NCBI GenBank assembly: GCA_964187785.1
Contig: OZ076409.1
Span: forward strand, 71,364,001-71,428,000
Direction of reading: 5' to 3'
Source of the DNA: Amphiscolops sp. MND2022
Lineage: Eukaryota
Length of the DNA: 64,000 nucleotides
Both the position numbers and the translations under genes were made by a program. The notes under the pieces are model-generated. The model saw nothing but the letters and a program-made list of their open reading frames with translations, was not told the DNA's origin and did not search any database. This document shows positions 1 through 64,000 of this stretch, in pieces. Positions within the stretch are counted from its first letter, which is position 1. Each line of letters opens with the position of its first letter.

Positions 1-810
1 TCCCGCAATTTTGAACTTTCTGGATGGCGAACCGTGAGTGTAAGAAGAATGGAGGGATTGCCGCAGAATTTTAGACACCATTCATCGCTGCGACGAACAC
101 AGTTCCCATTAAAACCTTTCCAAGCCTCAACAATACATAAATGTATCGGCGACGATGTCCCTCTGCTGGCAACACAGATAGCCACCACTGATCCCTTTGA
201 GCGGAAAATGTTTAAGTTATGGGAGAAGAACCAGCTGCTTGTTTTGGTGAGTCGTGTTAAAGAACTCAAAGAACTGACGTTTGTGGGAAGTAAATCCGCA
301 ACGTTGAAAACAATTAAAGACATTGCAACGTCCACCAGCCAGTGGGACTATTTTGTTCACGAATTCGTGGAAGCATTGTCGCAACAAGACTTGTCAAAAC
401 CCCTTGCAACGTTTCCTGTCTCCCAACATATTTACTCAATGTCCTGCCAATCCGTTCCACAAGACAATTGCGCTACAGTGTTCTGCCTGATGTCATTGAA
501 AGACGGAACTATTGCTGTCGCCGCTTGTACTAACATCAGAAAAACACTGCAACAGAAAAATTCATTCGATGTAACTGAAAACACTTTTACTGGCAACAAA
601 AAACCATGGGCTCTACTGTGTGCTGCCTTTCACCCAGCTGTGTCCGCCTTAGATGACTCTGTGCGAGCGTTGGAGTGCCATTGGAACAATAGTCTTCCAC
701 ATGACGAAAAACCCGATCCACCGAAAATTGTGCGTCTGTTGCAAGAGACCACATTATCATTCACTTGCTTCTATCAAACTATTAACTTTGTTTCATTTGT
801 AAACCCATGA
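1..810 (+). CDS. 5'-truncated ORF: C-terminus of a PIF1-family helicase plus a degenerate GIY-YIG domain, probable Helitron-like RepHel transposase
   Basis: Frame +1 has no stop from base 1 to TGA at 808-810. RRTQFPLKPFQASTIHKCIG and LWEKNQLLVLVSRVKELKELTFVG (nt ~91-288) resemble the PIF1 C-terminal motifs RxQFPLxLAxAxTIHKSQG and GQLYVALSR. VFCLMSLKDGTIAVAACTNIRKTLQQKN...KPWALL...RALECHW (nt ~472-693) follows the SLX1-type GIY-YIG pattern. The HUH Rep domain is not in the window. Confidence 0.85.
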   Translation, partial: SRNFELSGWRTVSVRRMEGLPQNFRHHSSLRRTQFPLKPFQASTIHKCIGDDVPLLATQIATTDPFERKMFKLWEKNQLLVLVSRVKELKELTFVGSKSATLKTIKDIATSTSQWDYFVHEFVEALSQQDLSKPLATFPVSQHIYSMSCQSVPQDNCATVFCLMSLKDGTIAVAACTNIRKTLQQKNSFDVTENTFTGNKKPWALLCAAFHPAVSALDDSVRALECHWNNSLPHDEKPDPPKIVRLLQETTLSFTCFYQTINFVSFVNP

Positions 811-876
811 ACTTTCTTGTTTCTCTATTTGATTTCCTTGCATGAGTTTGTTGCTGCACAAGTTAGTGCCCCAATG

Positions 877-889
877 AATAAAGAATAAA
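877..889 (+). promoter_or_regulatory. Possible tandem polyadenylation signals
   Basis: AATAAA at 877-882 and 884-889, about 70 nt after the stop codon. Weak evidence in AT-rich DNA. Confidence 0.35.
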
Positions 890-1251
890 AAAACTCTCAG
901 AAAAAATATGATGACAAAACAATGAAACGGCCGAGAGTTTTAAAAAAAAAACAGAAACTCATCATTATTAGACAAAAATCTGTTAACAGAAACTGTTCTT
1001 TTTTCTACACAAACAAAACGCATCGGATGAAACCGAATTAGCAAAACTGTCTTTCCTGCAAAAATTTTATCCCTTTTTAGATTGTTTTTGAACATCTGTC
1101 GAATTGCCACGAAGAATTCGGACACCTAGCTACGGTAAAATGCACTTCGGGACTGGTGTGAGGTTTGTTACTTGGCACTCGCGAGGATTAGAATGCCTGC
1201 AACTATCCTACGATCAAAAGGTTTCCACAATGTCCTCACTAGAGTCTGTTG

Positions 1252-1288
1252 AACACTGATTGGCTGCCCGCAGCAGCCAATCAGTGTT
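1252..1288. repeat. Perfect inverted repeat, 16-bp stem with 5-nt loop
   Basis: AACACTGATTGGCTGC-ccgca-GCAGCCAATCAGTGTT. Confidence 0.95.
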
Positions 1289-1312
1289 TTCTGTCTAGCA
1301 TTTTTCAAACTG

Positions 1313-3858
1313 ATACCATGAAGATATTTTCTGCTCTCGTCTTCTCATTGCACTATCGTGTTTTGTGTTATCTGAATCAAAAATTTCCAAATTGCCGTTG
1401 ATTTTCCATTGGTTTCAAATTTAGTCTTTGCTCTTTTGTTGGAGTGATTTCGTGGTGCAAGTTGGTCCTTAATTATTATGTGTGAATGATGACATCGCTG
1501 GTTGTCTGGCTCTACATAACACTCAAACTGTAGGGCACTAACAGCTGCCGGCTCACATGTCATCAAATACACAGTTTAATTTCGGACCAGTTTTTACACC
1601 AAAAGAACTCCATCAATTGACGCTAGGCTGTGACTCGATTCGACTCCCAGCATTGTGTCGTTTTCCATGTGATGTTTAGTTGTGTGTTACACTTTGTTCG
1701 GCTGTTGGTTTCTAGTTACAGCTATGCTCTTTTGTTGAAATGATTTCGTGGTGCAAATTGGTCCTAAATTATTATGTGTAAATGATGGCATTGCTGGTTG
1801 TCTGGCTCGACAGAAAACACAAACTGTTGGGCGCTAACAGTGGCCGGCTCACATGTCATCAAATACACAGTATAATTTCGGACCGGTTTCCACACCGGAA
1901 ACATTCTGACAATTGATGCTAGGCTGTCACTCTTGTCGACTCCGAAACTTGTGTTGTTTTGATAAGATCCGTCTTTGTGTGTTACACATTTGTTCGGCTG
2001 TTGGTTTCAAGTTACACCTATGCTCTTTTGTTGGATTGATTACGTGGTGCAAAGTGGTCCTAAATTATTATGTGTAAATGATGGCATTGCTGGTTGTCTG
2101 GCTCTACATAACACACCACATGTAGGTCACTAACAGCTGCTGGCTCACGTGTCATCAAGTACATAGAATAATTTCGGACCAGTTTCCACACCGAAAACAA
2201 TCTATCAACTGATGCTAGGCTGTCACTCCTGACAACTCCAAACTATATGTCATTTTCCATGAGACCCTTCGGAGTGTGTCCTTTTTGTTTGGTTGTTGGT
2301 TTTGGGTTTTGGCTAGGCTCTTTTGTTGCAAATATTCCGTGGTGAAAGTTGGTCCTAAATTATTATGTGTAAATGATGACATTGCCGGTTGTCTGGCTCG
2401 ACAGAAAACACAACCAGTTAGGCGCTAACAGTGACCGGCTCACATGTCATCAAATACACATTATAACTTCAGACCGGATTCCACACTGAATTAATTTACA
2501 TCAATTGTAACTCGGCCATCACTCTTTTTCAATGTTGCCAAACTACATGAGCAACCTTAAATTATACTAATTTATTGTATCTCAATACCATGAAGACATA
2601 TTCTGCTCTCGTCTTCTCATTGCACTATCGTGTTTTGTGTTATCCGAATCAAAAATTTCCAAATTGCCGTTAATTTTCCATTAGTTTCGAGTTTAGGCTA
2701 TGCTCTTTTGTTGGAGTGATTTCGTTGTGCAAGTTGGTCCTAAATTATTATGTGTAAATGATGACATCGCTGGTTGTCTGGCTCTACATAACACTCAAAC
2801 TGTAGGTCACTAACAGCTGCCAGCTCATGTGTCATCAAATACACAGTATACGTTCGGACCAGTTTCTACACCAAAAGAACTCTATCAATTGACGCTAGGT
2901 TGTCACTCGATTCGACTCCCAGCATTGTGTCGTTTTCCATGTACTATTTGGTTGTGTGTTACACTTTGTTCGGCTGTTGGTTTCTAGTTACAGCTATGCT
3001 CTTTTGTTGGAATGATTTCGTGGTGCAAACTGGTCCTAAATTATTATGTGTAAATGATGGCATTGCTGGTTGTCTGGCTCGACAGAAAACACAAACTGTT
3101 GGGCACTAACAGTGGCCAGCTCACATGTCATCAAATACACAGTATAGTTTCGGACCGGTTTCCACACCGAAAACATTCTGACAATTGATGCTAGGCTGTC
3201 ACTCTTGTCGACTCCGAAACTTGTGTTGTTTTGATAAGATCCGTCTTTGTGTGTTACACTTTTGTTCGGCTGTTGGTTTCGAGTTACAGCTATGCTCTTT
3301 TGTTGGATTGATTTCGAGGTGCAAATTGGTCTTAAATTATTATGTGTAAATGATGGCATTGCTGGTTGTCTGGCTCGACAGAAAACACAAACTGTTGGGC
3401 GCTAACAGTGGCCGGCTCACTTGTCATCAAGTACATAGAATAATTTCGGACCAGTTTCCACACCGAAAACAATCTATCAACTGATGCTAGGCTGTCACTC
3501 CTGACAACTCCAAACTATGTGTCATTTTCCATGAGACCCTTCGGCGTGTGTTTCTTTTTGTTTGGTTGTTGGTTTTGTGTTTTGGCTAGGCTCTTTTGAT
3601 GCAAATATTCCGTGGTGAAAGTTGGTCCTAAATTATTATGTGTAAATGATGACATTGCCGGTTGTCTGGCTCGACAGAAAACACAACCTGTTGGGCGCTA
3701 ACAGTGACCGGCTCACATGTCATCAAATACACATTATAACTTCAGACCGGATTCCACACCGAATTATATTTACATCAATCGTAACTCGGCCATCACTCTT
3801 TTTCAATGTTTCCAAACTACATGAGCAACCTTAAAATATACTAATTTATTGTATCTCA
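1313..3858. repeat. Higher-order tandem repeat: two ~1272-bp blocks, each with four ~296-bp monomers
   Basis: GGTCCTAAATTATTATGTG-like anchor at 1464, 1760, 2056, 2351, 2736, 3032, 3328 and 3624. Block start ATACCATGAAGA at 1313 and 2585. Confidence 0.92.
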
Positions 3859-4771
3859 GGACCTAGTATGGTATTTGCGTAGCTTCGATTTCATTTCTAA
3901 ATTCAAAAACTTGCTCCTAAGACACAAATACAAAATAATAGGGTGTTTTTGAGGCCTAAGTAACCTTGGGATTAAATTGATAATAACGAAGGTTGTCTGG
4001 CTCAGTGTTATGTATGAAAAGCCCAAAAACTAGCTCTGCTCCGTTTCGCCAATGTAGATGATCACTGAGCACTTACAGCTTCCTTATACGAATAACCTAA
4101 GACATAAGGTTATAAATTGCATCCGAAGTCCTTTTGCAAACCTGCGTTGAAATAGTGTAGTTCTAGTAACAACAGCTGATAGCGTCGCTCACACTGTGGT
4201 TTCGGATAACACGATGCAAGAAACCGATTGAGAAGAAAACAAAAGTCACAGGAGAAACACCAGTTCAAATTATGTCCTAATTGAGAATTTCTTTTTGAAT
4301 AAACAAATACATTTTTCCAGAAAAAAAATGAATTTGATTTCACAACAAAACAATCATTTAAAAATTAGGTGAATTTGAAATGATATTTTTTGCATTTTTT
4401 GCATGAAATTACATTGCTTTCTTCTTCGAATGAAATTCATATTAAATATGTTTTTGTTTCCTACCAAACTGGTGTTCCTCATGACGCTTTATCCACTTAA
4501 GAATACGATGCTTCAAGAAAATGGGAAATCGAAGAAAATGGGAAATCGAAGGTAAAAAGTCTCGGATCAACAAATAGCTGCGGCGGTTGTTACAGAGACC
4601 GCACTGTTTCCAGCGATGACAACAACTACTACAACTACTACGACGTTGACTGCAACAGGTTAGAATTAGGATGTTTCAGTATTTTGGGATGCTTGCTTTG
4701 GAGTTGGTATGCATGGGTTGTGTTGTGATTTGTTGTGTGGTTATGTAGGTGTGCGGGTGATTATGTATTGC

Positions 4772-4772
<1 letters not shown>

Positions 4773-4810
<38 letters not shown>

Positions 4811-4824
4811 GTGTGTGTGTGTGT
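4773..4824. repeat. (TG)n microsatellite
   Basis: About 17 uninterrupted TG units followed by an imperfect extension. Confidence 0.95.
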
Positions 4825-5389
4825 ATGTTGCATGTGTTTGTCTGATGCGGGAGTGTGGGTATGTGGCTTTATTTTCTTTTCTTTTTCTTATGAACTTTTC
4901 CCTATATTGTTTTCCAAAGATTTGACATTTCTATTACTGCATTTTAAATAAAATAATTTGGATCTTTCAAAGGTCTTTTGCAAAATGATTTCTTTTTACT
5001 TTGTTATTCGTTTTTTCTTGAAAAAGAATAATATACTTTCTTTGGAGATACTTCACGAATTTTCATGTCAACAATCGTAATAAGTGAAATCAACAGAAGT
5101 TCTTTATGTATGTCACTTTACATGTTTACAGATTTGGAAAAACAAGATTGTCAATCAAAACTAGTATCATCTATAACAGAAGGCGAGTTACATTTTTACA
5201 TGCGGCTCCAAAACCTCAAAATTCTATATTTCAGTTATCAATCTGAACATCGGTTGTTATTATAAGTTTATCTTTAAAGACGTTTGTTATACATAAAATA
5301 TTACGTAACATTTTCCAGAAGTTTGAAACATTCAATAGCTTTTCGAAACAATACATTTCCCTATCATACATCAACGCCATATACTAACT

Positions 5390-5477
5390 TCAACGCACAC
5401 CGTCTGTAGGCATGCCGAGGCATGCCTTTCGACGACATATGCCCAATACATTTAGCCCCGCAGTCTTTTCCTGCTAG
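5390..5477 (+). promoter_or_regulatory. Conserved 3' terminal module (first of 24 copies)
   Basis: Consensus CAACGCCCACCGTCYGT-RGGCATGCCGAGGCATGCCY-TTCGACGACGTATGCC, then a variable spacer and CTRG. In the copies measured, the 20-mer starts 62-74 bp before CTRG. Confidence 0.9.
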
Positions 5478-6744
5478 GTGGCCGGGAATTTTTTTTCTGC
5501 TCAATTCTTTGCCAACTGGGGGAGGGGCCCCTGGTGGCTGTTACCCAAAATACATACCTACTAAAATCGTCCGCTCCGGATACGATCTCGAAAACCAATC
5601 CATAACTTTTTCTGAAACTTTGCATGTGGGCCTAAAATGAGATTGTAAGAACAATGATATAGGCGTCATTTCTGAATTTTTGCAAAAAGTTGGTCAAAAA
5701 CGCAAAAAATGGGTCAAAATTGACCACTTTTTCAACTTTTTTATTTTTGAGAGCCCATATCTCGGAACGAGGTGGCCGTAGCGGCCCGCATAAGGACTCC
5801 GTTTTTGCTGGGCACTTGATGAGGAGTGCGTGGACAAATTTTCGTCCAAATCGAAGTAAAATTGACTGAGTAATGAGTGATTTTTTGACGACCTTTTTTG
5901 CGAACCCCATTGTATCTCTGCCATTTTCCGCCAAAATTTTCAAAAGTGGTTCTACAGGAGGCAACCCCTGCCCAATTTTCTGCAGAACAAAACCATTTGG
6001 CCCTAAATACGAGGTTTCAGCGTTCTAGCATTCCCCGGTGAAAAGTTATAGGACTTAGAAATTTGTCAGTGAAACGCAAAATTTGTAAATTCAACTTCCG
6101 GTGCCCAAAAGTCACAAAACTTTCACACAACTAGTATTGCAAGTGAATGCATGTGGAAAGTACTGAAATAGACGAGAAAAATGAGCTATAGAACGACTCT
6201 CTACCTTAACCTGAGGTTGACTTATGATGTTTTGAATGTGAGCATCCTATCTGATTTTAATGTCAAAAATGAGATTTTGTAAGTCATGTCTCATCAAAAA
6301 CTCATCGGAATACGTTCAATCATCTCTATAGCTGTTCAATTGCCGTAGCTTAGTACAGCAACGCCATTGAATGTCTTTGGACCCATTTTGAAAATTATCG
6401 ATACCGTCTTATTCGTCCGATATCACGAAACAGTTGAGTACATTCCATCTCCCTCTTTGGGGGGAGATGAGAATGTACTCGCTAAAGAGCTGGTACAATG
6501 GCCCATATTTGTTTTTAACTGACGCTTCTCATGATATTTCACACGTACACCTCTATTTGGTAACACATTTTCCTTTGCACCGTGTTTATATATGCCAAAC
6601 CACTTCTTTACCTTACTACTTCTACTCAAACATCACCAACGTCAACGCCACATACTCGCATCAACGCCCACCGTCCGTAGGCATGCCGAGGCATGCCTTT
6701 CGACGACGTATACCTAGTATACGCGTTAGCGCGGTAGCCGCTAG
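5478..6744 (+). mobile_element. Cassette 1, family A (1267 bp)
   Basis: GTGG start, CTAG end, type-1 hairpin at 6436-6480, 3' module at 6679. Confidence 0.85.
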
Positions 6745-9120
6745 GTGGTCGGGGTGTGTTTCCCAGCCGAGTTTGCCGCGCGGGGAGGGACCCGTTCAGC
6801 GGCCCAGGTCATTATTTTTTTACATTAAAAAAAACGATACCCCGGAAAGCGATTTCGAAACCCACCCGTAGGATCCCTCTGAATTTTTGCATACACCTCC
6901 GTATAACAGTTCTAAGAAAAAGTCAGCAAGGGCGTTTTCAGTTCTAAACGGGGAATGTTGACCAAAAAGCGCAATTTATGTCCAAAAAAATGCAATTTTT
7001 CGACTTTTTTATTTTTGACGGCCTACAGCTCTTTTCCAGATGCCCGCCCAAGTCATAAACCGGAGTAAACTTTTGTTGGGCACTTCGTGAAGAATCTGTA
7101 GGGTGATTTTCGTTTCAATCCTATTTCCTGACGTTGACTTATGGTTGGGTGAAAAAACGCAACATTTGTTACAAAAAGTGCTTTTGGTACTCAAGGGCCC
7201 ATAACTCGTGACATAATCAATTGAGCAAGTTCGTGTATAATTACAATTTTGTTGCCTATTTATAGGAGAACAAACAAGCAGTGACAAAATTTTCTGTGGG
7301 AAGACGTCAAAAAAAGATATCAGAGGTTTTATAATCAATAAAACAGTGTTTTTCGGTTATCGTGGAAAAAATGTAAAAGGGTGGCATTTTTCGGCTGTTT
7401 AAGGTAGCGGGTATTTTATTGCTGTTATTAACTCACCTCTACTATTCATTTACTTGGATGATTTTCAATTTTGATAAATTACATGATAAACTTCATTTTT
7501 TGCGTCACCAATATTGACACCCACGATTACAGTCAATTTTTTCGCGTTCACGTTTTTGAGTGGATATAACTTTTTTCCAGTGCGTTTTAGGGTCATCATC
7601 CAGGAGCACAAAATTGTTGGCCGTCTTAAGCAGAAAATATATGGTAAGTTTGGAGTCTTTTGAAACGTTTTTGAAATGTCCAGAGATGCGCAAATTTACA
7701 GTTTTTTTGCCCACAAAACACAATTTTACGAAACCCAACACTTTTTGCCAAAAAAGTCAAACTTTGTCCACACAACTTAGATTGCAAGTGAATGCATGCG
7801 GAGAGTACTTGAAATGATGGGAAACATGAGCTATATAACGCTCCTTTACGACAACGTGACGTGGACTTAGGATAATTTGAAAAAGTACGAAAAAAAAGAA
7901 CAACGGTTCCAAAACAATCAGTTTGTAGTAAATGGCCAATAACTCCATACACAACGCTCCGCGCAAGCTAGTGTCCAAGTACGTTTTTGTTACCCGTGAA
8001 CAGTGCAACATATAAGTAAAAGTAAAACTTTATGTAGAGAATCGTCGGAGAAAGAAATAACGGGATTTTTCATCACATTTAAGAGACAAAATTGAAAAAT
8101 TAGTCAATTCCTGGCATTTTACCTAACTTTTTTCGACAGTACACATACAGGAGGTAAAATTCGCCCAATATCATGCCTAACAAAACTATGTGATCCATTG
8201 GCCGCAATTTGAGCGTTCCACCTTTCCCCAGTCATAAATTATAGGACTTCGAAAACTTTCAAAATTTCCATTTTTCAACAAAATTTCAAATTCAGGCCCC
8301 CCAAAGGTAAGAAAGTTCCACACAACTAGGATTGCAAGTGGTTGCATGTGGAAAGTGCTCGAACCGACGAGAAAAATGGGCTTTAGAACGTCTCTCTATC
8401 GTAACCTGACGTTGACTTATGATGTTTTGAATGTGAGACTGCTACGTGCTCGAGAAGTGTAAGTGGAACATATGTCTCGTTGAAAACTCATCGGAATACA
8501 GTCAATGAACCCAATCACCCTAAATTGCAGTTTCCTAGTGCAACAACGTCTGTCAAGGACCTTTTTTGATAAGAGTCGAAATTATTATTAAATTCAGTTA
8601 GCAAGAAACACTTGAGTACATTCTCATCTCTCCCCATCGGGGGAGATGAGAATGTACTTGCTAAAACGGCTTCTTTGTTTTCATGCGATGGATTCTGTGC
8701 CTTGCCACACATATAACTTTGTTTTGTGTGACCTTGCATATATACTTTGACTTGTCATGATAAATTTCTTCTCGTAAATTTACGTAAATCCACAATGCAT
8801 CTACAATGCATCTTCAACGTCAAAGCCAAATAAAAATAGCTGGCCACCGTCCGTAGGCAGAGCAAGGCATGCTTTTTGACGACGTATGCCGAAACACAAA
8901 CGCGAACAAAACTGCTGAAAATCAGAAACAGTGGCCAACAATTTTGACTGTTTGACATATGGTAGGTTTTTATATGGAACTTAGACATCACTGATATTTC
9001 ACAACATTTCAGCTGACGCCCACCTACCACTATCAACGCGCACCGTCAGTGGGCATGCCGAGGCATGCCCTTCGACGACGTATGGCTAATACTTTCAGCG
9101 ACGCCCCCGCCTACCTCTAG
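6745..9120 (+). mobile_element. Cassette 2, family B (2376 bp)
   Basis: Two copies of the CACACAACT..ATTGCAAGTG block (~7767, ~8316), type-1 hairpin at ~8614-8658, a vestigial 3' module at 8844 and an intact one at 9051. Confidence 0.85.
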
Positions 9121-10392
9121 GTGGCCGGGAACTTTTTTTCCTGCATTTTTCTGTCCAATTGGGGGAGGGGCCCCAAGTGGCTGTTATCCGGTTTTACTAC
9201 CTACCCTAAACACGCTCAAAAAATGACGATCTCGAAAACCACCCCTTAGATTTTCCTGAAACTTTGCATACAGGCCTAGAATCAAATCCTAAGAACTATT
9301 TCCTACTGGCGTTTTTCCGAATTTTTTCAAAAAGTTGGTCAAAAATGCAACAAAAGTTGCCAATGGACATAAAAAACGCAACTTTTCGACTTTGAGGGCC
9401 CATAACTTTTTTCAGAGTGCCCGGAGCGATTCGCACAATAACAACAATATTGCTCAGCATTGTCGGAAGAGTGCGTGGACAAATTTTGGTTTGAATCGGA
9501 TGAAAAATGACTGAGAAATAAACGCAAATTTTCGTGCATTTGTTGCAAATACCAGTCTATCTCTGCCATTTTCGCCCAAAATTTTTCCCAGAGCCTTTAC
9601 AGGAGGCAACCACTGCCCAAATTTCTGCCGAGCAAACCCATTTGGCCCTAAATACGAAGTTTCAGCGTTCTAGCATTTCCGGGCAAAAAGTTGTGGGACT
9701 TAGAAAAATTTCAAAAAAACGCAAAAATTGTAAAAAGTAACTTCTGGCGTCCCAAAGTCAGGAAACTTTCACACAACTAGTATTGCAAGTGAATGCATGT
9801 GGAAAGTACTCGGCTGGACGAGAAAAATGAGCTATAGAACGACTCTGTAGCTTAATTTGACGTTGACTTAGAACATTTTGAGTGTGAGCGTCTTATAGGA
9901 TTTTAATGTCAAAAATTAGATTTTGTAAGTCATGACTCATCAAAAACTCATTGGAATACGTTCAATCATCCCCATAGCTGTTCAATCACCGTTGCTTAGT
10001 AGAGCAACGCCATTTAATGTCTTTGGACTCATTTTGAAAATTCTTCTCACCGTCTTATTCGTCCGATATCACGAAACAGTTGAGTACATTCCATCTCCCC
10101 CCTTGCGGGGGAGATGAGAATGTACTCGCCAAAGACCTGATACAATGGCCCATATTGGTTTTTATTTGACCTTTCTCACAATATTGCACACGGATAGTTG
10201 TGTTTGGTAAAAGTTTTCCTTCGCACCATGTCTCCAGAAGGTAAACCACTTCTTTACCTTACTACTACTCAAACATGACTAACGTCAACGCCACATACTC
10301 GCATCAACGCCCACCGTCCGTGGGCATGCCGAGGCATGCCCTTCGACGACGTATGCCAAATAGCGCCACCTGGCGCCCCCAATTTCCGCTAG
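9121..10392 (+). mobile_element. Cassette 3, family A (1272 bp)
   Basis: Colinear with cassettes 1 and 4. Type-1 hairpin at 10082-10127. Confidence 0.85.
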
Positions 10393-11662
10393 GTGGCTGG
10401 GAATTTTTTTTCTGCTCAATTCTTTGCCACTTGGGGGAGGGGCCCCTGGTGGCTGTTACCCAAATTACATACCTACCCAAAGCGTCCGCTCTGAGTACGA
10501 TCTCGAAAACCACCCTTTAGATTTTCCTGAAACTTTGCATACAGGCCTAGAATCAAATCCTAAGAACTATTTCCTACTGGCGTTTTTCTGAATTTTTTCA
10601 AAAAGTTGGTCAAAAATGCAACAAAAGTTGCCAATGGACATAAAAAACGCAACTTTTCGACTTTGAGGGCCTATAACTTTTTCCAGGGTGCCCGGAGCGG
10701 TTCGCACGTGGACCACAACATTGCTCAGCATTGTCGGAGCAGTGCTTGGACAAATTTTGGTTCGAATCGGATGAAAATTGACTGAGAAATTAACGCAAAA
10801 TTCGGTGCATTTGTTGCAAATACCAGTCTATCTCTGCCATTTTCGCCCAAAATTTTTCCCAGAGCCTTTATAGGAGGCAACCCCTGCCCGAATTTCTGCC
10901 GAGCAAACCCATTTGGCCCTAAATACGGAGTTTCAGCATTCTAGGATTCCCGGGCGAAAAGTTGTGGGACTTAGAAAATTTTCAAAAAAACGCAAAAATT
11001 GTAAAAAGTAACTTCTGGCCTCCCAAAGTCAAGAAACTTTCACACAACTAGTATTGCAAGTGAATGCATGTGGAAAGCACTCGGATAGACGAGAAAAATG
11101 AGCTATAGAACGACTCTGTAGCTTAATTTGACGTTGACTTATGACATTTTGAGTGTGAGCATCCTATATGATTTCAATGTCAAAAATGAGATTTTGTAAG
11201 TCATGTCTCATCAAAAACTCATCGGAATACGTTCAATCATCCCCATAGCTGTTCAATCGCCGTGGCTCAGTACCGCAACGCCATTTAATGTCTTTGGACC
11301 CATTTTGAAAATTTTCGTTACCGTCTTATTCGTCCGATATCACGAAACAGTTGAGTACATTCCATCTCCCACTTGGGGGGAGATGAGAATGTACTCGCCA
11401 AAGACCTGATACAATGGCCCATATTGGTTTTTATTTGACCTTTCCCACGATATTGCACACGGATAGCTGTGTTGGGTAAAAGTTTTCCTCTGCACCATGT
11501 CTCCAGAAGCTAAACCACTTCTTTAGCTTACCACTTCTACTCAAACATCACTAACGTCAACGCCACATACTCGCATCAACGCCCACCGTCTGTGGGCATG
11601 CCGAGGCATGCCCTTCGACGACGTATGCTAAATAGCGCCACCTGGCGCCAAATTTTAACTAG
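10393..11662 (+). mobile_element. Cassette 4, family A (1270 bp)
   Basis: Close paralogue of cassette 3. Type-1 hairpin at 11353-11396. Confidence 0.85.
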
Positions 11663-13051
11663 GTGGTTGGGGCGGACCCCAGAACGCACAAGGAGGCGCG
11701 GGGAGGGTCCTGCGCCGACGTAGAATAATTTCATATAATACTAGTATCCTACATGGGTGTTTTAGAGGCGATTTTGGAATCTAACCGTAGGATTTGGATA
11801 ATTTTTTGCATGCGGCCATAACTCAAAATTCTAAGAACTTTTTCCTACTGTCATTTTCCACGCAAATTGTTTTTTGTTGACTTATGGCCGAAAAACCGGA
11901 AATAACGTCCTTTTTAGACGTTATATCCGAAGTGTCGTCATAACTTTTTTCCAGGGCATGCTAGCGTTCTCGTTCACTTTTACACTTAGTTGCAGCATCT
12001 CAAAATACAACTGGTGGAAAATTTTGGTTGCATTCGGATCACCCCCCACCGAGATAGAAGGGTTCCCCCCTCCAGTTTTACCCCCCAAATTTGCAAAATA
12101 GCCAATTTTGAGCATGAAGCCGAGGATTTAGCGTACCCATACCCTCCTGATGTTTTGTTGTACGTATTGGGGTCAATCTGACGACATGTGTGGTTTTCAC
12201 CCCCAACCCCCCCTTGGACCGGAAATGACACTTTTTTGTGTTTTTTGGCAGAATTTAGCCTTTTTCATTATTAGGCAGTCGTTTTAGGGACTCCTAGCAG
12301 GATATCGAAATTGAAATACAACCTGATCACAACCCAGTGACAACATAGTGGCCACTTGGAGGTATCATCATGACCGGAAGTGGGGTCAACCCCCCTTTTT
12401 GTGACCGCTTTTTGACCTTGTGCACCAAAATGCCAACATCTTGAGGCCTAATGAGGCATTCAAATCTGTACCAAGATAAAATGTTAGACAACCGAAGTCC
12501 CGGAAGATCTTTAGCATATACCGGAAGTTACCCCCCATGACCGGAAGTTACCCAATGTGACCGGAAATGGTCCAAAAATTAATGTAAAGTTGAATTTTTC
12601 ACTATTTCAAGACCACTTAATTGAAACTTTTCAATCTATAAACTAGCGTACTGGCTTGTTTTGCTGAATTTATGGAAATTGATGAGCTCTATCGCTCCCG
12701 ATAGCCTTCTAAGTTGACCTTGCGTCAACTTTGTAGGCTATCGATAAAGAAAAATGAACAACAAAGTACATTGTTGCTCTCGTTTTTTTCCCGTTGTTTT
12801 TCCTCAAACATTCTTGAGACATATACATGGCCGTTAGTTGAAATCAATATTTAGCCCATGTTATAGCTGGAGCAGCGAAGCGTTACACAGACTAGTGTGG
12901 TTTTGAAATCACACTATTTAAATTAACAACTGACCGTCTTAGTCAACTCCACACATTCATACCAACGCCCACCGTCTGTGGGCATGCCGAGGCATGCCCT
13001 TCGACGACGTATGACGAATCCACTCCAACGACACCCGCAGTCCTCAGCTAG
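11663..13051 (+). mobile_element. Cassette 5, family C (1389 bp)
   Basis: Paralogue of cassette 8. Type-2 hairpin at 12699-12743. Confidence 0.85.
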
Positions 13052-14454
13052 GTGGTCGGGTATTTTTTTTACTCGTATATGACGTTTGCGAGGCTTTGGG
13101 GAGGGCCCCGTGCCGAGCCTGTTCCGAAAATCGCCACATGTAGAAATCTGGCACTAAAATGTGAGATCTCAAAAAGTAGCCGTTAGAATTCTCTGAAATT
13201 TTGCATGTGGCTCAGAATTAATGAGTAATGAAAAAGTGTAGAAGTGAAGGTCGCTGAAAAAATGGTCCTTGTTGCACTTTTTGCGCAATTTTTGTCTGAT
13301 TGTTGCGTTTTTTATGTCATTTTCGACTTTTCAAGCAAAAAACTCATGAATGCTTTGTTCCTAGCGCATCAAGTGTGGAGCACGAAAAGTTGCAGCATCT
13401 CCAAGTGCGTATGCTGAGAAAATTTGGTTGCCGTCGGGTTACCCCCCACAGAGCTAGAGGGGTACTTCCGGTTATTTTTGACCCCCTAAATTAGGTAAAC
13501 TGCTAATTTTTGTAATGAAGCCGTAGATTTAGCGTGTCCGCACCCTGCTGAAGTTTTGTTAAACATTTTGAGAGAGACCCAATGACATGTGTTCAGTTCA
13601 CCCCCCATCACCCCCTTGACCGGAAATGAACGTTTTTGTGCACTTTCAGACCGGATGTCTCCATTTTCACCGGTAAGGAGGCCTTGTACGACCAACTAGC
13701 AGGATATCAAAATTGAAGTATAACCCAGGGTCAACTTAATGACCACGTGTTGTCCAGTCATGGGTTTTACTATGACCGGAAATGGGCTCAAAACCCCACT
13801 TTTAGTAGTTTTTTATCAATTTGAATAGTGTTTGGTCCACATTCAGGTGGCGTAAGTCACTTGCACCAGTGTGAGTATTAACTGCATGTTCCCTGCGTAG
13901 ACGTAACTGACACTGTCAGATACCGGAAGTAACCCCATGTGGCCGGAAGTGGTCAATTTTGACCGGAAATGGTCCAAAAAGTAGCGTAAAAGCAGTTTTT
14001 CACTACTTTTTAGGGACAATTTTTTTACTTTTTTTCAATCTGAATGCCTCCTTTATACTACCAAAGCTAACATCGTTGCCTGTTTTGCTAAAGATTTGGC
14101 AATTGATTACCTTTATCAACCCCGATAGCCTTCCAAGTTGACCTTGGGTCAATCTTGAAGGCTATCTATACTTAAAACAAAAAATCGAGATAAGTTGTTT
14201 TCTCCATTACGTTGATAATTTTTCCTTGATGTCAAGTTGTTAAGCAAAGACTTTTAAGCAAATTAATGATCTGAATCTTGTTCAGAGGTCTCACCCTGAA
14301 GAAGATTATTTGAGATTGAAGTAAACTGAGAATGAGGTTAGTATTTGTCAACATCAGAGAATCTTATCAACGCCCACCGTCTGTGGGCATGCCGAGGCAT
14401 GCCCTTCGACGACGTATGCCAAATAGCGCCACAGGGCGCCCACACTTTTGCTAG
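13052..14454 (+). mobile_element. Cassette 6, family D (1403 bp)
   Basis: Paralogue of cassette 7. Type-2 hairpin at 14124-14166. Confidence 0.85.
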
Positions 14455-15843
14455 GTGGTCGGGTATTTTTTTTTACTCGTAGATGGCGTTTGCGAGGCTT
14501 TGGGGAGGGCCCCGTGCCGAGCCTGTACCGAAATTTACCACATACCAGAAGTGTCCGATTTAATCGAGATCTCAAAAACTAACCGTTAGAATTCTCTGAA
14601 ATTTTGCATGTGGCCCCTAATCAATGAGTAATGAAAAAGTGTAGAAGTGACAGTTGCTGAAAAACTTGTCTTTGTTGCACTTTTTGCGCAATTTTTGTCG
14701 CATTGTTGCGTTTTTTATGTCATTTTCGACTTTTCAAGCAAAAAACTCATAGATGCTTTGTTCCTAGCGTATCAAGTGTGGAGCACGAAAAGTTGCAGCA
14801 TCTTCCATTACGTATGCTGAGAAAATTTGGTTGCCCTCGGATTACCCCCCACAGAGATAGAGGGGTGCATCCGGGTATTTTTGACCCCTAAATTTGGGAA
14901 ATTGCTAATTTTCGTAATAAAGCCGTAGATTTAGCGCGTGCACACCCTGCTGAAGATTTGTTAGGCATTTTGAGATAGATCCGATGACATGCGTTGAGTT
15001 CACCCCCATCACCCCCTTGACCGGAAATGAACGTTTTTGTGCACTTTCAGACCGGAAGTCTCCATTTTCACCGGTAAGGAGGCATTGTACGAGCAACTAG
15101 CAGGATATCAAAAGTGAAGTATAACCTGGGATCAACTCAATGACCACGTGTTGTCCAGTCTTGGGTTTCGCTATGACCGGAAATGGGCTTAAAACCCCCT
15201 TTGGTGGTATTTTTAGCAATTTTCCTTGTGCTTGGTCCACATTCAAGTTGCGTAAGTCAGTTGAACCAGTGAGAGCATAAAATATATATTCACTGCGTAG
15301 TCGTAACTGACACTGCCAGATACCGGAAGTAACCCCCTGTGACCGGAAGAGGTCAATTTTGACCGGAAATGGTCCAAAAAGTAGCGTAAATGCAGTTTTC
15401 AATGCTTTTTAAGGTCAAATTATTAGTATTTTTCAATTTGAATGCTTTTTTCCACGCAAAAAGCTAACATCGTTGCATGTTTTGCTGAAGATCGGAAAAG
15501 TGATCACCATTATCACCCCCGATAGCCTTTCAAGTTGACCTTTGGTCAATCTTGAAGGCTATCTGTTCTGAAAACGAAAAATAGTGGAATTTTGTTTCCT
15601 CCTTTCTCTTGATATTTTTCCTTCAAGTCAATTTGTCAAAAGAAAGACATTTGTTCAACTAAGTGTTCTGAAACCTGTCCAGAGGTGTCACCCGGACGAA
15701 TACCATTTCAAGCTGAAGTACACAAATCAGGGTAGTATTAGACATCACACACTCCTACCAACTCCCACCGTCTGTGGGCATGCCGAGGCATGCCTTTCGA
15801 CGACGTATGCCAAATAGCGCTACAGGGCGCCCACATTTGCTAG
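14455..15843 (+). mobile_element. Cassette 7, family D (1389 bp)
   Basis: Paralogue of cassette 6. Type-2 hairpin at 15521-15563. Confidence 0.85.
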
Positions 15844-17234
15844 GTGGTCGGGGCGGTCCCCAGAACGCACATGGAGGCGCGGGGAGGGTCCTGCGCCGAC
15901 GTAGAATAATTTCATAAAATACTATTATCCTACATGGGTGTTTTGGAAGCGATTTTGGAACCTACCCGTCAGATTTGGATAATTTTTTGCATGCAGCCAT
16001 AACTCGAAATTCTAAGAACTTTTTCTTTCTGTCATTTTCCCCGCAAATTGTTTTTTGTTGACTTATGGCCGAAAAACCGGAAATAACGTCCTTTTTAGAC
16101 GTTATATCCGAAGTGTCGTCATAACTTTTTTCCAGGGCATGCTAGCGTTCTCCTTCACTTTTACACTTTGTTTTAGCATCTCAAAATACAACTGGTGGAA
16201 AATTTTGGTTGCATTCGGATCACCCCCCACCGAGATAGAAGGGTTCCCCCCTCCAGTTTTACCCCCCAAAATTGAGAAAATACCAATTTTGAGCATGAAG
16301 CCGTGGATTTAGCGAATCCTCACCCCCCTGATGTTTTGTCGGACATGTTAGGGTCAATCTGGTGACATGTGTGGTTTTCACCCCCAACCCCCCCTGGGAC
16401 CGGAAATGACACTTTTTTGTGTTTTTTGACAAAAATGAGCCTTTTTGATTAGTAGGGAGTCGTTTTTGGGCCTCCTAGCAGGATATCGAAGTTGAAATAC
16501 AACTTGATCACAACCCAGTGACAACATGTTGGCCAGTTGCAGGTACCATCATGACCGGAAGTGGGGTCAAACCCCCCTTTTTGTGACCGCTTTTTGACCT
16601 TGTGCACCAAAATGCCAACAACTTGAGGCCTAATGACGCATTCAAATCTGTACAAAGATAGAACGTTAGACAACGGAAGTCCCGCAAGCTCTTTAGCATA
16701 TACCGGACGTCACCCCCCATGACCGGAAGTTGTCCAATATGACCGGAAATGGTCCAAAAATTCATGTAAAATTAACTTTTTCACTTATTGAAGACCACTT
16801 CGTTGAACATTTTCAATCCCAAAACTAGCGTACTAGCTGGTGCCGTTGAATTTATGGAAATTGAGGAGCTTTATCACCCCCGATAGCCTTCGAAGTTGAC
16901 CTTGCGTCAACTTTGGAGGCTATCGATTCTGAAAATGAACAACAAAGTACTTTGTTGCTCTCGTTTTTTTTTCCGTTTTTTTCCTCAAATATTGTTGAGA
17001 CATACACATGGCCGTTAGTTAAAATCAATATTTTAGCCCATGTTATAGCGTGAGTAGCGAAGCGTTACACAGGCTGGTGTGGTTTTGAACTGTAATTATT
17101 TTAAAATAAAAAAAGACCCTCTTAGTCAACTCCACACATTCATACCAACGCCCACCGTCTGTGGGCATGCCGAGGCATGCCCTTCGACGACGTATGACGA
17201 ATCCATTCCAACGACACCCGCAGTCCTCAGCTAG
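15844..17234 (+). mobile_element. Cassette 8, family C (1391 bp)
   Basis: Paralogue of cassette 5. Type-2 hairpin at 16881-16925. Confidence 0.85.
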
Positions 17235-19919
17235 GTGGTCGGGGCCCGATGCCCTTCAAAAAACCGTTGCGCGTCGACGGGAAGGGTCCTGTCCGCGCCC
17301 GTGGGAAAAGAACAATATATACGATGTCAAAAAGCCACTTTTTTCAACGATCTCGTAAACTAACCGTAGGATCCTGCTCAAATTTGGCATGTGGCTTGCA
17401 AATAGGCTGAAATGAAAAAGTGTAGGAGGTAATTTTTCTGTAGTATCATTTTGTGTTGACTTATGAGCTAAAAACTACCCGTTCGACATCTTTTTTTCAC
17501 TTTTTTCAAATTTTAGAGCTCATATCTCGTTTTCAGGTGCTCGGAGCGGTTCGCATGTGGACGTCAATATTGCTCAGCAGTGCTAGAGGAGTGCGTAGAC
17601 AAATTTTTGTCCAATTCGGATAAAAATGGACTGAGTAATAACCGATTTTTTGACGAATTTTTTCGAAAATTTTTGAAATCCCAGTCTATCTCTGCCGTTT
17701 TTTGCCCAGATTTTTTTCCAGACACTCTCCTAAAGGCCTCCCCTGGCCGGTTTACCTCCCAGAAAAACCATTTGGCCCTTTTGCCGCAGTTTCAGCGTTC
17801 CAGGATTCCCCGGGTAAAAGTAAAATGTCTTAGAATTTTTTCGAAAAATTTTCAAAAAATTTTTTTTTTCAACTTCAGGCCTCCCAAAGTCGAGGAACTT
17901 CCACACAACTAGTATTGCAAGTGAATGCATGTGGAAAGTTCTCGGATAGACGAGAAAAATGAGCTATTGTACGACCCTGTAGCTTAATCTGACGTTGACT
18001 TATGACATTTTTAGTGTGAGCTTGAATAGGGGTTGAAGTGTCAAATAAAATTAAGTGTCTTTTCAGAGCCTATTACATCCTCCCACGTTATCGTAGCGGT
18101 TCGCATGTGGACGTCAATATTGCTTAGCAGTCTTAGGGGAGTTCGTATACAAATTTTCGTCCAGATCGGATAAAAATTGACTGAGTAATAACCGATTTTT
18201 TGACGAATGTTTTCGAAAATTTTTGAAATCCCAGTCTATCTCTGCCGTTTTTTGCCCAGATTTTTTTCCAGACACTCTCCTAAAGGCCTCCCCTGGCCGG
18301 TTTACCTCCCAGAAAAACCATTTGGCCCTTTTGCCGCAGTTTCAGCGTTCCAGCACTCCCCAGTAAAAAGATAAAAGACTTAGAATATTTTCAAAAATTT
18401 TCAAATTTTTTTCTCTCAACTTCAGGCCTCCCAAAGTCAAGAAACGTCCACACAACTAGGATTGCAAGTGAATGCATGTGGAAAGTACTTGGATAGACGA
18501 GAAAAATGAGCTATAGAACGACTCTCTAGCTTAACCTGACGTTGACTTATGACATTTTTAGTGTGAGCTTGAATAGGGGTTGAAGTGTCAAATAAAATTA
18601 AGTGTCTTTTCAGAGCCTATTACTTCCTCCCACGTTATCGTAGCGACTCGCATGTGAGAATCAATATCGCTCAGCGGTTCAAGAGGAAGGCATAGACAAA
18701 GTCTCGTCCAAATCGGATCAAAATTGATTGAGTAAAAACCGATTTTTTGAGCAATTTTTTTCGGAAATTTTCGAAGTTTCAATATATCTCTGCCGTTTTT
18801 GCCCAGATTTTTTTCCAGACACTCTCCTAAAGGCCTCCCCTGGCCGGTTTACCTCCCAGAAAAACCATTTGGCTCTTTTGCCGCAGTTTCAGCGTTCCAG
18901 CATTCCCCGGTAAAAAGATAAATGACTTAGAATATTTTCAAAAATTTTCAAAATTTTTTTCTCTCAACTTCAGGCCTCCCAAAGTCAAGAAACGTCCACA
19001 CAACTAGGATTGCAAGTGAATGCATGTGGAAAGTACTTGGATAGACGAGAAAAATGAGCTATAGAACGACTCTCTAGCTTAACCTGACGTTGACTTATGA
19101 CATTTTTAGTGTGAGCTTGAACAGGGGTTGAAGTGTCAAACAAAATATTAAAATGGAAGCTAATTAAAATGGAAGCTAAGTCTAATCGGAATACGTTTAG
19201 TCAATCCCAGAGCTGTTCAATTGCCTTTGTTTAGTGCAACAAAACTATTTGAGGTCATTTGACTCATTTTTATTATGTTTTGAAACCGTTTTATCCATTC
19301 AATAGCATAAAACAGTTGAGTTCATTCCATCTCCCTTTCGGGGGAGATGAGAATGTACTCGCCAAAGACAAGGTGCAAGGGCCCCTAATTGTATTCTGCT
19401 ACTTTTTCTGTGCAACTGCCAACGGACAACATGACTTCGTGTGACTTTTTTCTTTGCAATGTGATTGGACATGTTGAACGTTCAGTCCTTACCTTTCCAC
19501 AGCATTTAATTTGATGGGTTGGGGCCCGTTGTCCTGTAAATGACATCTGCGCGTCTACAGCGAGAGTTCTGGCCTCGCTCTTAGCAGAAGACAATGTGAC
19601 GTAGTCAAATCGCCAATTTTTAACGATCGCGGCGACTGTACGAAGAATCGTACTTGAGTTTCTTTGGTTACTGTGAGATTTACGATATCAAAAAAATTAG
19701 GACATGCCATTTTTTTCAAACCAATTTTTGGTCATAAATTCTTCCAAAGAAACAGAACAACGCTAAATCTCATTTATTTACATCGAATGAACCATCCAGT
19801 AGTGTTTCAAAATCATTTTGCCAACACGAATCAGTTTCAAGGTGAGAAGCCAACATAAACTTTATAGTTTAAAGTTTTTCATATTAACACCTCGTGTACT
19901 CCACTGCTTTCACCGCTAG
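17235..19919 (+). mobile_element. Cassette 9, family E (2685 bp), A-related body triplicated, alternative 3' end
   Basis: Type-1 hairpin at 19318-19360. Ends CACCGCTAG without the GGCATGCC module. Confidence 0.8.
17546..19140. repeat. Internal ~548-bp tandem repeat, three copies
   Basis: GCGGTTCGCATGTG-like anchor at 17546, 18096 and 18643. Confidence 0.9.
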
Positions 19920-21902
19920 GTGGGCGGGGGTAATTCCCCTTCAAAAAATTCGGCCGGCGGGTTGGGTCCTGCCGGACGTCAAATAGTGTGAAACATCCAG
20001 TAGGAAACGGCGACATAAATCAGCGATTTTAAAATTTAACCGTTAGAATTCGGACTTGGAGTGCATGCGGCCCCAAAATGCCCATACGAATCGAAGTTCC
20101 TGCTGACGTTAAGCGATAAAAACACTTTATAAAAAGTTATGGCCCATTTTACGTTCACTTAGAGAAGTAAAATGAGGAAAATTTCAACAAAGTTGCTGAT
20201 AACTCAAAATACATTAATTTTTGGACTTTGACTGTGAAACAAGCTTGGAACCTTCATTTCGTGGCTGTGGCATTGCACTGAACACAAAAGCTGTAAAGTT
20301 TTCACATTTTTTGAAAATTCGACATTTTTGAAATTTTTTTCACTACTATCAGTACCCCATATGTCAAAAACACCTCAGAAAAAAATTTTTATTTGCTTTA
20401 AATTGGAAACCTTGGTATCCATGGTTTCTGTCGGAACCTACTCGCAGCCAAACACCCAACAGTTTGCATCCAATGTGAAAATAAAAATTTTTCGGGGTCA
20501 TAAGCGTTTCACAAGGATTTCTCAACTTAGTATTAATTTACAAAATGGTCATTTTGAACACAATATTTTCATCGAGGCTTGTCGGCTATAGCCTTAATGT
20601 TCTAGAACGGTCCCACTAGCAACGTAGGAACCATTTATAGTAATAGAAAGTTTTAAAAAAATATTTTCACCCGGTCTTCAGTCATTTTTCAGTCATTCGG
20701 AACTTAACTTAGAAAAATTTCGACCAAAATACCCAGTTTTTGTCAGGTCGAAAACTCAAATTCAGATTTTTAGGCAAAATTATTAACTCTGACGTAACCC
20801 ATGGGGCCCATGATACTCAAAACAACGATTGACACTGGTATCAATGGCTCCAATAACATATGAGTCGCGATAAGACGTTATTTTGAGCAATACGTCTCAA
20901 TTGAGGTAAAGATCTCGCAAGCCAGCGATCACAGTGAAATGTGATTTCATCAAAAATATACCCATTTTCGTCAATCATTATGTGCACAGAATGCGTAGGG
21001 TGCGTTTCAGCACTATAATGAGGTTTTTGAAGGCATCGAGTTGCTCAAGGGGTGGTATGAGACTATTTTGTCCCATATACTACTGTATTTTCCAAAATTT
21101 TTAGCCCAATATCTGGAAATACAAACTTGACAAAATACTTTCAACTACTTTATTCAAAGGTTACAATATAGATGAACACTGGGGTTGATCAGAAACTTTC
21201 ATCTCTTTCGTTTTCCGAAATATTTCCCTTCGCATGTGTTACATTCGTAGCAGAAAAAAAATCGAAACTGAAAAATACGCAATTTTGCTAATATAGAATC
21301 GCAATGATTGTGCCTAAAAACTCTTTAAACACTTCTAACGCGACCTTACGCACTCAAAATGATCGAAAATGCTATTCACAATGGTGACAAGTGCTCTTTC
21401 TACGATCCTGACTGGACAAGGTTTGCATATTTTTCAAGTACCTGTCATCTAAATCTTGTGATAGCCTTTTCAGTTGGCCTTGTGTCAACTTGGGAAGGCT
21501 ATCACATCAAAAAACCATCAACAAAAATAAATCTTGTTTATTGGATCTTACAGTCGATACTTTTTTTCGTGATTCTATACTACCGTTAGTATATTTCATC
21601 AGGTCACCTTACGATTGCATTCAGTCTTTGATAAAAACCTATGAACTCAAAGTCACATTTATATATTTTTTTGCCAAAAAAAAACATCAAAAATATCTAA
21701 AATATATGAAATACAGTCTTTAACATTTTTACATTTCAAGTTTCTGCCGTTATTAGGCCCATCAACTTCCTACAGCCACGCTCTCTGTCATTAGTACAAC
21801 GCCACATAGTGTTGCGACGTGCACAGTCTGTGGGCATGCCGAGGCATGCCCTTCGACGACGTATGCCGAATACCGCGGGCCTACGCCCGCGCTCCCGGCT
21901 AG
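19920..21902 (+). mobile_element. Cassette 10, family F (1983 bp)
   Basis: Colinear with cassettes 13, 14, 21, 23 and 27. Type-2 hairpin at 21458-21505. Confidence 0.87.
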
Positions 21903-23877
21903 GTGCGGGGGGGTAACCCCTACAAAGATATTGGAGGATTCGGGTAGGGTCCTGAATCCGAGTTCAGTGCTGCCAGCTATCGTTAAGGGATTTTAGAAAA
22001 TTTTGCCGATCTCGTGATCTAACCGTAGGATTTTAAAGTTGGAGCGGCCCCCACCAGATTTTCCAAAGTTATTCGCCCCCCACCGGGTTCCAGCGTGATT
22101 GAAATATTTTGACGGGGTACACGGGCGACCGTTAGGGGTCATTTTGGGGGTAAAATTTATATCCGGTCGCATAACTTTTTTCCTGTTGGTTTAAAACTTT
22201 GGGACCCTGCTAAAAGTTTCTTGACCGTGTTGCAGTGGCTCCGGATGTCCAAACCAAATTTTTCTATCTTGAAGCTATCTCCAAGTACCCCCCCGCCCAA
22301 ACCGTTATTTTTCCGGAAACGCAGGTTTTTGACCCGGAAGGAGTCGTCTGAGCGCGGGGTTGTTAGGTGATGTATTGGGGACGGCCTTGAGACGAAGCGG
22401 GGGACATGTAGTTTGCCGACCCCAGTTTACCCCCCGGACAGGAAATGACCGTTATTTGAGCGGGAAAAATGCCCCCCTCCACGTTTTACCGCTATTTCCG
22501 GTGTGAAGGAGTGGGAGTAGCGCGTCGGGTGCCATATATCAAAAGTAGGTTTAGACAAGGACCTGTCGGAAACATGTGGTTTGAGACCCCCTGGTCCAAC
22601 CCGTTAGCAGGAAATGGGGCTTCCGCCTCCTTTTATTACTGCTAAAACCGTAAAATGGGCATTGAGGGGTAAATATCTCGTGAACGCGTGGAGCTACAGT
22701 GTCCATCACTACTACAAGGTTTCATACCCATGATATGGTGCCTTCAGGGGGGCAAACAGATTTCCGCTATCTATCACCGTTACCGACTTGGCCCCCCAGC
22801 CTAACCGCTAAGTGACCGGAAATGTCATTTTTTGAGCCCAAAGGGTCGGTCCCAGCCAGAGAACGTTAGGTAACTTATTGTAGTACTCATTGAGACGAGT
22901 TGGGGGACATAGTTTCAGTCACCCCCCGTTACCCCTTGGGACCGGAAATGACCGTTATGTGGGTAAATTTGCAAGTTTTATACTTTTTCAAGTGTATTTA
23001 GGTGCGGAAGGAGTGGTAATAGGTGCTTGAACACTATATGAAGGAAGGGAGGACGTGAGGCGAGCTTTCGAAAATAACCGTTATGTTGACCCCGAAGTCC
23101 CCCTGGTACCGGAAGTGACCCGTAATGGTCAAATGTCGTGTTTTTAGGGTACAAATGTTTGGTGTTTTATGGATAACAGTGCCTATTAGGTGTTTCGACG
23201 GTCTGCAGTCGTGAACATAGTCATGAAACCTTGTGGGGGGTAACGGTATATAGCACCGGAAGTCCAAACCGTTGGAGACTGGATAAGTTTTTTGGTTTTA
23301 AAATGTCTTTCGGCCTACTTTTGTCGACTATTATGGACTATTTTTCGAAAATAAAGTTTTTCCATATAGTTTCAGAGACTCCGAAACCTCAACCAACATA
23401 ACCGTTACTTTATGATAGCCTTTCAAGTTGGCCTGGTGTCAACTTGGAAGGGCTATCCTTCAAAAATCATTAATCCAGTGTGTTTTTGAGTATGCTTGTT
23501 TTACTTTAGAATCAATTAGAGCTTCAAGAAAAGATTGCCAACGACAAAAACTATGTCGTGATGATTCCGTTATTAGAATAATAGTTACCAAAATGTTGAT
23601 AAAGTTGATTTTTTACATTTCAAATATGTCCTAAATGCCAGAAAACCTCTTTACCAAACAAATGGTATTGACTGAATTGTATATAGCAGCTAATAAAAGT
23701 TCAAATTGAATATTACGTTTCATTATGCAAGCTGAAATGTCATATTATAGTTTAATTACCGTCAACGCCACATACTTTACATCAACGCCCACCGTCCGTA
23801 GGCATGCCGAGGCATGCCTTTCGACGACGTATACCAAATTCCACCCACACAACAACCCCGAGCGCGGTAGCAGCTAG
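21903..23877 (+). mobile_element. Cassette 11, family G (1975 bp)
   Basis: Starts GTGC. Paralogue of cassette 16. Type-2 hairpin at 23414-23457. Confidence 0.85.
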
Positions 23878-26668
23878 GTGGCGGGGGGCTGTCCCCAATA
23901 GAATATAGTGAGGTAGGGTAGGGTTCCCTACCGAACATTCAGTACTGAAAGACTCTTGTAGTATGAAAATTTTTCGATGTTTTGAGACCGATTTCGGATT
24001 CCACCCGTCAGAAGTTTATGATTTTTTGGCCCCCACCCAGATTTTGGGCACTGATCGCCCCCCACCAGGTTCCATACCCGTGGTTTCGTTGTGACGGGTA
24101 CACGAGCGACCGTTAGGGGTCAATCAGGGGGTAAAATTTATAAAAGTGTGAATAACTTTTCCCCCCGTCGTTTTAGCAGGTCCGGTCACTAGTAAAGGTT
24201 TGTTGGGCATCATGCAGTGGGTACGGGGGGCCAAACAAAAATTTTCTATCTTGCACCGTTACGGACTTGGCCCCCCGCCCAAACCGCTATTTTACCGGAA
24301 ATTGCACTTTTTGACCGGGAAGGAGTCGTCTGAGCGCGGAGTCATTTGGTAATGTTTTGTAGAGCATCTGGAGACGTGGTGGGGGACATGTAGTTTGCCG
24401 ACCCCAGTTTACCCCTCGGACGGGAAATGACCGTTATGTGAGTTTCAAAAATGCCCCCCTCCAATTTTCCCCGCAATTTCCGGTGTGAAGGAGTCGGAAT
24501 AGCGTGTCGAGTGCTATATATCAAAAGTAGCTTTAAACAAGGACCTATCAGAAACATGTGGTTTGGGACCCTTTGAACGGACCCGTTAGCCGGAAATAGG
24601 GTGACCGCCTCCTTTTTTTGGTGGTAAAACCGTAAAACGGGCATTAAAGTGTAATTATCTCGTGAACGCGTGGAGCAATCGTGTCCATCACTCCTACAAG
24701 GTTTCATACCCATGACATGGTGCCTTCAGGGGGGCAAACAGATCAGCGCTATCTATCACCGTTACGGACTTTGCCCCCCAGCCTAACCGCTATATTACCG
24801 GAAATTGCCCTTTTTGACCGGGAAGGAGTCGTCTGAGAGTGGAGTCGTTAAGTAATGTTTTGTAGAGCATCTAGAGACGTGTTGGGGGACATGAAGTTTG
24901 CCGACCCCGGTTTACCCCTCGGACGGGAAATTACCGTTATGTGAGTTTTAAAATTGACCCCCTTCAACTTTCCCCGTTATTTCCGATGTGAAGGAGTGAG
25001 GGTAGCGCGTCGGGTGTCATATATCAAAAGTAGGTTAAGACAAGGACCAACCGGGAACATGTTGTTTGGGACCCTCTGGCCCAACCCGTTAGCCGTTATA
25101 AGGGTGATCGCCTCCTTTTTTTACTGCTAAAACCGGAAAACGGGCATTGAGGGGTAAATATCTCGTGAACGCGTGGAGCAATCGTGTCCATCACTACTAC
25201 AAGGTTTCATACCCATGATACGGTGCCTTCAGGGGGGAAAACAGATTACCGCTATATATCACCGTTACGGACTTGGCCCCCCAGCCTAACCGCTATGTGA
25301 CCGGAAATGTCATTTTTTGAGCCAAAAGGGTTGGTCCCAGCGTGGGAACGTCAGGTAACTTTATGTAGAACTTAATGAGACGAGTTGGGGGATATAGTTT
25401 TAGTCACCCCCCGTTGACCCGTTGGACCGGAAACGACCGTTATGTAGTGAAAAATGTTATTTTTATACTTTTTGAAGGCCATTTAGGGCAGGAAGTATCG
25501 GTAATATGTCTTTGGACAGTATACAATGAAAGTTTTGGTGTGAAACGAGCAATCTGAAATAACCGTTATTATGATTCGGAAGTCACACTAACAGCGAAAA
25601 TGACCGTTATGTAGTGAAAATTTTTTTCACAGTTTTTTTTATTTTCGATAGGTCCTTCAAGCCAGGAAGTAGCTGTATTAGGTCTTTGGTCACTTTATGA
25701 TGATTGTGGTGTTGTGAGATGACCGTACGAACTTGACCGTTATAATGCCCCTGAAGTTGCGGCGGCACGAGAAATTTCAGAAAGTTTGTCTTTTCTGTGT
25801 TTTGTTGGAATAAACATGTAATTTCATCAAACCAAAGTGCATTCAGGGTGTCAGAAAGCTTCAAGAAAAGAATTTGACAGGAAACATGAGGTGAGAAATA
25901 GGAAAATGCCACGGAAATCCAACCCGTTGGGAAGTAAAGATAATAAATTGGTTTGGAAGTGCCAATCGACGTGTAATTGCGGATCATAGCTACGATATTG
26001 TCTCTTTTGTTTCTTTTCGAAGACTTTGAACATTTTCACTTTATCAGCTTGAAGTTTCGACTCCATTAACTCAATAACCGTTACAATATGATAGCCCTCA
26101 AGTTGACCTTGTGTCAACTTGAAAGGGCTATCCTTTCACAACTGCGCAGCGACAGTGTGATTGAGTGTTTTTGTTATTATCCATAGCCAATTTGAACTTC
26201 AACAAAAGATTAACCATAGTTAAAAAATTTCATATGATTCTTTTAAAAGGATAAGTAAGAAACAAATGTTTGACAAAAAACTTTCAACCTTTAATTTGTG
26301 GACTGAATATCAGGAAAACCATGTCTCCTAACGTTGTTGGATGAAATTCAACATGATTCTTTTAATAGGATAACAAAGTTTGACAACATATTTTTTTATA
26401 TTCTTTCGTTGGTGCTCTACATTTTAGGAAAACGAATTTTCCAACAAATATTGTTGGCTGATGCCTGTTCATAGTGGGTTGAAAATTTCACCAACTGTAA
26501 TGCTTTTTATCAAAGGTGAAACCGCTCCTTACCGTCGCATAATGTAATTCAAGCCGACGCCCACATGCCAACATCAACGCCCACCGTCCGTAGGCATGCC
26601 GAGGCATGCCTTTCGACGACGTATGCCAAATCACGCCCCTGCGAGGTCACTAAAGCGGTAGCGGCTAG
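23878..26668 (+). mobile_element. Cassette 12, family H (2791 bp), G-related with an internal ~500-bp duplication
   Basis: GGAAGGAGTCGTCTGAG at ~24319 and ~24820. Type-2 hairpin at 26090-26132. Confidence 0.85.
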
Positions 26669-28655
26669 GTGGGCGGGGGTAATTCCCCAACAAAAAAATC
26701 GGCCGGCGGGTCGGGTCCTGCCGGCCGTCCAAAATCAAAATCCTCCTAGTAGAAAACGGCATGTCAAACGAGCTATTTTTTTATTTAACCATACGAATTT
26801 CACCATTTTTTGCATGCGGCCCTGAAATGGCCATACGAGACGAAGTTCCTGCTGACGTTTTGCGATGTAAATGTTTTATAAAAAGTTATGGCCGATTTGT
26901 CATTCACCTAGAAGGGTAAAATGAGGAAAATTTTAACAAAGTCGCTGATAACTCAAAATGTGGTAATTTTTGGACTTTGACTGTGAAACAAGCTTGGAAC
27001 CTTCATTTCGTGGCTGGGGCATTGGACTGAACACAAAAGATGTAAAGTTTTTACGTTTTTTGAAAATTCGACATTTTTGAAATTTTTTTCACTACTATCA
27101 GTACCCCATATGTCAAAAACACCTCAGAAAAATATTTTTATTTGCTTTAAATTGGAAACCTTGGTATCCATGGTTTCTGTCGGAACCTACTCGCAGCCAA
27201 ACACCCAACAGTTTGCATCCAATGTGAAAATAAAAATTTTTTCGGGGTCATAAGCGTTTCACAAGGATTTCTCAACTTAGTATTAATTTACAAAATGGTC
27301 ATTTTGAACATAATATTTTCATCGAGGCTTGTCGGCTATAGCCTTAATGTTCTAGAACGGTCCCACTGGCAACGTAGCAACCATTTATAGTAATATAAAA
27401 GGTTAAAAAATTTTTTTCACCCGGTCTTCAGTCATTTTTCAGACATTCGGAACATAACTTAGAAAATTTTCGACCCAAATACCCATTTTTTGTCAGGTCG
27501 AAAATTAAAATTCAGCTATTAAAGCAAAATTATTTACTCTGACGTAACCAGTGGGGCCCATGATACTCAAAAACACCATTGGCACTGGTACCAATGGCTC
27601 CAATAACATATGAGTCGCGATAAGACGTTATTTTGAGCAATACGTCTCAATTGAGGTAAAGATCTCGCAAGCCAGCGATCACTGTGAAATGTAAATTCAT
27701 TAAAAATTTACTCATTTTCGTCAATCACCATGTGCACAGAGTGCGTAGGGTGAGTTCCAGCACTATAATGAGGTTTTTGAAGGCATCGGGTTGCTCAAGG
27801 GGTGGTATGAGACATTTTTTTCCTATATACTACTGTATTTTCCAATATTTTTAGCCCAATATCTGGAAATACAAACTTGACAAAATACTTTCAACTACTT
27901 TATTCAAAGGTTACAATATAGATGAACACTGTGGTTGATCAGAAACTTTCATCTCTTTCGTTTTCCGAAATATTTCCCTTCACATGTGTTATATTTTTAG
28001 CAGAATAAAAAATCGAAACTGAAATATACGCTATTTTGCTAATATAGAATCGCAATGATTGTGCCTAAAAACTCTTTAAACACTTCTAACGCAACCTTAC
28101 GCACCCGAAATGATCGAAAATGCTATTCACAATTGTGACATGTGCTCTTTCTACGATCCTGGCTGGACAAGGTTTGCATATTTTTCAAGTACCTGTCTGC
28201 TGAATCTTGTGATAGCCTTTTAAGTTGGCCTTGTGTCAACTTGGGAAGGCTATCACTTCAAACAACCATCAACAAAAATAATTTTTGTTTATTGGATATT
28301 ACAGTTGATTCCTTTTTTCGTGATTCTATATTACCGTTAGTATATTCCATGAGGTCACCTTACGATTGCATTGAGACTTTGATAAAAACCTATGAACTCA
28401 AAGTCACATTTATATATTTTTTTGCCCAAAAAAATCATCAAAAACATCTATAATATATAAAATAGAGTCTTTAACATTTTTACGTTTCAAGTTTCTGCCG
28501 TTATTAAGCCAATCAACTTCCTACAGCCACGCTCTCTGTCATTCTGTACAACGCCACATAGTGTTGCGACGTGCACGGTCTGTGGGCATGCCGAGGCATG
28601 CCCTTCGACGACGTATGCCGAATACCGCGGGCCTACGCCCGCGCTCCCCGGCTAG
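26669..28655 (+). mobile_element. Cassette 13, family F (1987 bp)
   Basis: Type-2 hairpin at 28209-28256, standard termini. Confidence 0.87.
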
Positions 28656-30638
28656 GTGGGCGGGGGTAATTCCCCAACAAAAATTACGGCCGGCGGGTTG
28701 GGTCCTGCCGGACGTTCAAATAGCGCGAAGCATCTAGTAGAAAACAAGGAGTCCTGAAACAGCGATTTTAAAATTGAACCGTTAGAATTTGGTTTTAGAT
28801 TGCATGCGGCCCTAAAATCCCCATACGAATGGAAGTTCCTGCTGGCGTTAAGCGATTGAAATAATATATAAAAAGTTATGGCCCATTTTTGGGTCACCGA
28901 GAAGGTCAAAATGAAGAAAATTTTAACTAAGTTGCTGATAACTCAAAATGTGTTAATTTTTGGACTTTGACTGTGAAACAAGCTTGGAACCTTCATTTCG
29001 TGGCTGTGGCATTGCACTGAACACAAAAGATGTAAAGTTTTCACATTTTTTGAAAATTCGACATTTTTGAATTTTTTTTCACTACTATCAGTACACTATA
29101 TGTCAAAAACACCTCTGAAAAATTTTTTTATTTGCTTAAATTTAGAAACCTCGGTATCCATGGTTTCCGTCAGTACCTACTCGCTGCCAAACACTCAACA
29201 GTTTGCATCCAATGTGAAAATAAAATTTTTTTCGAAGTCTTAGGTGTTTCACAAGGATTTCTCAACTTAGTATCAATTTACAAATTGGTCATTTTGAACA
29301 CATTATTTTCATCGAAGCGTGTCATATACCGCCCTAATGCTCACGAACGGGCCTACTGGCAACGTTGGAACCATTCATAGTAATAAAAAGTTTTAAAAAA
29401 TTTTTTTCACCCCGTCTTCAGTCATTTTACACACTTTCGGAACTTAACTTAGAAAAATTTCAACCAAAAACCCATTTTTTGTCAAGTCGAAAATTCAAAT
29501 TCAGCTTTTTAAGCAAAATAAACAAATCTGACATAACCAGTGGGGCCCATGAAACTCAAAACCACGATTGAGACTGGTATCAATGGCTCCAATAACCTAT
29601 GAGTCGCGATAAGACGTTATTTTGAGCAAAACATCTCATTTGAGGTAAACATCTCGCAAGCCAGCGATCACTGTGAAATGTGATTTCATCAAAAATTTAC
29701 TCTTTTTTGTCAATCACTATGTGCACAGAATGCGTACGGTGCGTTTCAGCACTATAATGAGGTTTTTGAAGGCATCGAGTTGCTCAAGGGGTGGTATGAG
29801 ACATTTTTGTCCCATATACTACTGTAGTTTCCAAAATTTTTACCCCAAAATCTGGAAATACAAACTTGACAAAATACTTTCAACTACTTTATTCAAAGGT
29901 TACAAGATAGATGAACACTGTGGTTGATAAGAAACTTTCATCTCTTTCGTTTTCGGAAATATTTCCGTTTTCATGTTACATTCATAGCAGAAAAAAAATC
30001 GAAACTGAAAAATACGCTATTTTGCTGATATAGAATCGCAATGATTGTGCCTAAAAACTCTTTAAATACTTCTAACGCAACCTTACGCACCCAAAATGAT
30101 CGAAAATGCTATTCACAATGGTGACATGTGCTCTTTCTACGATCCTGGCTGGACAAGGTTTGCATATTTTTCAAGTACCTGTCAGCTAAATCTTGTGATA
30201 GCCTTTTCAGTTGGCCTTGTGTCAACTTGGGAAGGCTATCACATCAAAAAACCATCAACAAAAATAATTTTTGTTTATTGGATCTTACAGTCGATACTTT
30301 TTTCGTGATTCTATACTACCGTTAGTATATTTCATCAGGTCACCTTACAATTGCATTCAGTCTTTGATAAAAACCTATGAACTCAAAGTCACATTTATAT
30401 ATTTTTTTGCCAGAAAATAACATCAAAAATATCTAAAATATATAAAATAGAGTCTTTAACATTTTTACGTTTCAAGTTTTTGCCGTTATTAGGCCAATCA
30501 ACGTCCTAGAGCCACATCCTGCCACATACTGTACAACGCCACATAGTGTTGCGACGTGCAGTCTGTGGGCATGCCGAGGCATGCCCTTCGACGACGTATG
30601 CCGAATACCGCGGGCCTACGCCCGCGCTCCCCGGCTAG
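28656..30638 (+). mobile_element. Cassette 14, family F (1983 bp)
   Basis: Type-2 hairpin at 30195-30242, standard termini. Confidence 0.87.
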
Positions 30639-33600
30639 GTGGGCGGGGGTAATTCCCCAACAAAAAAATCGGCCGGCGGGTCGGGTCCTGCCGGCCGTCC
30701 AAAATCAAAATTATACTAGTAGAAAACGGCCGGTCAAACGAGCTATTTTTTTATTTAACCGTTAGAATTTGGGTTTAGATTGCATGCGGCCATGAAATGG
30801 CCATACGAATCGAAGTTCCTGCTGACGTTTTGCGATTGAAACACTTTATAAAAAGTTATGGCCAATTTGTCAGTCACCTAGAAGGGCAAAATGAGGAAAA
30901 TTTTAACAAAGTCGCTGATAACTCAAAATGTGTTATTTTTTGGACTTTGACTGTGAAACAAGCTTGGAACCTTCATTTCGTGGCTGTGGCATTGCACTGA
31001 ACGCAAAAGATGTAAAGTTTTTACATTTTTTGAAAATTTGACATTTTTGAAATTTTTTTCACTACTATCAGTACCATATATGTCAAAAACACCTCAGAAA
31101 AAAAATTTTATTTGCTTTAACTTGGAAACCTTGGTATCCATGGTTTCTGTCGGAACCTACTCGCAACCAAACAACCAACAGTTTGCATCCAATGTGAAAA
31201 TAAAAAATTTTTCTGGGTCATAAGCGTTTCACAAGGATTTCTCAACTTAGTATTGATTTACAAAATGGTCATTTTGAACACAATATTTTCATCGAGGCTT
31301 GTCGGCTATAGCCTTAATGTTCTAGAACGGTCCCACTGGCAACGTAGGAACCATTTATAGTAATAGAAAGTTTAAAAAATATATTATCACCCTGTCTTCA
31401 GTCATTTTTCTGTCATTCGGAACTTAACTTAGAAAAATTTCGACCAAAATACCCATTTTTTGACAGATCGAAAATTCAAATTCAACTTTTTAAGCAAAAT
31501 TATTAACTCTGACGTAACCAGTGGGGCTCATGATACTCAAAAACACGATTGGGACTGGTACCAATGGCTCCAATATCATATGAGCCGCGATAAGACGTTA
31601 TTTTGAGCAATACGTCTCAATTGAGGGAAACATCTCGCAAGCCTGTGATCACAGTTAAAAGTGATTTCGTCAAAAATTTACTCTTTTTCGTCAATCACTA
31701 TGTACACAGAGTGCGTAGGGTGAGTTTCAGCACTATAATGCGGTTTTTGAAGGAATCGGTCTGCTCAAGGGGTGGTATGAGACATTTTTTTTGCATGTAG
31801 TACTATATTTCTCAAAACTTTTAGCCCATTATCTCGAAAAGCTCACTTCGCAAATTACTTTCAGTTACTCTATTCGAAGCTTAGAATATATATGAACACT
31901 GTGGTTGATCAGAAACTCTTGACTATTTTGTTTTTGGAAAAAAACTGCCTTGCATGTGTTACATTAGTGGCAGGAAAAATACCAGTAGCTCCAAAAATCA
32001 CAATTTTGGACGGACAGACCTGCAATGATGCAAAGCAAAAACGTTTCAACAACTTCTGGCGCCACTTTTTTTACCCAAGAGGTTCGAAATTACTATTAAC
32101 AATGCTGACATTCGCTATAAATAAGATCGAGGTCAATTTATTAACACTTAGGTTATACATTTATATCTGAGAAACCATTCTTTGTCAGGTCGCAATTTTA
32201 AATTTAGTTTGGGAAGCAATACTTTTCACTCTGAAGCAAACCGTTGGGCCCAAATTACTCAAAAACTACAAAAAGACTGTCACCATATGCCCTAATAGCA
32301 TATGAGATTCGACCGTTCGTTTTTAACACAAAAACTCTCATCCGAAGTAAACATGTTGAAAGCCTTGAATCACCGTGAGAAATGATTTCATCAAAAAATA
32401 TTCCTTTTTCGTCAATCTTTATCTACACAGAACACGTTGTGTCATTTTCAGCCGTGAAATGAGCTTCTACCGTAATATGGGTTGCTCAAGGTGTTGTATA
32501 AGTCAAAAACTTCCTCTTTTCTACTATCTTCTTCAAATATTTCAACCCTTTGTCACAAGAAGTTAATATTCAAAATCTCTTTGAAATGTTTCTTTAGGTT
32601 GGGGTGAAGTGTTAGAACAATAATTATGATCGAAGAATGATAGTATTGGTGTTTGGACCATGTCCGGATGAACAAATTGCAAAATCATGAAAAATTTCTT
32701 ACCATTTTTGGTCATTTTGTCAGTACTAAAAATGTTAGCTGAAAAAGAATTTTTTTGATGGCACCATTGGATTCCTCTCAAAAAGTTAGCTATATGAACT
32801 GTGTAATAACCCCGTATCTTTTCAATTTAAATAATTTTAAAAAGCAAACTTTTTTGACTAAAATCCTAAAAATCATACCATTTCCTAAAAAATTTCAAAT
32901 GCCCCCCATTTGACGTATAAGAATAGCACAGAAAACTATCACATACCGATCGACTCTACTTCCATTGTAAATTACCAGAATTTTGTTTAGAACAATTTTT
33001 GACGGATGCAAAAAAAATTTAAACCCTCCAAAAAAGGGCCAAAATTACACGAAAAAATTGACCTTAAAATTTTAAAATGTCGAAAAATCATCAAAACCAC
33101 AGCTTCTTGGGGTTCTATCAACTCCACGTGGTCCACAGAGTATGTTAAAACAAGTTTTACCCGTATTTGAGCAATATGTGAAAAAGCCGACTTTTTTGGG
33201 AATGAAAAACATACCATTTCCTAAAAAATTTCAAACGCACCCCATTTGACGTATAAGAATAGCACAGAAAACTATCACATACCGATCGACTCTACTTCCA
33301 TTGTAGGTTACCAGAATCTTGTTTAGAACAATTGTTGACGGATGCAAAAAAAATTAAACCCTCCAAAAATGGGCCAAAATTACACGAAAAAATTGACCTT
33401 AAATTTTTAAAATGTCAAAAAATCATCAAAACCACAGCTTCTTGGGGTTCTATCAACTCCACGTGGTCCACAGAGTATGCTAAAACAGGTTTTACCTGTT
33501 TCTGAGCTATATGTGAAAAAACCGACATTTTGGGGAAGAAAAACATACCATTTCCTAAAAAATTTCAAATGCACGCCATTTGCCGTATGAGAATAGCACA

Positions 33601-35399
33601 GAAAACTATCACATACCGATCAACTCTACTTCTATTGTAGATTATCAGATTCTTGTTTAGAACAAATTTTTATGGATATAAAAAATTTTTAAACCCTCCA
33701 AAAATGAGCCAAAATAACACGAAAAAATGGACCCTAAATTTTTAAAATGTCAAAAAATTATCCAAACCACAGCTTCTTGGGGTTCTATCAGCTCCACGTG
33801 GTCCACAGAGTATGCTAAAACAGGTTTTGCCCGTTTTTGAGCAGTATATGAAAAAGCCGACATTTTTGGGGAAGAAAAACATACCATTTCCTAAATAATT
33901 TCAAATGCAGGCAATTTGCCGTATGAGAGTAGCACAGAAAACTATCACACACCGATCAACTCTACTTCTTTTGTAGATTATCAGAATTATGTTTAGAGTA
34001 AAGTTTTATGGATATGAAAAATTTTTATACCCTCCAAAAATGGGCCAAAATGACACGAAAAAATTGACCTCAAATTTTTAAAATGTCAAAAAATTATCCA
34101 AACCACAGCGTCTTGGCGTTCTATCAACTCCAAATGACCTTCAGAGTATACCAAACCAGGTATTGCCAATCTTTTGAGCAATATTTAAAAACACCGACAA
34201 TTTGGCAAGAACACCATAATATGTTCCATATAAGAAGTGAATCATTCCACATATATACCCGGTCTAATATTTTCAAATTAGCGATAACATTTATACATGA
34301 TGGTTTTTGAAAGTGAGCTTCATAAGAGGTTGAGATGTAATAATACGTAAATGGACCCTAAGTTTCATTGAAATCTCAATTGAATACGTCCAATCAACTT
34401 CAATCCTAACTATTATATATCAAAAAACACTTGAGTACATTCCATCTCCCCATCGGGGGAGATGAGAATGTACTTTTCAAAAGCCAAAAACTTCGAATTT
34501 TAAATCTTTTGTAACATTGTATGTAACTGTTGAAACGATGAACGAATAAAAATGCTTCTAGTACCTTCATCAATTTTTGCTTCAGCTCCTATTTCTGCAG
34601 AACAAAACCAAAAGACACACTTACAGCAGTTAAGTTCGATTGTATAACTCAGTGAATAAAGGTATGACTGAGGAAGTTCACAAGTTGTTTCAAAAGTTTC
34701 CGGCCTTCCAAAATCATGAAACGTCCACACAACCAAGATAGCAAGTGAAAGAATGCTGAATGCACCTTATTAGATGAGATAAATAATGTGTGGAACTTGC
34801 CATTATCTCAAGATGACGTTGATTTATGATCTTTTCAGGATAGTTCGATATGTGACCACAATAGTGGAAAACTTATTACTATTTGAAGAACACCGTGGAA
34901 AGCGTTCAGAAAGGACAGTATATTTGTTTCGAGCATGCATGCGTGTGTTCCTTTGGTGACGTTAGCTTAGTGTACATGACGGAGGTATTCGAGAGATTAT
35001 GATAGAGTTTACTCACAAGTCTTTGTTTTTTTAAACTTTCTATGCCGTTGAGTACATTCGTAAGGTACATCCATCCCCTTCTCTGGGAATGTACGTTTGC
35101 CAAATGACTGTCATCCAAAATTCGTAATCCGGACGAGTTTAACTACATAAACATGTGATGAGCGTTTTCAATTCACAACCGAATAACATTTTTTTCTCGA
35201 AAATGATGATGGTTTTGATTTTGATGTCTTCTACTTTTATCATCATGCAAACGACCTTACCATGTCTCTCTTCTGTCGTCATTTGTACAACGCCACATAG
35301 CGTTCCGACGCCCACCGTCTGTGGGCATGCCGAGGCATGCCCTTCGACGACGTATGCCAAATGAGCCATACCCGCACTCTGGAGTGCGGTAGCAGCTAG
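30639..35399 (+). mobile_element. Cassette 15, family I (4761 bp), F-type head with a different 3' body
   Basis: F-like for about 1.1 kb. Type-1 hairpin at 34433-34474. Paralogue of cassette 22. Confidence 0.85.
32874..34210. repeat. Internal ~335-bp tandem repeat, four copies
   Basis: CATACCATTTCCTAAA at 32874, 33210, 33544 and 33880. Confidence 0.9.
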
Positions 35400-37374
35400 G
35401 TGCGGGGGGGTAACCCCTACAAAGATATTGGAGGATTCGGGTAGGGTCCTGAATCCGATCTTAGTACCGTCAGCTATCAGTAGAAAATTTCCCTCAAAAA
35501 CCGGGATCTCGGGAACTAACCGTAGGATTTGAAAGTTGGAGCGGCCCCCACCAGATTTTCCCGAATAGATCGCCCCCCACCGGGCTCCATACCCCGGAAA
35601 ATTTTTTTTTGGCCACACGGGCGACTGTTAGGGGGTCATTTTAGGGGTAAAATTCATATTGGTCCATATAACTTTTTTTCTGTTGGTTTAAAAGTTTGGG
35701 AACCCTACTAAAGGTTTTTCGACCATGTTGCAAGGGCTCCGGAGGTGCAAACCAAATTTTTCTATCTTGAAGCTATCTCCAAGTACCCCCCCGCTCAAAC
35801 CGTTATTTTTCCGGAAACGCAGGTTTTTGACCCGGAAGGAGTCGTCTGAGCGCGGGGTCGTTAGGTGATGTTTTGGGGACGGCCTTGAGACAAAGTGGGG
35901 GACAAGTAGTTTGCCAACCTCAATTTACCCCCCGGACGGGAAATGACCGTTATATGAGCGTGAAAAATGCCCCCCTCCACGTTTTACCGCTATTTCCGGT
36001 GTGAAGGTGTGGGAGTAGCGCGTCGGGTGCCATATATCAAAAGTAGGTTTAGACAAGGATCTATCAAAAACATGTAGTTTGGGACCCCCTGACCCAACCC
36101 GTTAGCGGGAAATGGGGCTTCCGCCTCCTTTTTTTTCGGTTAAAAACGGAAAATGGGCATTGAGGGGTAAATATCTCGTGAACGCGTGGAGCTACGGTGT
36201 CCTTCACTACTACAAGGTTTCATACCCATGATATGGTGCCTTCAGGGGGGCAAACAGATTTCCGCTATCTATCACCGTTACGGACTTGGCCCCCCAGCCT
36301 AACCGCTATGTGACCGGAAATGTCACTTTTTGAGCCCAAAGGGTCGGTCCCAGCCAGGGAACGTTAGATAACTTTTTGTAGTACTCATTGAGACGAGTTG
36401 GGGGACACAGTTTCAGTCACCCCCCGTTACCCCTTGTGACCGGAAATGACCGTTATGTGGGTAAAATTGGGATTTTTGTACTTTTTGAAGGGCAATTAGG
36501 TGCGGAAGGAGTGGTAATAGGTGCTTGGACACTATATGAGGTAAGGGAGGACGTGAGGCGAGCATTCAGACATAACCGTTATGTTGACCCCAAAGTCCCC
36601 CTGGTACCGTAAACGACCGGAAATTGTCAAATTTTGTGTCTATTGGGTACAAATGTTTGGTATTTTGTAAATAAAAGTATCTATTAGGTGTTTCGACGGT
36701 CTGCAGTAGTGAACATAGTCATGAAACCTTGTCGGGGGTAACGGTATATAGCACCGGAAGTCCAAACCGTTAGAGATGGGATAGGTTTTTTCGTTTTAAA
36801 ATGTCTTTCGGCGTACTTTTGTCAACTAATATGGAATATTTTTTAAAATTAAAGTTTTTCCATATAGTTTCAGAGACTCCCAAACCTCAACCAACATAAC
36901 CGTTACCTTATGATAGCCTTTCAAGTTGGCCTGGTGTCAACTTGGAAGGGCTATCCTTCAAAAATCGTTGATCAAATGTGTTTTTGGGTATGTTTGAATC
37001 ATTTTAGAATCAATTAGAGCTTCAAGAAAAATTTGCCAACGACAAAAACTATGTCGTGATGATTCCGTTATTAGAGTAATAGTTAACAAAATGTTGATAA
37101 AGTTGATTTTTTACATTTCAAATGTGTCCTAAAAGCCAGAAAACCTCTTTACCAAACAAATGGTATTGATTGGATTTTATATAACAGGTAATAAAAGTTC
37201 AAATTGATTATTACGTTTTATTATGTAAGCTGAAACGTCATATTATAGTTTAATGAACGTCAACGCCACATACTTTACACCAACGCCCACCGTCTGTGGG
37301 CATGCCGAGGCATGCCCTTCGACGACGTATACCAAATACATTTCATATCTACACCCACCCGCGGTAGCAGCTAG
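35400..37374 (+). mobile_element. Cassette 16, family G (1975 bp)
   Basis: Starts GTGC. Type-2 hairpin at 36912-36955. Confidence 0.85.
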
Positions 37375-38444
37375 GTGGTCAAGGGGGATGCCCATCAGAA
37401 AATATTGCGAGGCCGGGGAGGGTCCCGAGAGCCGAGCACATTCTATCAATTCCTACCTTCAGGATTGCGAAGTATTTTAACCGATCTCGAAATTCACCCG
37501 TAGGATTTGTCTGAAACTTTGCATGTGGCTTTATGACAAAAATTTAAGAACTTTTTTCTGCTGACGTTTTTCCAGGAAAATTCATTTTGTAGGGTTTTTT
37601 TGCGTTTTTTTGGTTTTTTTCATCTTTTTTCATCTTTGATTAATCAATGACCGAATCAAAGGCCATTTTCACCATGAAGGAAAGCCCGTAGCGGCAAAGT
37701 GCACTTTTATGAAAATCATCAACGGTCAACGGTCTTTCGAACGGTCCGAAAAAATTTCCCCCCGGGGGAAACCAAAGTGCCGAAAAGTGCCAAAATTATT
37801 TTTTTGACTGAATCACTTTGATCAAATTGATGATTTGAGCAGCCGGAACGGTCCGCACGGTCTCGGACAATAAGGTCAAAAATTGTCAGCATCCAATGGG
37901 GGTTCCAAAAAAGTAATTTGTTCACCTGTAGGAGACATTTGAAAAAAGTTGATTTTTTGGAGTTTTGGCATTATGACTGATCGGATGACAAATCATTGCA
38001 TCACGTTGAGTTGCATTTGATGCAGCACACGAAGCAGCTGCAGCGAACTTGAAACTGCTTAGGGGGTTGGGGTTTACTATCTGTAACAAGCAAAATATCC
38101 CTTGGGCAAAAGGTATGCCAAAAAGTGCCTCAAAGTGTTAATTAAGTAGTTGCAAATCGGCTAGCAAAATTCATTGTCACCGGTGTTCCGTGAGTTGCGC
38201 AGCATCTCGCGGGAACAACGGTGCTTGTTTCGAACGCAAAACCCAACATACCTCTTTGGTGACGTGACGGAGGTCACCATTGGCCTTTTTCGGCAGTGTG
38301 ATGATATTTTTATTGTTGAGTTGTGAACAACATACACAAAAGATTTAGCGTGGGATATTTGTTTGTGTCATACTTCAGTAACAAACTTTCAACCGTTTTG
38401 TTTAGGCCTCTACCTAGCAGTGCTCTAAATCGCTCCATCGCTAG
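37375..38444 (+). mobile_element. Cassette 17, family J (1070 bp), alternative 3' end
   Basis: Ends GTGCTCTAAATCGCTCCATCGCTAG. Type-3 hairpin at 38184-38217. Confidence 0.85.
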
Positions 38445-39514
38445 GTGGTCAAGGGGGATGCCCATCAGAAAATATTGCGAGGCCGGGGAGGGTCCCGAGA
38501 GCCGAGCACATTCTATCAATTCCTACCTTCAGGATTGCGAAGTATTTTAACCGATCTCGAAATTCACCCGTAGGATTTGTCTGAAACTTTGCATGTGGCT
38601 TCATCTCAAAAATTTAAGAATTTTTTTCTGCTGACGTTTTTCCAGGAAAATTCATTTTGTAGGGTTTTTTTGCGTTTTTTTGGTTTTTTTCATCTTTTTT
38701 CATCTTTGATTAATCAATGACCGAATCAAAGGCCATTTTCACCATGAAGGAAAGCCCGTAGCGGCAAAGTGCACTTTTATGAAAATCATCAACGGTCAAC
38801 GGTCTTTCGAACGGTCCGAAAAAATTTCCCCCCGGGGGAAACCAAAGTGCCGAAAAGTGTTAAAATTATTTTTTTGACTGAATCACTTTGATCAAATTGA
38901 TGATTTGAGCAGCCGGAACGGTCCGCACGGTCTCGGACAATAAGGTCAAAAATTGTCAGCATCCAATGGGGGTTCCAAAAATGTAATTCGTTCACCTGTA
39001 GGAGACATCAGAAAAAAGTTGATTTTTTGGGGTATATGTCATTATGAGTGATTGGATGAGAAATAATTGTATCACTTTCAGTTGGATATGATGCAGCACA
39101 GGAAGCAGCTGCAGCAAACTTGAAACTGATTAAGGGGCTGGGGTTTACCCTCTGTATCGAGCAAAATAGCCCTAGGGCATAAGTTGTGCCAAAAAATGCC
39201 TCAAAGTGATGATTTGGTTATTGCAAATCGATCAGCAAAATTTATTGTCACCGGTGTTCCGAGAGTTGCGCAGCATCTCGCAGGAACAACGGTGCTTGCT
39301 TAGAAAGCAAAAAACCACAAAATCCCTTGAGTTAAGTTGACGGGAGTCACCATAGACATTCACTCGTCAGGGTGATGATATTCATCGTTCAATCCCAGAA
39401 TAACTTACAAAAAATTGCTAGCCTCAATATTTCTTTTTCATACTCCATTAGCAAAGGTTGCGCTGTTAAGTTTAGGCCTTTTACTAGCAGTGCTCTAAAT
39501 CGCTCCATCGCTAG
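38445..39514 (+). mobile_element. Cassette 18, family J (1070 bp)
   Basis: Paralogue of cassette 17. Type-3 hairpin at 39255-39288. Confidence 0.85.
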
Positions 39515-42500
39515 GTGGTCACGGGCTGTCCCCCTGCAAAATTGTGCGAGGCCGGGGAGGGACCCGGGACCGAGCTCATTTTATAAAGTATCGACGTCAT
39601 CTACCAGAAATCGTACATGCGGGAGGCCGATTTTGGAACTGAGCCGTTAGAATTGGATGAAAATTTGCACATGTAATCTTCGAGCAATTCTAAGAACTTT
39701 TTCCTGCTGACGTTTTTCCCGCAAAATTCATCTTCATGGTTTTTTTGACAAAAGTTCGGATATAACGAATTTTTGTTCGGATATAACGTTTTTCTTTAAT
39801 AACTTTTACACGGTGCACGCTAGCCCAATGATGCATACTAACAAAAAGTTGTGAATTGTGGCGCGTCAGATGATGGTGCCAAAAAAGTGCCGCTCGGGGC
39901 ACTCAAAATGCCAAAAAATGCCATAATGTGAAGTATCACCAGTATCACCTTTACTTATAAGTCGATTTGAGCATGTTAAACGGTCCGAACGGTCTCGGAC
40001 CATAAGGTCAAAAATTGTCAGCTTTATATGAGGGATTCAAAAATATAATTTTTACACCTGGGGGGAACATAATAAAAAAGTCGATTTTTTGGGGTGTATG
40101 GCATGATGAGCTAGGATGAAATTTTTTATTATGTACTATTCGTTCAATTACTCACCACGCAGCACCAGTAGCAGCGGAGGTCATATATATGAAAAAGATC
40201 AGCGGGCTGGGGCCTACCCACGGTACTATCGCAAAGTAGGCCTGGGGCAATGGTGGTGCCAAAAAATGCTTTATAGTGAGGAATGAGTTTTTGCAAATCA
40301 GCTCATTTTTGCAAACATGTGAATTCCTCGCCAACAACGGTCCGCACGGTCTCCGACAATAGAGTCAAAAAATGTCAGTGAGCTATGGCGACACCGAAAA
40401 TGACATTGGTGAACCTCTGGGGGACCTCTGAAAAAAATTAATTTTTTTGAGTGACGGTCCGAGTTGATCTCATACGTTGTATGAACTTTTCATGATGATG
40501 TTTCTCATGACCGAGCGCAGATAGCACCGTGGGTCATCTTTATCAAAATGAACATTGGGCAGCGGTCTTACGATTGAGTGCAAAAAACATAGCCTAGTTG
40601 CCGTTGCGAAAGAAAAAAATTCTCAGAAGTGGTATTTTGAATTTTTTAAGTTGACTCGGAGTTACAAAATGGTGATTTGCTCCACAGGAACGGTCTGCAC
40701 GGTCTCGGACCATAAGGTCAAAAAATGTCAGTGTGGCATGGTGGCACCCAAAAACCTATCAGAACACTTGTAGAAAGCTTCTGAACAAATTTCGAATTTT
40801 TACGTGGGTCCGAGAGTTATGGTGTCACATCGTAACAACATTTCGGGTATGCATATCTCCTGCCAGAGTATAGATAGCATAATGGGTCATCTTTTCGAAA
40901 ATGAACGTGGGCCACTGGTCTATCGAATGGTCACAAAAAGTTTTCAATAAGTACCGCATGGCGTGAATAATATGCCAAGATAGGTTATTTAGCATTTTTT
41001 TGCACGACTCGGACCCACAAAAAGACAATTTCTGCTCCACCAACGGTCCGTACGGTCTTCGACCATACGGTCAAAAAGTGTCAGTGTGCTATGGTGACGC
41101 CCAAAAACCTAACAGTACACTTGTAGAGTGCTTCTGAAAAAATTTCGAATTTTTAGTTGAGTCCGAGAGTTATAGAGAGTTATGTTGTCACATCGTAACT
41201 ACATTTCGGGTATGTATATCTCCTGACAGAGTACAGATAGCAACATGGGTCATCTTTTGGAAAGTAAACGTGGGCCACTGGCCTACTGAATGGTGATAAA
41301 AAGTTTTCACCAGTTGCTACAGGGAGTGAAAAAAGTGCTTACATGGGTTACATAGCATTTTTTTAAGCCACTCGGACTTACAAAAAGGTCATTTGCTCGC
41401 GAACAACGGTCTGTACGGTCTCCGTCCATAAGGTCAAAAAATATTTGTGCGCTATGGTGACGCCTAAAAACCCATCAGTTTAGCTTTAGCATGCTTCTGT
41501 AAAAATTTGGAATTTTCGTGCTCACAACGTGAGATTTTGGGTTTTGAAAAACAATTTTTCACCCAAAAAACATGTTTTTCAGTGCCCAAAATCAATGTTT
41601 AAATCACAATAGTCACATAAAAAGTTGTTTTGCATAACATGGCACGTGAGTAGCATGAGGAAAGTGCCCACAGTGATTTTGGATTCATTTTTAAAAAATC
41701 AGCTGCCATTAGACGTTACACATCAGAAAATGATACCTCACATATCGAAATATGGGTTGAATGAAAATCAGCTAATGTGCTTTTTTACTCAATCAAGACA
41801 TTGTTTTGGTCACAACCAAGTGTACAGCTGACGTGGAACACAATTTGACCTTCCAGAATGGTTATATTGCAATTTTGAGTGGCAAAAGCCCCGTTGAGGA
41901 ACAAAAATTCAAGATAAAATTTGTTTCCAAACTATTTTTTGACGTATAGGACTATGAATTTTTGCCCACAAACATCAACTATCCACTTCTGTTAGTCCAT
42001 TGGCATGTTAAAAACACAACTGGGTTTTGACAAGGCACATACACTATAAGTCGAGTAGTCATGGGCAGCAATATTTCCTTTTCAACAATGAGATTCGTCA
42101 AAAATTGATACAACATCATATTTTTGGTGGAGTCGAATTGACAAAATGGAGCTTTATCAGCAATTATTGAATTCTAGCGCAACCAACAGGCACTGTAATT
42201 TAGGAAAACGATGTTTATAGAAGTTTCAAGGTCATTTTTCAGAGTCTGGGATACCTAAAAATATCATACTGTACAGACGCATGACTTCAACTTCAGCATT
42301 TTTCCGGATGTATCACCAGTTTCTTGGTATCGGCGGTCACACTAAGACTGTTTTTTGTCTAACATTATACCCGAGGATCAACTAAGGTGCATACCAGACT
42401 TGTAACAACAATGCAAGGAATTTCGACATGTCAATAGTAGTCACTAGAGGAGATTATGCCCGAAAGTTCCGGTTATTTGCAACATTCCTTGGGACCTTTT

Positions 42501-44404
42501 TTAATCGGTGTTTGTTGGTTATGGTATTAACGCTCAACAACCAGCTCACCGGCAGCAGACGACTTGTTTACACTTATAAAAAGTATAAAAAACACCACCA
42601 CGCTTGGTCTTGACACATTTTTTATCCCATTCGTTCTCAAAATGAAATTTTTTTCCCCGAAAACCCAATTTTTGTCAGGTCGAAAATTGAATTTTCGTGT
42701 TTTGAACAACATTATTGTGTCTGCCGTAACCTGTGGCCTCCAAAATAATCAAAATTAGGTATATGACTGGTGTCAAATGCTTCAGTGGCTTGTGAGCTAC
42801 GATAACACGTTTTGCAAAGAAAAATTCAACTTTCCGGTGAAAATTTCGAAGACACATTTTAACAATAAAAACAGAATACATAAAAACTAACCTGTTTTCC
42901 GTCACTTACTAATAACATAGTGTCAGTGTTGTGAAGATGAGGTCTATAGAGTGGTCTATGTGAAAACTGCGGTGCATAAAGCATTGTGTAACACCAAACT
43001 TACTAGAGTACTGAAAATTTTTCACTAGATTTTTTGCACTTTTTATCAAAACGTTGATACTGTAAACATCAATCAGCAGTTCATTCACTAGGGTTATACA
43101 ACTGTGGACATGTTTCAAAGTCTCTTATCTTCCCGTTGTTCCAAACTTCTTTGTTACGGCTGAAAAGAGTTATATGTTTAACAAGCAATGTTCATTAAAA
43201 GATAAATTAGCAAAGACTGAATCAATTTTATAGTAGCTAACCAAATTCCCAATACGTCTCTCACTACTTGCACTTTACGGACTCTATAGATTTGACAACC
43301 TACTCACATTTATCGCGTTTGCTTATTATACGATTCACATTAAACCAATTCAGGAAACAGCTTTTACCTGAATCTTGTGATAGCCTTCCAAGTTGGCCTT
43401 GTGTCAACTTGGCAAGGCTATCACTACAAAAAACAAAAAACAAGACACCCTTGTCTTCTAATTTAGCTGTAGACAATATTGTCCAACCATCCATGATTTC
43501 TGGAGTTGATAACATGTAATTAGCTGACATGTTCTTTTCGTATATGTTCATCACCTTAGAATTCAGAGACAACATTTTTTCTTTGTGTCTTTCGAAAAAT
43601 ACCTGAAACAATTTGGTCAAAATTTGTGAATTGTATGTAGAATGTCCACTCAATTTAACAGTTGGCTTCTTTATCAGCCTCAGGAAAGCCCGTATCTCCT
43701 CGATTTGTCAATTTGTTACATCTTGTATTGAAAGCTTTCTTTCGTGGGTTGAAAGCGCTATAAAACTCGAATGGAGTGTTCATTAAAATTCGTTTAAAGT
43801 CCGCGAAGTATCGTGGTTAAAAGTTTTCACGTTTAATAATAGTTCCATCAAAAAAGTAGATCCGCATAACACAAACCGTTTTCAAAAATTGTTACAATGT
43901 AAAAATTTTTTCATTTTTTCCCGATTGCAATGTAAACTCAAATGGTGAGTCAACATCTCACGTCTTCTCGCATATGATCCGGATTTGAGTAGAGTCTTTT
44001 AAAACAATAGTAACCTCATTCACCACCACCACCACCACATTCTATTCTAATATTACTAAGGATTTCAGCAAATCCTTCAGTAATTGCGACAAATTCATTT
44101 GTAGAAAATTTTCATTGTCACTTATGTCATTGTCAGCGGTGGATCGAGGTTCGCAGCATCTCTCAGGATGAACGGTGCCTGGTTGTAAGGGACTTCTCGG
44201 GATACCCTATTTTTGTTTTAACGGCCTTCACCATTGTCAATTCTGTATCATAGTGATGATGAAGTTTATCTTTGTTCCCATGGCATACTAAAACAGGTAG
44301 CAGGAAGTAAAACAAAGTATTTCAAACTTTAGTATCAAACGTCCTTCTTCCATTTGCTTAGGCTTCCCCCGCCCCTCTAGTCGTGCTCTAATTACCTCCA
44401 CTGG
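39515..44404 (+). mobile_element. Cassette 19, family K (4890 bp), J-related ends
   Basis: J-like 3' end GTGCTCTAATTACCTCCACTGG. Type-2 hairpin at 43377-43424. Confidence 0.8.
39980..41520. repeat. Diverged internal ~355-bp tandem repeat (about 4.3 units)
   Basis: ACGGTCYGHACGGTCT anchor at 39980, 40337, 40690, 41043 and 41406. Family J carries a single copy (~37848). Confidence 0.8.
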
Positions 44405-45708
44405 GTGGCCACGACCATGGTTTCTTGCGTATCTTGTCGAATCCTTTGTCGTTGCCGGCCGGGGAGGGACCCGTTTGCCGGCGTGTGTAGTGTGGGGCCC
44501 CCATACCCAAAAAGTGGTATTTTTTTCAGAGATCTCAAAATCGGCCCGTCAGAATTGCCTGAAATTTGGCATGAGGCTCCCAATTGGGGAAAAAATAAGA
44601 AGTGTAGGAGGCGACTTGTTCGGGTAAATATTGTATGTTGACTTTTGGCCAAAATAGTGTTCCCCCCCAACATGGGCAAAATCACATGAGGTGTAAAAAT
44701 ATGATCACAACTTTTGAACCTTTGGATTTAGGGGTACGGTCGTGGACCACATTAAGCAAGAGCTTTGGTGCGCGGGTAGGATAGATGGGTTTTGATCTCA
44801 GTACCTTCAACCACTTTTGAGAAATTAACGTTTCAAACAAACATCCGGGAGGTATATGTTGCCCCTGAAGGCAGGTTTTTCGTCATTTTCAATGTGAAGG
44901 AGTGGGTTTAGCGCAACGTGTGTGGGCTGCTTTTTTGTTGCCCGTGTGCGGAGCGTTGTATAGAGGTGCTGGTTGTTGAAATTGGAAAAGTTGGTAAAAA
45001 GTTATACCTTTACCCCCCCTACTGTCTCTGCCATTCAATTTTTTTTTCAACTTCAGGCCTCCCAAAGGTGAGAAACTTCCACACAACTAGTATTGCAAGT
45101 GAATGCATGTGGAAAGTACTCGGATAGACGAGAAAAATGAGCTATAGAACGACTCTGTAGCTCAACTTGACGTTGACTTATGACATTTTGAGTGTGAGCT
45201 TGCTACGAGAGAAAAAAATTCAAAATTGAAAATCGAAGCTAAGTCTCATCCAAAACTCATCGAAATACGTTCAATCCATACCAAAGCGGTCAAACTCCAG
45301 CTATATAGTGCAGCAACACTATTCAAGACCATTTGACACAATTTTATTAGTTTTGACATTGTATTATTCATCCGAGAGCACAAAACAGTTGGGTACATTC
45401 CATCTCCCTTTCGGGGGAGATGAGAATGTACCCGCTAAATGACACGCACCATGGCCTAATTTTTACCTTTATGCGACGTTTTCTAGGCTTTTGCGCAAGC
45501 CCACTAATATTTAGACTGGTTCCTTTCTCTTTCACTCCAAACATTCCGTCCGTACTAACCACCTTACACACCACCAGCAGCTCAACGACACATCTGTAAC
45601 GTCAACGCCACATACTCGCATCAATGCCCACCGTCCGTGGGCATGCCGAGGCATGCCCTTCGACGACGTATGCCCGTTGTCGTAACAGGGCGTCCCCATT
45701 CCCGCTAG
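44405..45708 (+). mobile_element. Cassette 20, family L (1304 bp)
   Basis: Paralogue of cassette 24. Type-1 hairpin at 45391-45433. Confidence 0.87.
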
Positions 45709-47695
45709 GTGGGCGGGGGTAATTCCCCAACAAAAATTACGGCCGGCGGGTTGGGTCCTGCCGGACGTTCAAATAGCGCGAAGCATCTAGTAGAAAACAA
45801 GGAGTCCTGAAACAGCGATTTTAAAATTGAACCGTTAGAATTTGGTTTTAGATTGCATGCGGCCCTAAAATCCCCATACGAATGGAAGTTCCTGCTGGCG
45901 TTAAGCGATTGAAATAATATATAAAAAGTTATGGCCCATTTTTGGGTCACCGAGAAGGTCAAAATGAAGAAAATTTTAACTAAGTTGCTGATAACTCAAA
46001 ATGTGTTAATTTTTGGACTTTGACTGTGAAACAAGCTTGGAACCTTCATTTCGTGGCTGTGGCATTGCACTGAACACAAAAGATGTAAAGTTTTCACATT
46101 TTTTGAAAATTCGACATTTTTGAATTTTTTTCACTACTATCAGTACACTATATGTCAAAAACACCTCTGAAAAAAATTTTTATTTGCTTAAAATTGGAAA
46201 CCTTGGTATCCATGGTTTCTGTCGGAACCTACTCGCTGCCAAACACCCAACAGTTTGCATCCAATGTGAATTTAAAATTTTTTTCGAGGTCATAAGGGTT
46301 TCACAAGGTTTTCATAACTTAGTATTAAACTACAAACTGGTCATTTTCAACATAATATCTTTGTCGAGGCATGTCGGATATAGTCCTATTGCTCACGAAC
46401 GGTCCTAGTGGCAACGTAATAACCATTTATAGAAATGTAAAGTTATAAAAAAAATTTTCACCCGGTCTTCAGTCATTTTTCAGTCATTCGGAACTTAACT
46501 TAGAAAAATTTCGACCAAAATATCCATTTTTTGTCAGGTCGAAAAATCAAATTCAGATTTTTAAGCAAAATTATTAACTCTGACGTAACCCATGGGGCCC
46601 ATGATACTCAAAACAACGATTGACACTGGTATCATTGGCTCCAATAACATATGAGTTGCGATAAGACGTTATTTTGAGCATTACGTCTCAATTGAGGTAA
46701 AGATCTCGCAAGCCAGCGATCACTGTGAAATGTGATTTCATCAAAAATTTACTCTTTTTTGTCAATCACTATGTGCACAGAATGCGTAGGGTGCGATTCA
46801 GCACTATAATGAGGTTTTTGAAGGCATCGAGTTGCTCAAGGGGTGGTATGAGACATTTTTGTCCCATATACTACTGTATTTTCCAAAATTTTTAGCCCAA
46901 TATCTGGAAATACAAACTTGACAAAATACTTTCAACTACTTTATTCAAAGGTTACAATATAGATGAACACTGTGGTTGATCAGAAACTTTCATCTCTTTC
47001 GTTTTCCGATATATTTCCCTTCGCATGTGTTACATTCGTAGCAGAAAAAAAAATCGAAACTGAAAAATACGCAATTTTGCTAATATAGAATCGCAATGAT
47101 TGTGCCTAAAAACTCTTTAAACACTTCTAACGCAACCTTACGTACCCAAAATGATCGAAAATGCTATTCACAATGGTGACATCTGCTCTTTCTACGATCC
47201 TGGCTGGACAAGGTTTGCATATTTTTCAAGTACCTGTCAGCTAAATCTTGTGATAGCCTTTTCAGTTGGCCTTGTGTCAACTTGGGAAGGCTATCACATC
47301 AAAAAACCATCAACAAAAATAATTTTTGTTTATTGGATCTTACAGTCGATACTTTTTTTCGTGATTCTATACTACCGTTAGTATATTTCATCAGGTCACC
47401 TTACGATTGCATTCAGTCTTTGATAAAAACCTATGAACTCAAAGTCACATTTATATATTTTTTTGCCAAAAAAAACATCAAAAATATCTAAAATATATAA
47501 AATAGAGTCTTTAACATTTTTACGTTTCAAGTTTTTGCCGTTATTAGGCCAATCAACGTCCTAGAGCCACATCCTGCCACATACTGTACAACGCCACATA
47601 GTGTTGCGACGTGCACAGTCTGTGGGCATGCCGAGGCATGCCCTTCGACGACGTATGCCGAATACCGCGGGCCTACGCCCGCGCTCCCCGGCTAG
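45709..47695 (+). mobile_element. Cassette 21, family F (1987 bp)
   Basis: Type-2 hairpin at 47250-47297. Confidence 0.87.
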
Positions 47696-50600
47696 GTGGG
47701 CGGGGGTAATTCCCCAACAAAAAAATCGGCCGGCGGGTCGGGTCCTGCCGGCCGTCCAAAATCAAAATTATACTAGTAGAAAACGGCCGGTCAAACGAGC
47801 TATTTTTTTATTTAACCGTTAGAATTTGGGTTTAGATTGCATGCGGCCATGAAATGGCCATACGAATCGAAGTTCCTGCTGACGTTTTGCGATTGAATCA
47901 CTTTATAAAAAGTTATGGCCAATTTGTCATTCACCTAGAAGGGCAAAATGAGGAAAATTTTAACAAAGTCGCTGATAACTCAAAATGTAATAATTTTTGG
48001 ACTTTGACAGTGAAACAAGCTTGGACCTGTCATTTCGTGGCTGTGGCATTGCACTGAACACAAAAGATGTAAAGTTTTCACATTTTTTGAAAATTCGACA
48101 TTTTTGATTTTTTTTTCACTACTATCAGTACACTATATGTCAAAAACGCCTCTGAAAAAAATTTTTATTTGCTTAAAATTAGAAACATTGGTATCCATGG
48201 TTTCCGTCAGTACCTACTCGCTGCCAAACGCTCAACAGTTTGCATACAATGTGAAAATATAATTTTTTTCGAGGTCATAGGTGTTTCACAAGGATTTCTC
48301 AACTTAGTATCTATTTACAAATTGGTCATTTTGAACACATTATTTTCATCGAAGCGTGTCAGATACCACCCTAATGCTCACGAATGGGCCTACTGGCAAC
48401 GTTGGAACCATTTTTAGTAATAGAAAGTATTAAAAAAATATTTTCACCCGGTCTTCAGTCATTTTTCAGACATTCGGTACTTAACTTAGAAAAATTTCGC
48501 ATCAAAAACCCATATTTGGTAGGGTCGAAATTTGAAATTCAGTTTTTTATGCAAAATTATTAACTCTGACGTAACCAGTGGAGCCCATGATACTCAAAAA
48601 CACGATTGGGACTGGTATCAGTGGCTCCAATAACATATGAGCCGCGATAAGACGTTATTCAGAGCAAACGCTCTAAATCGAAGTAAACATCTCTGAAGCC
48701 TGGGATCACAGTGAAATGTGATATCACCAAAAGTTTACTCTTTTTTGTCAATCACTATGTACACAGAGTGCGTAGGGTGAGTTTCAGGACTATAATGAGG
48801 TTTTTGAAGTAATCGCGCTGCTCAAGGGGTGGTATGAGACTATTTTTTCCCATATACTACTACATTTCCATAAATTTGCAGTCCATTGTCTTGGAAAGAT
48901 AAATTCACAAAAACAATTTTTCTACTCTATTCAGTTATTAGAATAAAGTTGATTACTGTGGTTGATCAGAAATGCTCAATTCTTTTGGTTTTTAAAAAAA
49001 TTCCTTCGCATTCGTTACATTTGTGGAAGGAAGGTTATCAGTAGCTCCAAAAAAAACGAAATTTAGCACGAACAGACATGCAACGATGCAAAGCAAAAAC
49101 GTTTTTACAACTTCCGACGTCATTATTTTACCCAAGAAGTTCGAAAATATCATTCGCAATGCTGTCATTCGCTATATATACGATCGCGGTCAATTTACAA
49201 ACATTTAGATTTCATTGTTATGCTTGAAAACCAATTTTTGTCAGGTCGAAATTTTAAATTTTGCCTGGGGAGCAATACCCTTCAGGCTGAAGTAAACAGT
49301 GGGGCCCAAGTTACTCAAAAACAAGAAAGAGACTGCTACAATATGTCCTAATAACATATGGACCACGATAGTACGTTTTTCCTACAAAAAACTCTCATCC
49401 GAAGTAAATATGTTGAAAGCTTTTAATCACCGTGAGAAGTGATTTCATCAAAAAATAACTATTTTTTGTCAATCACTATTTACACAGAATTTGTAAAGTT
49501 AGTTTGAGTCATGAAATGAGGCTTTACCGTAATATGGGTTGCTCAAGGTGTTATATAAGACAAAAACTTCCTCTTTTCTACTAGCTTCTTCAAATATTTC
49601 AACCCTTTCTCACAATAAGTTAATATTCAAAATCTCTTTGAAATGTATCTTTATGTTGGGGTGAAGTCTAAGAACAATAACTATGATCGAAGAATGCTAG
49701 TACTGGTGTTTGAACCATGTCCGGATGAACAAATCACAAAATAATCAAAAAATTGTTCCCTTTTTTGGTTATTTTGGCAGTACTAAAAATGTTAGCTGAT
49801 AAATAATTTTTTCGATGGCACCATTGGATTCCTCTCAAAAAGTTGGTTATATGACCTGTGTAATAACCCCGTATCTTTTCAATTTGAATATATTTAAAAA
49901 GCCAACTATTTTGACCAAAATCCTAAAAATCATACCATTTCCTAAAAATTTTCAAATGCACCCCATTTGACGTATTAGATAAGCACAGAAAACTATCATA
50001 TACCGATCAACTCTACTCCCATTGTAGATTATTAGAATTTTGTTTAGAATGAATTTTGATGGATATTTAAAAAATTTTGAACCCTCCAAAAATGGGCCAA
50101 AATTACACGAAAAAATTGACCTTAAAATACCAAAATGTCAAAAAATCATCAAAACCACGGCTTCTTGGGGTTCTATCAACTCCGCGTGGTCCACAGAGTA
50201 TGCTAAAACAGGTTTTACCCGTTTTTGAGCAATATGTGAAAAAGCCGACATTTTTGGGAAAGAAAAACATACCATTTCCTAAAAAAATTCAAATGCACGT
50301 CATTTGCCGTATTAGAATAGCACAGAAAACTATCACATACCAATCAACTCTACTTTCATTGCAGATGAACAGAATTTTGTTTAGAATAAATTTTACCGGA
50401 TAATAAAAAATATTTGAATCCTTCAAAAATGGGCCAAAATTACACGAAAAATGGACCTTAAAAATTTAAAATGTCAAAAAATCATCAAAACAACAGCTTC
50501 TTGGGGTTCTATCAACTCCACGAGGTCCACAGAGTATGCTAAAACAGGTTTTACCCGTTTTTGAGCAATATGTGAAAAAGCCGACATTTTTGGGAAAGAA

Positions 50601-52456
50601 AAACATACCATTTCCTAAAAAAATTCAAATGCACGCCATTTGCCGTATGAAAATAGCACAGAAAACTATCACATACCAATCAACTCTACTTTCATTGCAG
50701 ATGAACAGAATTTTGTTTAGAATAAATTTTACCGGATAATAAAAAAAATTGATTCCTTCTAAAATGGGCCAAAATTACACGAAAAAATGGACCTTAAAAT
50801 TTTAAAATGTCAAAAAATCATCAAAACCACGGCTTCTTGGGGTTCTATCAACTCCACGTGGTCCACAGAGTATGCCTAACCCGGTTTTACCCATCTTTGA
50901 GCAAAATGTGAAAATACCGACATTTTTGGAAAAGAAAAACATGCCATTTTCTAATAAATTTCAAATGCACGCCATTTGCTGTATGAGAATAACACAGAAA
51001 GCTGTCACATACCGATCAACTCTACTTCCATTGTAGATTATCAGAAGTTTGTTTAGAATAAATTTTGATGGATAATAAAAAAAATTGAATCCATCAAAAA
51101 TGGGCCAAAATTACACGAAAAAATTGACATTAAAATATCAAAATGTCAAAAAATCATCAAAACCACAGTTTCTTGGCGTTCTATCAACTCCATATGATAC
51201 CAAACCAGGTACTGCCAATCGTTTGGGTTATAATAAAAAAACGTCTTTTTTGGCAAGAATTCCATACCATAAATAATAATCATGTTCCATATAAGAAGCG
51301 AATCATTTCAGATATATACCCTGTTCATTTTTTTAATATTACCGATTATTAATTTAATAGATGTTTTGAATGTGAGCTTCCTAAAAGGTTCAGGTGTGAT
51401 GATACGTAAATAGAACCTTAGTTTCATCGAAATCTCAATTGAATATGTCCAATCTTAACCATCAGATAACAAGAAACACTTAAGTACATTCCATCTCCCC
51501 ATCGGGGGAGATGAGAATGTACTTTCGAGAAGCCAAATACGTCCAACATTCAAACTTTTGTAACTTTGTATGTAACTCCTGAAACGAAGAAGGAATAAAA
51601 TTGTTTCTGGTACATACATGAGTCTTTACTTCAGCTTCTATTTCTGCTGAACAAAACCATTCGACTCTTTTACCGGAGTTAAGATCGATTGTTTTACCCA
51701 GTGAACAAAGGCATGACTGAAAACGTTTACTACTTTGTTCATAATTTTCCGGCCTTCCGAAATGATGAAACGTCCACATAACTAAGATAGCAAGTGAATG
51801 ACTGCGAAATGCACCTTATTAGATGAGGTAAATAACGTGTAAAACTCTCCTTTATCCTAACATGAGGTTGAGTAATGATCATTTGAGAATAGTTTGATAT
51901 GTGAATACAATAGTATAAAACAAGTACATTTTATATGAATAACGCCGTGGAAAGCGTTCAGAAAGGACAGTAGGCTTGTTTGGAACATGTATGTGTGGTG
52001 TCCCTTGGTGGCGTTCGCTTAGTGTATATGTCGAGGGGTATTCGAGTTGTTATGATAGAATTTACACACAAGTCTTTTGTTTTTTGGTTTTTTTAAAATG
52101 TCGTTAAGTACCTGCATTCTATCCCCTTCTCAGAGATGACGTGAAGTTACGTTTGCTAAATAAATGTCATCGAAAGATCACACTCCCGACGAAATTAACT
52201 ATCTTAACACGTGTTTAGAATTTTAAATAAACAACCGTATAAGATTTTTATATTTCATTGAGTTTGATGAAGTCTTTTGTTCTTCTCACTACTATTTCAA
52301 CCAATACACATATCCGTTACCATATCACATGTCTCCTTTAGTACAACGCCACATAGCGTTCCGACGCCCACAGTCTGTGGGCATGCCGAGGCATGCCCTT
52401 CGACGACGTATGGCAAATGGAGCCATGCCCGCCGTCTTTACGGCGGTAGCGGCTAG
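47696..52456 (+). mobile_element. Cassette 22, family I (4761 bp)
   Basis: Paralogue of cassette 15. Type-1 hairpin at 51482-51524. Confidence 0.85.
49931..51260. repeat. Internal ~336-bp tandem repeat, four copies
   Basis: CATRCCATTT anchor at 49931, 50268, 50604 and 50940. Confidence 0.9.
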
Positions 52457-54443
52457 GTGGGCGGGGGTAATTCCCCAACAAAAATTACGGCCGGCGGGTT
52501 GGGTCCTGCCGGACGTTCAAATAGCGCGAAGCATCTAGTAGAAAACAAGGAGTCCTGAAACAGCGATTTTAAAATTGAACCGTTAGAATTTGGTTTTAGA
52601 TTGCATGCGGCCCTAAAATCCCCATACGAATGGAAGTTCCTGCTGGCGTTAAGCAATTGAAATAATATATAAAAAGTTATGGCCCATTTTTGGGTCACCG
52701 AGAAGGTCAAAATGAAGAAAATTTTAACTAAGTTGCTGATAACTCAAAATGTGTTAATTTTTGGACTTTGACTGTGAAACAAGCTTGGAACCTTCATTTC
52801 GTGGCTGTGGCATTGCACTGAACACAAAAGATGTAGAGTTTTCACATTTTTTGAAAATTCGACAATTTTGAATTTTTTTTCACTACTATCAGTACACTAT
52901 ATGTCAAAAACACCTCTGAAAAATTTTTTTATATGCTTAAATTTAGAAACCTCGGCATCCATGGTTTCCGTCAGTACCTACTCGCTGCCAAACACTCAAC
53001 AGTTTGCATCCAATGTGAAAATAAAATTTTTTTCGAGGTCTTAGGTGTTTCACAAGGATTTCTCAACTTAGTATCAATTTACAAATTGGTCATTTTGAAT
53101 ACATTATTTTCATCGAAGCGTGTCATATACCGCCCTAATGCTCACGAACGGGCCTACTGGCAACGTTGGAACCATTTATAGTAATAAAAAGTTTAAAAAA
53201 AAATTTTTCACCCCGTCTTCAGTCATTTTACACACTTTCGGAACTTAACTTAGAAAAATTTCAACCAAAAACCCATTTTTTGTCAAGTCGAAAATTCAAA
53301 TTCAGCTTTTTAAGCAAAATAAATAAATCTGACATAACCAGTGGGGCCCATGAAACTCAAAACCACGATTGAGACTGGTATCAATGGCTCCAATAACATA
53401 TGAGTCGCGATAAGACGCTATTTTGAGCAAAACATCTCAATTGAGGTAAAGATCTCGCAAGCCAGCGATCACTGTGAAATGTGATTTCATCAAAAATTTA
53501 CTCTTTTTTGTCAATCACTATGTGCACAGAATGCGTAGGGTGCGTTTCAGCACTATAATGAGGTTTTTGAAGGCATCGAGTTGCTCAAGGGGTGGTATGA
53601 GACATTTTTGTCCCATATACTACTGTAGTTTCCAAATTTTTACCCCAATATCTGGAAATACAAACTTGACAAAATACTTTCAACTACTTTATTCAAAGGT
53701 TACAATATAGATGAACACTGTGGTTGATAAGAAACTTTCATCTCTTTCGTTTTCGGAAATATTTCCGTTCGCATGTGTTACATTCATAGCAGAAAAAAAA
53801 ATCGAAACTGAAAAATACGCGATTTTGCTGATATAGAATCGCAATGATTGTGCCTAAAAACTCTTTAAACACTTCTAACGCAACCTTACGCACCCAAAAT
53901 GATCGAAAATGCTATTCACAATGGTGACATGTGCTCTTTCTACGATCCTGGCTGGACAAGGTTTGCATATTTTTCAAGTACCTGTCAGCTAAATCTTGTG
54001 ATAGCCTTTTCAGTTGGCCTTGTGTCAACTTGGGAAGGCTATCACATCAAAAAACCATCAACAAAAATCATTTTTGTTTATTGGATCTTACAGTCGATAC
54101 TTTTTTTCGTGATTCTATACTACCGTTAGTATATTTCATCAGGTCACCTTACGATTGCATTCAGTCTTTGATAAAAACCTATGAACTCAAAGTCACATTT
54201 ATATTTTTTTTGCCAGAAAATAACATCAAAAATATCTAAAATATATAAAATAGAGTCTTTAACATTTTTACGTTTCAAGTTTTTGCCGTTATTAGGCCAA
54301 TCAACGTCCTAAAGCCACATCCTGCCACATACTGTACAACGCCACATAGTGTTGCGACGTGCACAGTCTGTGGGCATGCCGAGGCATGCCCTTCGACGAC
54401 GTATGCCGAATACCGCGGGCCTACGCCCGCGCTCCTCGGCTAG
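52457..54443 (+). mobile_element. Cassette 23, family F (1987 bp)
   Basis: Closest to cassette 14 by eye. Type-2 hairpin at 53998-54045. Confidence 0.87.
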
Positions 54444-55748
54444 GTGGCCACGACCATGGTTTCTTGCGTATCTTGTCGAATCTTTTGTCGTTGCCGGCCG
54501 GGGAGGGACCCGTTTGCCGGCGTGTGTAGTGTGGGGCCCCCATACCCAAAAAGTGGTATTTTTTTCAGAGATCTCAAAATCGGCCCGTCAGAATTGCCTG
54601 AAATTTGGCATGAGGCTCCCAATTGGGGAAAAAATAAGAAGTGTAGGAGGCGACTTGTTCGGGTAAATATTGTATGTTGACTTTTGGCCAAAATAGTGTT
54701 CCCCCCCAACATGGGCAAAATCACATGAGGTGTAAAAATATGATCACAACTTTTGAACCTTTGGATTTAGCGGTACGGTCGTGGACCACATTAAGCAAGA
54801 GCTTTGGTGAGCGGGTAGGATAGATGGGTTTTGATCCCAGTACCTTCAACCACTTTTGAGAAATTAACGTTTCAAACAAACATCCGGGAGGTATCTGTTG
54901 CCCCTGAAGGCAGGTTTTTCGCCATTTTCAATGTGAAGGAGTGGGTTTAGCGCAACGTGTGTGGGGTGCTTTTTTGTTGCCCGTGTGCGGAGCGTTGTAT
55001 AGAGGTGCTGGTTGTTGAAATTGGAAAAGTTGGTAAAAAGTTATACCTATACCCCCCCTACTGTCTCTGCCATTCAATTTTTTTTTTCAACTTCAGGCCT
55101 CCCAAAGGTGAGAAACTTCCACACAACTAGTATTGCAAGTGAATGCATGTGGAAAGTACTCGGATAGACGAGAAAAATGAGCTATAGAACGACTCTGTAG
55201 CTTAACTTGACGTTGACTTATGACATTTTGAGTGTGAGCTTGCTATGTGAGAGAAAAATTCAAAATTGAAAATCGAAGCTAAGTCTCATCCAAAACTCAT
55301 CGAAATACGTTCAATCCATCCCAAAGCGGATTAATTCCAGATATATAGTGCAGCAACACTATTCAAGACCATTTGACACAAATTTACTAGTTTTGACATT
55401 GTATTATTCATCCGAGAGCACAAAACAGTTGGGTACATTCCATCTCCCTTTCGGGGGAGATGAGAATGTACCCGCTAAATGACACGCACCATGGCCTAAT
55501 TTTTACCTTTATGCGACGTTTTCTAGGCTTTCGCGCAAGCCCACTAATATTTAGACTGGTTTCTTTCTCTTTCACTCCAAACATTCCGTCCGTACTAACC
55601 ACCTTACACACCACCAGCAGCTCAACGACACATCTGTAACGTCAACGCCACATACTTGCATCAACGCCCACCGTCCGTGGGCATGCCGAGGCATGCCCTT
55701 CGACGACGTATGCCCGTTGTCACAACAGGGCGCCCCCATTCCCGCTAG
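54444..55748 (+). mobile_element. Cassette 24, family L (1305 bp)
   Basis: Paralogue of cassette 20 with different neighbours on both sides. Type-1 hairpin at 55431-55473. Confidence 0.87.
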
Positions 55749-58410
55749 GTGGTCAGTGCTGTTGCGTTCATTTTTTTCCGGCCGTGGGGGAGGGCCCCTC
55801 TGAGGCCGGTCATTTTTCAGGTAACAGCTTTCTTATACAAAAAAGCGGGAAAAAACCTCAGTGCTCAAATCCCAACCGTCAGAATGAGCTGAAATTTGGC
55901 ATGTAGCTAGTGCATTGCAAATGATTAGGATGGGTTATAACGCTATGTTTGGCAAAATTGGTTTTGTTGCATTTTTTTTGTCATATAGGGCCAAAAATGG
56001 CCTTTTTTGCGTATTTTTTGCTTGACAAGCTAATAGCTCGCGTTGGGTTGGTACTAGCGATACGGGTGTGGGGTATGGAATTGTTATATTACCAAGTACC
56101 TTGCTGATTACGTTATTTGATTTCCGCCCACATCACCCCCCACGCCGGAAATGCCCAATTTGTCACTTCCGGTCGCAATTTTTGACTTTTTTGGATGGAG
56201 TCAAAACCCATTTCCGGTGTGAAGGAGTGGGTTGAGCGCTTCGACCCCAATATACTAAAAGTAGGTTTAGACAAAGTCCTATTAGGAAAAAAGTAATGTA
56301 AGCCCGTACCTATCACCCCCTCACTGGAAATAGGGGTCACGCCTCCTTTTTCTGTGTTGCAAAAGTGACATGTGCACATTTGTCCAACTCCGAAGCCCCG
56401 GAGCACTGTGGGACCCTCATACTTTCTAAACACCTATCCCACACGCTACCGGAAGTGACCGGAAGTTACACCGGAAATGACATCCTTGGACCGGAAATGG
56501 TCAAAAAGGGACTTTTTCAATAAAAAATAGACACTTTTGGTGCAATTTTTAGGCAAAAAGCATAATTCGTGATACGCTTGTTGCAGTTGAAAGGGCCATT
56601 GTTCAGCAAGAATGCATACAGCATTACGTAGCACATCAAGTGGTTGATAATTTTTCGTCCATAATATCCATAGGACCGGAAATGGCCATTTTTGAATCGG
56701 AAATTTCTTCAGCTTGATTTTTAACAAGTTTTTCCACAATGTTAGTGTAGGAATTGCTCGTCGGATGCTTTAGGTCTATTTTAAAACTAGCTGACTGCTT
56801 CTTAGAAATGTATTTCAGAAATCCCAACCAATTCCAGATTACCGCAAATGGGAGTAATTGCCTCCTTTATGACCTTTGAATGATAAATTGTTAAAATCCG
56901 CAAATTATTTTATTCCAAAACTGTTGCTCAGGTTATATCTAAGCAATCACATCTGCTTGTTTTGAAGTGCTGTATTGTGGGAGATACAATAAATGCTTTT
57001 TAATAGTAATACATACGTGATATTCGCCGCAATAAAGATTTTTCAAATCAACCATTTTGAAGTCCTACTGGTGTTCCGCACACCCGAAATAATTTAAGTT
57101 TCTAGTTTCAATTTTCAGGCTTCCGCGACTATTGAGTTGAGATGATAGTTTTCACGTTCTCTGCAAAACGAGCATTTCATTGTGTATGTGACATTTATTG
57201 GGTTGTTTCACATGGTAATTCAAAACTAATTGATCATACAATTTAGAACAATTGAAAATTTTCAATTGAACAATAAATGTTTTAATAATTTCTCTTTCGT
57301 TAAAGATACTCTTTTGTGGCCATTAGAACAGGTTGAATTGGTTGAAAAAGTAACCAGTGCGATACATCGTTTAATACATAGCGTTTGACATCGTTTTCTT
57401 GCGAACAAAGACAAGCATGATTTGTTGGAAGTTTTTACCATATCGCTTCAAATCGATCGTGACAAACAATGAATTTCTCGTTTTAATTGCTACTTCGAAA
57501 GCAGCCTGAAAACGCAAATCGATCTATTGAGTTATGGAGATGCAACTAAGCATTTCAAGTCTGGGTTTCAATTTAATTTTATCACTCCGGACTATTTTTA
57601 TGTCGCAAAAGTGATAAAGGGTGTTAGCAAGGTTAAAAACTTCGAACAATTTTAAAAATAATGCCTCCGGAAAGGGAAGAAAAATGAGTTTTCCTGTCAA
57701 AACAATGATAACCACGTACGAAACATCAAGTATTTGTATTGTTCAATAGTCCAAAACATGAATGAAGTTTTTAAATATCCAAGAGTTTCTAATCAAGCAT
57801 GCGTTTCAAATGTCTCACAGGGCAGCATCGTTTTCAAAAAACAGTGCTTTCAATGTGGTTTCATACCAGCAAAACGAACGCAGGCACAACCACTTTCTCA
57901 AAATTCTTGCACAACAACCAATTTCTTTGAAAATCCTATTTGATTCCTCAAGGTGTATGGTGAGAACCCTGTTGGGTTCCAAAGTTGATGTGCTGTTTTC
58001 TTGGGTTTGCGGGATAAGTTACAACGGAAATCTGAAAGCAGGTCGTCTCAATAAAATACCTGTTGCTCTTTAAACGATTGGACTTAAGTAGTCGAAATTT
58101 ATTCTCAGACACTTTCGATCAGAGAATGTTTGAGTCCTAACGTTTGCTCGACTCTCTTGGATAAGGCAACAATAGTTTACTAATCTGTACTCGTGGAAAA
58201 AAGTCAACTGCCGGGTCAAAAACAATCTGTATGTAACTTTTCTCTCGTGCAAAGTTATTTTTTACCCCCTCTGACTCAACTATAGCATGTACGTAATGAA
58301 ACCAATAACACCTTCAACTGTTAATCAACGCCCACCGTCCGTAGGCATGCCGAGGCATGCCTTTCGACGACGCGCGCCGAAAACAATATAACGGCGCCAC
58401 CCGCTTCTGG
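55749..58410 (+). mobile_element. Cassette 25, family M (2662 bp)
   Basis: Ends CTGG. Lacks a ~408-bp segment present in cassette 26. Confidence 0.85.
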
Positions 58411-61400
58411 GTGGTCAGTGCTGTTGCGTTCATTTTTTTCCGGCCGTGGGGGAGGGCCCCTCTGAGGCCGGTCATTTTTCAGGTAACAGCTTTCTTATAC
58501 AAAAAAGCGGGAAAAAACCTCAGTGCTCAAATCCCAACCGTCAGAATGAGCTGAAATTTGGCATGTAGCTAGTGCATTGCAAATGATTAGGATGGGTTAT
58601 AACGCTATGTTTGGCAAAATTGGTTTTGTTGCATTTTTTTTGTCATATAGGGCCAAAAATGGCCTTTTTTGCGTATTTTTTGCTTGACTAGCTAATAACT
58701 CGCGTTGGGTTGGTACTAGCGATACGGGTGTGGGGTATGGAATTGTAAGAATACCAAGTACCTTGCTGATCACGTTATTTGATTTCCGCTCACATCACCC
58801 CCCACGCCGGAAATGCCCAATTTGTCACTTCCGGTCGCAATTTTTGACTTTTTTGGATGGAGTCAAAACCCATTTCCGGTGTGAAGGAGTGGGTTGAGCG
58901 CTTCGACCCCAATATACTAAAAGTAGGTTTAGACAAAGTCCTATTAGGAAAAAAGTAATGTAAGCCCGTACCTATCACCCCCTCACCGGAAATAGGGGTC
59001 ACGCCTCCTTTTTCTGTGTTGCAAAAGTGACATGTGCACATTTGTCCAACTCCGAAGTGCCCCGGAGCACTGTGGGACCCTTATACTTTCTAAACACCTA
59101 TCCCACACGCTACCGGAAGTGACCGGAAGTTTCACCGGAAATGACATCCTTGGACCGGAAATGGTCAAAAAAGGACTTTTTCAATAAAAAATAGACACTT
59201 TTGGTGCAATTTTTAGGCAAAAAGCATAATTCGTGATACGCTTGTTGCAGTTGAAAGGGTCATTGTTCAGCAAGAATGCATACAGCATTACGTAGCACAT
59301 CAAGTGGTTGATAATTTTTCGTCCATAATATCCATAGGACCGGAAATGGCCATTTTTGAATCGGAAATTTCTTCAGCTTGATTTTTAACAAGTTTTTCCA
59401 CAATATTAGTGTAGGAATTGCTCGTCGGATGCTTTAGGTCTATTTCAAAACTAGCTGACTGCTCCCTAGAAATGTATTTCAGAAATCCCAACCAATTCCA
59501 GATTACCGGAAATGGGAGTAATTGCCTCCTTTATGACCTTTGAATGATAAATTGTTAAAATCCGCAAATTATTTTTTTCCACACTTGTTGCTGAGATTAT
59601 ATCTAAGCAATAACATGTGCTTGTCATGAAGTGCTGTAATGTGGGAGTTACGAATATTGCTATTTAAGAGTATTACATACGTGAATATCCGCCGTAATAA
59701 AGATTTTTTAAAACAACCACTTTTGAAGTCCTATAGATTGTCCGCACACCCGAAACAATTCAAGTTTCTAGTTTCGATTTTAAGGCTTCCGCGACTATTT
59801 AGTTGAGATGATAGTTTTCACGTTCTCTGCAAAACGTGCATTTCATTGTGTTTTTGACATTTATTGGGCTGTTTCACATTGTAATTCAAAACTAATTGAT
59901 CATACAATTTGGAACAATTGAAAATTTTCAATTGAACATTAAATGTTTTAATAGTTTCTCTTTCGTTGAAGATACTATTTTGTGGCCATTAGAACAGGTT
60001 GAATTAGTTGAATAAGTAGCCAGTGCGATACATCGTTTAATACATAGCGTTTGACATCGGTTTTTTTGCGAACAAAGACAAGCATGATTTGTTGAAAGTT
60101 TTTACCATATCGCTTCAAATCGGGTGTGACAAACAAGGAATTTCTCGTTTTATGTGCTACTCCGAAAGCAACCTGAAAACGCAAATCGATCTATTGAATT
60201 ATCGAGATGAAACTAAGCATTTCAAGTCTGGATTTCAATTTAATTCTATCACTCCGGTCTATTTTTATGTCGCAAGAGTGATAAAGCGTGTTAGCAAGGT
60301 TAAACACATCGAACAATTTTAATAATAAAGCCTCCGGAAAGGGAAGAAAAAATGAGTTTTCCTGTCAAAACTATGATAACCACGTACGAAACATCAAGTT
60401 TTTGTATTGTTCAATAGTCCAAAACGTGAATGAAATTTTTTAAATATCCAAGCGTTTCTAATCAAGCATGCGTTTCAAATGTCTGACAGGGCAGCATCGT
60501 TCTCAAAAAACATTGCTTTCAATGTGGTTTGATACCAGCAAAACGAACGTAGGCACAACCAGATTCTCAAATTTCTTGCAAAACAGCCGATTTCTTTGAA
60601 AATCCTAATTGATTTCACAGGGTATATGGTGAAACCCTGTTGGATTCCAAAAATGAAAAGCTGATTTCTTGGGTTTGCGAGATAAAAGACAACGGGAATC
60701 TGAAAGCAAGTCATCTCAATAAAATACCTGTTGCTCTTTAAACAAATGGACTTTAGTAGTCGAAATTTTTTCTCAGACCTTTTCGATCAGAGAATGTTTG
60801 AGTCCTAACGTTCGAATCAGGTTGGTTTCAGGTGGCTCGAAGTGCCAGCTGAACCAACCTTTCAAATAAAGAAAAACCCCACATCTCCCTTCATGCCACG
60901 CTACCCCGTATAGCGTTTCAACTTGACAGAAGTTGGAACGTTTGATTTTGGCGTCGCTTGGGATTGACACACCAGTGTTGATACTAAATTTGGCAAAGAG
61001 AAATCGCAGAAATGATTGTTTCTTTTTTTCCCTTTGATTTAGTCTGTCGAGCGTACAAAGCAGTTTGGGAAACTAACTTGCATTTCCACTGAACGAAAAA
61101 AAGTAGTAGCCTTGCAAACTCCTGGAAGAAATTGAATCAGGTTTTCCTATTTGTGAGATCAGCTGTCACTCAATTATCAATTACTTTTTTAAAAATTTTT
61201 AGGAACAACTAACCTAACTCTGCTCGACTCTCTTGAATAATGCAACAATCGTTTACTGATCTGTACTCGTGAGAAAAAAATCAACTGCAGGTCCAAAAAC
61301 AATCTATATATCTTTGGTTTATTCCGTGCAAAGCTTTTTTTCACACCATGTGACTCAACTATAACATGTATGTAATGAAACCAATAACACCTTCAACTAT

Positions 61401-61485
61401 CAACGCCCACCGTCCGTAGGCATGCCGAGGCATGCCTTTCGACGACACGCGCCGGAAACAATCTAACGGCGCCACCCGCTTCTGG
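58411..61485 (+). mobile_element. Cassette 26, family M (3075 bp)
   Basis: Ends CTGG. Type-4 hairpin at 60820-60859. Confidence 0.85.
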
Positions 61486-63467
61486 GTGGGCGGGGGTAAT
61501 TCCCCTTCAAAAAATTCGGCCGGCGGGTTGGGTCCTGCCGGACGTCAAATAGTGTGAAACATCCAGTAGGAAACGGCGACATTTATCAGCGATTTTAAAA
61601 TTGAACCGTTAGAATTTGGACTTGGAGTGCATGCGGGCCCAAAATGCCCATACGAATCGAAGTTCCTGCTGACGTTAAGCGATAAAAACACTTTATAAAA
61701 AGTTATGGCCCATTTTACGTTCACTTAGAGAGGTAAAATGAGGAAAATTTTAACAAAGTTGCTGATAACTCAAAATACATTAATTTTTGGACTTTGACTG
61801 TGAAACAAGCTTGGAACCTTCATTTCGTGGCTGTGGCATTGCACTGAACACAAAAGATGTAAAGTTTTCACATTTTTTGAAAATTCGACATTTTTGAATT
61901 TTTTTCACTACTATCAGTACACTATATGTCAAAAACACCTCAGAAAAAAATTTTTATTTGCTTAAATTTAGAAACCTCGGTATCCATGGTTTCCGTCAGT
62001 ACCTACTCGCAGTCAAACACTCAACAAATTGCATCCAATGTGAAAATAAAATTTTTTTCGGGGTCATAAGCGTTTCACAAGGATTTCTCAACTTAGTATT
62101 AATTTACAAAATGGTCATTTTGAACACAATATTTTCATCGAGGCTTGTCGGCTATAGCCTTAATGTTCTAGAACGGTCCCACTGGCAACGTAGGAACCAT
62201 TTATAGTAATAGAAAGTTTTAAAAAAATTTTTCATCCGGTCTTCAGTCATTTTTCAGTCATTCGGAACTTAACTTAGAAAAATTTCGACCAAAATACCCA
62301 TTTTTTGTCAGGTCGAAAATTCAAATTCAGATTTTTAAGCAAAATTATTAACTCTGACGTAACCCATGGGGCCCATGATACTCAAAACAACAATTGACAC
62401 TGGTATCAATGGCTCCAATAACATATGAGTCGCGATAAGACGTTATTTTGAGCAATACGTCTCAATTGAGGTAAAGATCTCGCAAGCCAGCGATCACTGT
62501 GAAATGTGATTTCATCAAAAATTTACTCATTTTTGTCAATCACTATGTGCACAGAATGCGTAGGGTGCGTTTCAGCACTATAATGAGGTATTTGAAAGCA
62601 TCGAGTTGCTCAAGGGGTGGTATGAGACCTTTTTGTCCCATATACTTCTGTATTTTCCAAAATTTTTAGCCCAATATCTGGAAATACAAACATGACAAAA
62701 TACTTTCAACTACTTTATTCAAAGGTTACAATATAGATGAACACTGTGGTTGATCAGAAACTTTCATCTCTTTCGTTTTCCGAAATATTTCCCTTCGCAT
62801 GTGTTACATTTGTAGCAGAAAAAAAATCGATACAGAAAAATACGCTATTTTGCTAATATAGAATCGCAATGATTGTGCCTAAAAACTCTTTAAACACTTC
62901 TAACGCGACCTTACGCACCCAAAAAGATCGAAAAGGCTATTCACAATGGTGACTTGTGCTCTTTCAACGATCCTGACTGAACAATTTTCGCAAATTATTC
63001 AAGTACCTGTTAACTGAATCTCGTGATAGCCTTTTAAGTTGGCCTTGTGTCAACTTGGGAAGGCTATCACATCAAAAAATTTTCAACAAAAATACTTTTT
63101 GTTTATTGAAAATGACAGTCGATATATAATTTCGTGATTCTATGCTACCGTTAGTACCTTCCATTAAGTCACCTGACGATTGCATTCAGTCTTTGATAAA
63201 TACCTATGAACTCGAAGTCATATTTATAAATTTTTTGCTAAAAATAAACATCAAAATTATCCAAATTTATTAAAATTGAGTCTTTATTGTTTTTGTTTTT
63301 CTTTTTCTACTGTTATTAGGCCCATCAACTTCCTACAGCCACGCTCTCTGTCATACTGTACAACGCCACATAGTGTTGCGACGTGCACGGTCTGTGGGCA
63401 TGCCGAGGCATGCCCTTCGACGACGTATGCCGAATACCGCGGGCCTACGCCCGCGCTCCCCGGCTAG
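61486..63467 (+). mobile_element. Cassette 27, family F (1982 bp)
   Basis: Same head variant as cassette 10. Type-2 hairpin at 63023-63070. Confidence 0.87.
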
Positions 63468-64000
63468 GTGGGCGGGGGTAATTCCCCAACAAAAAAATCG
63501 GCCGGCGGGTCGGGTCCTGCCGGCCGTCCAAAATCAAAATCCTCCTAGTAGAAAACGGCATGTCAAACGAGCTATTTTTTTATTTAACCGTTAGAATTTG
63601 GGTTTAGATTGCATGCGGCCATGAAATGGCCATACGAATGGAAGTTCCTGCTGACGTTTTGCGATTGAAACACTTTATAAAAAGTTATGGCCAATTTGTC
63701 ATTCACCTAGAAGGGCAAAATGAGGAAAATTTTAACAAAGTCACTGATAACTCAAAATGTAATAATTTTTGGACTTTGACAGTGAAACAAGCTTGGAACT
63801 GTCATTTCGTGGCTGTGGCATTGCACTGAACACAAAAGATGTAAAGTTTTCACATTTTTTGAAAATTCGACATTTTTGAATTTTTTTTCACTACTATCAG
63901 TACACTATATGTCAAAAACGCCTCTGAAAAAAATTATTATTTGCTTAAAATTAGAAACCTTGGTATCCATGGTTTCCGTCAGTACCTACTCGCTGCCAAA
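63468..64000 (+). mobile_element. Cassette 28 (partial), F- or I-type head
   Basis: Same head as cassettes 13, 15 and 22. Cut off by the window edge. Confidence 0.8.

Follow-up and report, generated by a model that had tools for sequence, protein, structure and literature searches.

Helraiser, an element of the HLE1 group of Helitrons, is reported to form RTS|LTS joints and to cleave them precisely (PMC5876387). Helitron tandem arrays have been ascribed to concatemers of one element, with reference to Xiong 2016 (PMC11934779, PMC12001565), and one family of the HLE2 group (Helentron/Helitron2) with a captured GIY-YIG domain is on record (PMC11417382). A Helitron clade of Paramecium is described as lying outside HLE1 and HLE2, as target-specific and fixed in orientation, and as occupying its own genomic compartment, with a 3' end, CCAA, that resembles its target repeat; the main text of that description makes no mention of GIY-YIG (10.1101/2025.11.06.686955). 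Among Replitrons, Replitron-1's left end inserts just after RG (10.1101/2022.12.15.520654). Tandem Helitron arrays are already known, and the new part of what we report is their mixed and probably junction-targeted arrangement, of which the openly readable literature searched holds no description.

Mixed units of the same orientation, joined head to tail at a defined joint, also make up integrons and the HeT-A/TART/TAHRE arrays of Drosophila. Integrons have a tyrosine recombinase, gene-carrying cassettes and growth from one end, polarised by attI; the Drosophila arrays are retrotransposons at chromosome ends. Unlike either, the array described here shows HUH chemistry, many enzymes within the array, and neither polarity nor cargo. 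The original prediction had called it integron-like: this holds for the junction as a recombination site, and fails for polarity, since near-identical copies are spread along the array and not clustered at one end, and for cargo, the cassettes having no recognisable genes (no ORF above 162 aa). The resemblance to integrons and telomeric arrays is an analogy, not membership. IS91, a bacterial and helicase-less transposon, inserts after a CTTG/GTTC tetranucleotide, and shares with the present elements, as do the Replitrons, HUH-type transposition, a left end that follows a short fixed motif, and an apparent short flanking direct repeat.

The window analysed here is a 64,000-nucleotide stretch of contig OZ076409.1 from Amphiscolops sp. 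MND2022. Cutting at CTRG|GTG[GC] and clustering the resulting units, which have the general form GTG(G/C)...CTRG, reproduced from position 5478 the 28 same-strand, spacer-less units that had been noted, in the order A B A A C D D C E F G H F F I G J J K L F I F L M M F I. All lie on the + strand, 27 are complete, and the last runs past 64000. There is no Rfam match within the window. We attribute this arrangement, with a probability of roughly 0.7, to junction-targeted rolling-circle transposition within a divergent Helitron-like lineage that has both autonomous and non-autonomous members. The features, all on the + strand and in window coordinates, are as follows.

-15790..5477, +, autonomous unit of 21.3 kb with the 2,301-aa RepHel ORF inside
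1..810, +, 3' part of the 2,301-aa RepHel ORF, which starts ~6.1 kb upstream of the window
1313..3858, +, tandem repeats inside the autonomous unit: ~296-bp units within a 1,272-bp duplication
5391..5477, +, 3' end of the autonomous unit, consisting of the conserved module (hairpin GGCATGC-CGAG-GCATGCC; z -2.67), a spacer and terminal CTAG
5478..6744, +, unit A; 96-98% identity to the autonomous unit's 5' end over the 5' ~970 bp
6745..9120, +, unit B; 5' 1.8 kb common to a second autonomous unit upstream, additional internal module at 8856
9121..10392, +, unit A
10393..11662, +, unit A
11663..13051, +, unit C
13052..14454, +, unit D
14455..15843, +, unit D of another subfamily, 86% to the adjoining D
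15844..17234, +, unit C
17235..19919, +, unit E, without module; 3' end found at 8 genomic places with differing neighbours
19920..21902, +, unit F
21903..23877, +, unit G, 5' start GTGC
23878..26668, +, unit H
26669..28655, +, unit F
28656..30638, +, unit F
30639..35399, +, unit I; 5' 1.4 kb in common with F, ~336-bp internal repeats
35400..37374, +, unit G
37375..38444, +, unit J, without module
38445..39514, +, unit J, without module
39515..44404, +, unit K, without module, 3' end CTGG
44405..45708, +, unit L
45709..47695, +, unit F
47696..52456, +, unit I
52457..54443, +, unit F
54444..55748, +, unit L
55749..58410, +, unit M, 3' end CTGG
58411..61485, +, unit M, 3' end CTGG
61486..63467, +, unit F
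63468..64000, +, first 533 bp of unit I, which ends at 68226; the array goes on

The helicase element, behind which the array had been thought to be stacked, is itself a 21-kb array member with passenger-type ends and an intact 2,301-aa protein combining an HUH-Y2 Rep with PIF1. Autonomous elements are ordinary members whose neighbours change, as they do among five arrayed copies of this unit. The array reaches at least 48 kb upstream and at least 109 kb downstream of the window, and its upstream extent led us to reject a model with a head element. The HUH and Y2 motifs of the expected Rep domain were found upstream (YFFTLTC, EFQ...PHIH and YIAKY, with H1066, H1068, Y1241 and Y1245 unchanged across 14 sequences), and the predicted fold of the Rep matches the Helraiser transposase (7LCC, E 4.4e-8, the sole match under 1e-3) at 13% identity in the structural alignment. 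Also as predicted, the element starts with GTGG and ends with the same module as the cassettes (at 5409, with CTAG at 5474-5477). Of the earlier PIF1/GIY-YIG label, the first half stands (Pfam PIF1 at 5.6e-9, above the cut-off; PDB Pif1 matches down to 7e-24), and the second does not apply to this element, whose C-terminus has no Pfam match to GIY-YIG; Pfam does find that domain in relatives and in the autonomous unit that comes next upstream. Pfam Helitron_like_N scores 4.1e-6 and 27.5 bits here, under the 28.9 cut-off, and is above the cut-off in other members of the lineage.

Across this transposase lineage a C-terminal GIY-YIG is usual, an OB-fold partner gene accompanies some members (a second ORF, assessed by fold prediction), and some relatives carry OTU or Ulp1 domains. 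Neither DUF6570 nor AP endonuclease was found in the 20 RepHel proteins or frames scanned, and protein language-model neighbours include DUF6570-bearing clusters. No recombinase match was obtained in the ORFs scanned. The idea that one enzyme mobilises many families is not supported, as many transposase lineages, with Reps 29-100% identical, occur in the same array domain. Relatives were not found in viral contigs or in prokaryote genomes at peptide-pattern sensitivity.

We compared the new Reps in an unrooted quick tree with 20 HLE2-type Rep domains, a set drawn from the homologues of a single query and one further copy and not the whole clade, and with one HLE1-type family (2 rows, assigned by motifs). 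The new sequences form a separate branch (SH-aLRT 100), and an HLE2 profile gives them 6-30 bits (20 sequences) versus 317-559 bits on its training set. By these sequence comparisons, the transposases appear to be a lineage apart from the HLE1 and HLE2 proteins sampled. The protein clusters of the clade number hundreds, marine plankton metagenomes included, and HELIANO's unclassified clusters could contain it. For 43 marine metagenome relatives, short contigs, overlapping copies without divergence and a missing module leave the element ends undefinable, and arrays are demonstrated for this genome only.

With HLE1 the new elements share an HUH-Y2 Rep fused to a PIF1-type helicase, a 3' hairpin followed by CTRR, lack of target duplication and head-to-tail joints, and their OB-fold single-stranded DNA-binding partner has a counterpart in the RPA of some HLE1 (PMC11417382, PMC5876387). 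They differ in the 5' end (GTG(G/C) versus TC), the target (CTNG^DT versus A^T), the distance from Q to the first H of motif II (7 residues versus 5) and the frequent C-terminal GIY-YIG. HLE2 elements are similar in having a RepHel above 2,000 aa, OTU or Ulp1 in some relatives and internal tandem repeats in non-autonomous units; however, the new elements have no terminal inverted repeats, T^T target, DUF6570 or AP endonuclease, and their Rep sits on a separate branch. Known Helitron tandem arrays are described as single-element concatemers (PMC11934779, PMC12001565), whereas families are mixed here. The Paramecium clade, which lies outside HLE1 and HLE2 as the present lineage appears to do, is alike in target specificity, fixed orientation, own compartment and target-like end; compared by description, those elements enter telomere repeats and are flanked by C4A2, and do not enter their own junctions (10.1101/2025.11.06.686955). 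Replitrons are described as Y1 transposons without helicase, in contrast to the Y2 and fused PIF1 found here, and mixed arrays do not figure in the parts of that description used here (10.1101/2022.12.15.520654).

The module GGCATGCC is missing from 4 of the 27 complete window units (E, J, J, K), which keep the CTRG end, and since four unit types do without it, the module is not the required signal. The 79 junctions have CTAG in 76 cases and CTGG in 3, proportions partly set by the search definition. The conserved hairpin sits 40-55 nt from the element end, with z of -2.5 to -3.2 in 4 module-bearing ends, values not reached in 3 module-less ends; compensatory variants occur in 5 of 80 module copies. 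The 5' starts, GTGG or GTGC, are fixed by an empty site and by host-flanked copies. Terminal inverted repeats are absent in the 23 families compared, the best inverted match between 5' and 3' ends scoring 5-8.5.

We read more than 220 kb of array, comprising 78 units in 23 families, within a surrounding domain of ~6 Mb; both totals are slightly low, as one cluster (F22) is two units with a missed junction. Genome-wide, a 28-mer of the module has 4,919 exact matches versus 0 for its reversed control. For one 3'-end type, GTGS follows 1,870 times, A, C or T 43 times, and GT plus non-G 25 times; another element thus lies directly 3' of 1,870 of the 1,938 ends counted (~96%, a count that leaves out GTGW and G[ACG]), which bears out the expectation that most copies are arrayed rather than dispersed. 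For one 5'-end type, CTRG lies directly upstream 805 times versus 5 times for non-G.

Dispersed copies occupy a relaxed host target, CTNG^DT. Host-side 5' flanks show CTNG in 13 of 15 recognisable starts, the exceptions being GTCC and TTTA, to which three AT-rich flanks add (locus L053, with element-like DNA upstream, was left out), and position +2 is T at 21 of 22 module-bearing ends. In one set of 20 loci, a credible 5' end was missing within 6 kb in 12. The host-side flanks examined contain no telomeric sequence. An empty paralogous site reads ...CTAGCTAG^ATCTG, and in its filled counterpart a GTGG..CTAG unit of 1,977 bp lies exactly at the cut without duplication; this one verified empty/filled pair, on which the absence of target duplication rests, led us to reject a target-site duplication model. 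Together, the host target and the duplication-free empty site indicate that the target resembles the element's own joint, CTRG^GT.

We infer from the distribution of insertions, which selective loss of dispersed copies or local hopping could also produce, that the enzyme prefers junctions. An alternative, which we consider improbable, is local hopping: insertion would occur at any CTNG^DT near the bound enzyme, dispersed copies would be purged, arrays would be safe havens, and read-through or block duplication would add bulk. At locus L206 a unit indeed occupies a CTAG lying 17 nt downstream of where another unit ends, and not that end itself, arrays show a local family bias (13 same-family neighbours versus 7.6 expected, p 0.02; 29 versus 13 with F and I merged), and multi-unit blocks are present. 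Yet proximity alone predicts that most insertions fall inside units. Flanking DNA has ~4.4 CTNG^DT sites per kb, and the 222-kb stretch offers ~240 internal + strand sites (317 with junctions), but its units are intact, end to end and un-nested.

A second alternative, very improbable in our view, is a complex satellite whose units transposed once and were then rearranged, via the common 3' module, by unequal crossover or gene conversion. Most families do have a 60-bp module in common, some di-unit repeats exist, and the several spacer types of family F hint at some exchange inside the module. However, crossover in unit bodies cannot make new neighbour pairs, and 77 junctions present 53 distinct ordered ones. 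The two L units, 97.9% identical, have K before and F after at 44405 and F before and M after at 54444, as first noted. In agreement with the proposal that similarity breaks at the junction and units move singly, identity drops at the junction where neighbours differ in 40 near-identical unit pairs (at least 96%), exact identity beyond the cut extending mostly for 4-9 nt, the common CTRG/GTGG core. Crossover in the module would move the spacer with the downstream unit, and the opposite is seen: the module-to-CTRG spacer follows the upstream body (identity 0.76, n=200), and grouped by downstream unit its identity (0.58, n=188) is close to background (0.57, n=2015), so that this route was rejected. 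Simple tandem duplication of neighbours was rejected as well, since for 11 of the 13 side-by-side pairs from one family, the left unit has a closer copy elsewhere than its right neighbour. Module-less units are shuffled just as precisely, and intact transposases occur throughout the domain. As the main process, a complex satellite is largely refuted by the junction and spacer comparison.

A minority of multi-unit copying occurs alongside single-unit movement. Among junction pairs with near-identical upstream ends, downstream units differ in 145 of 157 and both sides are common in 12 (against a shuffle mean of 2.6 and a maximum of 9), and a three-unit block of 3.7 kb recurs 0.7 Mb away at 92.6%.

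That the assembly strung repeat copies together is hardly credible: two public runs are low-share contig sets (0.07, 0.05) that do not span the junction series, but units are diverged (75-99.98%) with natural ends, arrays lie on several chromosomes, bordered by host DNA where they start and end, 0.17-1.5 Mb contigs in a public protein collection carry close relatives (94%) of the transposase, and the 224 kb examined contain no N.

Under junction-targeted transposition, and by analogy with Helraiser, the transposase would nick the top strand at CTRG^GTG, peel off one unit and stop at the next CTRG; a circle would form whose joint is again CTRG|GTG, and integration would likewise require such a sequence to be nicked. 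Each chromosomal head-to-tail junction, with terminal hairpins on both sides, may then be a complete natural substrate and thereby be favoured over bare CTNG^DT sites. Once a first copy had seeded a site in host DNA, later copies of any family would join at the seams in the same orientation, so that array growth would be autocatalytic and could reach megabase size. Several transposase lineages may act in parallel, each probably favouring its own end types, which would lead to local clustering of related families, and occasional read-through or block duplication would copy two or three units together. The odds are about even for a broader reading, in which an undescribed deep clade (RepHel with GIY-YIG and an OB-fold partner) has its own replication origin as integration site, insertions create new preferred targets, and self-assembling domains of multi-megabase size are built by dozens of families and numerous transposase lineages.

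Such a process would provide a mechanism for megabases of complex repeat through single precise insertions, unlike unequal crossover in satellites or rolling-circle concatemers of a single element, and an example of a transposon that avoids host damage by targeting itself. It bears on the open question of how Helitrons choose and join their target, and because target and origin would be the same sequence, the integration step would be directly testable with short oligonucleotides. If true, this would be a precise, duplication-free and reusable landing-pad system in a eukaryote, and a scarless, sequence-specific, reusable HUH integrase could serve genome engineering. Such boundaries would escape annotation tools that presume TC/CTRR or terminal inverted repeat ends together with A^T or T^T targets. 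The system may have been active recently, since intact and nearly identical autonomous copies exist, with 98-99% identity at three loci.

The array in the window, which spans G000:C1:71364001-71428000, is a real, large feature. In self-comparison the window shows repeats of 1-5 kb on the same strand, and cuts at the junction CTRG|GTG[GC] reproduced, from position 5478, the 28 units of the original prediction in their exact order. The 224 kb read around the window are free of N and hold 79 junctions, every one on the + strand; unit DNA makes up 222 kb of this stretch and falls into 23 clusters, one of which is in fact two units. The array runs on further, one 5'-end type being continuous to C1:71.83 Mb among the matches listed, and unit DNA fills at least 90% of six out of seven 4-kb probes at C1 70.8-75.3 Mb. 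Across the 1.07-Gb eukaryotic assembly, a 28-mer of the module, the conserved hairpin-bearing 3' sequence shared by most families, has 4,919 exact matches versus none for a control; among the first 100 of these listed, six are solitary (no second module within 15 kb). Family H starts 94 times in the genome, with 28 starts within C1:70.4-76.5 Mb (26 on the + strand) and 40 in C2:102.3-103.5 Mb. Orientation changes blockwise in the array domains at C2:102.36-103.41 Mb, C1:76.04-76.09 Mb and C1:23.98 Mb, the family H starts on C2 being 32 minus and then 8 plus, which suggests inversions, or separately seeded arrays that met.

Common to the 5' ends are GTG(G/C) and, some 35-55 nt from the end, a GGG-GGG-CC box. 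The module, CAACG-C-A-CGTC-GT-GGCATGCCGAGGCATGCC-TTCGACGAC, is followed by a family-specific spacer and then CTRG, and terminates 23 of the 27 complete window units, E, J, J and K being without it. Its hairpin folds with z of -2.5 to -3.2 (four ends) and compensatory stem changes occur in 5 of 80 copies, while three module-less ends fold no better than shuffles. The module is not required, because the module-less E end, which occurs eight times in the genome, precedes five different element starts and, in three cases, host DT. Downstream, at window +127398..127545, lies a mini-unit of 148 bp that joins one family's 5' end to another's 3' module and suggests that an element needs little sequence. 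A degenerate second module lies internally at window 8856 and in downstream unit clusters F00/F17 and F22, about 200 bp before the true end (660 bp in F22) and in some cases with compensatory stem changes; such copies may be relics of 3'-end capture. Many otherwise dissimilar families also share the motifs TGCAAGTGAATGCA and GATAGCC..CAAGTTG.CC and, about 300-1,000 bp before the 3' end, a second long palindrome:

Window 6436, 8614, 10082, 11353, 19318, 34433, 45391, 51482, 55431: palindrome GAGTACATTC...GAATGTACT

Where units border host DNA, the 3' flank is DT, with T at +2 in 21 of the 22 module-bearing loci among 30 examined, the search pattern having left out G at +1. On the 5' side, 13 of the 15 recognisable host flanks read CTNG (CTAG 5, CTTG 5, CTGG 2, CTCG 1; misfits GTCC and TTTA); in one 5'-flank set, no credible element start was found in 12 of 20 loci. 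One target repeat has an empty paralogue, CTAGCTAG^ATCTG, and a filled one carrying a GTGG..CTAG unit of 1,977 bp exactly at the caret. Together with the flanks, this pair shows that there is no target duplication, that the 3' CTAG belongs to the element, and that the target CTNG^DT mirrors the junction CTRG^GT in relaxed form. Host targets include a tRNA-like (SINE-like) repeat, at G000:C1:98095990 and C2:16.31 Mb, which also forms the 3' flank at locus L214; ARAGORN reports a tRNA of unclear type at its empty copy.

CTNG^DT occurs about 4.4 times per kb in flanking DNA, and therefore millions of times genome-wide, against roughly five thousand modules. The elements are mostly arrayed and rarely dispersed, as had been anticipated: for one 3'-end type, 1,870 of the 1,938 ends counted run into another element, and one 5'-end type starts 805 times after CTRG versus five times after a non-G. 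Within the array stretch, about 240 internal CTNG^DT sites carry no insertion. The main rival account, local hopping combined with purging of dispersed copies, is in our view improbable. We favour, with a probability of about 0.7, a cycle like that of Helraiser with junctions as the target. For Helraiser, the accessible text of PMC5876387 describes nicking of the top strand and circles whose RTS|LTS joint is both formed and cleaved precisely. By analogy, array elements would be nicked on the top strand, circularise and be cleaved at the joint, with the twist that the integration nick would need the origin's own sequence. Any chromosomal junction would thus be an ideal target, preferred by the enzyme, and every insertion would create one more; end recognition may be lineage-specific. 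At G000:C6:8.76-8.77 Mb, a unit has entered a CTAG that lies 17 nt past the end of another unit, not that end itself. Dispersed canonical-type and Helentron-type Helitrons reside in the same genome (loci L167-L190 and L217-L227) and provide a built-in control for target preference.

That units move individually, with similarity breaking at the junction, is borne out by 40 near-identical pairs that lose identity there when their neighbours differ. The spacer follows the upstream body (identity 0.76, versus 0.58 and 0.57), the adjacent same-family unit is not the closest copy in 11 of 13 pairs, and the 77 ordered neighbour pairs include 53 distinct ones. A set of 158 junctions drawn from many arrays gave 157 pairs whose upstream ends are nearly identical, and in 145 of these the downstream units differ. 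The remaining 12 are more than shuffling yields (mean 2.6, maximum 9); together with a three-unit block of 3.7 kb that recurs at 92.6% and the enrichment of same-family neighbours, they speak against a model in which only single units move, and some block copying occurs.

The ORF fragment at window 1-810 is the tail of a 2,301-aa frame with a PIF1 match (5.6e-9) and a Helitron_like_N match below threshold. The Rep domain and the GTGG 5' end sought upstream are both present: the HUH and Y2 motifs are invariant in 14 relatives, and the element is a 21.3-kb unit whose first ~970 bp are common with family A (96-98%). The model of the Rep region (pLDDT 76.5) matches the Helraiser transposase 7LCC (E 4.4e-8, 13% identity), followed by non-significant matches to parvovirus Reps. 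The cassettes are not stacked behind this element, as first proposed; it is itself an array member whose neighbours change between copies, lying between junctions at C1:74.5, C7:65.2, C2:42.2 and C1:74.9 Mb, with one degraded solo copy on C5. Nor is mobilisation of the many families by one enzyme supported. The Rep search (133 of 492 candidates scored) gave 135 matches at 29-100% identity. Of these, 36 fall within C1:70.5-76.5 Mb, each on the + strand, and 28 of the 36 are in open frames of at least 2,200 aa; the arrays therefore hold many enzymes, not one.

Farther upstream comes another autonomous unit, 23 kb long, whose transposase is split between two frames and is 32% identical. This transposase ends in a GIY-YIG domain (2.2e-6), present in 13 of 18 relatives scanned; of the PIF1/GIY-YIG pair predicted for the window's own copy, PIF1 stands and GIY-YIG was not found, and appears degenerate there. 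The 23-kb unit has, in addition, an ORF of 411 aa; its model (pLDDT 65) resembles OB-fold ssDNA-binding proteins (Foldseek: CST, LEF-3 and RPA, E to 8.5e-6; MCM10: Z 9.3, rmsd 3.7, 119 aligned). Homologues of this ORF sit beside RepHel, the fused Rep and helicase, in four different marine metagenome elements, and no such ORF turned up in the window's autonomous copy:

L013:7315-8547; L098; L113; L119; L121/L122: second gene, OB-fold and ssDNA-binding-like, conserved next to RepHel both in the present genome and in marine metagenome relatives

The GIY-YIG domain and the OB-fold protein may each have a role. A 190-aa ORF of the 23-kb unit (L031:8329-8898), with a weak GDSL/SGNH hydrolase match (Lipase_GDSL_2, E 4e-4, below cut-off), is possibly a further cargo gene. 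In relatives P0019, P0020, P0053 and P0090, a Ulp1 (Peptidase_C48) or OTU protease is fused to RepHel.

In the accessible part of PMC11417382, TC...CTRR and A^T define HLE1, T^T and short inverted repeats define HLE2, DUF6570 is a marker of HLE2, and a few clusters are left unclassified. The array elements fit a broad Helitron-like definition, while their 5' ends and target match neither group; they are Helitron-like in their working and lie outside HLE1 and HLE2 as defined. In a quick unrooted tree, with reference rows labelled by us and HLE1 thinly sampled, 20 new Rep domains separate from 20 HLE2-type and 2 HLE1-type rows (SH-aLRT 100). Of 90 clade sequences, 89 have a motif II spacing of 7, against 5 in all 77 HLE2-type ones, and the lineage extends to 484 clusters (E<=1e-10) and 43 metagenome loci. 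As far as their accessible texts go, a third Helitron clade, in Paramecium, targets telomeres (10.1101/2025.11.06.686955), and Replitron-1 inserts after RG without a helicase (10.1101/2022.12.15.520654), whereas the array lineage has PIF1. Records of tandem Helitron arrays and of occasional self-insertions already exist, in the accessible portions as concatemers, satellites or single cases (PMC5876387, PMC5148889, PMC12001565, PMC11934779), and the accessible part of a centromere atlas names Helitrons only as satellite colonists (10.64898/2026.09.17.752431). IS91, integrons and HeT-A/TART served as further comparisons. Searches of open-access article texts gave no description of arrays that are both mixed and junction-targeted, and in these texts the self-targeting insertion pattern was not found.

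The helicase profile (alignment A1) matches bacterial Pif1 structures at 7e-24, well above the Helraiser helicase (1e-10), and the helicase may on these scores have a separate origin. Finally, CCGCTAGGTGGC and TAGCGCCACCTGGCG at junctions (e.g. window 10385-10396) bear a putative resemblance to the CTCF core motif; thousands of oriented copies could affect chromatin organisation.

Follow-up and report, generated by a model that had tools for sequence, protein, structure and literature searches.

Helitrons are known as loosely targeted elements that insert between A and T or between T and T, and their tandem arrays have been ascribed to rolling-circle replication. The defining features of HLE1 and HLE2 are taken here from the account in PMC11417382, in which the HLE2 family HelenSM92 is described as having captured a GIY-YIG domain. 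For Helraiser, the stem of the hairpin is reported to be exchangeable, whereas the loop is not (PMC4778049), and the element's own end-to-start joint is reported to be cut precisely in vitro (PMC5876387). Tandem Helitron arrays as such have been described already (PMC12001565, PMC5876387). Within the open-access literature, searched by title and start of abstract and exclusive of Repbase and subscription papers, we found neither multi-family self-stacking Helitron arrays nor a p53 site in a Helitron end, and the literature searched gave no termini or target for the branch in which RepHel is combined with GIY-YIG.

The locus described here is a 64-kb stretch of DNA, referred to as the window, in which a near-invariant 20-mer resembling a p53-family response element recurs 24 times. 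We conclude that this 20-mer is probably the core of the right-end recognition and termination signal of a Helitron-like lineage in which elements use each other's joints as insertion sites, and that its likeness to a p53 site is incidental. Taken by itself, the proposal that the lineage inserts into its own end-to-start joints, giving multi-family arrays, is one towards which we lean. From their sequences, the elements appear to belong to the Helitron-like superfamily, yet to fit neither HLE1, with its TC start and A-to-T target, nor HLE2, with its inverted repeats and T-to-T target.

The transposase gene and the array

The window opens within the transposase gene of an autonomous Helitron-like element, of which it contains the 3' end (1-810, + strand), an open reading frame that is open at the 5' edge and encodes a PIF1 tail and an SLX1-like GIY-YIG domain. 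Over 269 aa, its product shares 97.4% identity with the end of P0167, a protein of 2,351 aa in which Pfam recognises PIF1 and Helitron_like_N, and it is 94.8% identical to P0168. Relatives number 460 at E ≤0.001 among 50%-identity representatives, the named ones coming from Styela clava (about 30% identical) and Perkinsus olseni. Pfam finds PIF1 in all 20 aligned relatives, Helitron_like_N in 19, GIY-YIG in 6 and OTU in 3, and neither AP-endonuclease nor DUF6570 is among the 18 Pfam families of these 20 proteins. HUH and YxxKY motifs are kept in relatives such as P0001 and P0153, and it is by way of its relatives that the gene, of which the window holds the last 269 aa alone, appears to be the HUH Rep (Y2)-PIF1 fusion typical of Helitron-like elements. 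A structure model of the window piece (mean pLDDT 67) matches HIGLE/Slx1 with Foldseek E values of 6.6e-4 to 9.1e-4, and no p53-like DNA-binding domain was found in the transposase by Pfam or PDB profile. In this sub-lineage the catalytic GIY-YIG motifs of the SLX1-like domain (469-700) are degenerate, without the customary tyrosines and arginine that more distant relatives have kept, and the domain may be a non-cutting DNA-binding module. Residues 1-764 of P0153 form a cysteine-rich N-terminal part, with a weak Atlas lead (0.85) to USP/UCH proteases. Relatives from five different 90% clusters lie on contigs 1,297,008 long, and relatives from four clusters on contigs 607,828 long; if equal size means the same contig, this hints that autonomous families cluster too (P0001-P0260). 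A tyrosine-recombinase or integron reading of the locus was rejected, the open reading frame searched, one of five of at least 120 aa, having recognised relatives and being of RepHel type.

The rest of this first unit, u1, is non-coding (811-5477, + strand) and comprises two 296-bp tandem arrays, a TG run and then the conserved right-end block and CTAG. No extra match to the 5'-end profile lies within 1-5477; there is thus no further unit start between the open reading frame and the 20-mer at 5408, and the block that ends the non-coding units appears to end the autonomous unit too. Non-autonomous copies and the autonomous element accordingly have terminal sequence in common at the right end. 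The match between u1 and the 23 other units that carry the block is confined to about 5368-5470, the left end of u1 lying beyond the window.

Downstream of u1, 27 complete elements of 1.07-4.89 kb follow head to tail without spacers on the + strand (5478-63467), and the start of a further unit (63468-64000, + strand) is cut off by the window edge, so that the window is made up of one 5'-cut unit, 27 complete units and one 3'-cut unit. Clustering of 5' and 3' parts at 75% identity gave 14 family labels, with 13 (B-N) among the complete elements, corresponding to about 13 families. The units abut in one orientation and at one precise joint, CT(A/G)G followed directly by GTG(G/C), of which the first of 28 lies at 5474-5481 on the + strand. 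CT(A/G)GGTG occurs 28 times on the + strand, where about 3.7 occurrences are expected, and 7 times on the - strand. A recognisable unit start, with the motif GGG-nn-GGG-n-CC, comes after each of the 28 joints on the + strand, and similarity between units begins and ends there; the ends were located by the CTRG pattern, and the unit boundaries given by similarity coincide with them. The 3' ends are CTAG at 25 joints and CTGG at 3, all of CTRR type, and the starts are GTG(G/C) in 28 of 28, none beginning with TC. The A or G of the joint tracks the upstream family and its fourth base after the break, G or C, the downstream family, and the break therefore falls inside the invariant GGTG; we place it between CTRG and GTG by analogy with Helitron ends. 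All 28 joints are element-to-element and run from G to G, with neither A-to-T nor T-to-T insertion at any of them, although dispersed copies in host DNA could differ in this respect.

Different families meet at 22 of the 28 joints, for which reason a pure rolling-circle concatemer was rejected as the main cause of the array. Same-family neighbours are nevertheless enriched relative to shuffled orders (6 of 28, compared with 2.1; P 0.01), and neighbouring copies of family K, and likewise of family N, are about 99% alike at their 5' ends; local duplication therefore contributes. Units u15, u22 and u24 are 98-99% alike over their first 500 nt, compared with only 86% for the adjacent u14 and u15, and the most similar copies of family G are non-neighbours. 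No empty site or de novo insertion of an array unit was seen, which counts against stacking. Terminal inverted repeats are likewise lacking in the 27 units, in which the longest match between a unit's own ends is 5-8 nt, compared with the roughly 12-16 nt expected for HLE2, and tblastn with 24 relatives matched 1-807 alone, with no transposase remnants in the array (5478-63467).

Several further features recur within the elements. Both copies of family J (30639-35399 and 47696-52456) are mosaics, in which a G-like 5' part of about 1.3-1.5 kb is followed by a body of another kind that contains a 336-bp tandem array. Two further palindromes, each about 45 nt in length, recur across dissimilar families. 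One, at 6433-6481 in the first instance, is found in families B, C, F, J and M at 280-970 nt from the right end and also at 555-607 of a metagenomic copy, L001, described below; the other, at 12700-12743, is found in families D, E, G, H, I and L, 290-1,030 nt before the right end, and the two were not seen together in any family. A left-end segment (about 5585-5630), 105-165 nt into most units, is present in nearly all families, including those without the 20-mer.

The conserved right-end block

The sequence RGGCATGCCGAGGCATGCCY has 24 exact matches in the 64-kb window, every one on the + strand, and none in 100 dinucleotide shuffles, even with two mismatches allowed. The first copy is 5408-5427, and the others start at 6679, 9051, 10322, 11594, 12980, 14385, 15776, 17163, 21832, 23800, 26592, 28584, 30567, 35323, 37298, 45639, 47624, 52379, 54372, 55679, 58343, 61418 and 63396. 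The number and near-invariance of these copies bear out an earlier note on this DNA, as does their presence in 11 of the 14 family labels, among families with dissimilar bodies. Each consists of R, a palindromic octamer, GA, the octamer again and Y, and variation is confined to bases 1 and 20. These are A..T in 6 of 24 copies (5408, 6679, 23800, 26592, 58343 and 61418), G..T in one (15776) and G..C in 17, exactly as the earlier note had listed them; A..C is never found. When set against the p53 consensus, RRRCWWGYYYRRRCWWGYYY, all 24 copies agree at 19 of 20 positions, as two RRRCWWGYYY half-sites with an intact C/G core, CATG in both cores and a spacer of zero, and the sole mismatch, at position 10, is fixed in all 24 and in L001. 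No other 20-mer in the window comes within one mismatch of this consensus. The degree of match was thus correctly reported, and the name of p53-family response element, which the earlier note had put in its title, stands as a description of sequence and in that sense only.

The 20-mer is the centre of a larger conserved block of 37 nt, delimited by per-column counts and alignment, of which the first of 24 intact copies lies at 5400-5436 on the + strand. The next 9 nt and 6 of the 8 preceding nt are likewise invariant in all 24 copies; identity then drops sharply at both block edges and reappears at the joint, the distance from 20-mer to CTRG being 42-54 nt in every case. Element bodies in the eight multi-copy families have accumulated at least 1.1 changes per site, a rate at which about 20 changes would be expected in the 18-nt core and about 10 in the 9-nt flank. 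None is observed in either, and the block must therefore be constrained or homogenised. Transitions that would be neutral for p53 at the 9 inner R/Y positions are also absent, with 4.5 expected (P ~0.01), whereas a test of CpG decay at positions 9-10 gave a weak result (P ~0.13).

A DNA fold with an 8-bp stem and a 4-nt loop (positions 9-12) is predicted for the 20-mer, with the fixed p53 mismatch inside the loop, and three intact copies have fold z values of -2.1 to -2.8. Seven of the eight stem pairs never vary. The remaining pair, 1:20, is always paired among 16 distinct rows (9 G-C, 6 A-T and 1 G-T), a level reached in none of 500 shuffles; counted by family and state there are 5 A..T, 8 G..C and 1 G..T (Fisher P 0.003), with double changes within families B and H. 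Allele exchange could mimic this covariation, which involves one pair and few events: A..T is linked to C at position -3 (5 of 6 A..T copies, compared with 3 of 18 others), and tails are swapped between families. The CGTC/GACG extension of the stem that the earlier note had proposed does pair in the fold, but compensatory changes are absent from it, and 3 of the 16 distinct rows have a broken outer pair there.

At the left end, the motif GGG-nn-GGG-n-CC (first copy 5519-5530, + strand) lies in a hairpin 38-57 nt from the start in 28 of 28 units. There the stem differs between families, and 4 of 7 predicted pairs have double changes among 14 rows. Compared with these compensated 5' stems, the invariance of seven of eight pairs in the 20-mer implies that something probably reads its sequence, and a hairpin alone is not enough to explain it. 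Since the Helraiser stem can be swapped and the 5' stems of these units differ, the invariant stem and flanks suggest sequence read-out, which on this comparison probably extends over about 37 nt.

Four of the 28 ends, in families F, K and L, lack the 20-mer, and no perfect p53 half-site lies near them. Unit u10 (17235-19919, + strand, family F) has the same joints and an AT-rich hairpin of 8 bp (19857-19877), unrelated to the 20-mer, that ends 38 nt before CTAG. Units u18 and u19 (family K) and u20 (family L), together spanning 37375-44404 on the + strand, have the same joints with no clear hairpin there, and families K and L have other 3' motifs in common. This is as expected if subterminal motifs are lineage-specific. 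A decayed twenty-fifth copy of the block (8844-8892, + strand, with its 20-mer at 8855-8874) lies inside u3, and the intact copy at 9051 follows 196 nt later. Compared with the copy at 23800, the decayed one has changes at 5 of the 20 positions of the core and 2 of the 27 of the flanks, no CTRG-GTG joint follows it, and it folds no better than shuffles (z -0.51). It is probably a bypassed former end, and three of the five core changes are adjacent and may represent one event. A loosely joint-like sequence at 8925-8935, about 54 nt past this copy, is possibly a relic of a former end. The decay of the one non-terminal copy, together with the four ends that have the same joint and no 20-mer, favours a terminal role for the block. 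A second, family-specific type of hairpin, exemplified at 21874-21891 (+ strand), lies 6-12 nt before CTRG, the canonical Helitron position, at 13 of the 28 ends, compared with 24 that have the 20-mer at 42-54 nt and 3 with no clear hairpin.

Related sequences were also found outside the window. A search of metagenome contigs for the flank pattern, with the central 20 letters left free, gave a single match, L001, and the central letters proved to be the same 20-mer. L001 has a new tail that is joined to a D/H-like start by CGAG followed by GTGC (874-884), and the CT of CTRG is therefore not absolute. In run X4, one contig likewise carries a new tail, which meets the start of a family-G unit at the same joint, and joints also form the beginning of contigs in X2 and X3. 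Record 20 of run X4 spans the block with 3 differing letters in 76 and was left out of the count of 20-mer copies. In viral contigs the 18-nt core had no match, and no relative of P0153 was confirmed. Among genome contigs there were 10 single free-centre flank matches, all of them in bacteria; these had 0-3 of the 8 stem pairs, departed from the p53 consensus at 8-14 positions and were treated as chance.

What may read the block

How could such a block act? It stands at a fixed distance before the CT(A/G)G ends of the RepHel-gene unit and of 23 non-coding units, and this context, together with the decay of the non-terminal copy, supports the transposase recognition palindrome that was one of the earlier note's two suggestions. 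By analogy with Helraiser, the transposase would start at the left end and displace the + strand. It would then recognise the loop and the stem sequence of the block, in the form of either a hairpin of single-stranded DNA or a tandem palindrome in the duplex, and this recognition would cause it to stop and to cut at the CTRG about 50 nt further on, giving a circle. The enzyme would also target existing joints between right end and left end, so that new copies stack into an array; joint cutting of the Helraiser type, if the joint is used as a target, would give arrays such as these. Non-coding families would keep the block because they borrow the autonomous enzyme, and families F, K and L may be served by a sister enzyme or need no more than the left end. 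Read-out of the stem sequence by this transposase is our assumption, since a Helraiser-like hairpin would leave the invariant stem unexplained. Against a right-end signal stand the four ends of 28 without the block and its distance from CTRG, which is greater than that of the family-specific hairpins; the latter could be the real terminators at 13 of the 28 ends.

Could the 20-mer instead be a working site for a host protein of the p53/p63/p73 type, either alone or on top of a hairpin role? Judged from the sequence, we consider this unlikely, and equally so the consequence that, after damage or in the germline, it would activate the left end lying about 50 nt further on, in the array that of the next unit and in the circle the element's own, or that the host would repress the array. 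The 19 of 20 agreement, with zero spacer and CATG in both cores, is striking in that a random hairpin of 8 bp and 4 nt fits within one mismatch in 2.7 of 10,000 cases (about 1 in 3,700), but this locus comes from a scan of about 250,000 stretches of DNA, so that rare look-alikes get picked, and other palindromes found across families of these elements have no p53 likeness. The p53retriever scheme scores an AT core positively and long spacers negatively, and variation is confined to external positions, 1 and 20, at which p53 tolerates change; the fixed mismatch, however, falls where the half-sites meet, and the penalty for mismatches at this interface is reported to be larger (PMC4470028), and G/C at positions 3, 8, 13 and 18 places the 20-mer in the lower-affinity class for human p53 (PMC7817693). 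The stem of the 20-mer is fixed as that of the 5' hairpin is not, which would suit a protein site, but the flanks beyond the site are equally invariant, its position is tied to the element terminus, and four ends do without it and without a perfect half-site nearby. Conservation by the p53 rule would allow free exchange of R for R and Y for Y and would stop at the site edges, and neither was found. The R/Y rule, which the earlier note had described as fitting the variation, predicts neither the pairing of bases 1 and 20, permitting A..C, which is never seen, nor the invariant flanks and the fixed mismatch, although a hairpin constraint added to p53 binding could still account for the absent exchange. 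One named transposase relative comes from an animal, Styela clava, and the host is quite possibly an animal too, but the clade also includes a member from Perkinsus olseni, a protist that is not known to have p53.

The 20-mer may well bind p53 in vitro. SOS switches on the mobilisation of integrons and prophages, and by analogy one may imagine a self-stacking RepHel-GIY-YIG system under p53 control, in which the right end of most units would hold a p53-family site, some 50 nt before the following unit starts, and damage or germline p63 would set mobilisation going. We hold this to be very unlikely, and no less so that the element's own circle, too, would in such a system place a p53-type site about 50 nt upstream of its start; p53 control is the weak half of that combined reading.

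The uniformity of the block might alternatively owe nothing to a reader, if recombination or gene conversion exchanges the 3' ends of array units and the pairing of bases 1 and 20 is maintained by mismatch correction within the palindrome. The similar tails of families B and E, the different tails that a single family can carry, the union in family J of a G-type 5' part with another 3' part, and the link between A..T and the base at -3 all speak for such exchange. Swapping of ends does not, however, account for the sharp loss of identity at both block edges and its return at the joint, for the escape of the non-terminal copy at 8855, or for the same block amid unrelated surroundings in the autonomous unit and L001, and we regard it as quite unlikely. 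Still less probable, in our judgement, is a block bound by some other host factor or acting in RNA, as a chromatin, centromere or chromosome-end signal or a small-RNA precursor, with the host keeping the array. One-way Helitron arrays are described as capping Paramecium chromosomes (PMC13085455) and Helitrons as occurring in Meloidogyne centromeres (PMC13404089), but the window has no Rfam match and no telomeric repeat array among its 14 tandem-repeat rows.

The right-end signal thus remains our preferred explanation, and the more solid novelty lies in the array itself rather than in the p53 likeness. The window supplies both ends and the fixed joint of the RepHel-GIY-YIG branch, which makes this branch testable in an assay of the Helraiser type. 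Stacking of different families at one precise joint, if true, would be another way of avoiding host genes, and such a lineage would offer a starting point towards a eukaryotic HUH integrase that is directed by sequence. Programs that insist on a TC start or on inverted repeats would probably overlook elements of this kind. Were the 20-mer a working p53 site, Helitron mobilisation would be tied to the damage response.

Comparison with known systems

Among known systems, p53 response elements are carried by LTR and LINE elements also. The 20-mer resembles them as a 20-bp tandem of palindromic half-sites (PMC7817693, PMC4470028), but natural sites are described as varying most in the RRR and YYY triplets (PMC7817693), whereas here triplets and flanks are fixed and the position is terminus-tied. 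The likeness to Helraiser and HLE1 is broader, comprising an HUH-Y2 Rep with PIF1, a CTRR 3' end, a subterminal palindrome at most ends, fixed orientation and head-to-tail joints (PMC4778049, PMC5876387). The bypass of a damaged hairpin to create a new end, as described for Helraiser, also resembles what is seen at the 8855 copy. In contrast with HLE1, however, the units start with GTG rather than TC and the joint runs from G to G rather than from A to T; the conserved hairpin is sequence-invariant and 42-54 nt from CTRG; the protein, of about 2,350 aa, has an SLX1-like tail; and the arrays mix many families. The transposase profile matched Helraiser in the helicase alone, with an E value of 3.8e-6, compared with 3.9e-18 for the best other Pif1 structure. 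With HLE2 the elements have in common an extra nuclease domain joined to RepHel, hairpins near both ends and, in 3 of 20 relatives, OTU; they differ from it in having no consistent terminal inverted repeats (5-8 nt), no T-to-T insertion and, in 20 of 20 relatives, no AP-endonuclease or DUF6570.

Replitrons, as described in PMC10288648, are HUH transposons of eukaryotes as well; they too insert in a set orientation and have short terminal motifs, which make the precise boundary hard to place, but they are of Y1 type, without a helicase and with direct terminal repeats, whereas the enzyme here is a RepHel of Y2 type. The third-clade Helitrons of Paramecium are likewise one-way, with a proposed target specificity, internal satellites, many non-autonomous copies and alternative right ends (PMC13085455). 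They are described as ending in CCAA with telomeric repeats between them, unlike the direct abutment of CTRG and GTG seen here, and the term GIY-YIG is absent from the same paper. Likened by description rather than by a tree, these Paramecium Helitrons are the closest precedent for the one-way, target-specific clusters of this locus.

Follow-up and report, generated by a model that had tools for sequence, protein, structure and literature searches.

The window analysed here, a stretch of 64,000 nucleotides (G000 C1:71,364,001-71,428,000, forward strand) in a genome of 1.07 Gb, is almost free of long ORFs. Positions 1..810 (+) hold the C-terminal end of a 2367-codon RepHel frame that starts at C1:71357707 and lies inside a 21.3-kb element ending at position 5477; internal tandem repeats are seen in the 3' region of this autonomous element (1240-3860). 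The remainder of the window (5478..64000, +) is a mixed head-to-tail array of 28 cassettes of 1.07-4.9 kb that are joined at CTRG|GTGS, and is itself a section of a larger cluster at about C1:70.5-76.5 Mb. One of the cassettes is a non-autonomous element of family G (21903..23877, +), 1975 bp in size and of the form 5'-GTG...CTAG-3'. The junction CTAG|GTGC at 21899..21906 (+) joins an upstream F-type 3' end to the start of the G element at its 5' terminus, and from the sequence the nick site is predicted between 21902 and 21903. A small first hairpin (GGGG-GTAA-CCCC, 21909..21920, +) precedes the main stem-loop at 21934..21961 (+), which has the arms GGATTC/GAATCC (21936-21959), an apex made of a G.T pair and GG/CC, the loop TAGGGT and a stem base closed by tandem G.A/G.A mismatches (21934-21935 with 21960-21961). 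The element's 3' end (23801..23877, +) consists of a conserved subterminal hairpin, GGCATGCC-GA-GGCATGCC (23801-23818), a variable terminal segment and CTAG at 23874-23877; this end is the likely terminator. Most families have such a subterminal 3' hairpin, and the strength of the terminal hairpin is variable.

Stem-loops recognised from sequence and fold are located near the starts of the other families, all on the + strand: A at 5511..5538, C at 11695..11716, E at 17269..17298, H at 23912..23932 (a variant with a 7-nt loop), M at 55778..55809, and F at 26700..26727, for which the first 68 nt have a z-score of -3.7. The arms listed in the preliminary description were all found in the sequence, GGATTC-GGGTAGGGTCC-T-GAATCC at 21936-21959, CGGCCGGC...GCCGGCCG at 26700-26727 and those of H, C, M, A and E, and its statement that every cassette carries the stem-loop holds for 28 of 28 cassettes between 5478 and 64000 with a relaxed loop. 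The first G of the core is at position 38-48 in 26 cassettes and at 57 in 2. Matches to the strict core GGGDHGGGNCC number 28 on the + strand of the window and 0 on the - strand, with 0.19 expected per strand; 27 of these 28 cores mark cassette starts and one is an orphan (19516). Of the 168 strict cores in a contiguous stretch of 454 kb, 167 are located 35-56 nt 3' of a CTRG|GTGS junction, and a further 12 junctions comprise 6 longer-loop variants and 6 members of one core-less lineage. Copies of the core-less lineage (L005:6643, L006:4966, L007:3398 and 3546, L026:417, L044 and L058:8995) start with GTGGA[G/T]G and have another, long T/A-rich hairpin, yet are resident in the arrays.

For the fold tests, 82 arm types (344 copies) were reduced to 22 hand-chosen lineage representatives. 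Seven positions of the alignment, G12-14, G17-19 and C22, are invariant across the 22 lineages, and the apex has the form G-GG-[DHGGGN]-CC-Y (21942..21953, +, in family G). The closing pair is intact in 343 of the 344 copies and is G-C in 13 lineages and G.T in 9, with no A.C. The spacing of the stem-loop from the DNA end falls inside a 12-nt band in 335 of the 344 copies. The small hairpin directly after the start, noted earlier for several families, reaches -3 kcal/mol or better in only 11 of the 22 lineages and is optional among them. We dropped a conserved G-quadruplex as a candidate, since inspection of the sequences revealed four G-tracts only in some lineages.

The limits of the elements were defined from their flanks. 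Elements start with GTG[G/C], and among 167 3' ends in the 454 kb, 161 are CTAG and 6 CTGG. Genome-wide, the common 3' end is followed by GTG in 1669 cases, by GT-H in 25, A in 29, T in 10, and C or G-V in none; in 14 of the 15 A/T flanks that were read the second base is T. Family F starts are preceded by CTAG in 794 cases, BG in 11 and H in 5, all 11 of the BG-preceded starts adjoin CTGG-type ends, and the first G was replaced by A once. These counts define the element as GTG...CTRG, with insertion 5' of DT. No D-T-H flank was found for the common F 3' end.

We also extracted 29 loci around free or dispersed ends and picked 3 more by their 5' flank. Host-flanked starts were present in 9 of the 29 loci and in L100, and the flanks at these ten starts, which had not been selected for, were CTAG in 5 cases and CTTG, CTCG, CCAG, TTCA and GTCC in one each, the frequency of CTAG being 0.0022. 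Insertion sites include CTAG^GT, CTAG^AT, CTTG^AT and similar sequences. Free copies prefer CTAG^DT targets, and the target thus mimics the element's own end-to-start junction. Free flanks have no repeat other than the GT common to the target and the 5' end, and a target duplication was absent from the one insertion with a known empty site, L063/L102 (C1:72.444-72.446 Mb), where an F copy lies antisense in another F start, between the small hairpin and the main stem-loop. None of the extracted loci proved to be an empty site for L100. Inverted subterminal repeats of at least 11 nt were seen in 0 of 132 distinct end pairs (mean 5.9 versus 6.1 for random pairs). By eye, one free copy at CTAG^AT (L255 / L282, C2:16.308-16.310 Mb) sits in tRNA-derived-looking sequence, which a second 3' flank (L308) resembles; ARAGORN predicted no tRNA gene at this target.

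The cassettes are non-autonomous partners of RepHel (HUH-Y2 + PIF1) transposons. The 5' 1059 nt of family G are 93.9% identical to the 5' end of an element on contig C1041 that encodes a 2254-aa RepHel, and M copies have 5' 907 nt and 3' 86 nt in common, at about 96%, with a 14,083-bp cassette at C1:71601601 that has a family M start and holds a 2526-aa frame. In this protein, Pfam Helitron_like_N (E 5e-8) and PIF1 (E 2e-6) scored above the cut-off and GIY-YIG was sub-threshold. The structure model of the Rep region (pLDDT 84.5) had a sole fold match at E<=0.001, Helraiser bound to its LTS (E 3.2e-6, TM 0.36, 12% identity), followed by parvoviral Rep nucleases as next best. Among 60 homologues, H-x-H is invariant and YxxxY at least 90% conserved. 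The genome contains 132 Rep matches, about 70 of them in frames of at least 2000 aa that are clustered and co-oriented, and the RepHel frames are concentrated in a few megabase blocks (C1:70.5-76.5 Mb, C2:102.0-103.9 Mb, C3:2.4-3.9 Mb, C4:77.1-77.3 Mb and C1:3.5-3.6 Mb). All listed matches in C1 70-76 Mb are on the + strand; the C2 and C3 blocks flip from - to + midway, resembling two back-to-back arrays.

The stem-loop is present at the nearest upstream junction of 33 of 41 RepHel loci, 0.9-12 kb 5' of the frame. The other 8 have no motif-bearing junction within 5-18 kb; some of these are broken, and one has a free-standing motif-bearing start. The arm type tracks the Rep clade with L153 as the single exception, which shows joint descent and not by itself co-evolution. 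L153 (C1:73.74 Mb) combines a RepHel of the GCGCGTGT clade with an upstream 5' end of the CGAGGGC type, and is either a chimera or a case of a missed junction.

To quantify the covariation of the arms, which the preliminary description had called fully covarying, we used swaps at the lineage level as the control. Own arms gave a mean of -8.2 kcal/mol against -5.2 for swapped arms in the 22 lineages, and a mean as low as the observed one arose in 0 of 100,000 permutations, whether DNA or RNA parameters were used, although such shuffle and swap counts are not strict probabilities because the lineages are related. Paired cells amounted to 70.2%, compared to 57.0% in shuffled and 37-48% in slid alignments (near-gapless, with bulges ignored), and cells changed on both sides to 42, compared to 25.6 in the shuffled data. 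The number of pairs with two-sided change, 8, was not above the control value of 7.8, and the own arm ranked first in only 9 of the 22 lineages. Covariation is thus above chance, but "fully" was an overstatement: related families have arms in common, the stems contain bulges and G.A mismatches, and in 4 of the 22 lineages the standard pairs gave no advantage over shuffled arms, with 74-225 of 300 shuffles equally stable.

A tandem 5'-GA/5'-GA mismatch beside at least 2 Watson-Crick pairs was found in 11 of the 22 lineages, including all four weak pairers. The next most frequent of 100 mismatch types occurs in 2 of 22, the reverse-strand TC/TC in 1, and the controls gave a shuffle mean of 0.34 and a swap maximum of 8. 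Tandem sheared G.A pairs stabilise folded single strands. The + strand was also lower in energy than the - strand in 20 of the 22 lineages, a result weakened by the fact that G-rich strands generally fold better than C-rich ones. Taken together, the GA/GA mismatches, the alternation of G-C with G.T and the lower energy favour a fold of the + strand, and these same features bear out the earlier proposal that selection acts on a single-stranded structure.

Two other roles for the motif were considered. The fixed core might be a double-stranded site for RepHel or a host factor, with arms that merely aid melting or cruciform extrusion; the core is indeed far more conserved than the arms, and Helraiser donors must be double-stranded (PMC5876387). 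We regard this as improbable, since the GA/GA mismatches and the alternation of G-C with G.T without A.C make sense only for one folded strand and what appears as the core is partly the GG/CC stem itself. Slightly less probable again is that the structure works as RNA, in the 5' leader or a small RNA of a transcript starting at the element end. RNA parameters give equal covariation, and tandem G.A and G.U pairs are frequent in RNA, but the spacing is fixed to the DNA end, the RepHel frame is 0.9-12 kb away and non-coding copies keep the stem-loop. A search of Rfam, named in the preliminary description as a check, gave no family match at E<=1 in the window from 5000 to 64000. From its position we infer that the structure acts as DNA.

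The reading that we favour, and hold to be likely, is that the stem-loop is a single-stranded DNA signal in the 5' end, to which RepHel binds so that it can cut at CTAG^GTG and initiate replication. The earlier guess of a rolling-circle origin gains support from the fixed distance of the motif to the 5' terminus of elements that encode RepHel or share ends with those that do. Short copies retain the ends of long ones, and the apex is invariant while the arms vary with the RepHel lineage. For Helraiser, published reports describe an essential left end, cutting of single-stranded DNA with determinants in the terminal 40 bases, and movement of the plus strand (PMC4778049, PMC5876387); by analogy, the GTG end would be the origin. 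Because Helraiser donors must be double-stranded, the fold cannot be a single-stranded origin present beforehand. Instead, local melting or unwinding by the helicase would allow the + strand to fold, and RepHel would read the G-rich apex and place the nick about 40 nt upstream of it. With the 5' G held as a phosphotyrosine, the strand would be displaced as far as the 3' hairpin-CTAG and then be joined into a target resembling the junction of the element itself. Every insertion would regenerate CTAG^GT at either side. Since resident junctions bear a stem-loop as well, they would be the best substrates, so that mixed arrays would grow one element at a time.

The composition of the arrays was examined in 178 cassettes of 76 types. 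Of their 177 neighbour pairs, 142 are distinct (mean of 154 and minimum of 141 after shuffling), no word of four cassettes occurs twice among the 178, and the order of the cassettes is close to random. A satellite-like origin of the arrays, through unequal crossing-over or as rolling-circle concatemers, with the motif as a functionless passenger, is very improbable, for although tandem Helitrons are known from plants, bats and flies (PMC5148889, PMC5876387) and same-type neighbours are somewhat enriched (18 versus a shuffled mean of 10.2 and a maximum of 20), the diversity of neighbours just described, the base-precise junctions and a covariation that spans Rep lineages 30-50% identical all speak against it.

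Junctions outnumber free ends by 1669 to 64, meaning that 96% of the counted 3' ends (1669/1733) adjoin another element. Sites with CTAGGT are common, about 1.4e5 in the genome by an estimate based on 9 occurrences in 140 kb of both strands, yet 96% of the ends are in arrays, so something beyond the six bases must favour junctions. The bias may come from the stem-loop downstream, from the 3' end upstream, from re-insertion close by or from counter-selection of dispersed copies, and the data do not separate these sources. Insertion 5' of a resident start and 3' of a resident end yield identical sequences. We prefer the downstream stem-loop, which would possibly act as a landing pad that chooses the next insertion site.

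Helitrons have been described as two groups with dinucleotide targets, and the definition of their starting end is poorly resolved. HLE1 is defined by TC...CTRR and an A^T target and HLE2 by inverted repeats, a T^T target and DUF6570 (PMC11417382, PMC4067079, PMC5148889). The array elements have the features of the RepHel superfamily, an HUH Rep with two catalytic tyrosines fused to a PIF1-like helicase and no target site duplication. They share with HLE1 and Helraiser (PDB 7lcc) the HUH motif, two tyrosines, PIF1, a 3' hairpin with CTRR and the lack of a target duplication (PMC4778049, PMC5876387, PMC11417382), as well as an ORF that reads from the 5' end to the CTAG end and non-autonomous copies that keep both ends. 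They differ in starting with GTG and not TC, in the target CTAG^DT in place of A^T, and in the conserved 5' stem-loop, the C-terminal GIY-YIG of many copies and the mixed megabase arrays. The similarity to Helraiser is E 1.3e-5 for the array RepHel versus 8.6e-193 for the HLE1 of the same genome, from which the array RepHel is also set apart in Rep and helicase trees.

With HLE2 (Helentron/Helitron2, DINE-1/HINE, FoHeli), the array elements share RepHel, an extra nuclease domain 3' of the helicase (AP-EN in HLE2) and, for some HLE2, a 5' hairpin, and with proto-Helentron the CTAG end; GIY-YIG is reported in one moss HLE2 family (PMC4067079, PMC5148889, PMC11417382). In contrast to HLE2, the array elements have neither subterminal inverted repeats (11-17 nt in HLE2) nor DUF6570, start with G and not T, have no T^T target and apparently form a separate branch in the Rep and helicase trees. 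DUF6570 was absent from the 5 clade proteins scanned and from the Pfam lists of 70 homologues. Two further systems were compared. IS91 is likewise a Y2 HUH rolling-circle element with a tetranucleotide target (CTTG/GTTC) and no target duplication (PMC5737581, PMC10288648, PMC5876387) but is bacterial and lacks a helicase, the comparison being via Pfam and fold results. Replitron is also a eukaryotic HUH transposon with oriented insertion (PMC10288648) but is Y1, without a helicase and with terminal direct repeats, unlike the array elements with Y2 and a fused helicase.

As references for the trees we used HLE1 (n=4, all from the Amphiscolops genome) and HLE2 (n=9, DUF6570 in 8 of 9); the genome also has canonical HLE1 and DUF6570-positive HLE2 families, which are dispersed. 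In quick LG+G4 trees without a root and with thin sampling, the clade was represented by 18 of 64 rows, among them proteins of Styela clava and Myxine glutinosa, and these fell on one side of a branch with SH-aLRT values of 99 for Rep and 100 for the helicase. A single HLE2 clade was not rejected, with p-AU values of 0.19 and 0.41, with references from one genome and the long-branched L222 adjoining the clade. The within-clade tree, which took in 1 of the 13 HLE1/HLE2 references owing to a motif filter and was made without L151, was used for within-clade order only. The array elements apparently form a divergent clade of Helitron-like transposons, distinct in ends, target and the habit of building arrays. 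In the literature covered, with Repbase and subscription journals outside its scope, there was no description of the clade, of elements starting with GTG, of CTAG^DT as a target or of arrays composed of several families. The elements listed as "unclassified" by HELIANO (19 genomes, Table S10) may include this clade.

More tentatively, and with a little less than even confidence, we suggest a third major Helitron-like branch (GTG...CTAG, often with GIY-YIG) whose preferred landing site is the origin of the elements themselves (CTAG^GTG with the 5' stem-loop), such that dozens of autonomous and parasitic families would build integron-like megabase arrays as a self-made safe harbour; it would represent a programmable, duplication-free, junction-targeted single-strand integrase in animals. 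An extra step of junction recognition, if true, would mean that a eukaryotic DNA transposon chooses its target in a new way, which would interest work on site-directed integration. Thousands of copies, arranged head-to-tail in rows of megabase size, begin with the stem-loop. Living side by side in one genome, the many families have in effect mutagenised the left end by nature: the apex is invariant, the arms covary and G.A mismatches occur, so that the recognition code can be tested. Such a clade would escape tools that seek TC...CTRR or inverted repeats.

All DNA evidence, on ends, stem-loop and arrays, is from one genome, and the protein has relatives in Styela clava and the hagfish Myxine glutinosa, the protein clade comprising 179 clusters at 50% identity with E<=1e-30. 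Many distant homologues each occupy a lone contig of 9-21 kb, roughly the length of one element, and these contigs could be circles or collapsed repeats. Scans of metagenomes (queries: the alignment and P0074) and of viral contigs revealed no relative, and 21 viral pattern matches were treated as chance since they had no tblastn similarity to 4 RepHel queries.

The GIY-YIG domain is C-terminal in many copies of the array RepHel and weakly similar to SLX1 (E 0.019; L021:1178-8758, L056, L042, L059). Its motif is apparently intact in several lineages, degenerate in A and missing from the G and H frames, and a role as a general targeting nuclease was dropped on these grounds. Second ORFs are located 3' of RepHel in the autonomous elements at L041 (389 aa), L057:48-1445 (466 aa) and L224:1718-3040 (441 aa), with no Pfam match at E<=0.01. 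Within the window, family E has three internal tandem repeats (17550-19120). Finally, several families have in common two alternative long internal palindromes, placed a few hundred bases 5' of the element 3' ends (19320-19365, 6447-6481 and 8605-8660; also 21460-21503 and 23413-23455), one of the type CATCTCCC..GGGAGATG with a z-score of -4.9 and the other of the type GATAGCC..AAGTTG..CAACTT..GGCTATC.

Follow-up and report, generated by a model that had tools for sequence, protein, structure and literature searches.

Helitron-like units with GTG…CTRG termini in Amphiscolops sp. break at CTRG^GTG and are likely added one at a time between resident copies

How do so many unlike DNA units come to be joined head to tail through one short sequence, at which bond are they joined, and which enzyme joins them? 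The question is raised by a stretch of 64,000 bp, referred to here as the window (C1:71364001-71428000 of a 1.07-Gb assembly; a single assembly of a single genome was studied).

Junctions and units of the window

The motif CT[AG]GGTG[GC] was found 28 times on the plus strand of the window and once on the minus strand. Shuffled versions of the window contained 3.25 matches on average and 11 at most, compared with the 29 observed, so the 28 CTR-GGTG-S junctions of the original prediction are real. Their upstream side reads CTAG in 25 cases and CTGG in three (44401, 58407, 61482), and their downstream side reads GTGG in 26 cases and GTGC in two (unit starts 21903 and 35400). With the letters M, L, F and G of that prediction assigned to unit families via coordinates, its account of the two variable bases held. 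The R goes with the upstream family: two related units of 2,662 and 3,075 bp (55749..61485, plus strand; 55749-58410 and 58411-61485) both end in CTGG and have unlike followers. Either R can precede a given family: members of a 1.3-kb family start after CTGG at 44405 and after CTAG at 54444, and those of a 2-kb family start after CTGG at 61486 and otherwise after CTAG. The S goes with the downstream family, as both copies of one unit (21903..23877, plus strand, and 35400-37374) start with GTGC. As far as the window alone can tell, it was right to bracket the breakpoint to GGTG.

The window opens (1..5477, plus strand) with the 3′ portion of a 21,268-bp autonomous element that is intact. This element starts with GTGG 15.8 kb upstream of the window, ends with CTAG at 5477 and has no internal junction. 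Its twin on contig C7 is 98-99% identical, is aligned from base 1 to base 21268 and has other neighbours; the exact ends of this twin rule out that the transposase gene, RepHel, is part of an unrelated nested element. The end of the RepHel ORF (2,301 aa from ATG), with the last helicase motifs and a degenerate GIY-YIG-like tail, is located at 1..810 (plus strand). Two blocks of a ~296-bp satellite lie between this ORF and the 3′ end (1430-3760). Related blocks occur in sister elements, and they recall the satellite-filled Helitrons of Paramecium.

The element is followed by a mixed head-to-tail array (5478..64000, plus strand) of 27 complete non-autonomous units of 1.07-4.89 kb and the start of a 28th. 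This array extends at least 59 kb leftward and at least 140 kb rightward of the window. The junction CTGG^GTGG at 44401..44408 (plus strand), to which the original prediction was tied, joins a 4,890-bp unit with a CTGG end (39515..44404, plus strand) to a 1,304-bp unit (44405..45708, plus strand). The unit boundary is 44404^44405, the bond being set by solo copies and empty sites. A 97.9% identical copy of the 1,304-bp unit lies at 54444-55748, and both of its neighbours are different. The 4,761-bp unit at 47696..52456 (plus strand) has a copy 95 kb downstream with an identity of 1.000 (to three decimals); the left neighbours of the two are 91% alike and the right neighbours are unrelated.

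Both ends of the units carry hairpins. The conserved 3′ hairpin, R-GGCATGCC-GA-GGCATGCC-Y (5408..5427, plus strand, in the autonomous element), is followed by a CGACGACGTAT motif, a variable tail and CTRG. This constant hairpin lies 50-70 nt upstream of the CTAG or CTGG end, and a hairpin closer to the end is predicted in some families only. The module is present at 24 of the 28 3′ ends of the window; the 4,890-bp unit is without the GGCATGCC hairpin module. The closing pair covaries, being G-C in 230, A-T in 51, G-T in two and A-C in none of 283 copies. Inside the left end, at 30-60 nt, a 5′ hairpin is predicted, for example at 26700..26727 (plus strand) with a putative 11-bp stem; across families a GG-WAGGGW-CC-like loop region is kept and the predicted stems differ. 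Many units also contain a long internal inverted repeat (GAGTACATTC…GAATGTACTC/T) and a conserved TTGCAAGTG module (window 6437-6480 and 8612-8660). An Rfam search of the window gave no matches.

Break position and target sites

Solo copies, the outer edges of arrays, which the original prediction had suggested inspecting, and empty paralogous sites pinned the break to one bond. Among 1,701 ends of one tail type, the next base was G in 1,672 and A or T in 27, and never C; the final G was absent (CTAC) in the other two. The 27 A/T-flanked ends continue with AT (18), TT (7), AC (1) or TA (1), so the 3′ end of the unit cannot carry GG or GGTG. The solo copy L295 reads TTTA^GTGG…CTAG^GTCGG. In all five uninterrupted copies of its right flank shown, A precedes GT, which identifies the G after CTA as the 3′ end of the unit. 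L295 and the AT- and TT-flanked ends together leave only CTRG^GTG, and the nested copy L162 gives the same break. Counts by themselves give a weak test of the terminal G (7/26 against 2/29, p 0.07); the two single cases decide the assignment. The units thus have the layout GTG[GC]…CTRG and, almost certainly, the termini GTG…CTRG with the break CTRG^GTG. GGTG is made up of the G that closes one unit and the GTG that opens its successor. The breaks CTA^G and CTAGG^T are ruled out by the flanks of L295 and L162 and by the ends followed by A or T. A duplicated CTAG target is ruled out by four loci (L083, L090, L091, L287) with CTTG, CTCG or CTGG on the left and CTAG on the right. Both CTAC-ended copies (L177, L178) are without the full 3′ hairpin; deletions of the hairpin or end of Helraiser are described as likewise yielding a CTAC end (PMC4778049).

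To characterize the target, 26 left edges were used, which had been found from the 3′ end or as array edges with their sequence disregarded; four more, sought by their non-G base, were excluded. The four bases before the element were CTAG in eight, CTGG in five, CTTG in four, CTCG in one, GTCC in two and others in six. CTNG was thus found in 18 edges and not in eight, with T at −3 (the second base) in 25 and G at −1 in 19. The base at +1 is A, T or G, and the consensus of the off-array target is C/T-T-N-G^D-T. This agrees with the original view that the target is other than A^T. The idea of GGTG as an invariant core or fixed target had to be given up. With a wider pattern, the right flanks read AT (38), TT (16), GT followed by A, C or T (38) and rarely GA or GC (~4), a few of them being mutated junctions. 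The empty paralogous sites read CTAG^AT, CTTG^AT, CTAG^TT, CTGG^GT and CTAG^GT.

Contiguous empty paralogs were available for L082, L083, L092 (both inserts), L157 and L287; at L157 the last base of the filled left flank differs from the empty site. No target duplication was found at 16 of 18 paired sites. The variable duplications that the original prediction had named as evidence against it occur at the remaining two, one of 35 bp (exact) and one of 11 bp (imperfect), which would follow if the nicked target had been extended before the left joint formed. The flanks of the 232.7-kb array at C1:70454838-70687495, of which ~207 of 233 kb were read, together make up a single CTAG^GTAT site of a dispersed repeat, in which no base was lost or duplicated. 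Flanks of edges were other units, dispersed repeats, satellites or unique DNA; they were not telomeric repeats. L295, L284 and L279 are inserted at TTTA^GTCGG, which forms the head of another family of dispersed repeats; this site is a poor fit to the consensus. In one ~170-bp satellite, three unlike units (L157, L287, L276) are inserted at the same CTGG^GT.

RepHel and its relatives

The 2,301-aa protein of the 21,268-bp element has the HUH, two-tyrosine and PIF1 helicase motifs intact in one ORF. A model of its Rep region (pLDDT 84) matched the Helraiser transposase: 7LCC was the only Foldseek match below 0.001 (E 1.3e-7), with a Z of 16.8 against 6.9 for the next chain. Searching the genome with the protein gave 136 matches (134 of 493 candidates scored); in many of them the reading frame stays open over >2,200 aa. 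All ten RepHel units whose surroundings were read have the same ends and lie in arrays, including two chosen as possible solo copies. The units are Helitron-like, as first proposed. The GIY-YIG domain looks intact in four of the ten and degenerate in five, that of the window included; the tenth ORF ends before it. A second ORF of ~340-410 aa lies downstream of RepHel in six of the ten (for example L014:7315-8547, plus strand; L241:5219-6235, minus strand; L265:13523-13918) and is absent from the 21-kb element of the window. Distant copies of it are 24% identical (E 4e-17), a weak match lies beside one distant RepHel, a search gave no Pfam or Atlas match, and its single-sequence fold had a pLDDT of 35.

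Proteins of the lineage are 2,200-2,850 aa long, with a long N-terminus and often GIY-YIG. Relatives of RepHel comprised 337 cluster representatives at 1e-30 or better. In the 20 scanned, PIF1 was found in 20 and GIY-YIG in 11; DUF6570, the HLE2 marker, was found in none of these 20 and in none of three own ORFs. A Rep tree (126 sequences, 233 columns, FastTree) separated 54 sequences of the lineage from 41 HLE1-like and 31 HLE2-like ones with a support of 0.99. The helicase tree supported the same split at 0.39 only, and the reference sets each consist of the neighbours of a single query; on these trees the lineage is likely, not proven, to be a clade outside the HLE1 and HLE2 samples. The unclassified clusters of HELIANO may include it. 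A search of viral and metagenome contigs for the loci of relatives yielded one contig, of 16.9 kb, which carries a RepHel and no recognisable termini or array. The genome also carries canonical HLE1-type and Helentron-type RepHels (L309-L320; L341), whose listed places are scattered outside the array regions.

Like HLE1 elements and Helraiser as described, the units have a two-tyrosine Rep with a PIF1 helicase, a left-to-right ORF, usually no target duplication, a 3′ hairpin with a CTRR end, and autonomous as well as non-autonomous copies (PMC4778049, PMC5876387, PMC11417382). They differ from HLE1 at the 5′ end, which is TC there and GTG[GC] in units and solo copies here; this non-canonical start had been recognised from the outset. 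They also differ in the target, A^T in HLE1, in that ~98% of copies here are in mixed arrays, and in their separate branch of the Rep tree. HLE2 elements (Helentrons) and Replitrons are also HUH transposons, and according to the accounts available one plant HLE2 family captured GIY-YIG and Replitron-1 makes variable duplications (PMC11417382, PMC10288648). HLE2 differs, as described, in inserting at T^T, in carrying DUF6570 and in having short inverted repeats at its termini (PMC11417382); short asymmetric terminal inverted repeats were not obvious in the listed unit ends. Replitrons differ in having one tyrosine, no helicase and terminal direct repeats, as far as described (PMC10288648).

The closest likenesses of the target lie elsewhere. 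The telomeric Helitrons of Paramecium are described as a clade outside HLE1 and HLE2 with long ORFs, satellite-filled flanks and strict orientation; they end in CCAA and insert in C4A2 repeats, so that the target matches their own 3′ end, as here (PMC13085455). There, however, the host telomeric repeat is both target and flank, whereas here it is the units' own spacerless junction. Compared by description only, GIY, often present here, is not mentioned for the Paramecium elements in the account available (PMC13085455). IS91 has a two-tyrosine HUH transposase, makes no duplication and uses a tetranucleotide target resembling the cleaved end; the targets given for its family are CTTG, GTTC, GTCC and CTCG, with T always second (PMC13181058). 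Of these, CTTG (4), CTCG (1) and GTCC (2) were found among the 26 left edges here, of which 25 have T second. In contrast, IS91 is bacterial and has no fused helicase, and large self-arrays are not part of its available description (PMC13181058). The family works as a Helitron with IS91-type target mimicry, and it belongs to neither HLE1 nor HLE2 by the features of those groups.

Growth of the arrays

Across the genome, the 3′ module with a junction was found 4,226 times, and never in the reversed control. Ends abutting GTG (4,226) compare with ~96 that do not, which is ~98% of ~4,300 ends, the two search patterns differing slightly. The 264 kb read around the window are a contiguous array of 97 units in 29 families (85% linkage) in scrambled order. 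Same-strand matches run from ~C1 70.7 to 76.0 Mb, contiguity being established for the 264 kb. The largest clusters are at C2 ~102-103.9 Mb, C3 ~2.4-3.9 Mb and C1 ~70.5-76.5 Mb, that is, near two contig ends and inside C1; strand switches occur on C2 and C3, and the clusters are not one per chromosome.

We propose that RepHel likely adds one circular copy of a unit at a time between two resident copies, and that this single-unit addition is probably an enzymatic homing to resident junctions. The proposal starts from the termini and the break, the off-array target that is mostly not duplicated, the unit-by-unit order of the arrays, and intact RepHel elements with the same ends within them. By analogy with Helraiser and IS91, RepHel would peel off the plus strand, CTRG would be joined to GTG in a circle, and RepHel would nick the circle junction. 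It would also nick a look-alike target, and strand exchange would then leave two new junction-like sites, which upholds the original view that a nickable site is made anew at each insertion. A resident junction would be by far the best target, because, besides the sequence to be nicked, it would provide the enzyme's own terminal hairpins. An array would be seeded when, rarely, a copy inserts at a bare CTNG^DT site, and it would then draw later copies of every family. In vitro, Helraiser is described as making a precise cut at its own plus-strand end-to-end junction (PMC5876387), which would make a chromosomal junction a natural substrate; the junction as preferred acceptor would be the new step. 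Helraiser in human cells, as described, does not home and inserts at AT (PMC4778049), which counts against the homing reading.

The order of the units bears on how they arrived. Among 277 interior units, 153 best-match pairs with ≥95% identity were found, of which four were adjacent, six shared the left neighbour, six shared the right neighbour and none shared both. The units arrived one by one. Host homologous recombination in the shared terminal modules could also bring single-unit circles into arrays, with no targeting by the transposase. The 3′ and 5′ modules are common to all families, as this would need, and like adjoins like: in replicate arrays, adjoining units resembled each other more than expected by chance at both ends (p 0.001 and 0.0015, compared with local shuffles), a likeness that could stem from family-specific recognition, from local hopping or from recombination. 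A restriction of this likeness to 5′ ends, which held in the window, was not replicated in other arrays and was dropped. Tails are shuffled among more distant relatives, differing in 121 of 280 pairs with 95-98% body identity. However, crossovers in the modules would swap tails at each insertion, and the tail stays with its own body in 92 of 94 pairs that are ≥99% identical, which disfavours entry by crossover in a shared module. Only 6 of 285 adjacent pairs are ≥98% identical, module-less families join at the same bond, and solo copies at non-homologous sites use it too. The near-identical neighbours and the differing tails indicate that recombination also acts on the arrays; as the route of entry it is unlikely.

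Rolling-circle concatemers or read-through blocks followed by unequal crossing-over, as for plant and bat tandem Helitrons, are a still less probable origin. Tandem Helitron arrays are indeed reported from plants, bats and a hydrozoan, in the accounts available (PMC5876387, PMC11934779), and Helitrons interspersed with centromeric arrays are reported from root-knot nematodes (PMC13404089). The 12 instances of one shared neighbour among the 153 pairs also fit such blocks, but the pairs that share both neighbours are lacking, 29 families are scrambled over 264 kb, and the C7 twin of the 21-kb element has other neighbours. This origin is largely refuted.

Selection offers another account, in which the six-base target alone is recognised and the arrays are a safe haven left after dispersed copies have been purged. 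The off-array target does resemble the junction and dispersed copies do exist, and purifying selection may have inflated the share of copies in arrays. Yet the genome is expected to hold ~6 million CTNG.DT sites, of which junctions make up <0.1%, while ~98% of ends are at junctions; the six-base target cannot therefore explain the arrays. In 772 kb of array, 310 junctions stand against 2,216 internal sites that look like them; in the families that carry the 3′ module, no exact copy of it was found away from a junction. We consider this account very improbable. The raw counts of internal CTNG.DT sites, uncorrected for composition, are 803 on the transposed strand against 1,413 on the other, as if self-like sites were selected against.

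That GGTG is the crossover core of a site-specific, integron-like recombinase, the strongest reading of the original prediction, has next to no probability left: the core is constant at 301 of 301 junctions scored by a pattern that demanded it, but a core of this kind would be expected in the empty site and at either outer edge, the right edges and empty sites seen lack it, the long units encode RepHel, and no match to recombinase families was found in the RepHel and second-ORF proteins scanned, so that the array edges refute it.

The proposed homing of RepHel to resident junctions has partial precedents. IS26 uses a DDE transposase that works on a pair of full IS copies, and its circular translocatable unit prefers insertion beside a resident copy and builds arrays; growth next to a resident copy is alike, whereas the chemistry is DDE and not HUH strand transfer. 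Maize Helitrons reportedly insert near each other. In maize, two unlike Helitrons are described as joined exactly end to start through consecutive insertion (Du et al. 2008, PMC2267711). That is a single pair of canonical TC…CTAG elements, whereas here such joining is the rule for >4,000 copies (PMC2267711, as available, for the pair). The literature searched, which did not extend to Repbase or to most subscription papers, contained neither GTG…CTRG Helitrons nor a case of near-obligate homing to own junctions or of mixed junction-homing arrays, and the claim of novelty is bounded by that scope. Adjacent Helitrons were known already; as far as searched, self-homing on the scale of thousands of copies is new.

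Target choice and joining are the least understood step of Helitron transposition. For its study the family supplies a well-delimited substrate, CTRG^GTG plus the hairpins of both termini, together with intact, recently copied transposases. The IS91-like rule that the target mimics the element end would here be pushed to near-obligate self-targeting, a safe-harbour strategy that makes its own chromosome domains. Annotation tools based on TC…CTRR would overlook GTG…CTRG ends. If the homing is enzymatic, it amounts to seamless, repeatable, site-specific insertion of large cargo. More tentatively, the RepHel-GIY-YIG lineage may be widespread and hitherto undescribed and may act as a self-homing integrase that recognises joined resident ends, seamlessly adds cargo of 0.15 to 23 kb singly and regenerates the site each time, giving rise to integron-like arrays that reach several megabases; if so, eukaryotes would have in it a natural landing-pad system that can be stacked.

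Four near misses, each within 64 nt of a resident end, also speak for the homing reading: a gap of 17 bp separates two inserts at L092 and one of 16 bp the arrays L164 and L165, one insert is nested 64 nt into a left end (L162), and an opposite-strand insert lies ~20 nt from a junction (L270). The array at C1:3485000-3637000 (L229-L246) is zoned, with CTGG-ending and module-less families and two matching autonomous elements on its 5′ side and other families on its 3′ side; its left edge is a genomic CTGG. Two units are each followed by a short 3′-terminal fragment of another family, of ~33 and 177 nt (L226:4354-4384; L271). In two further units the first 81-85 nt are tandemly duplicated (L227:2006-2090; L228:1305-1390).
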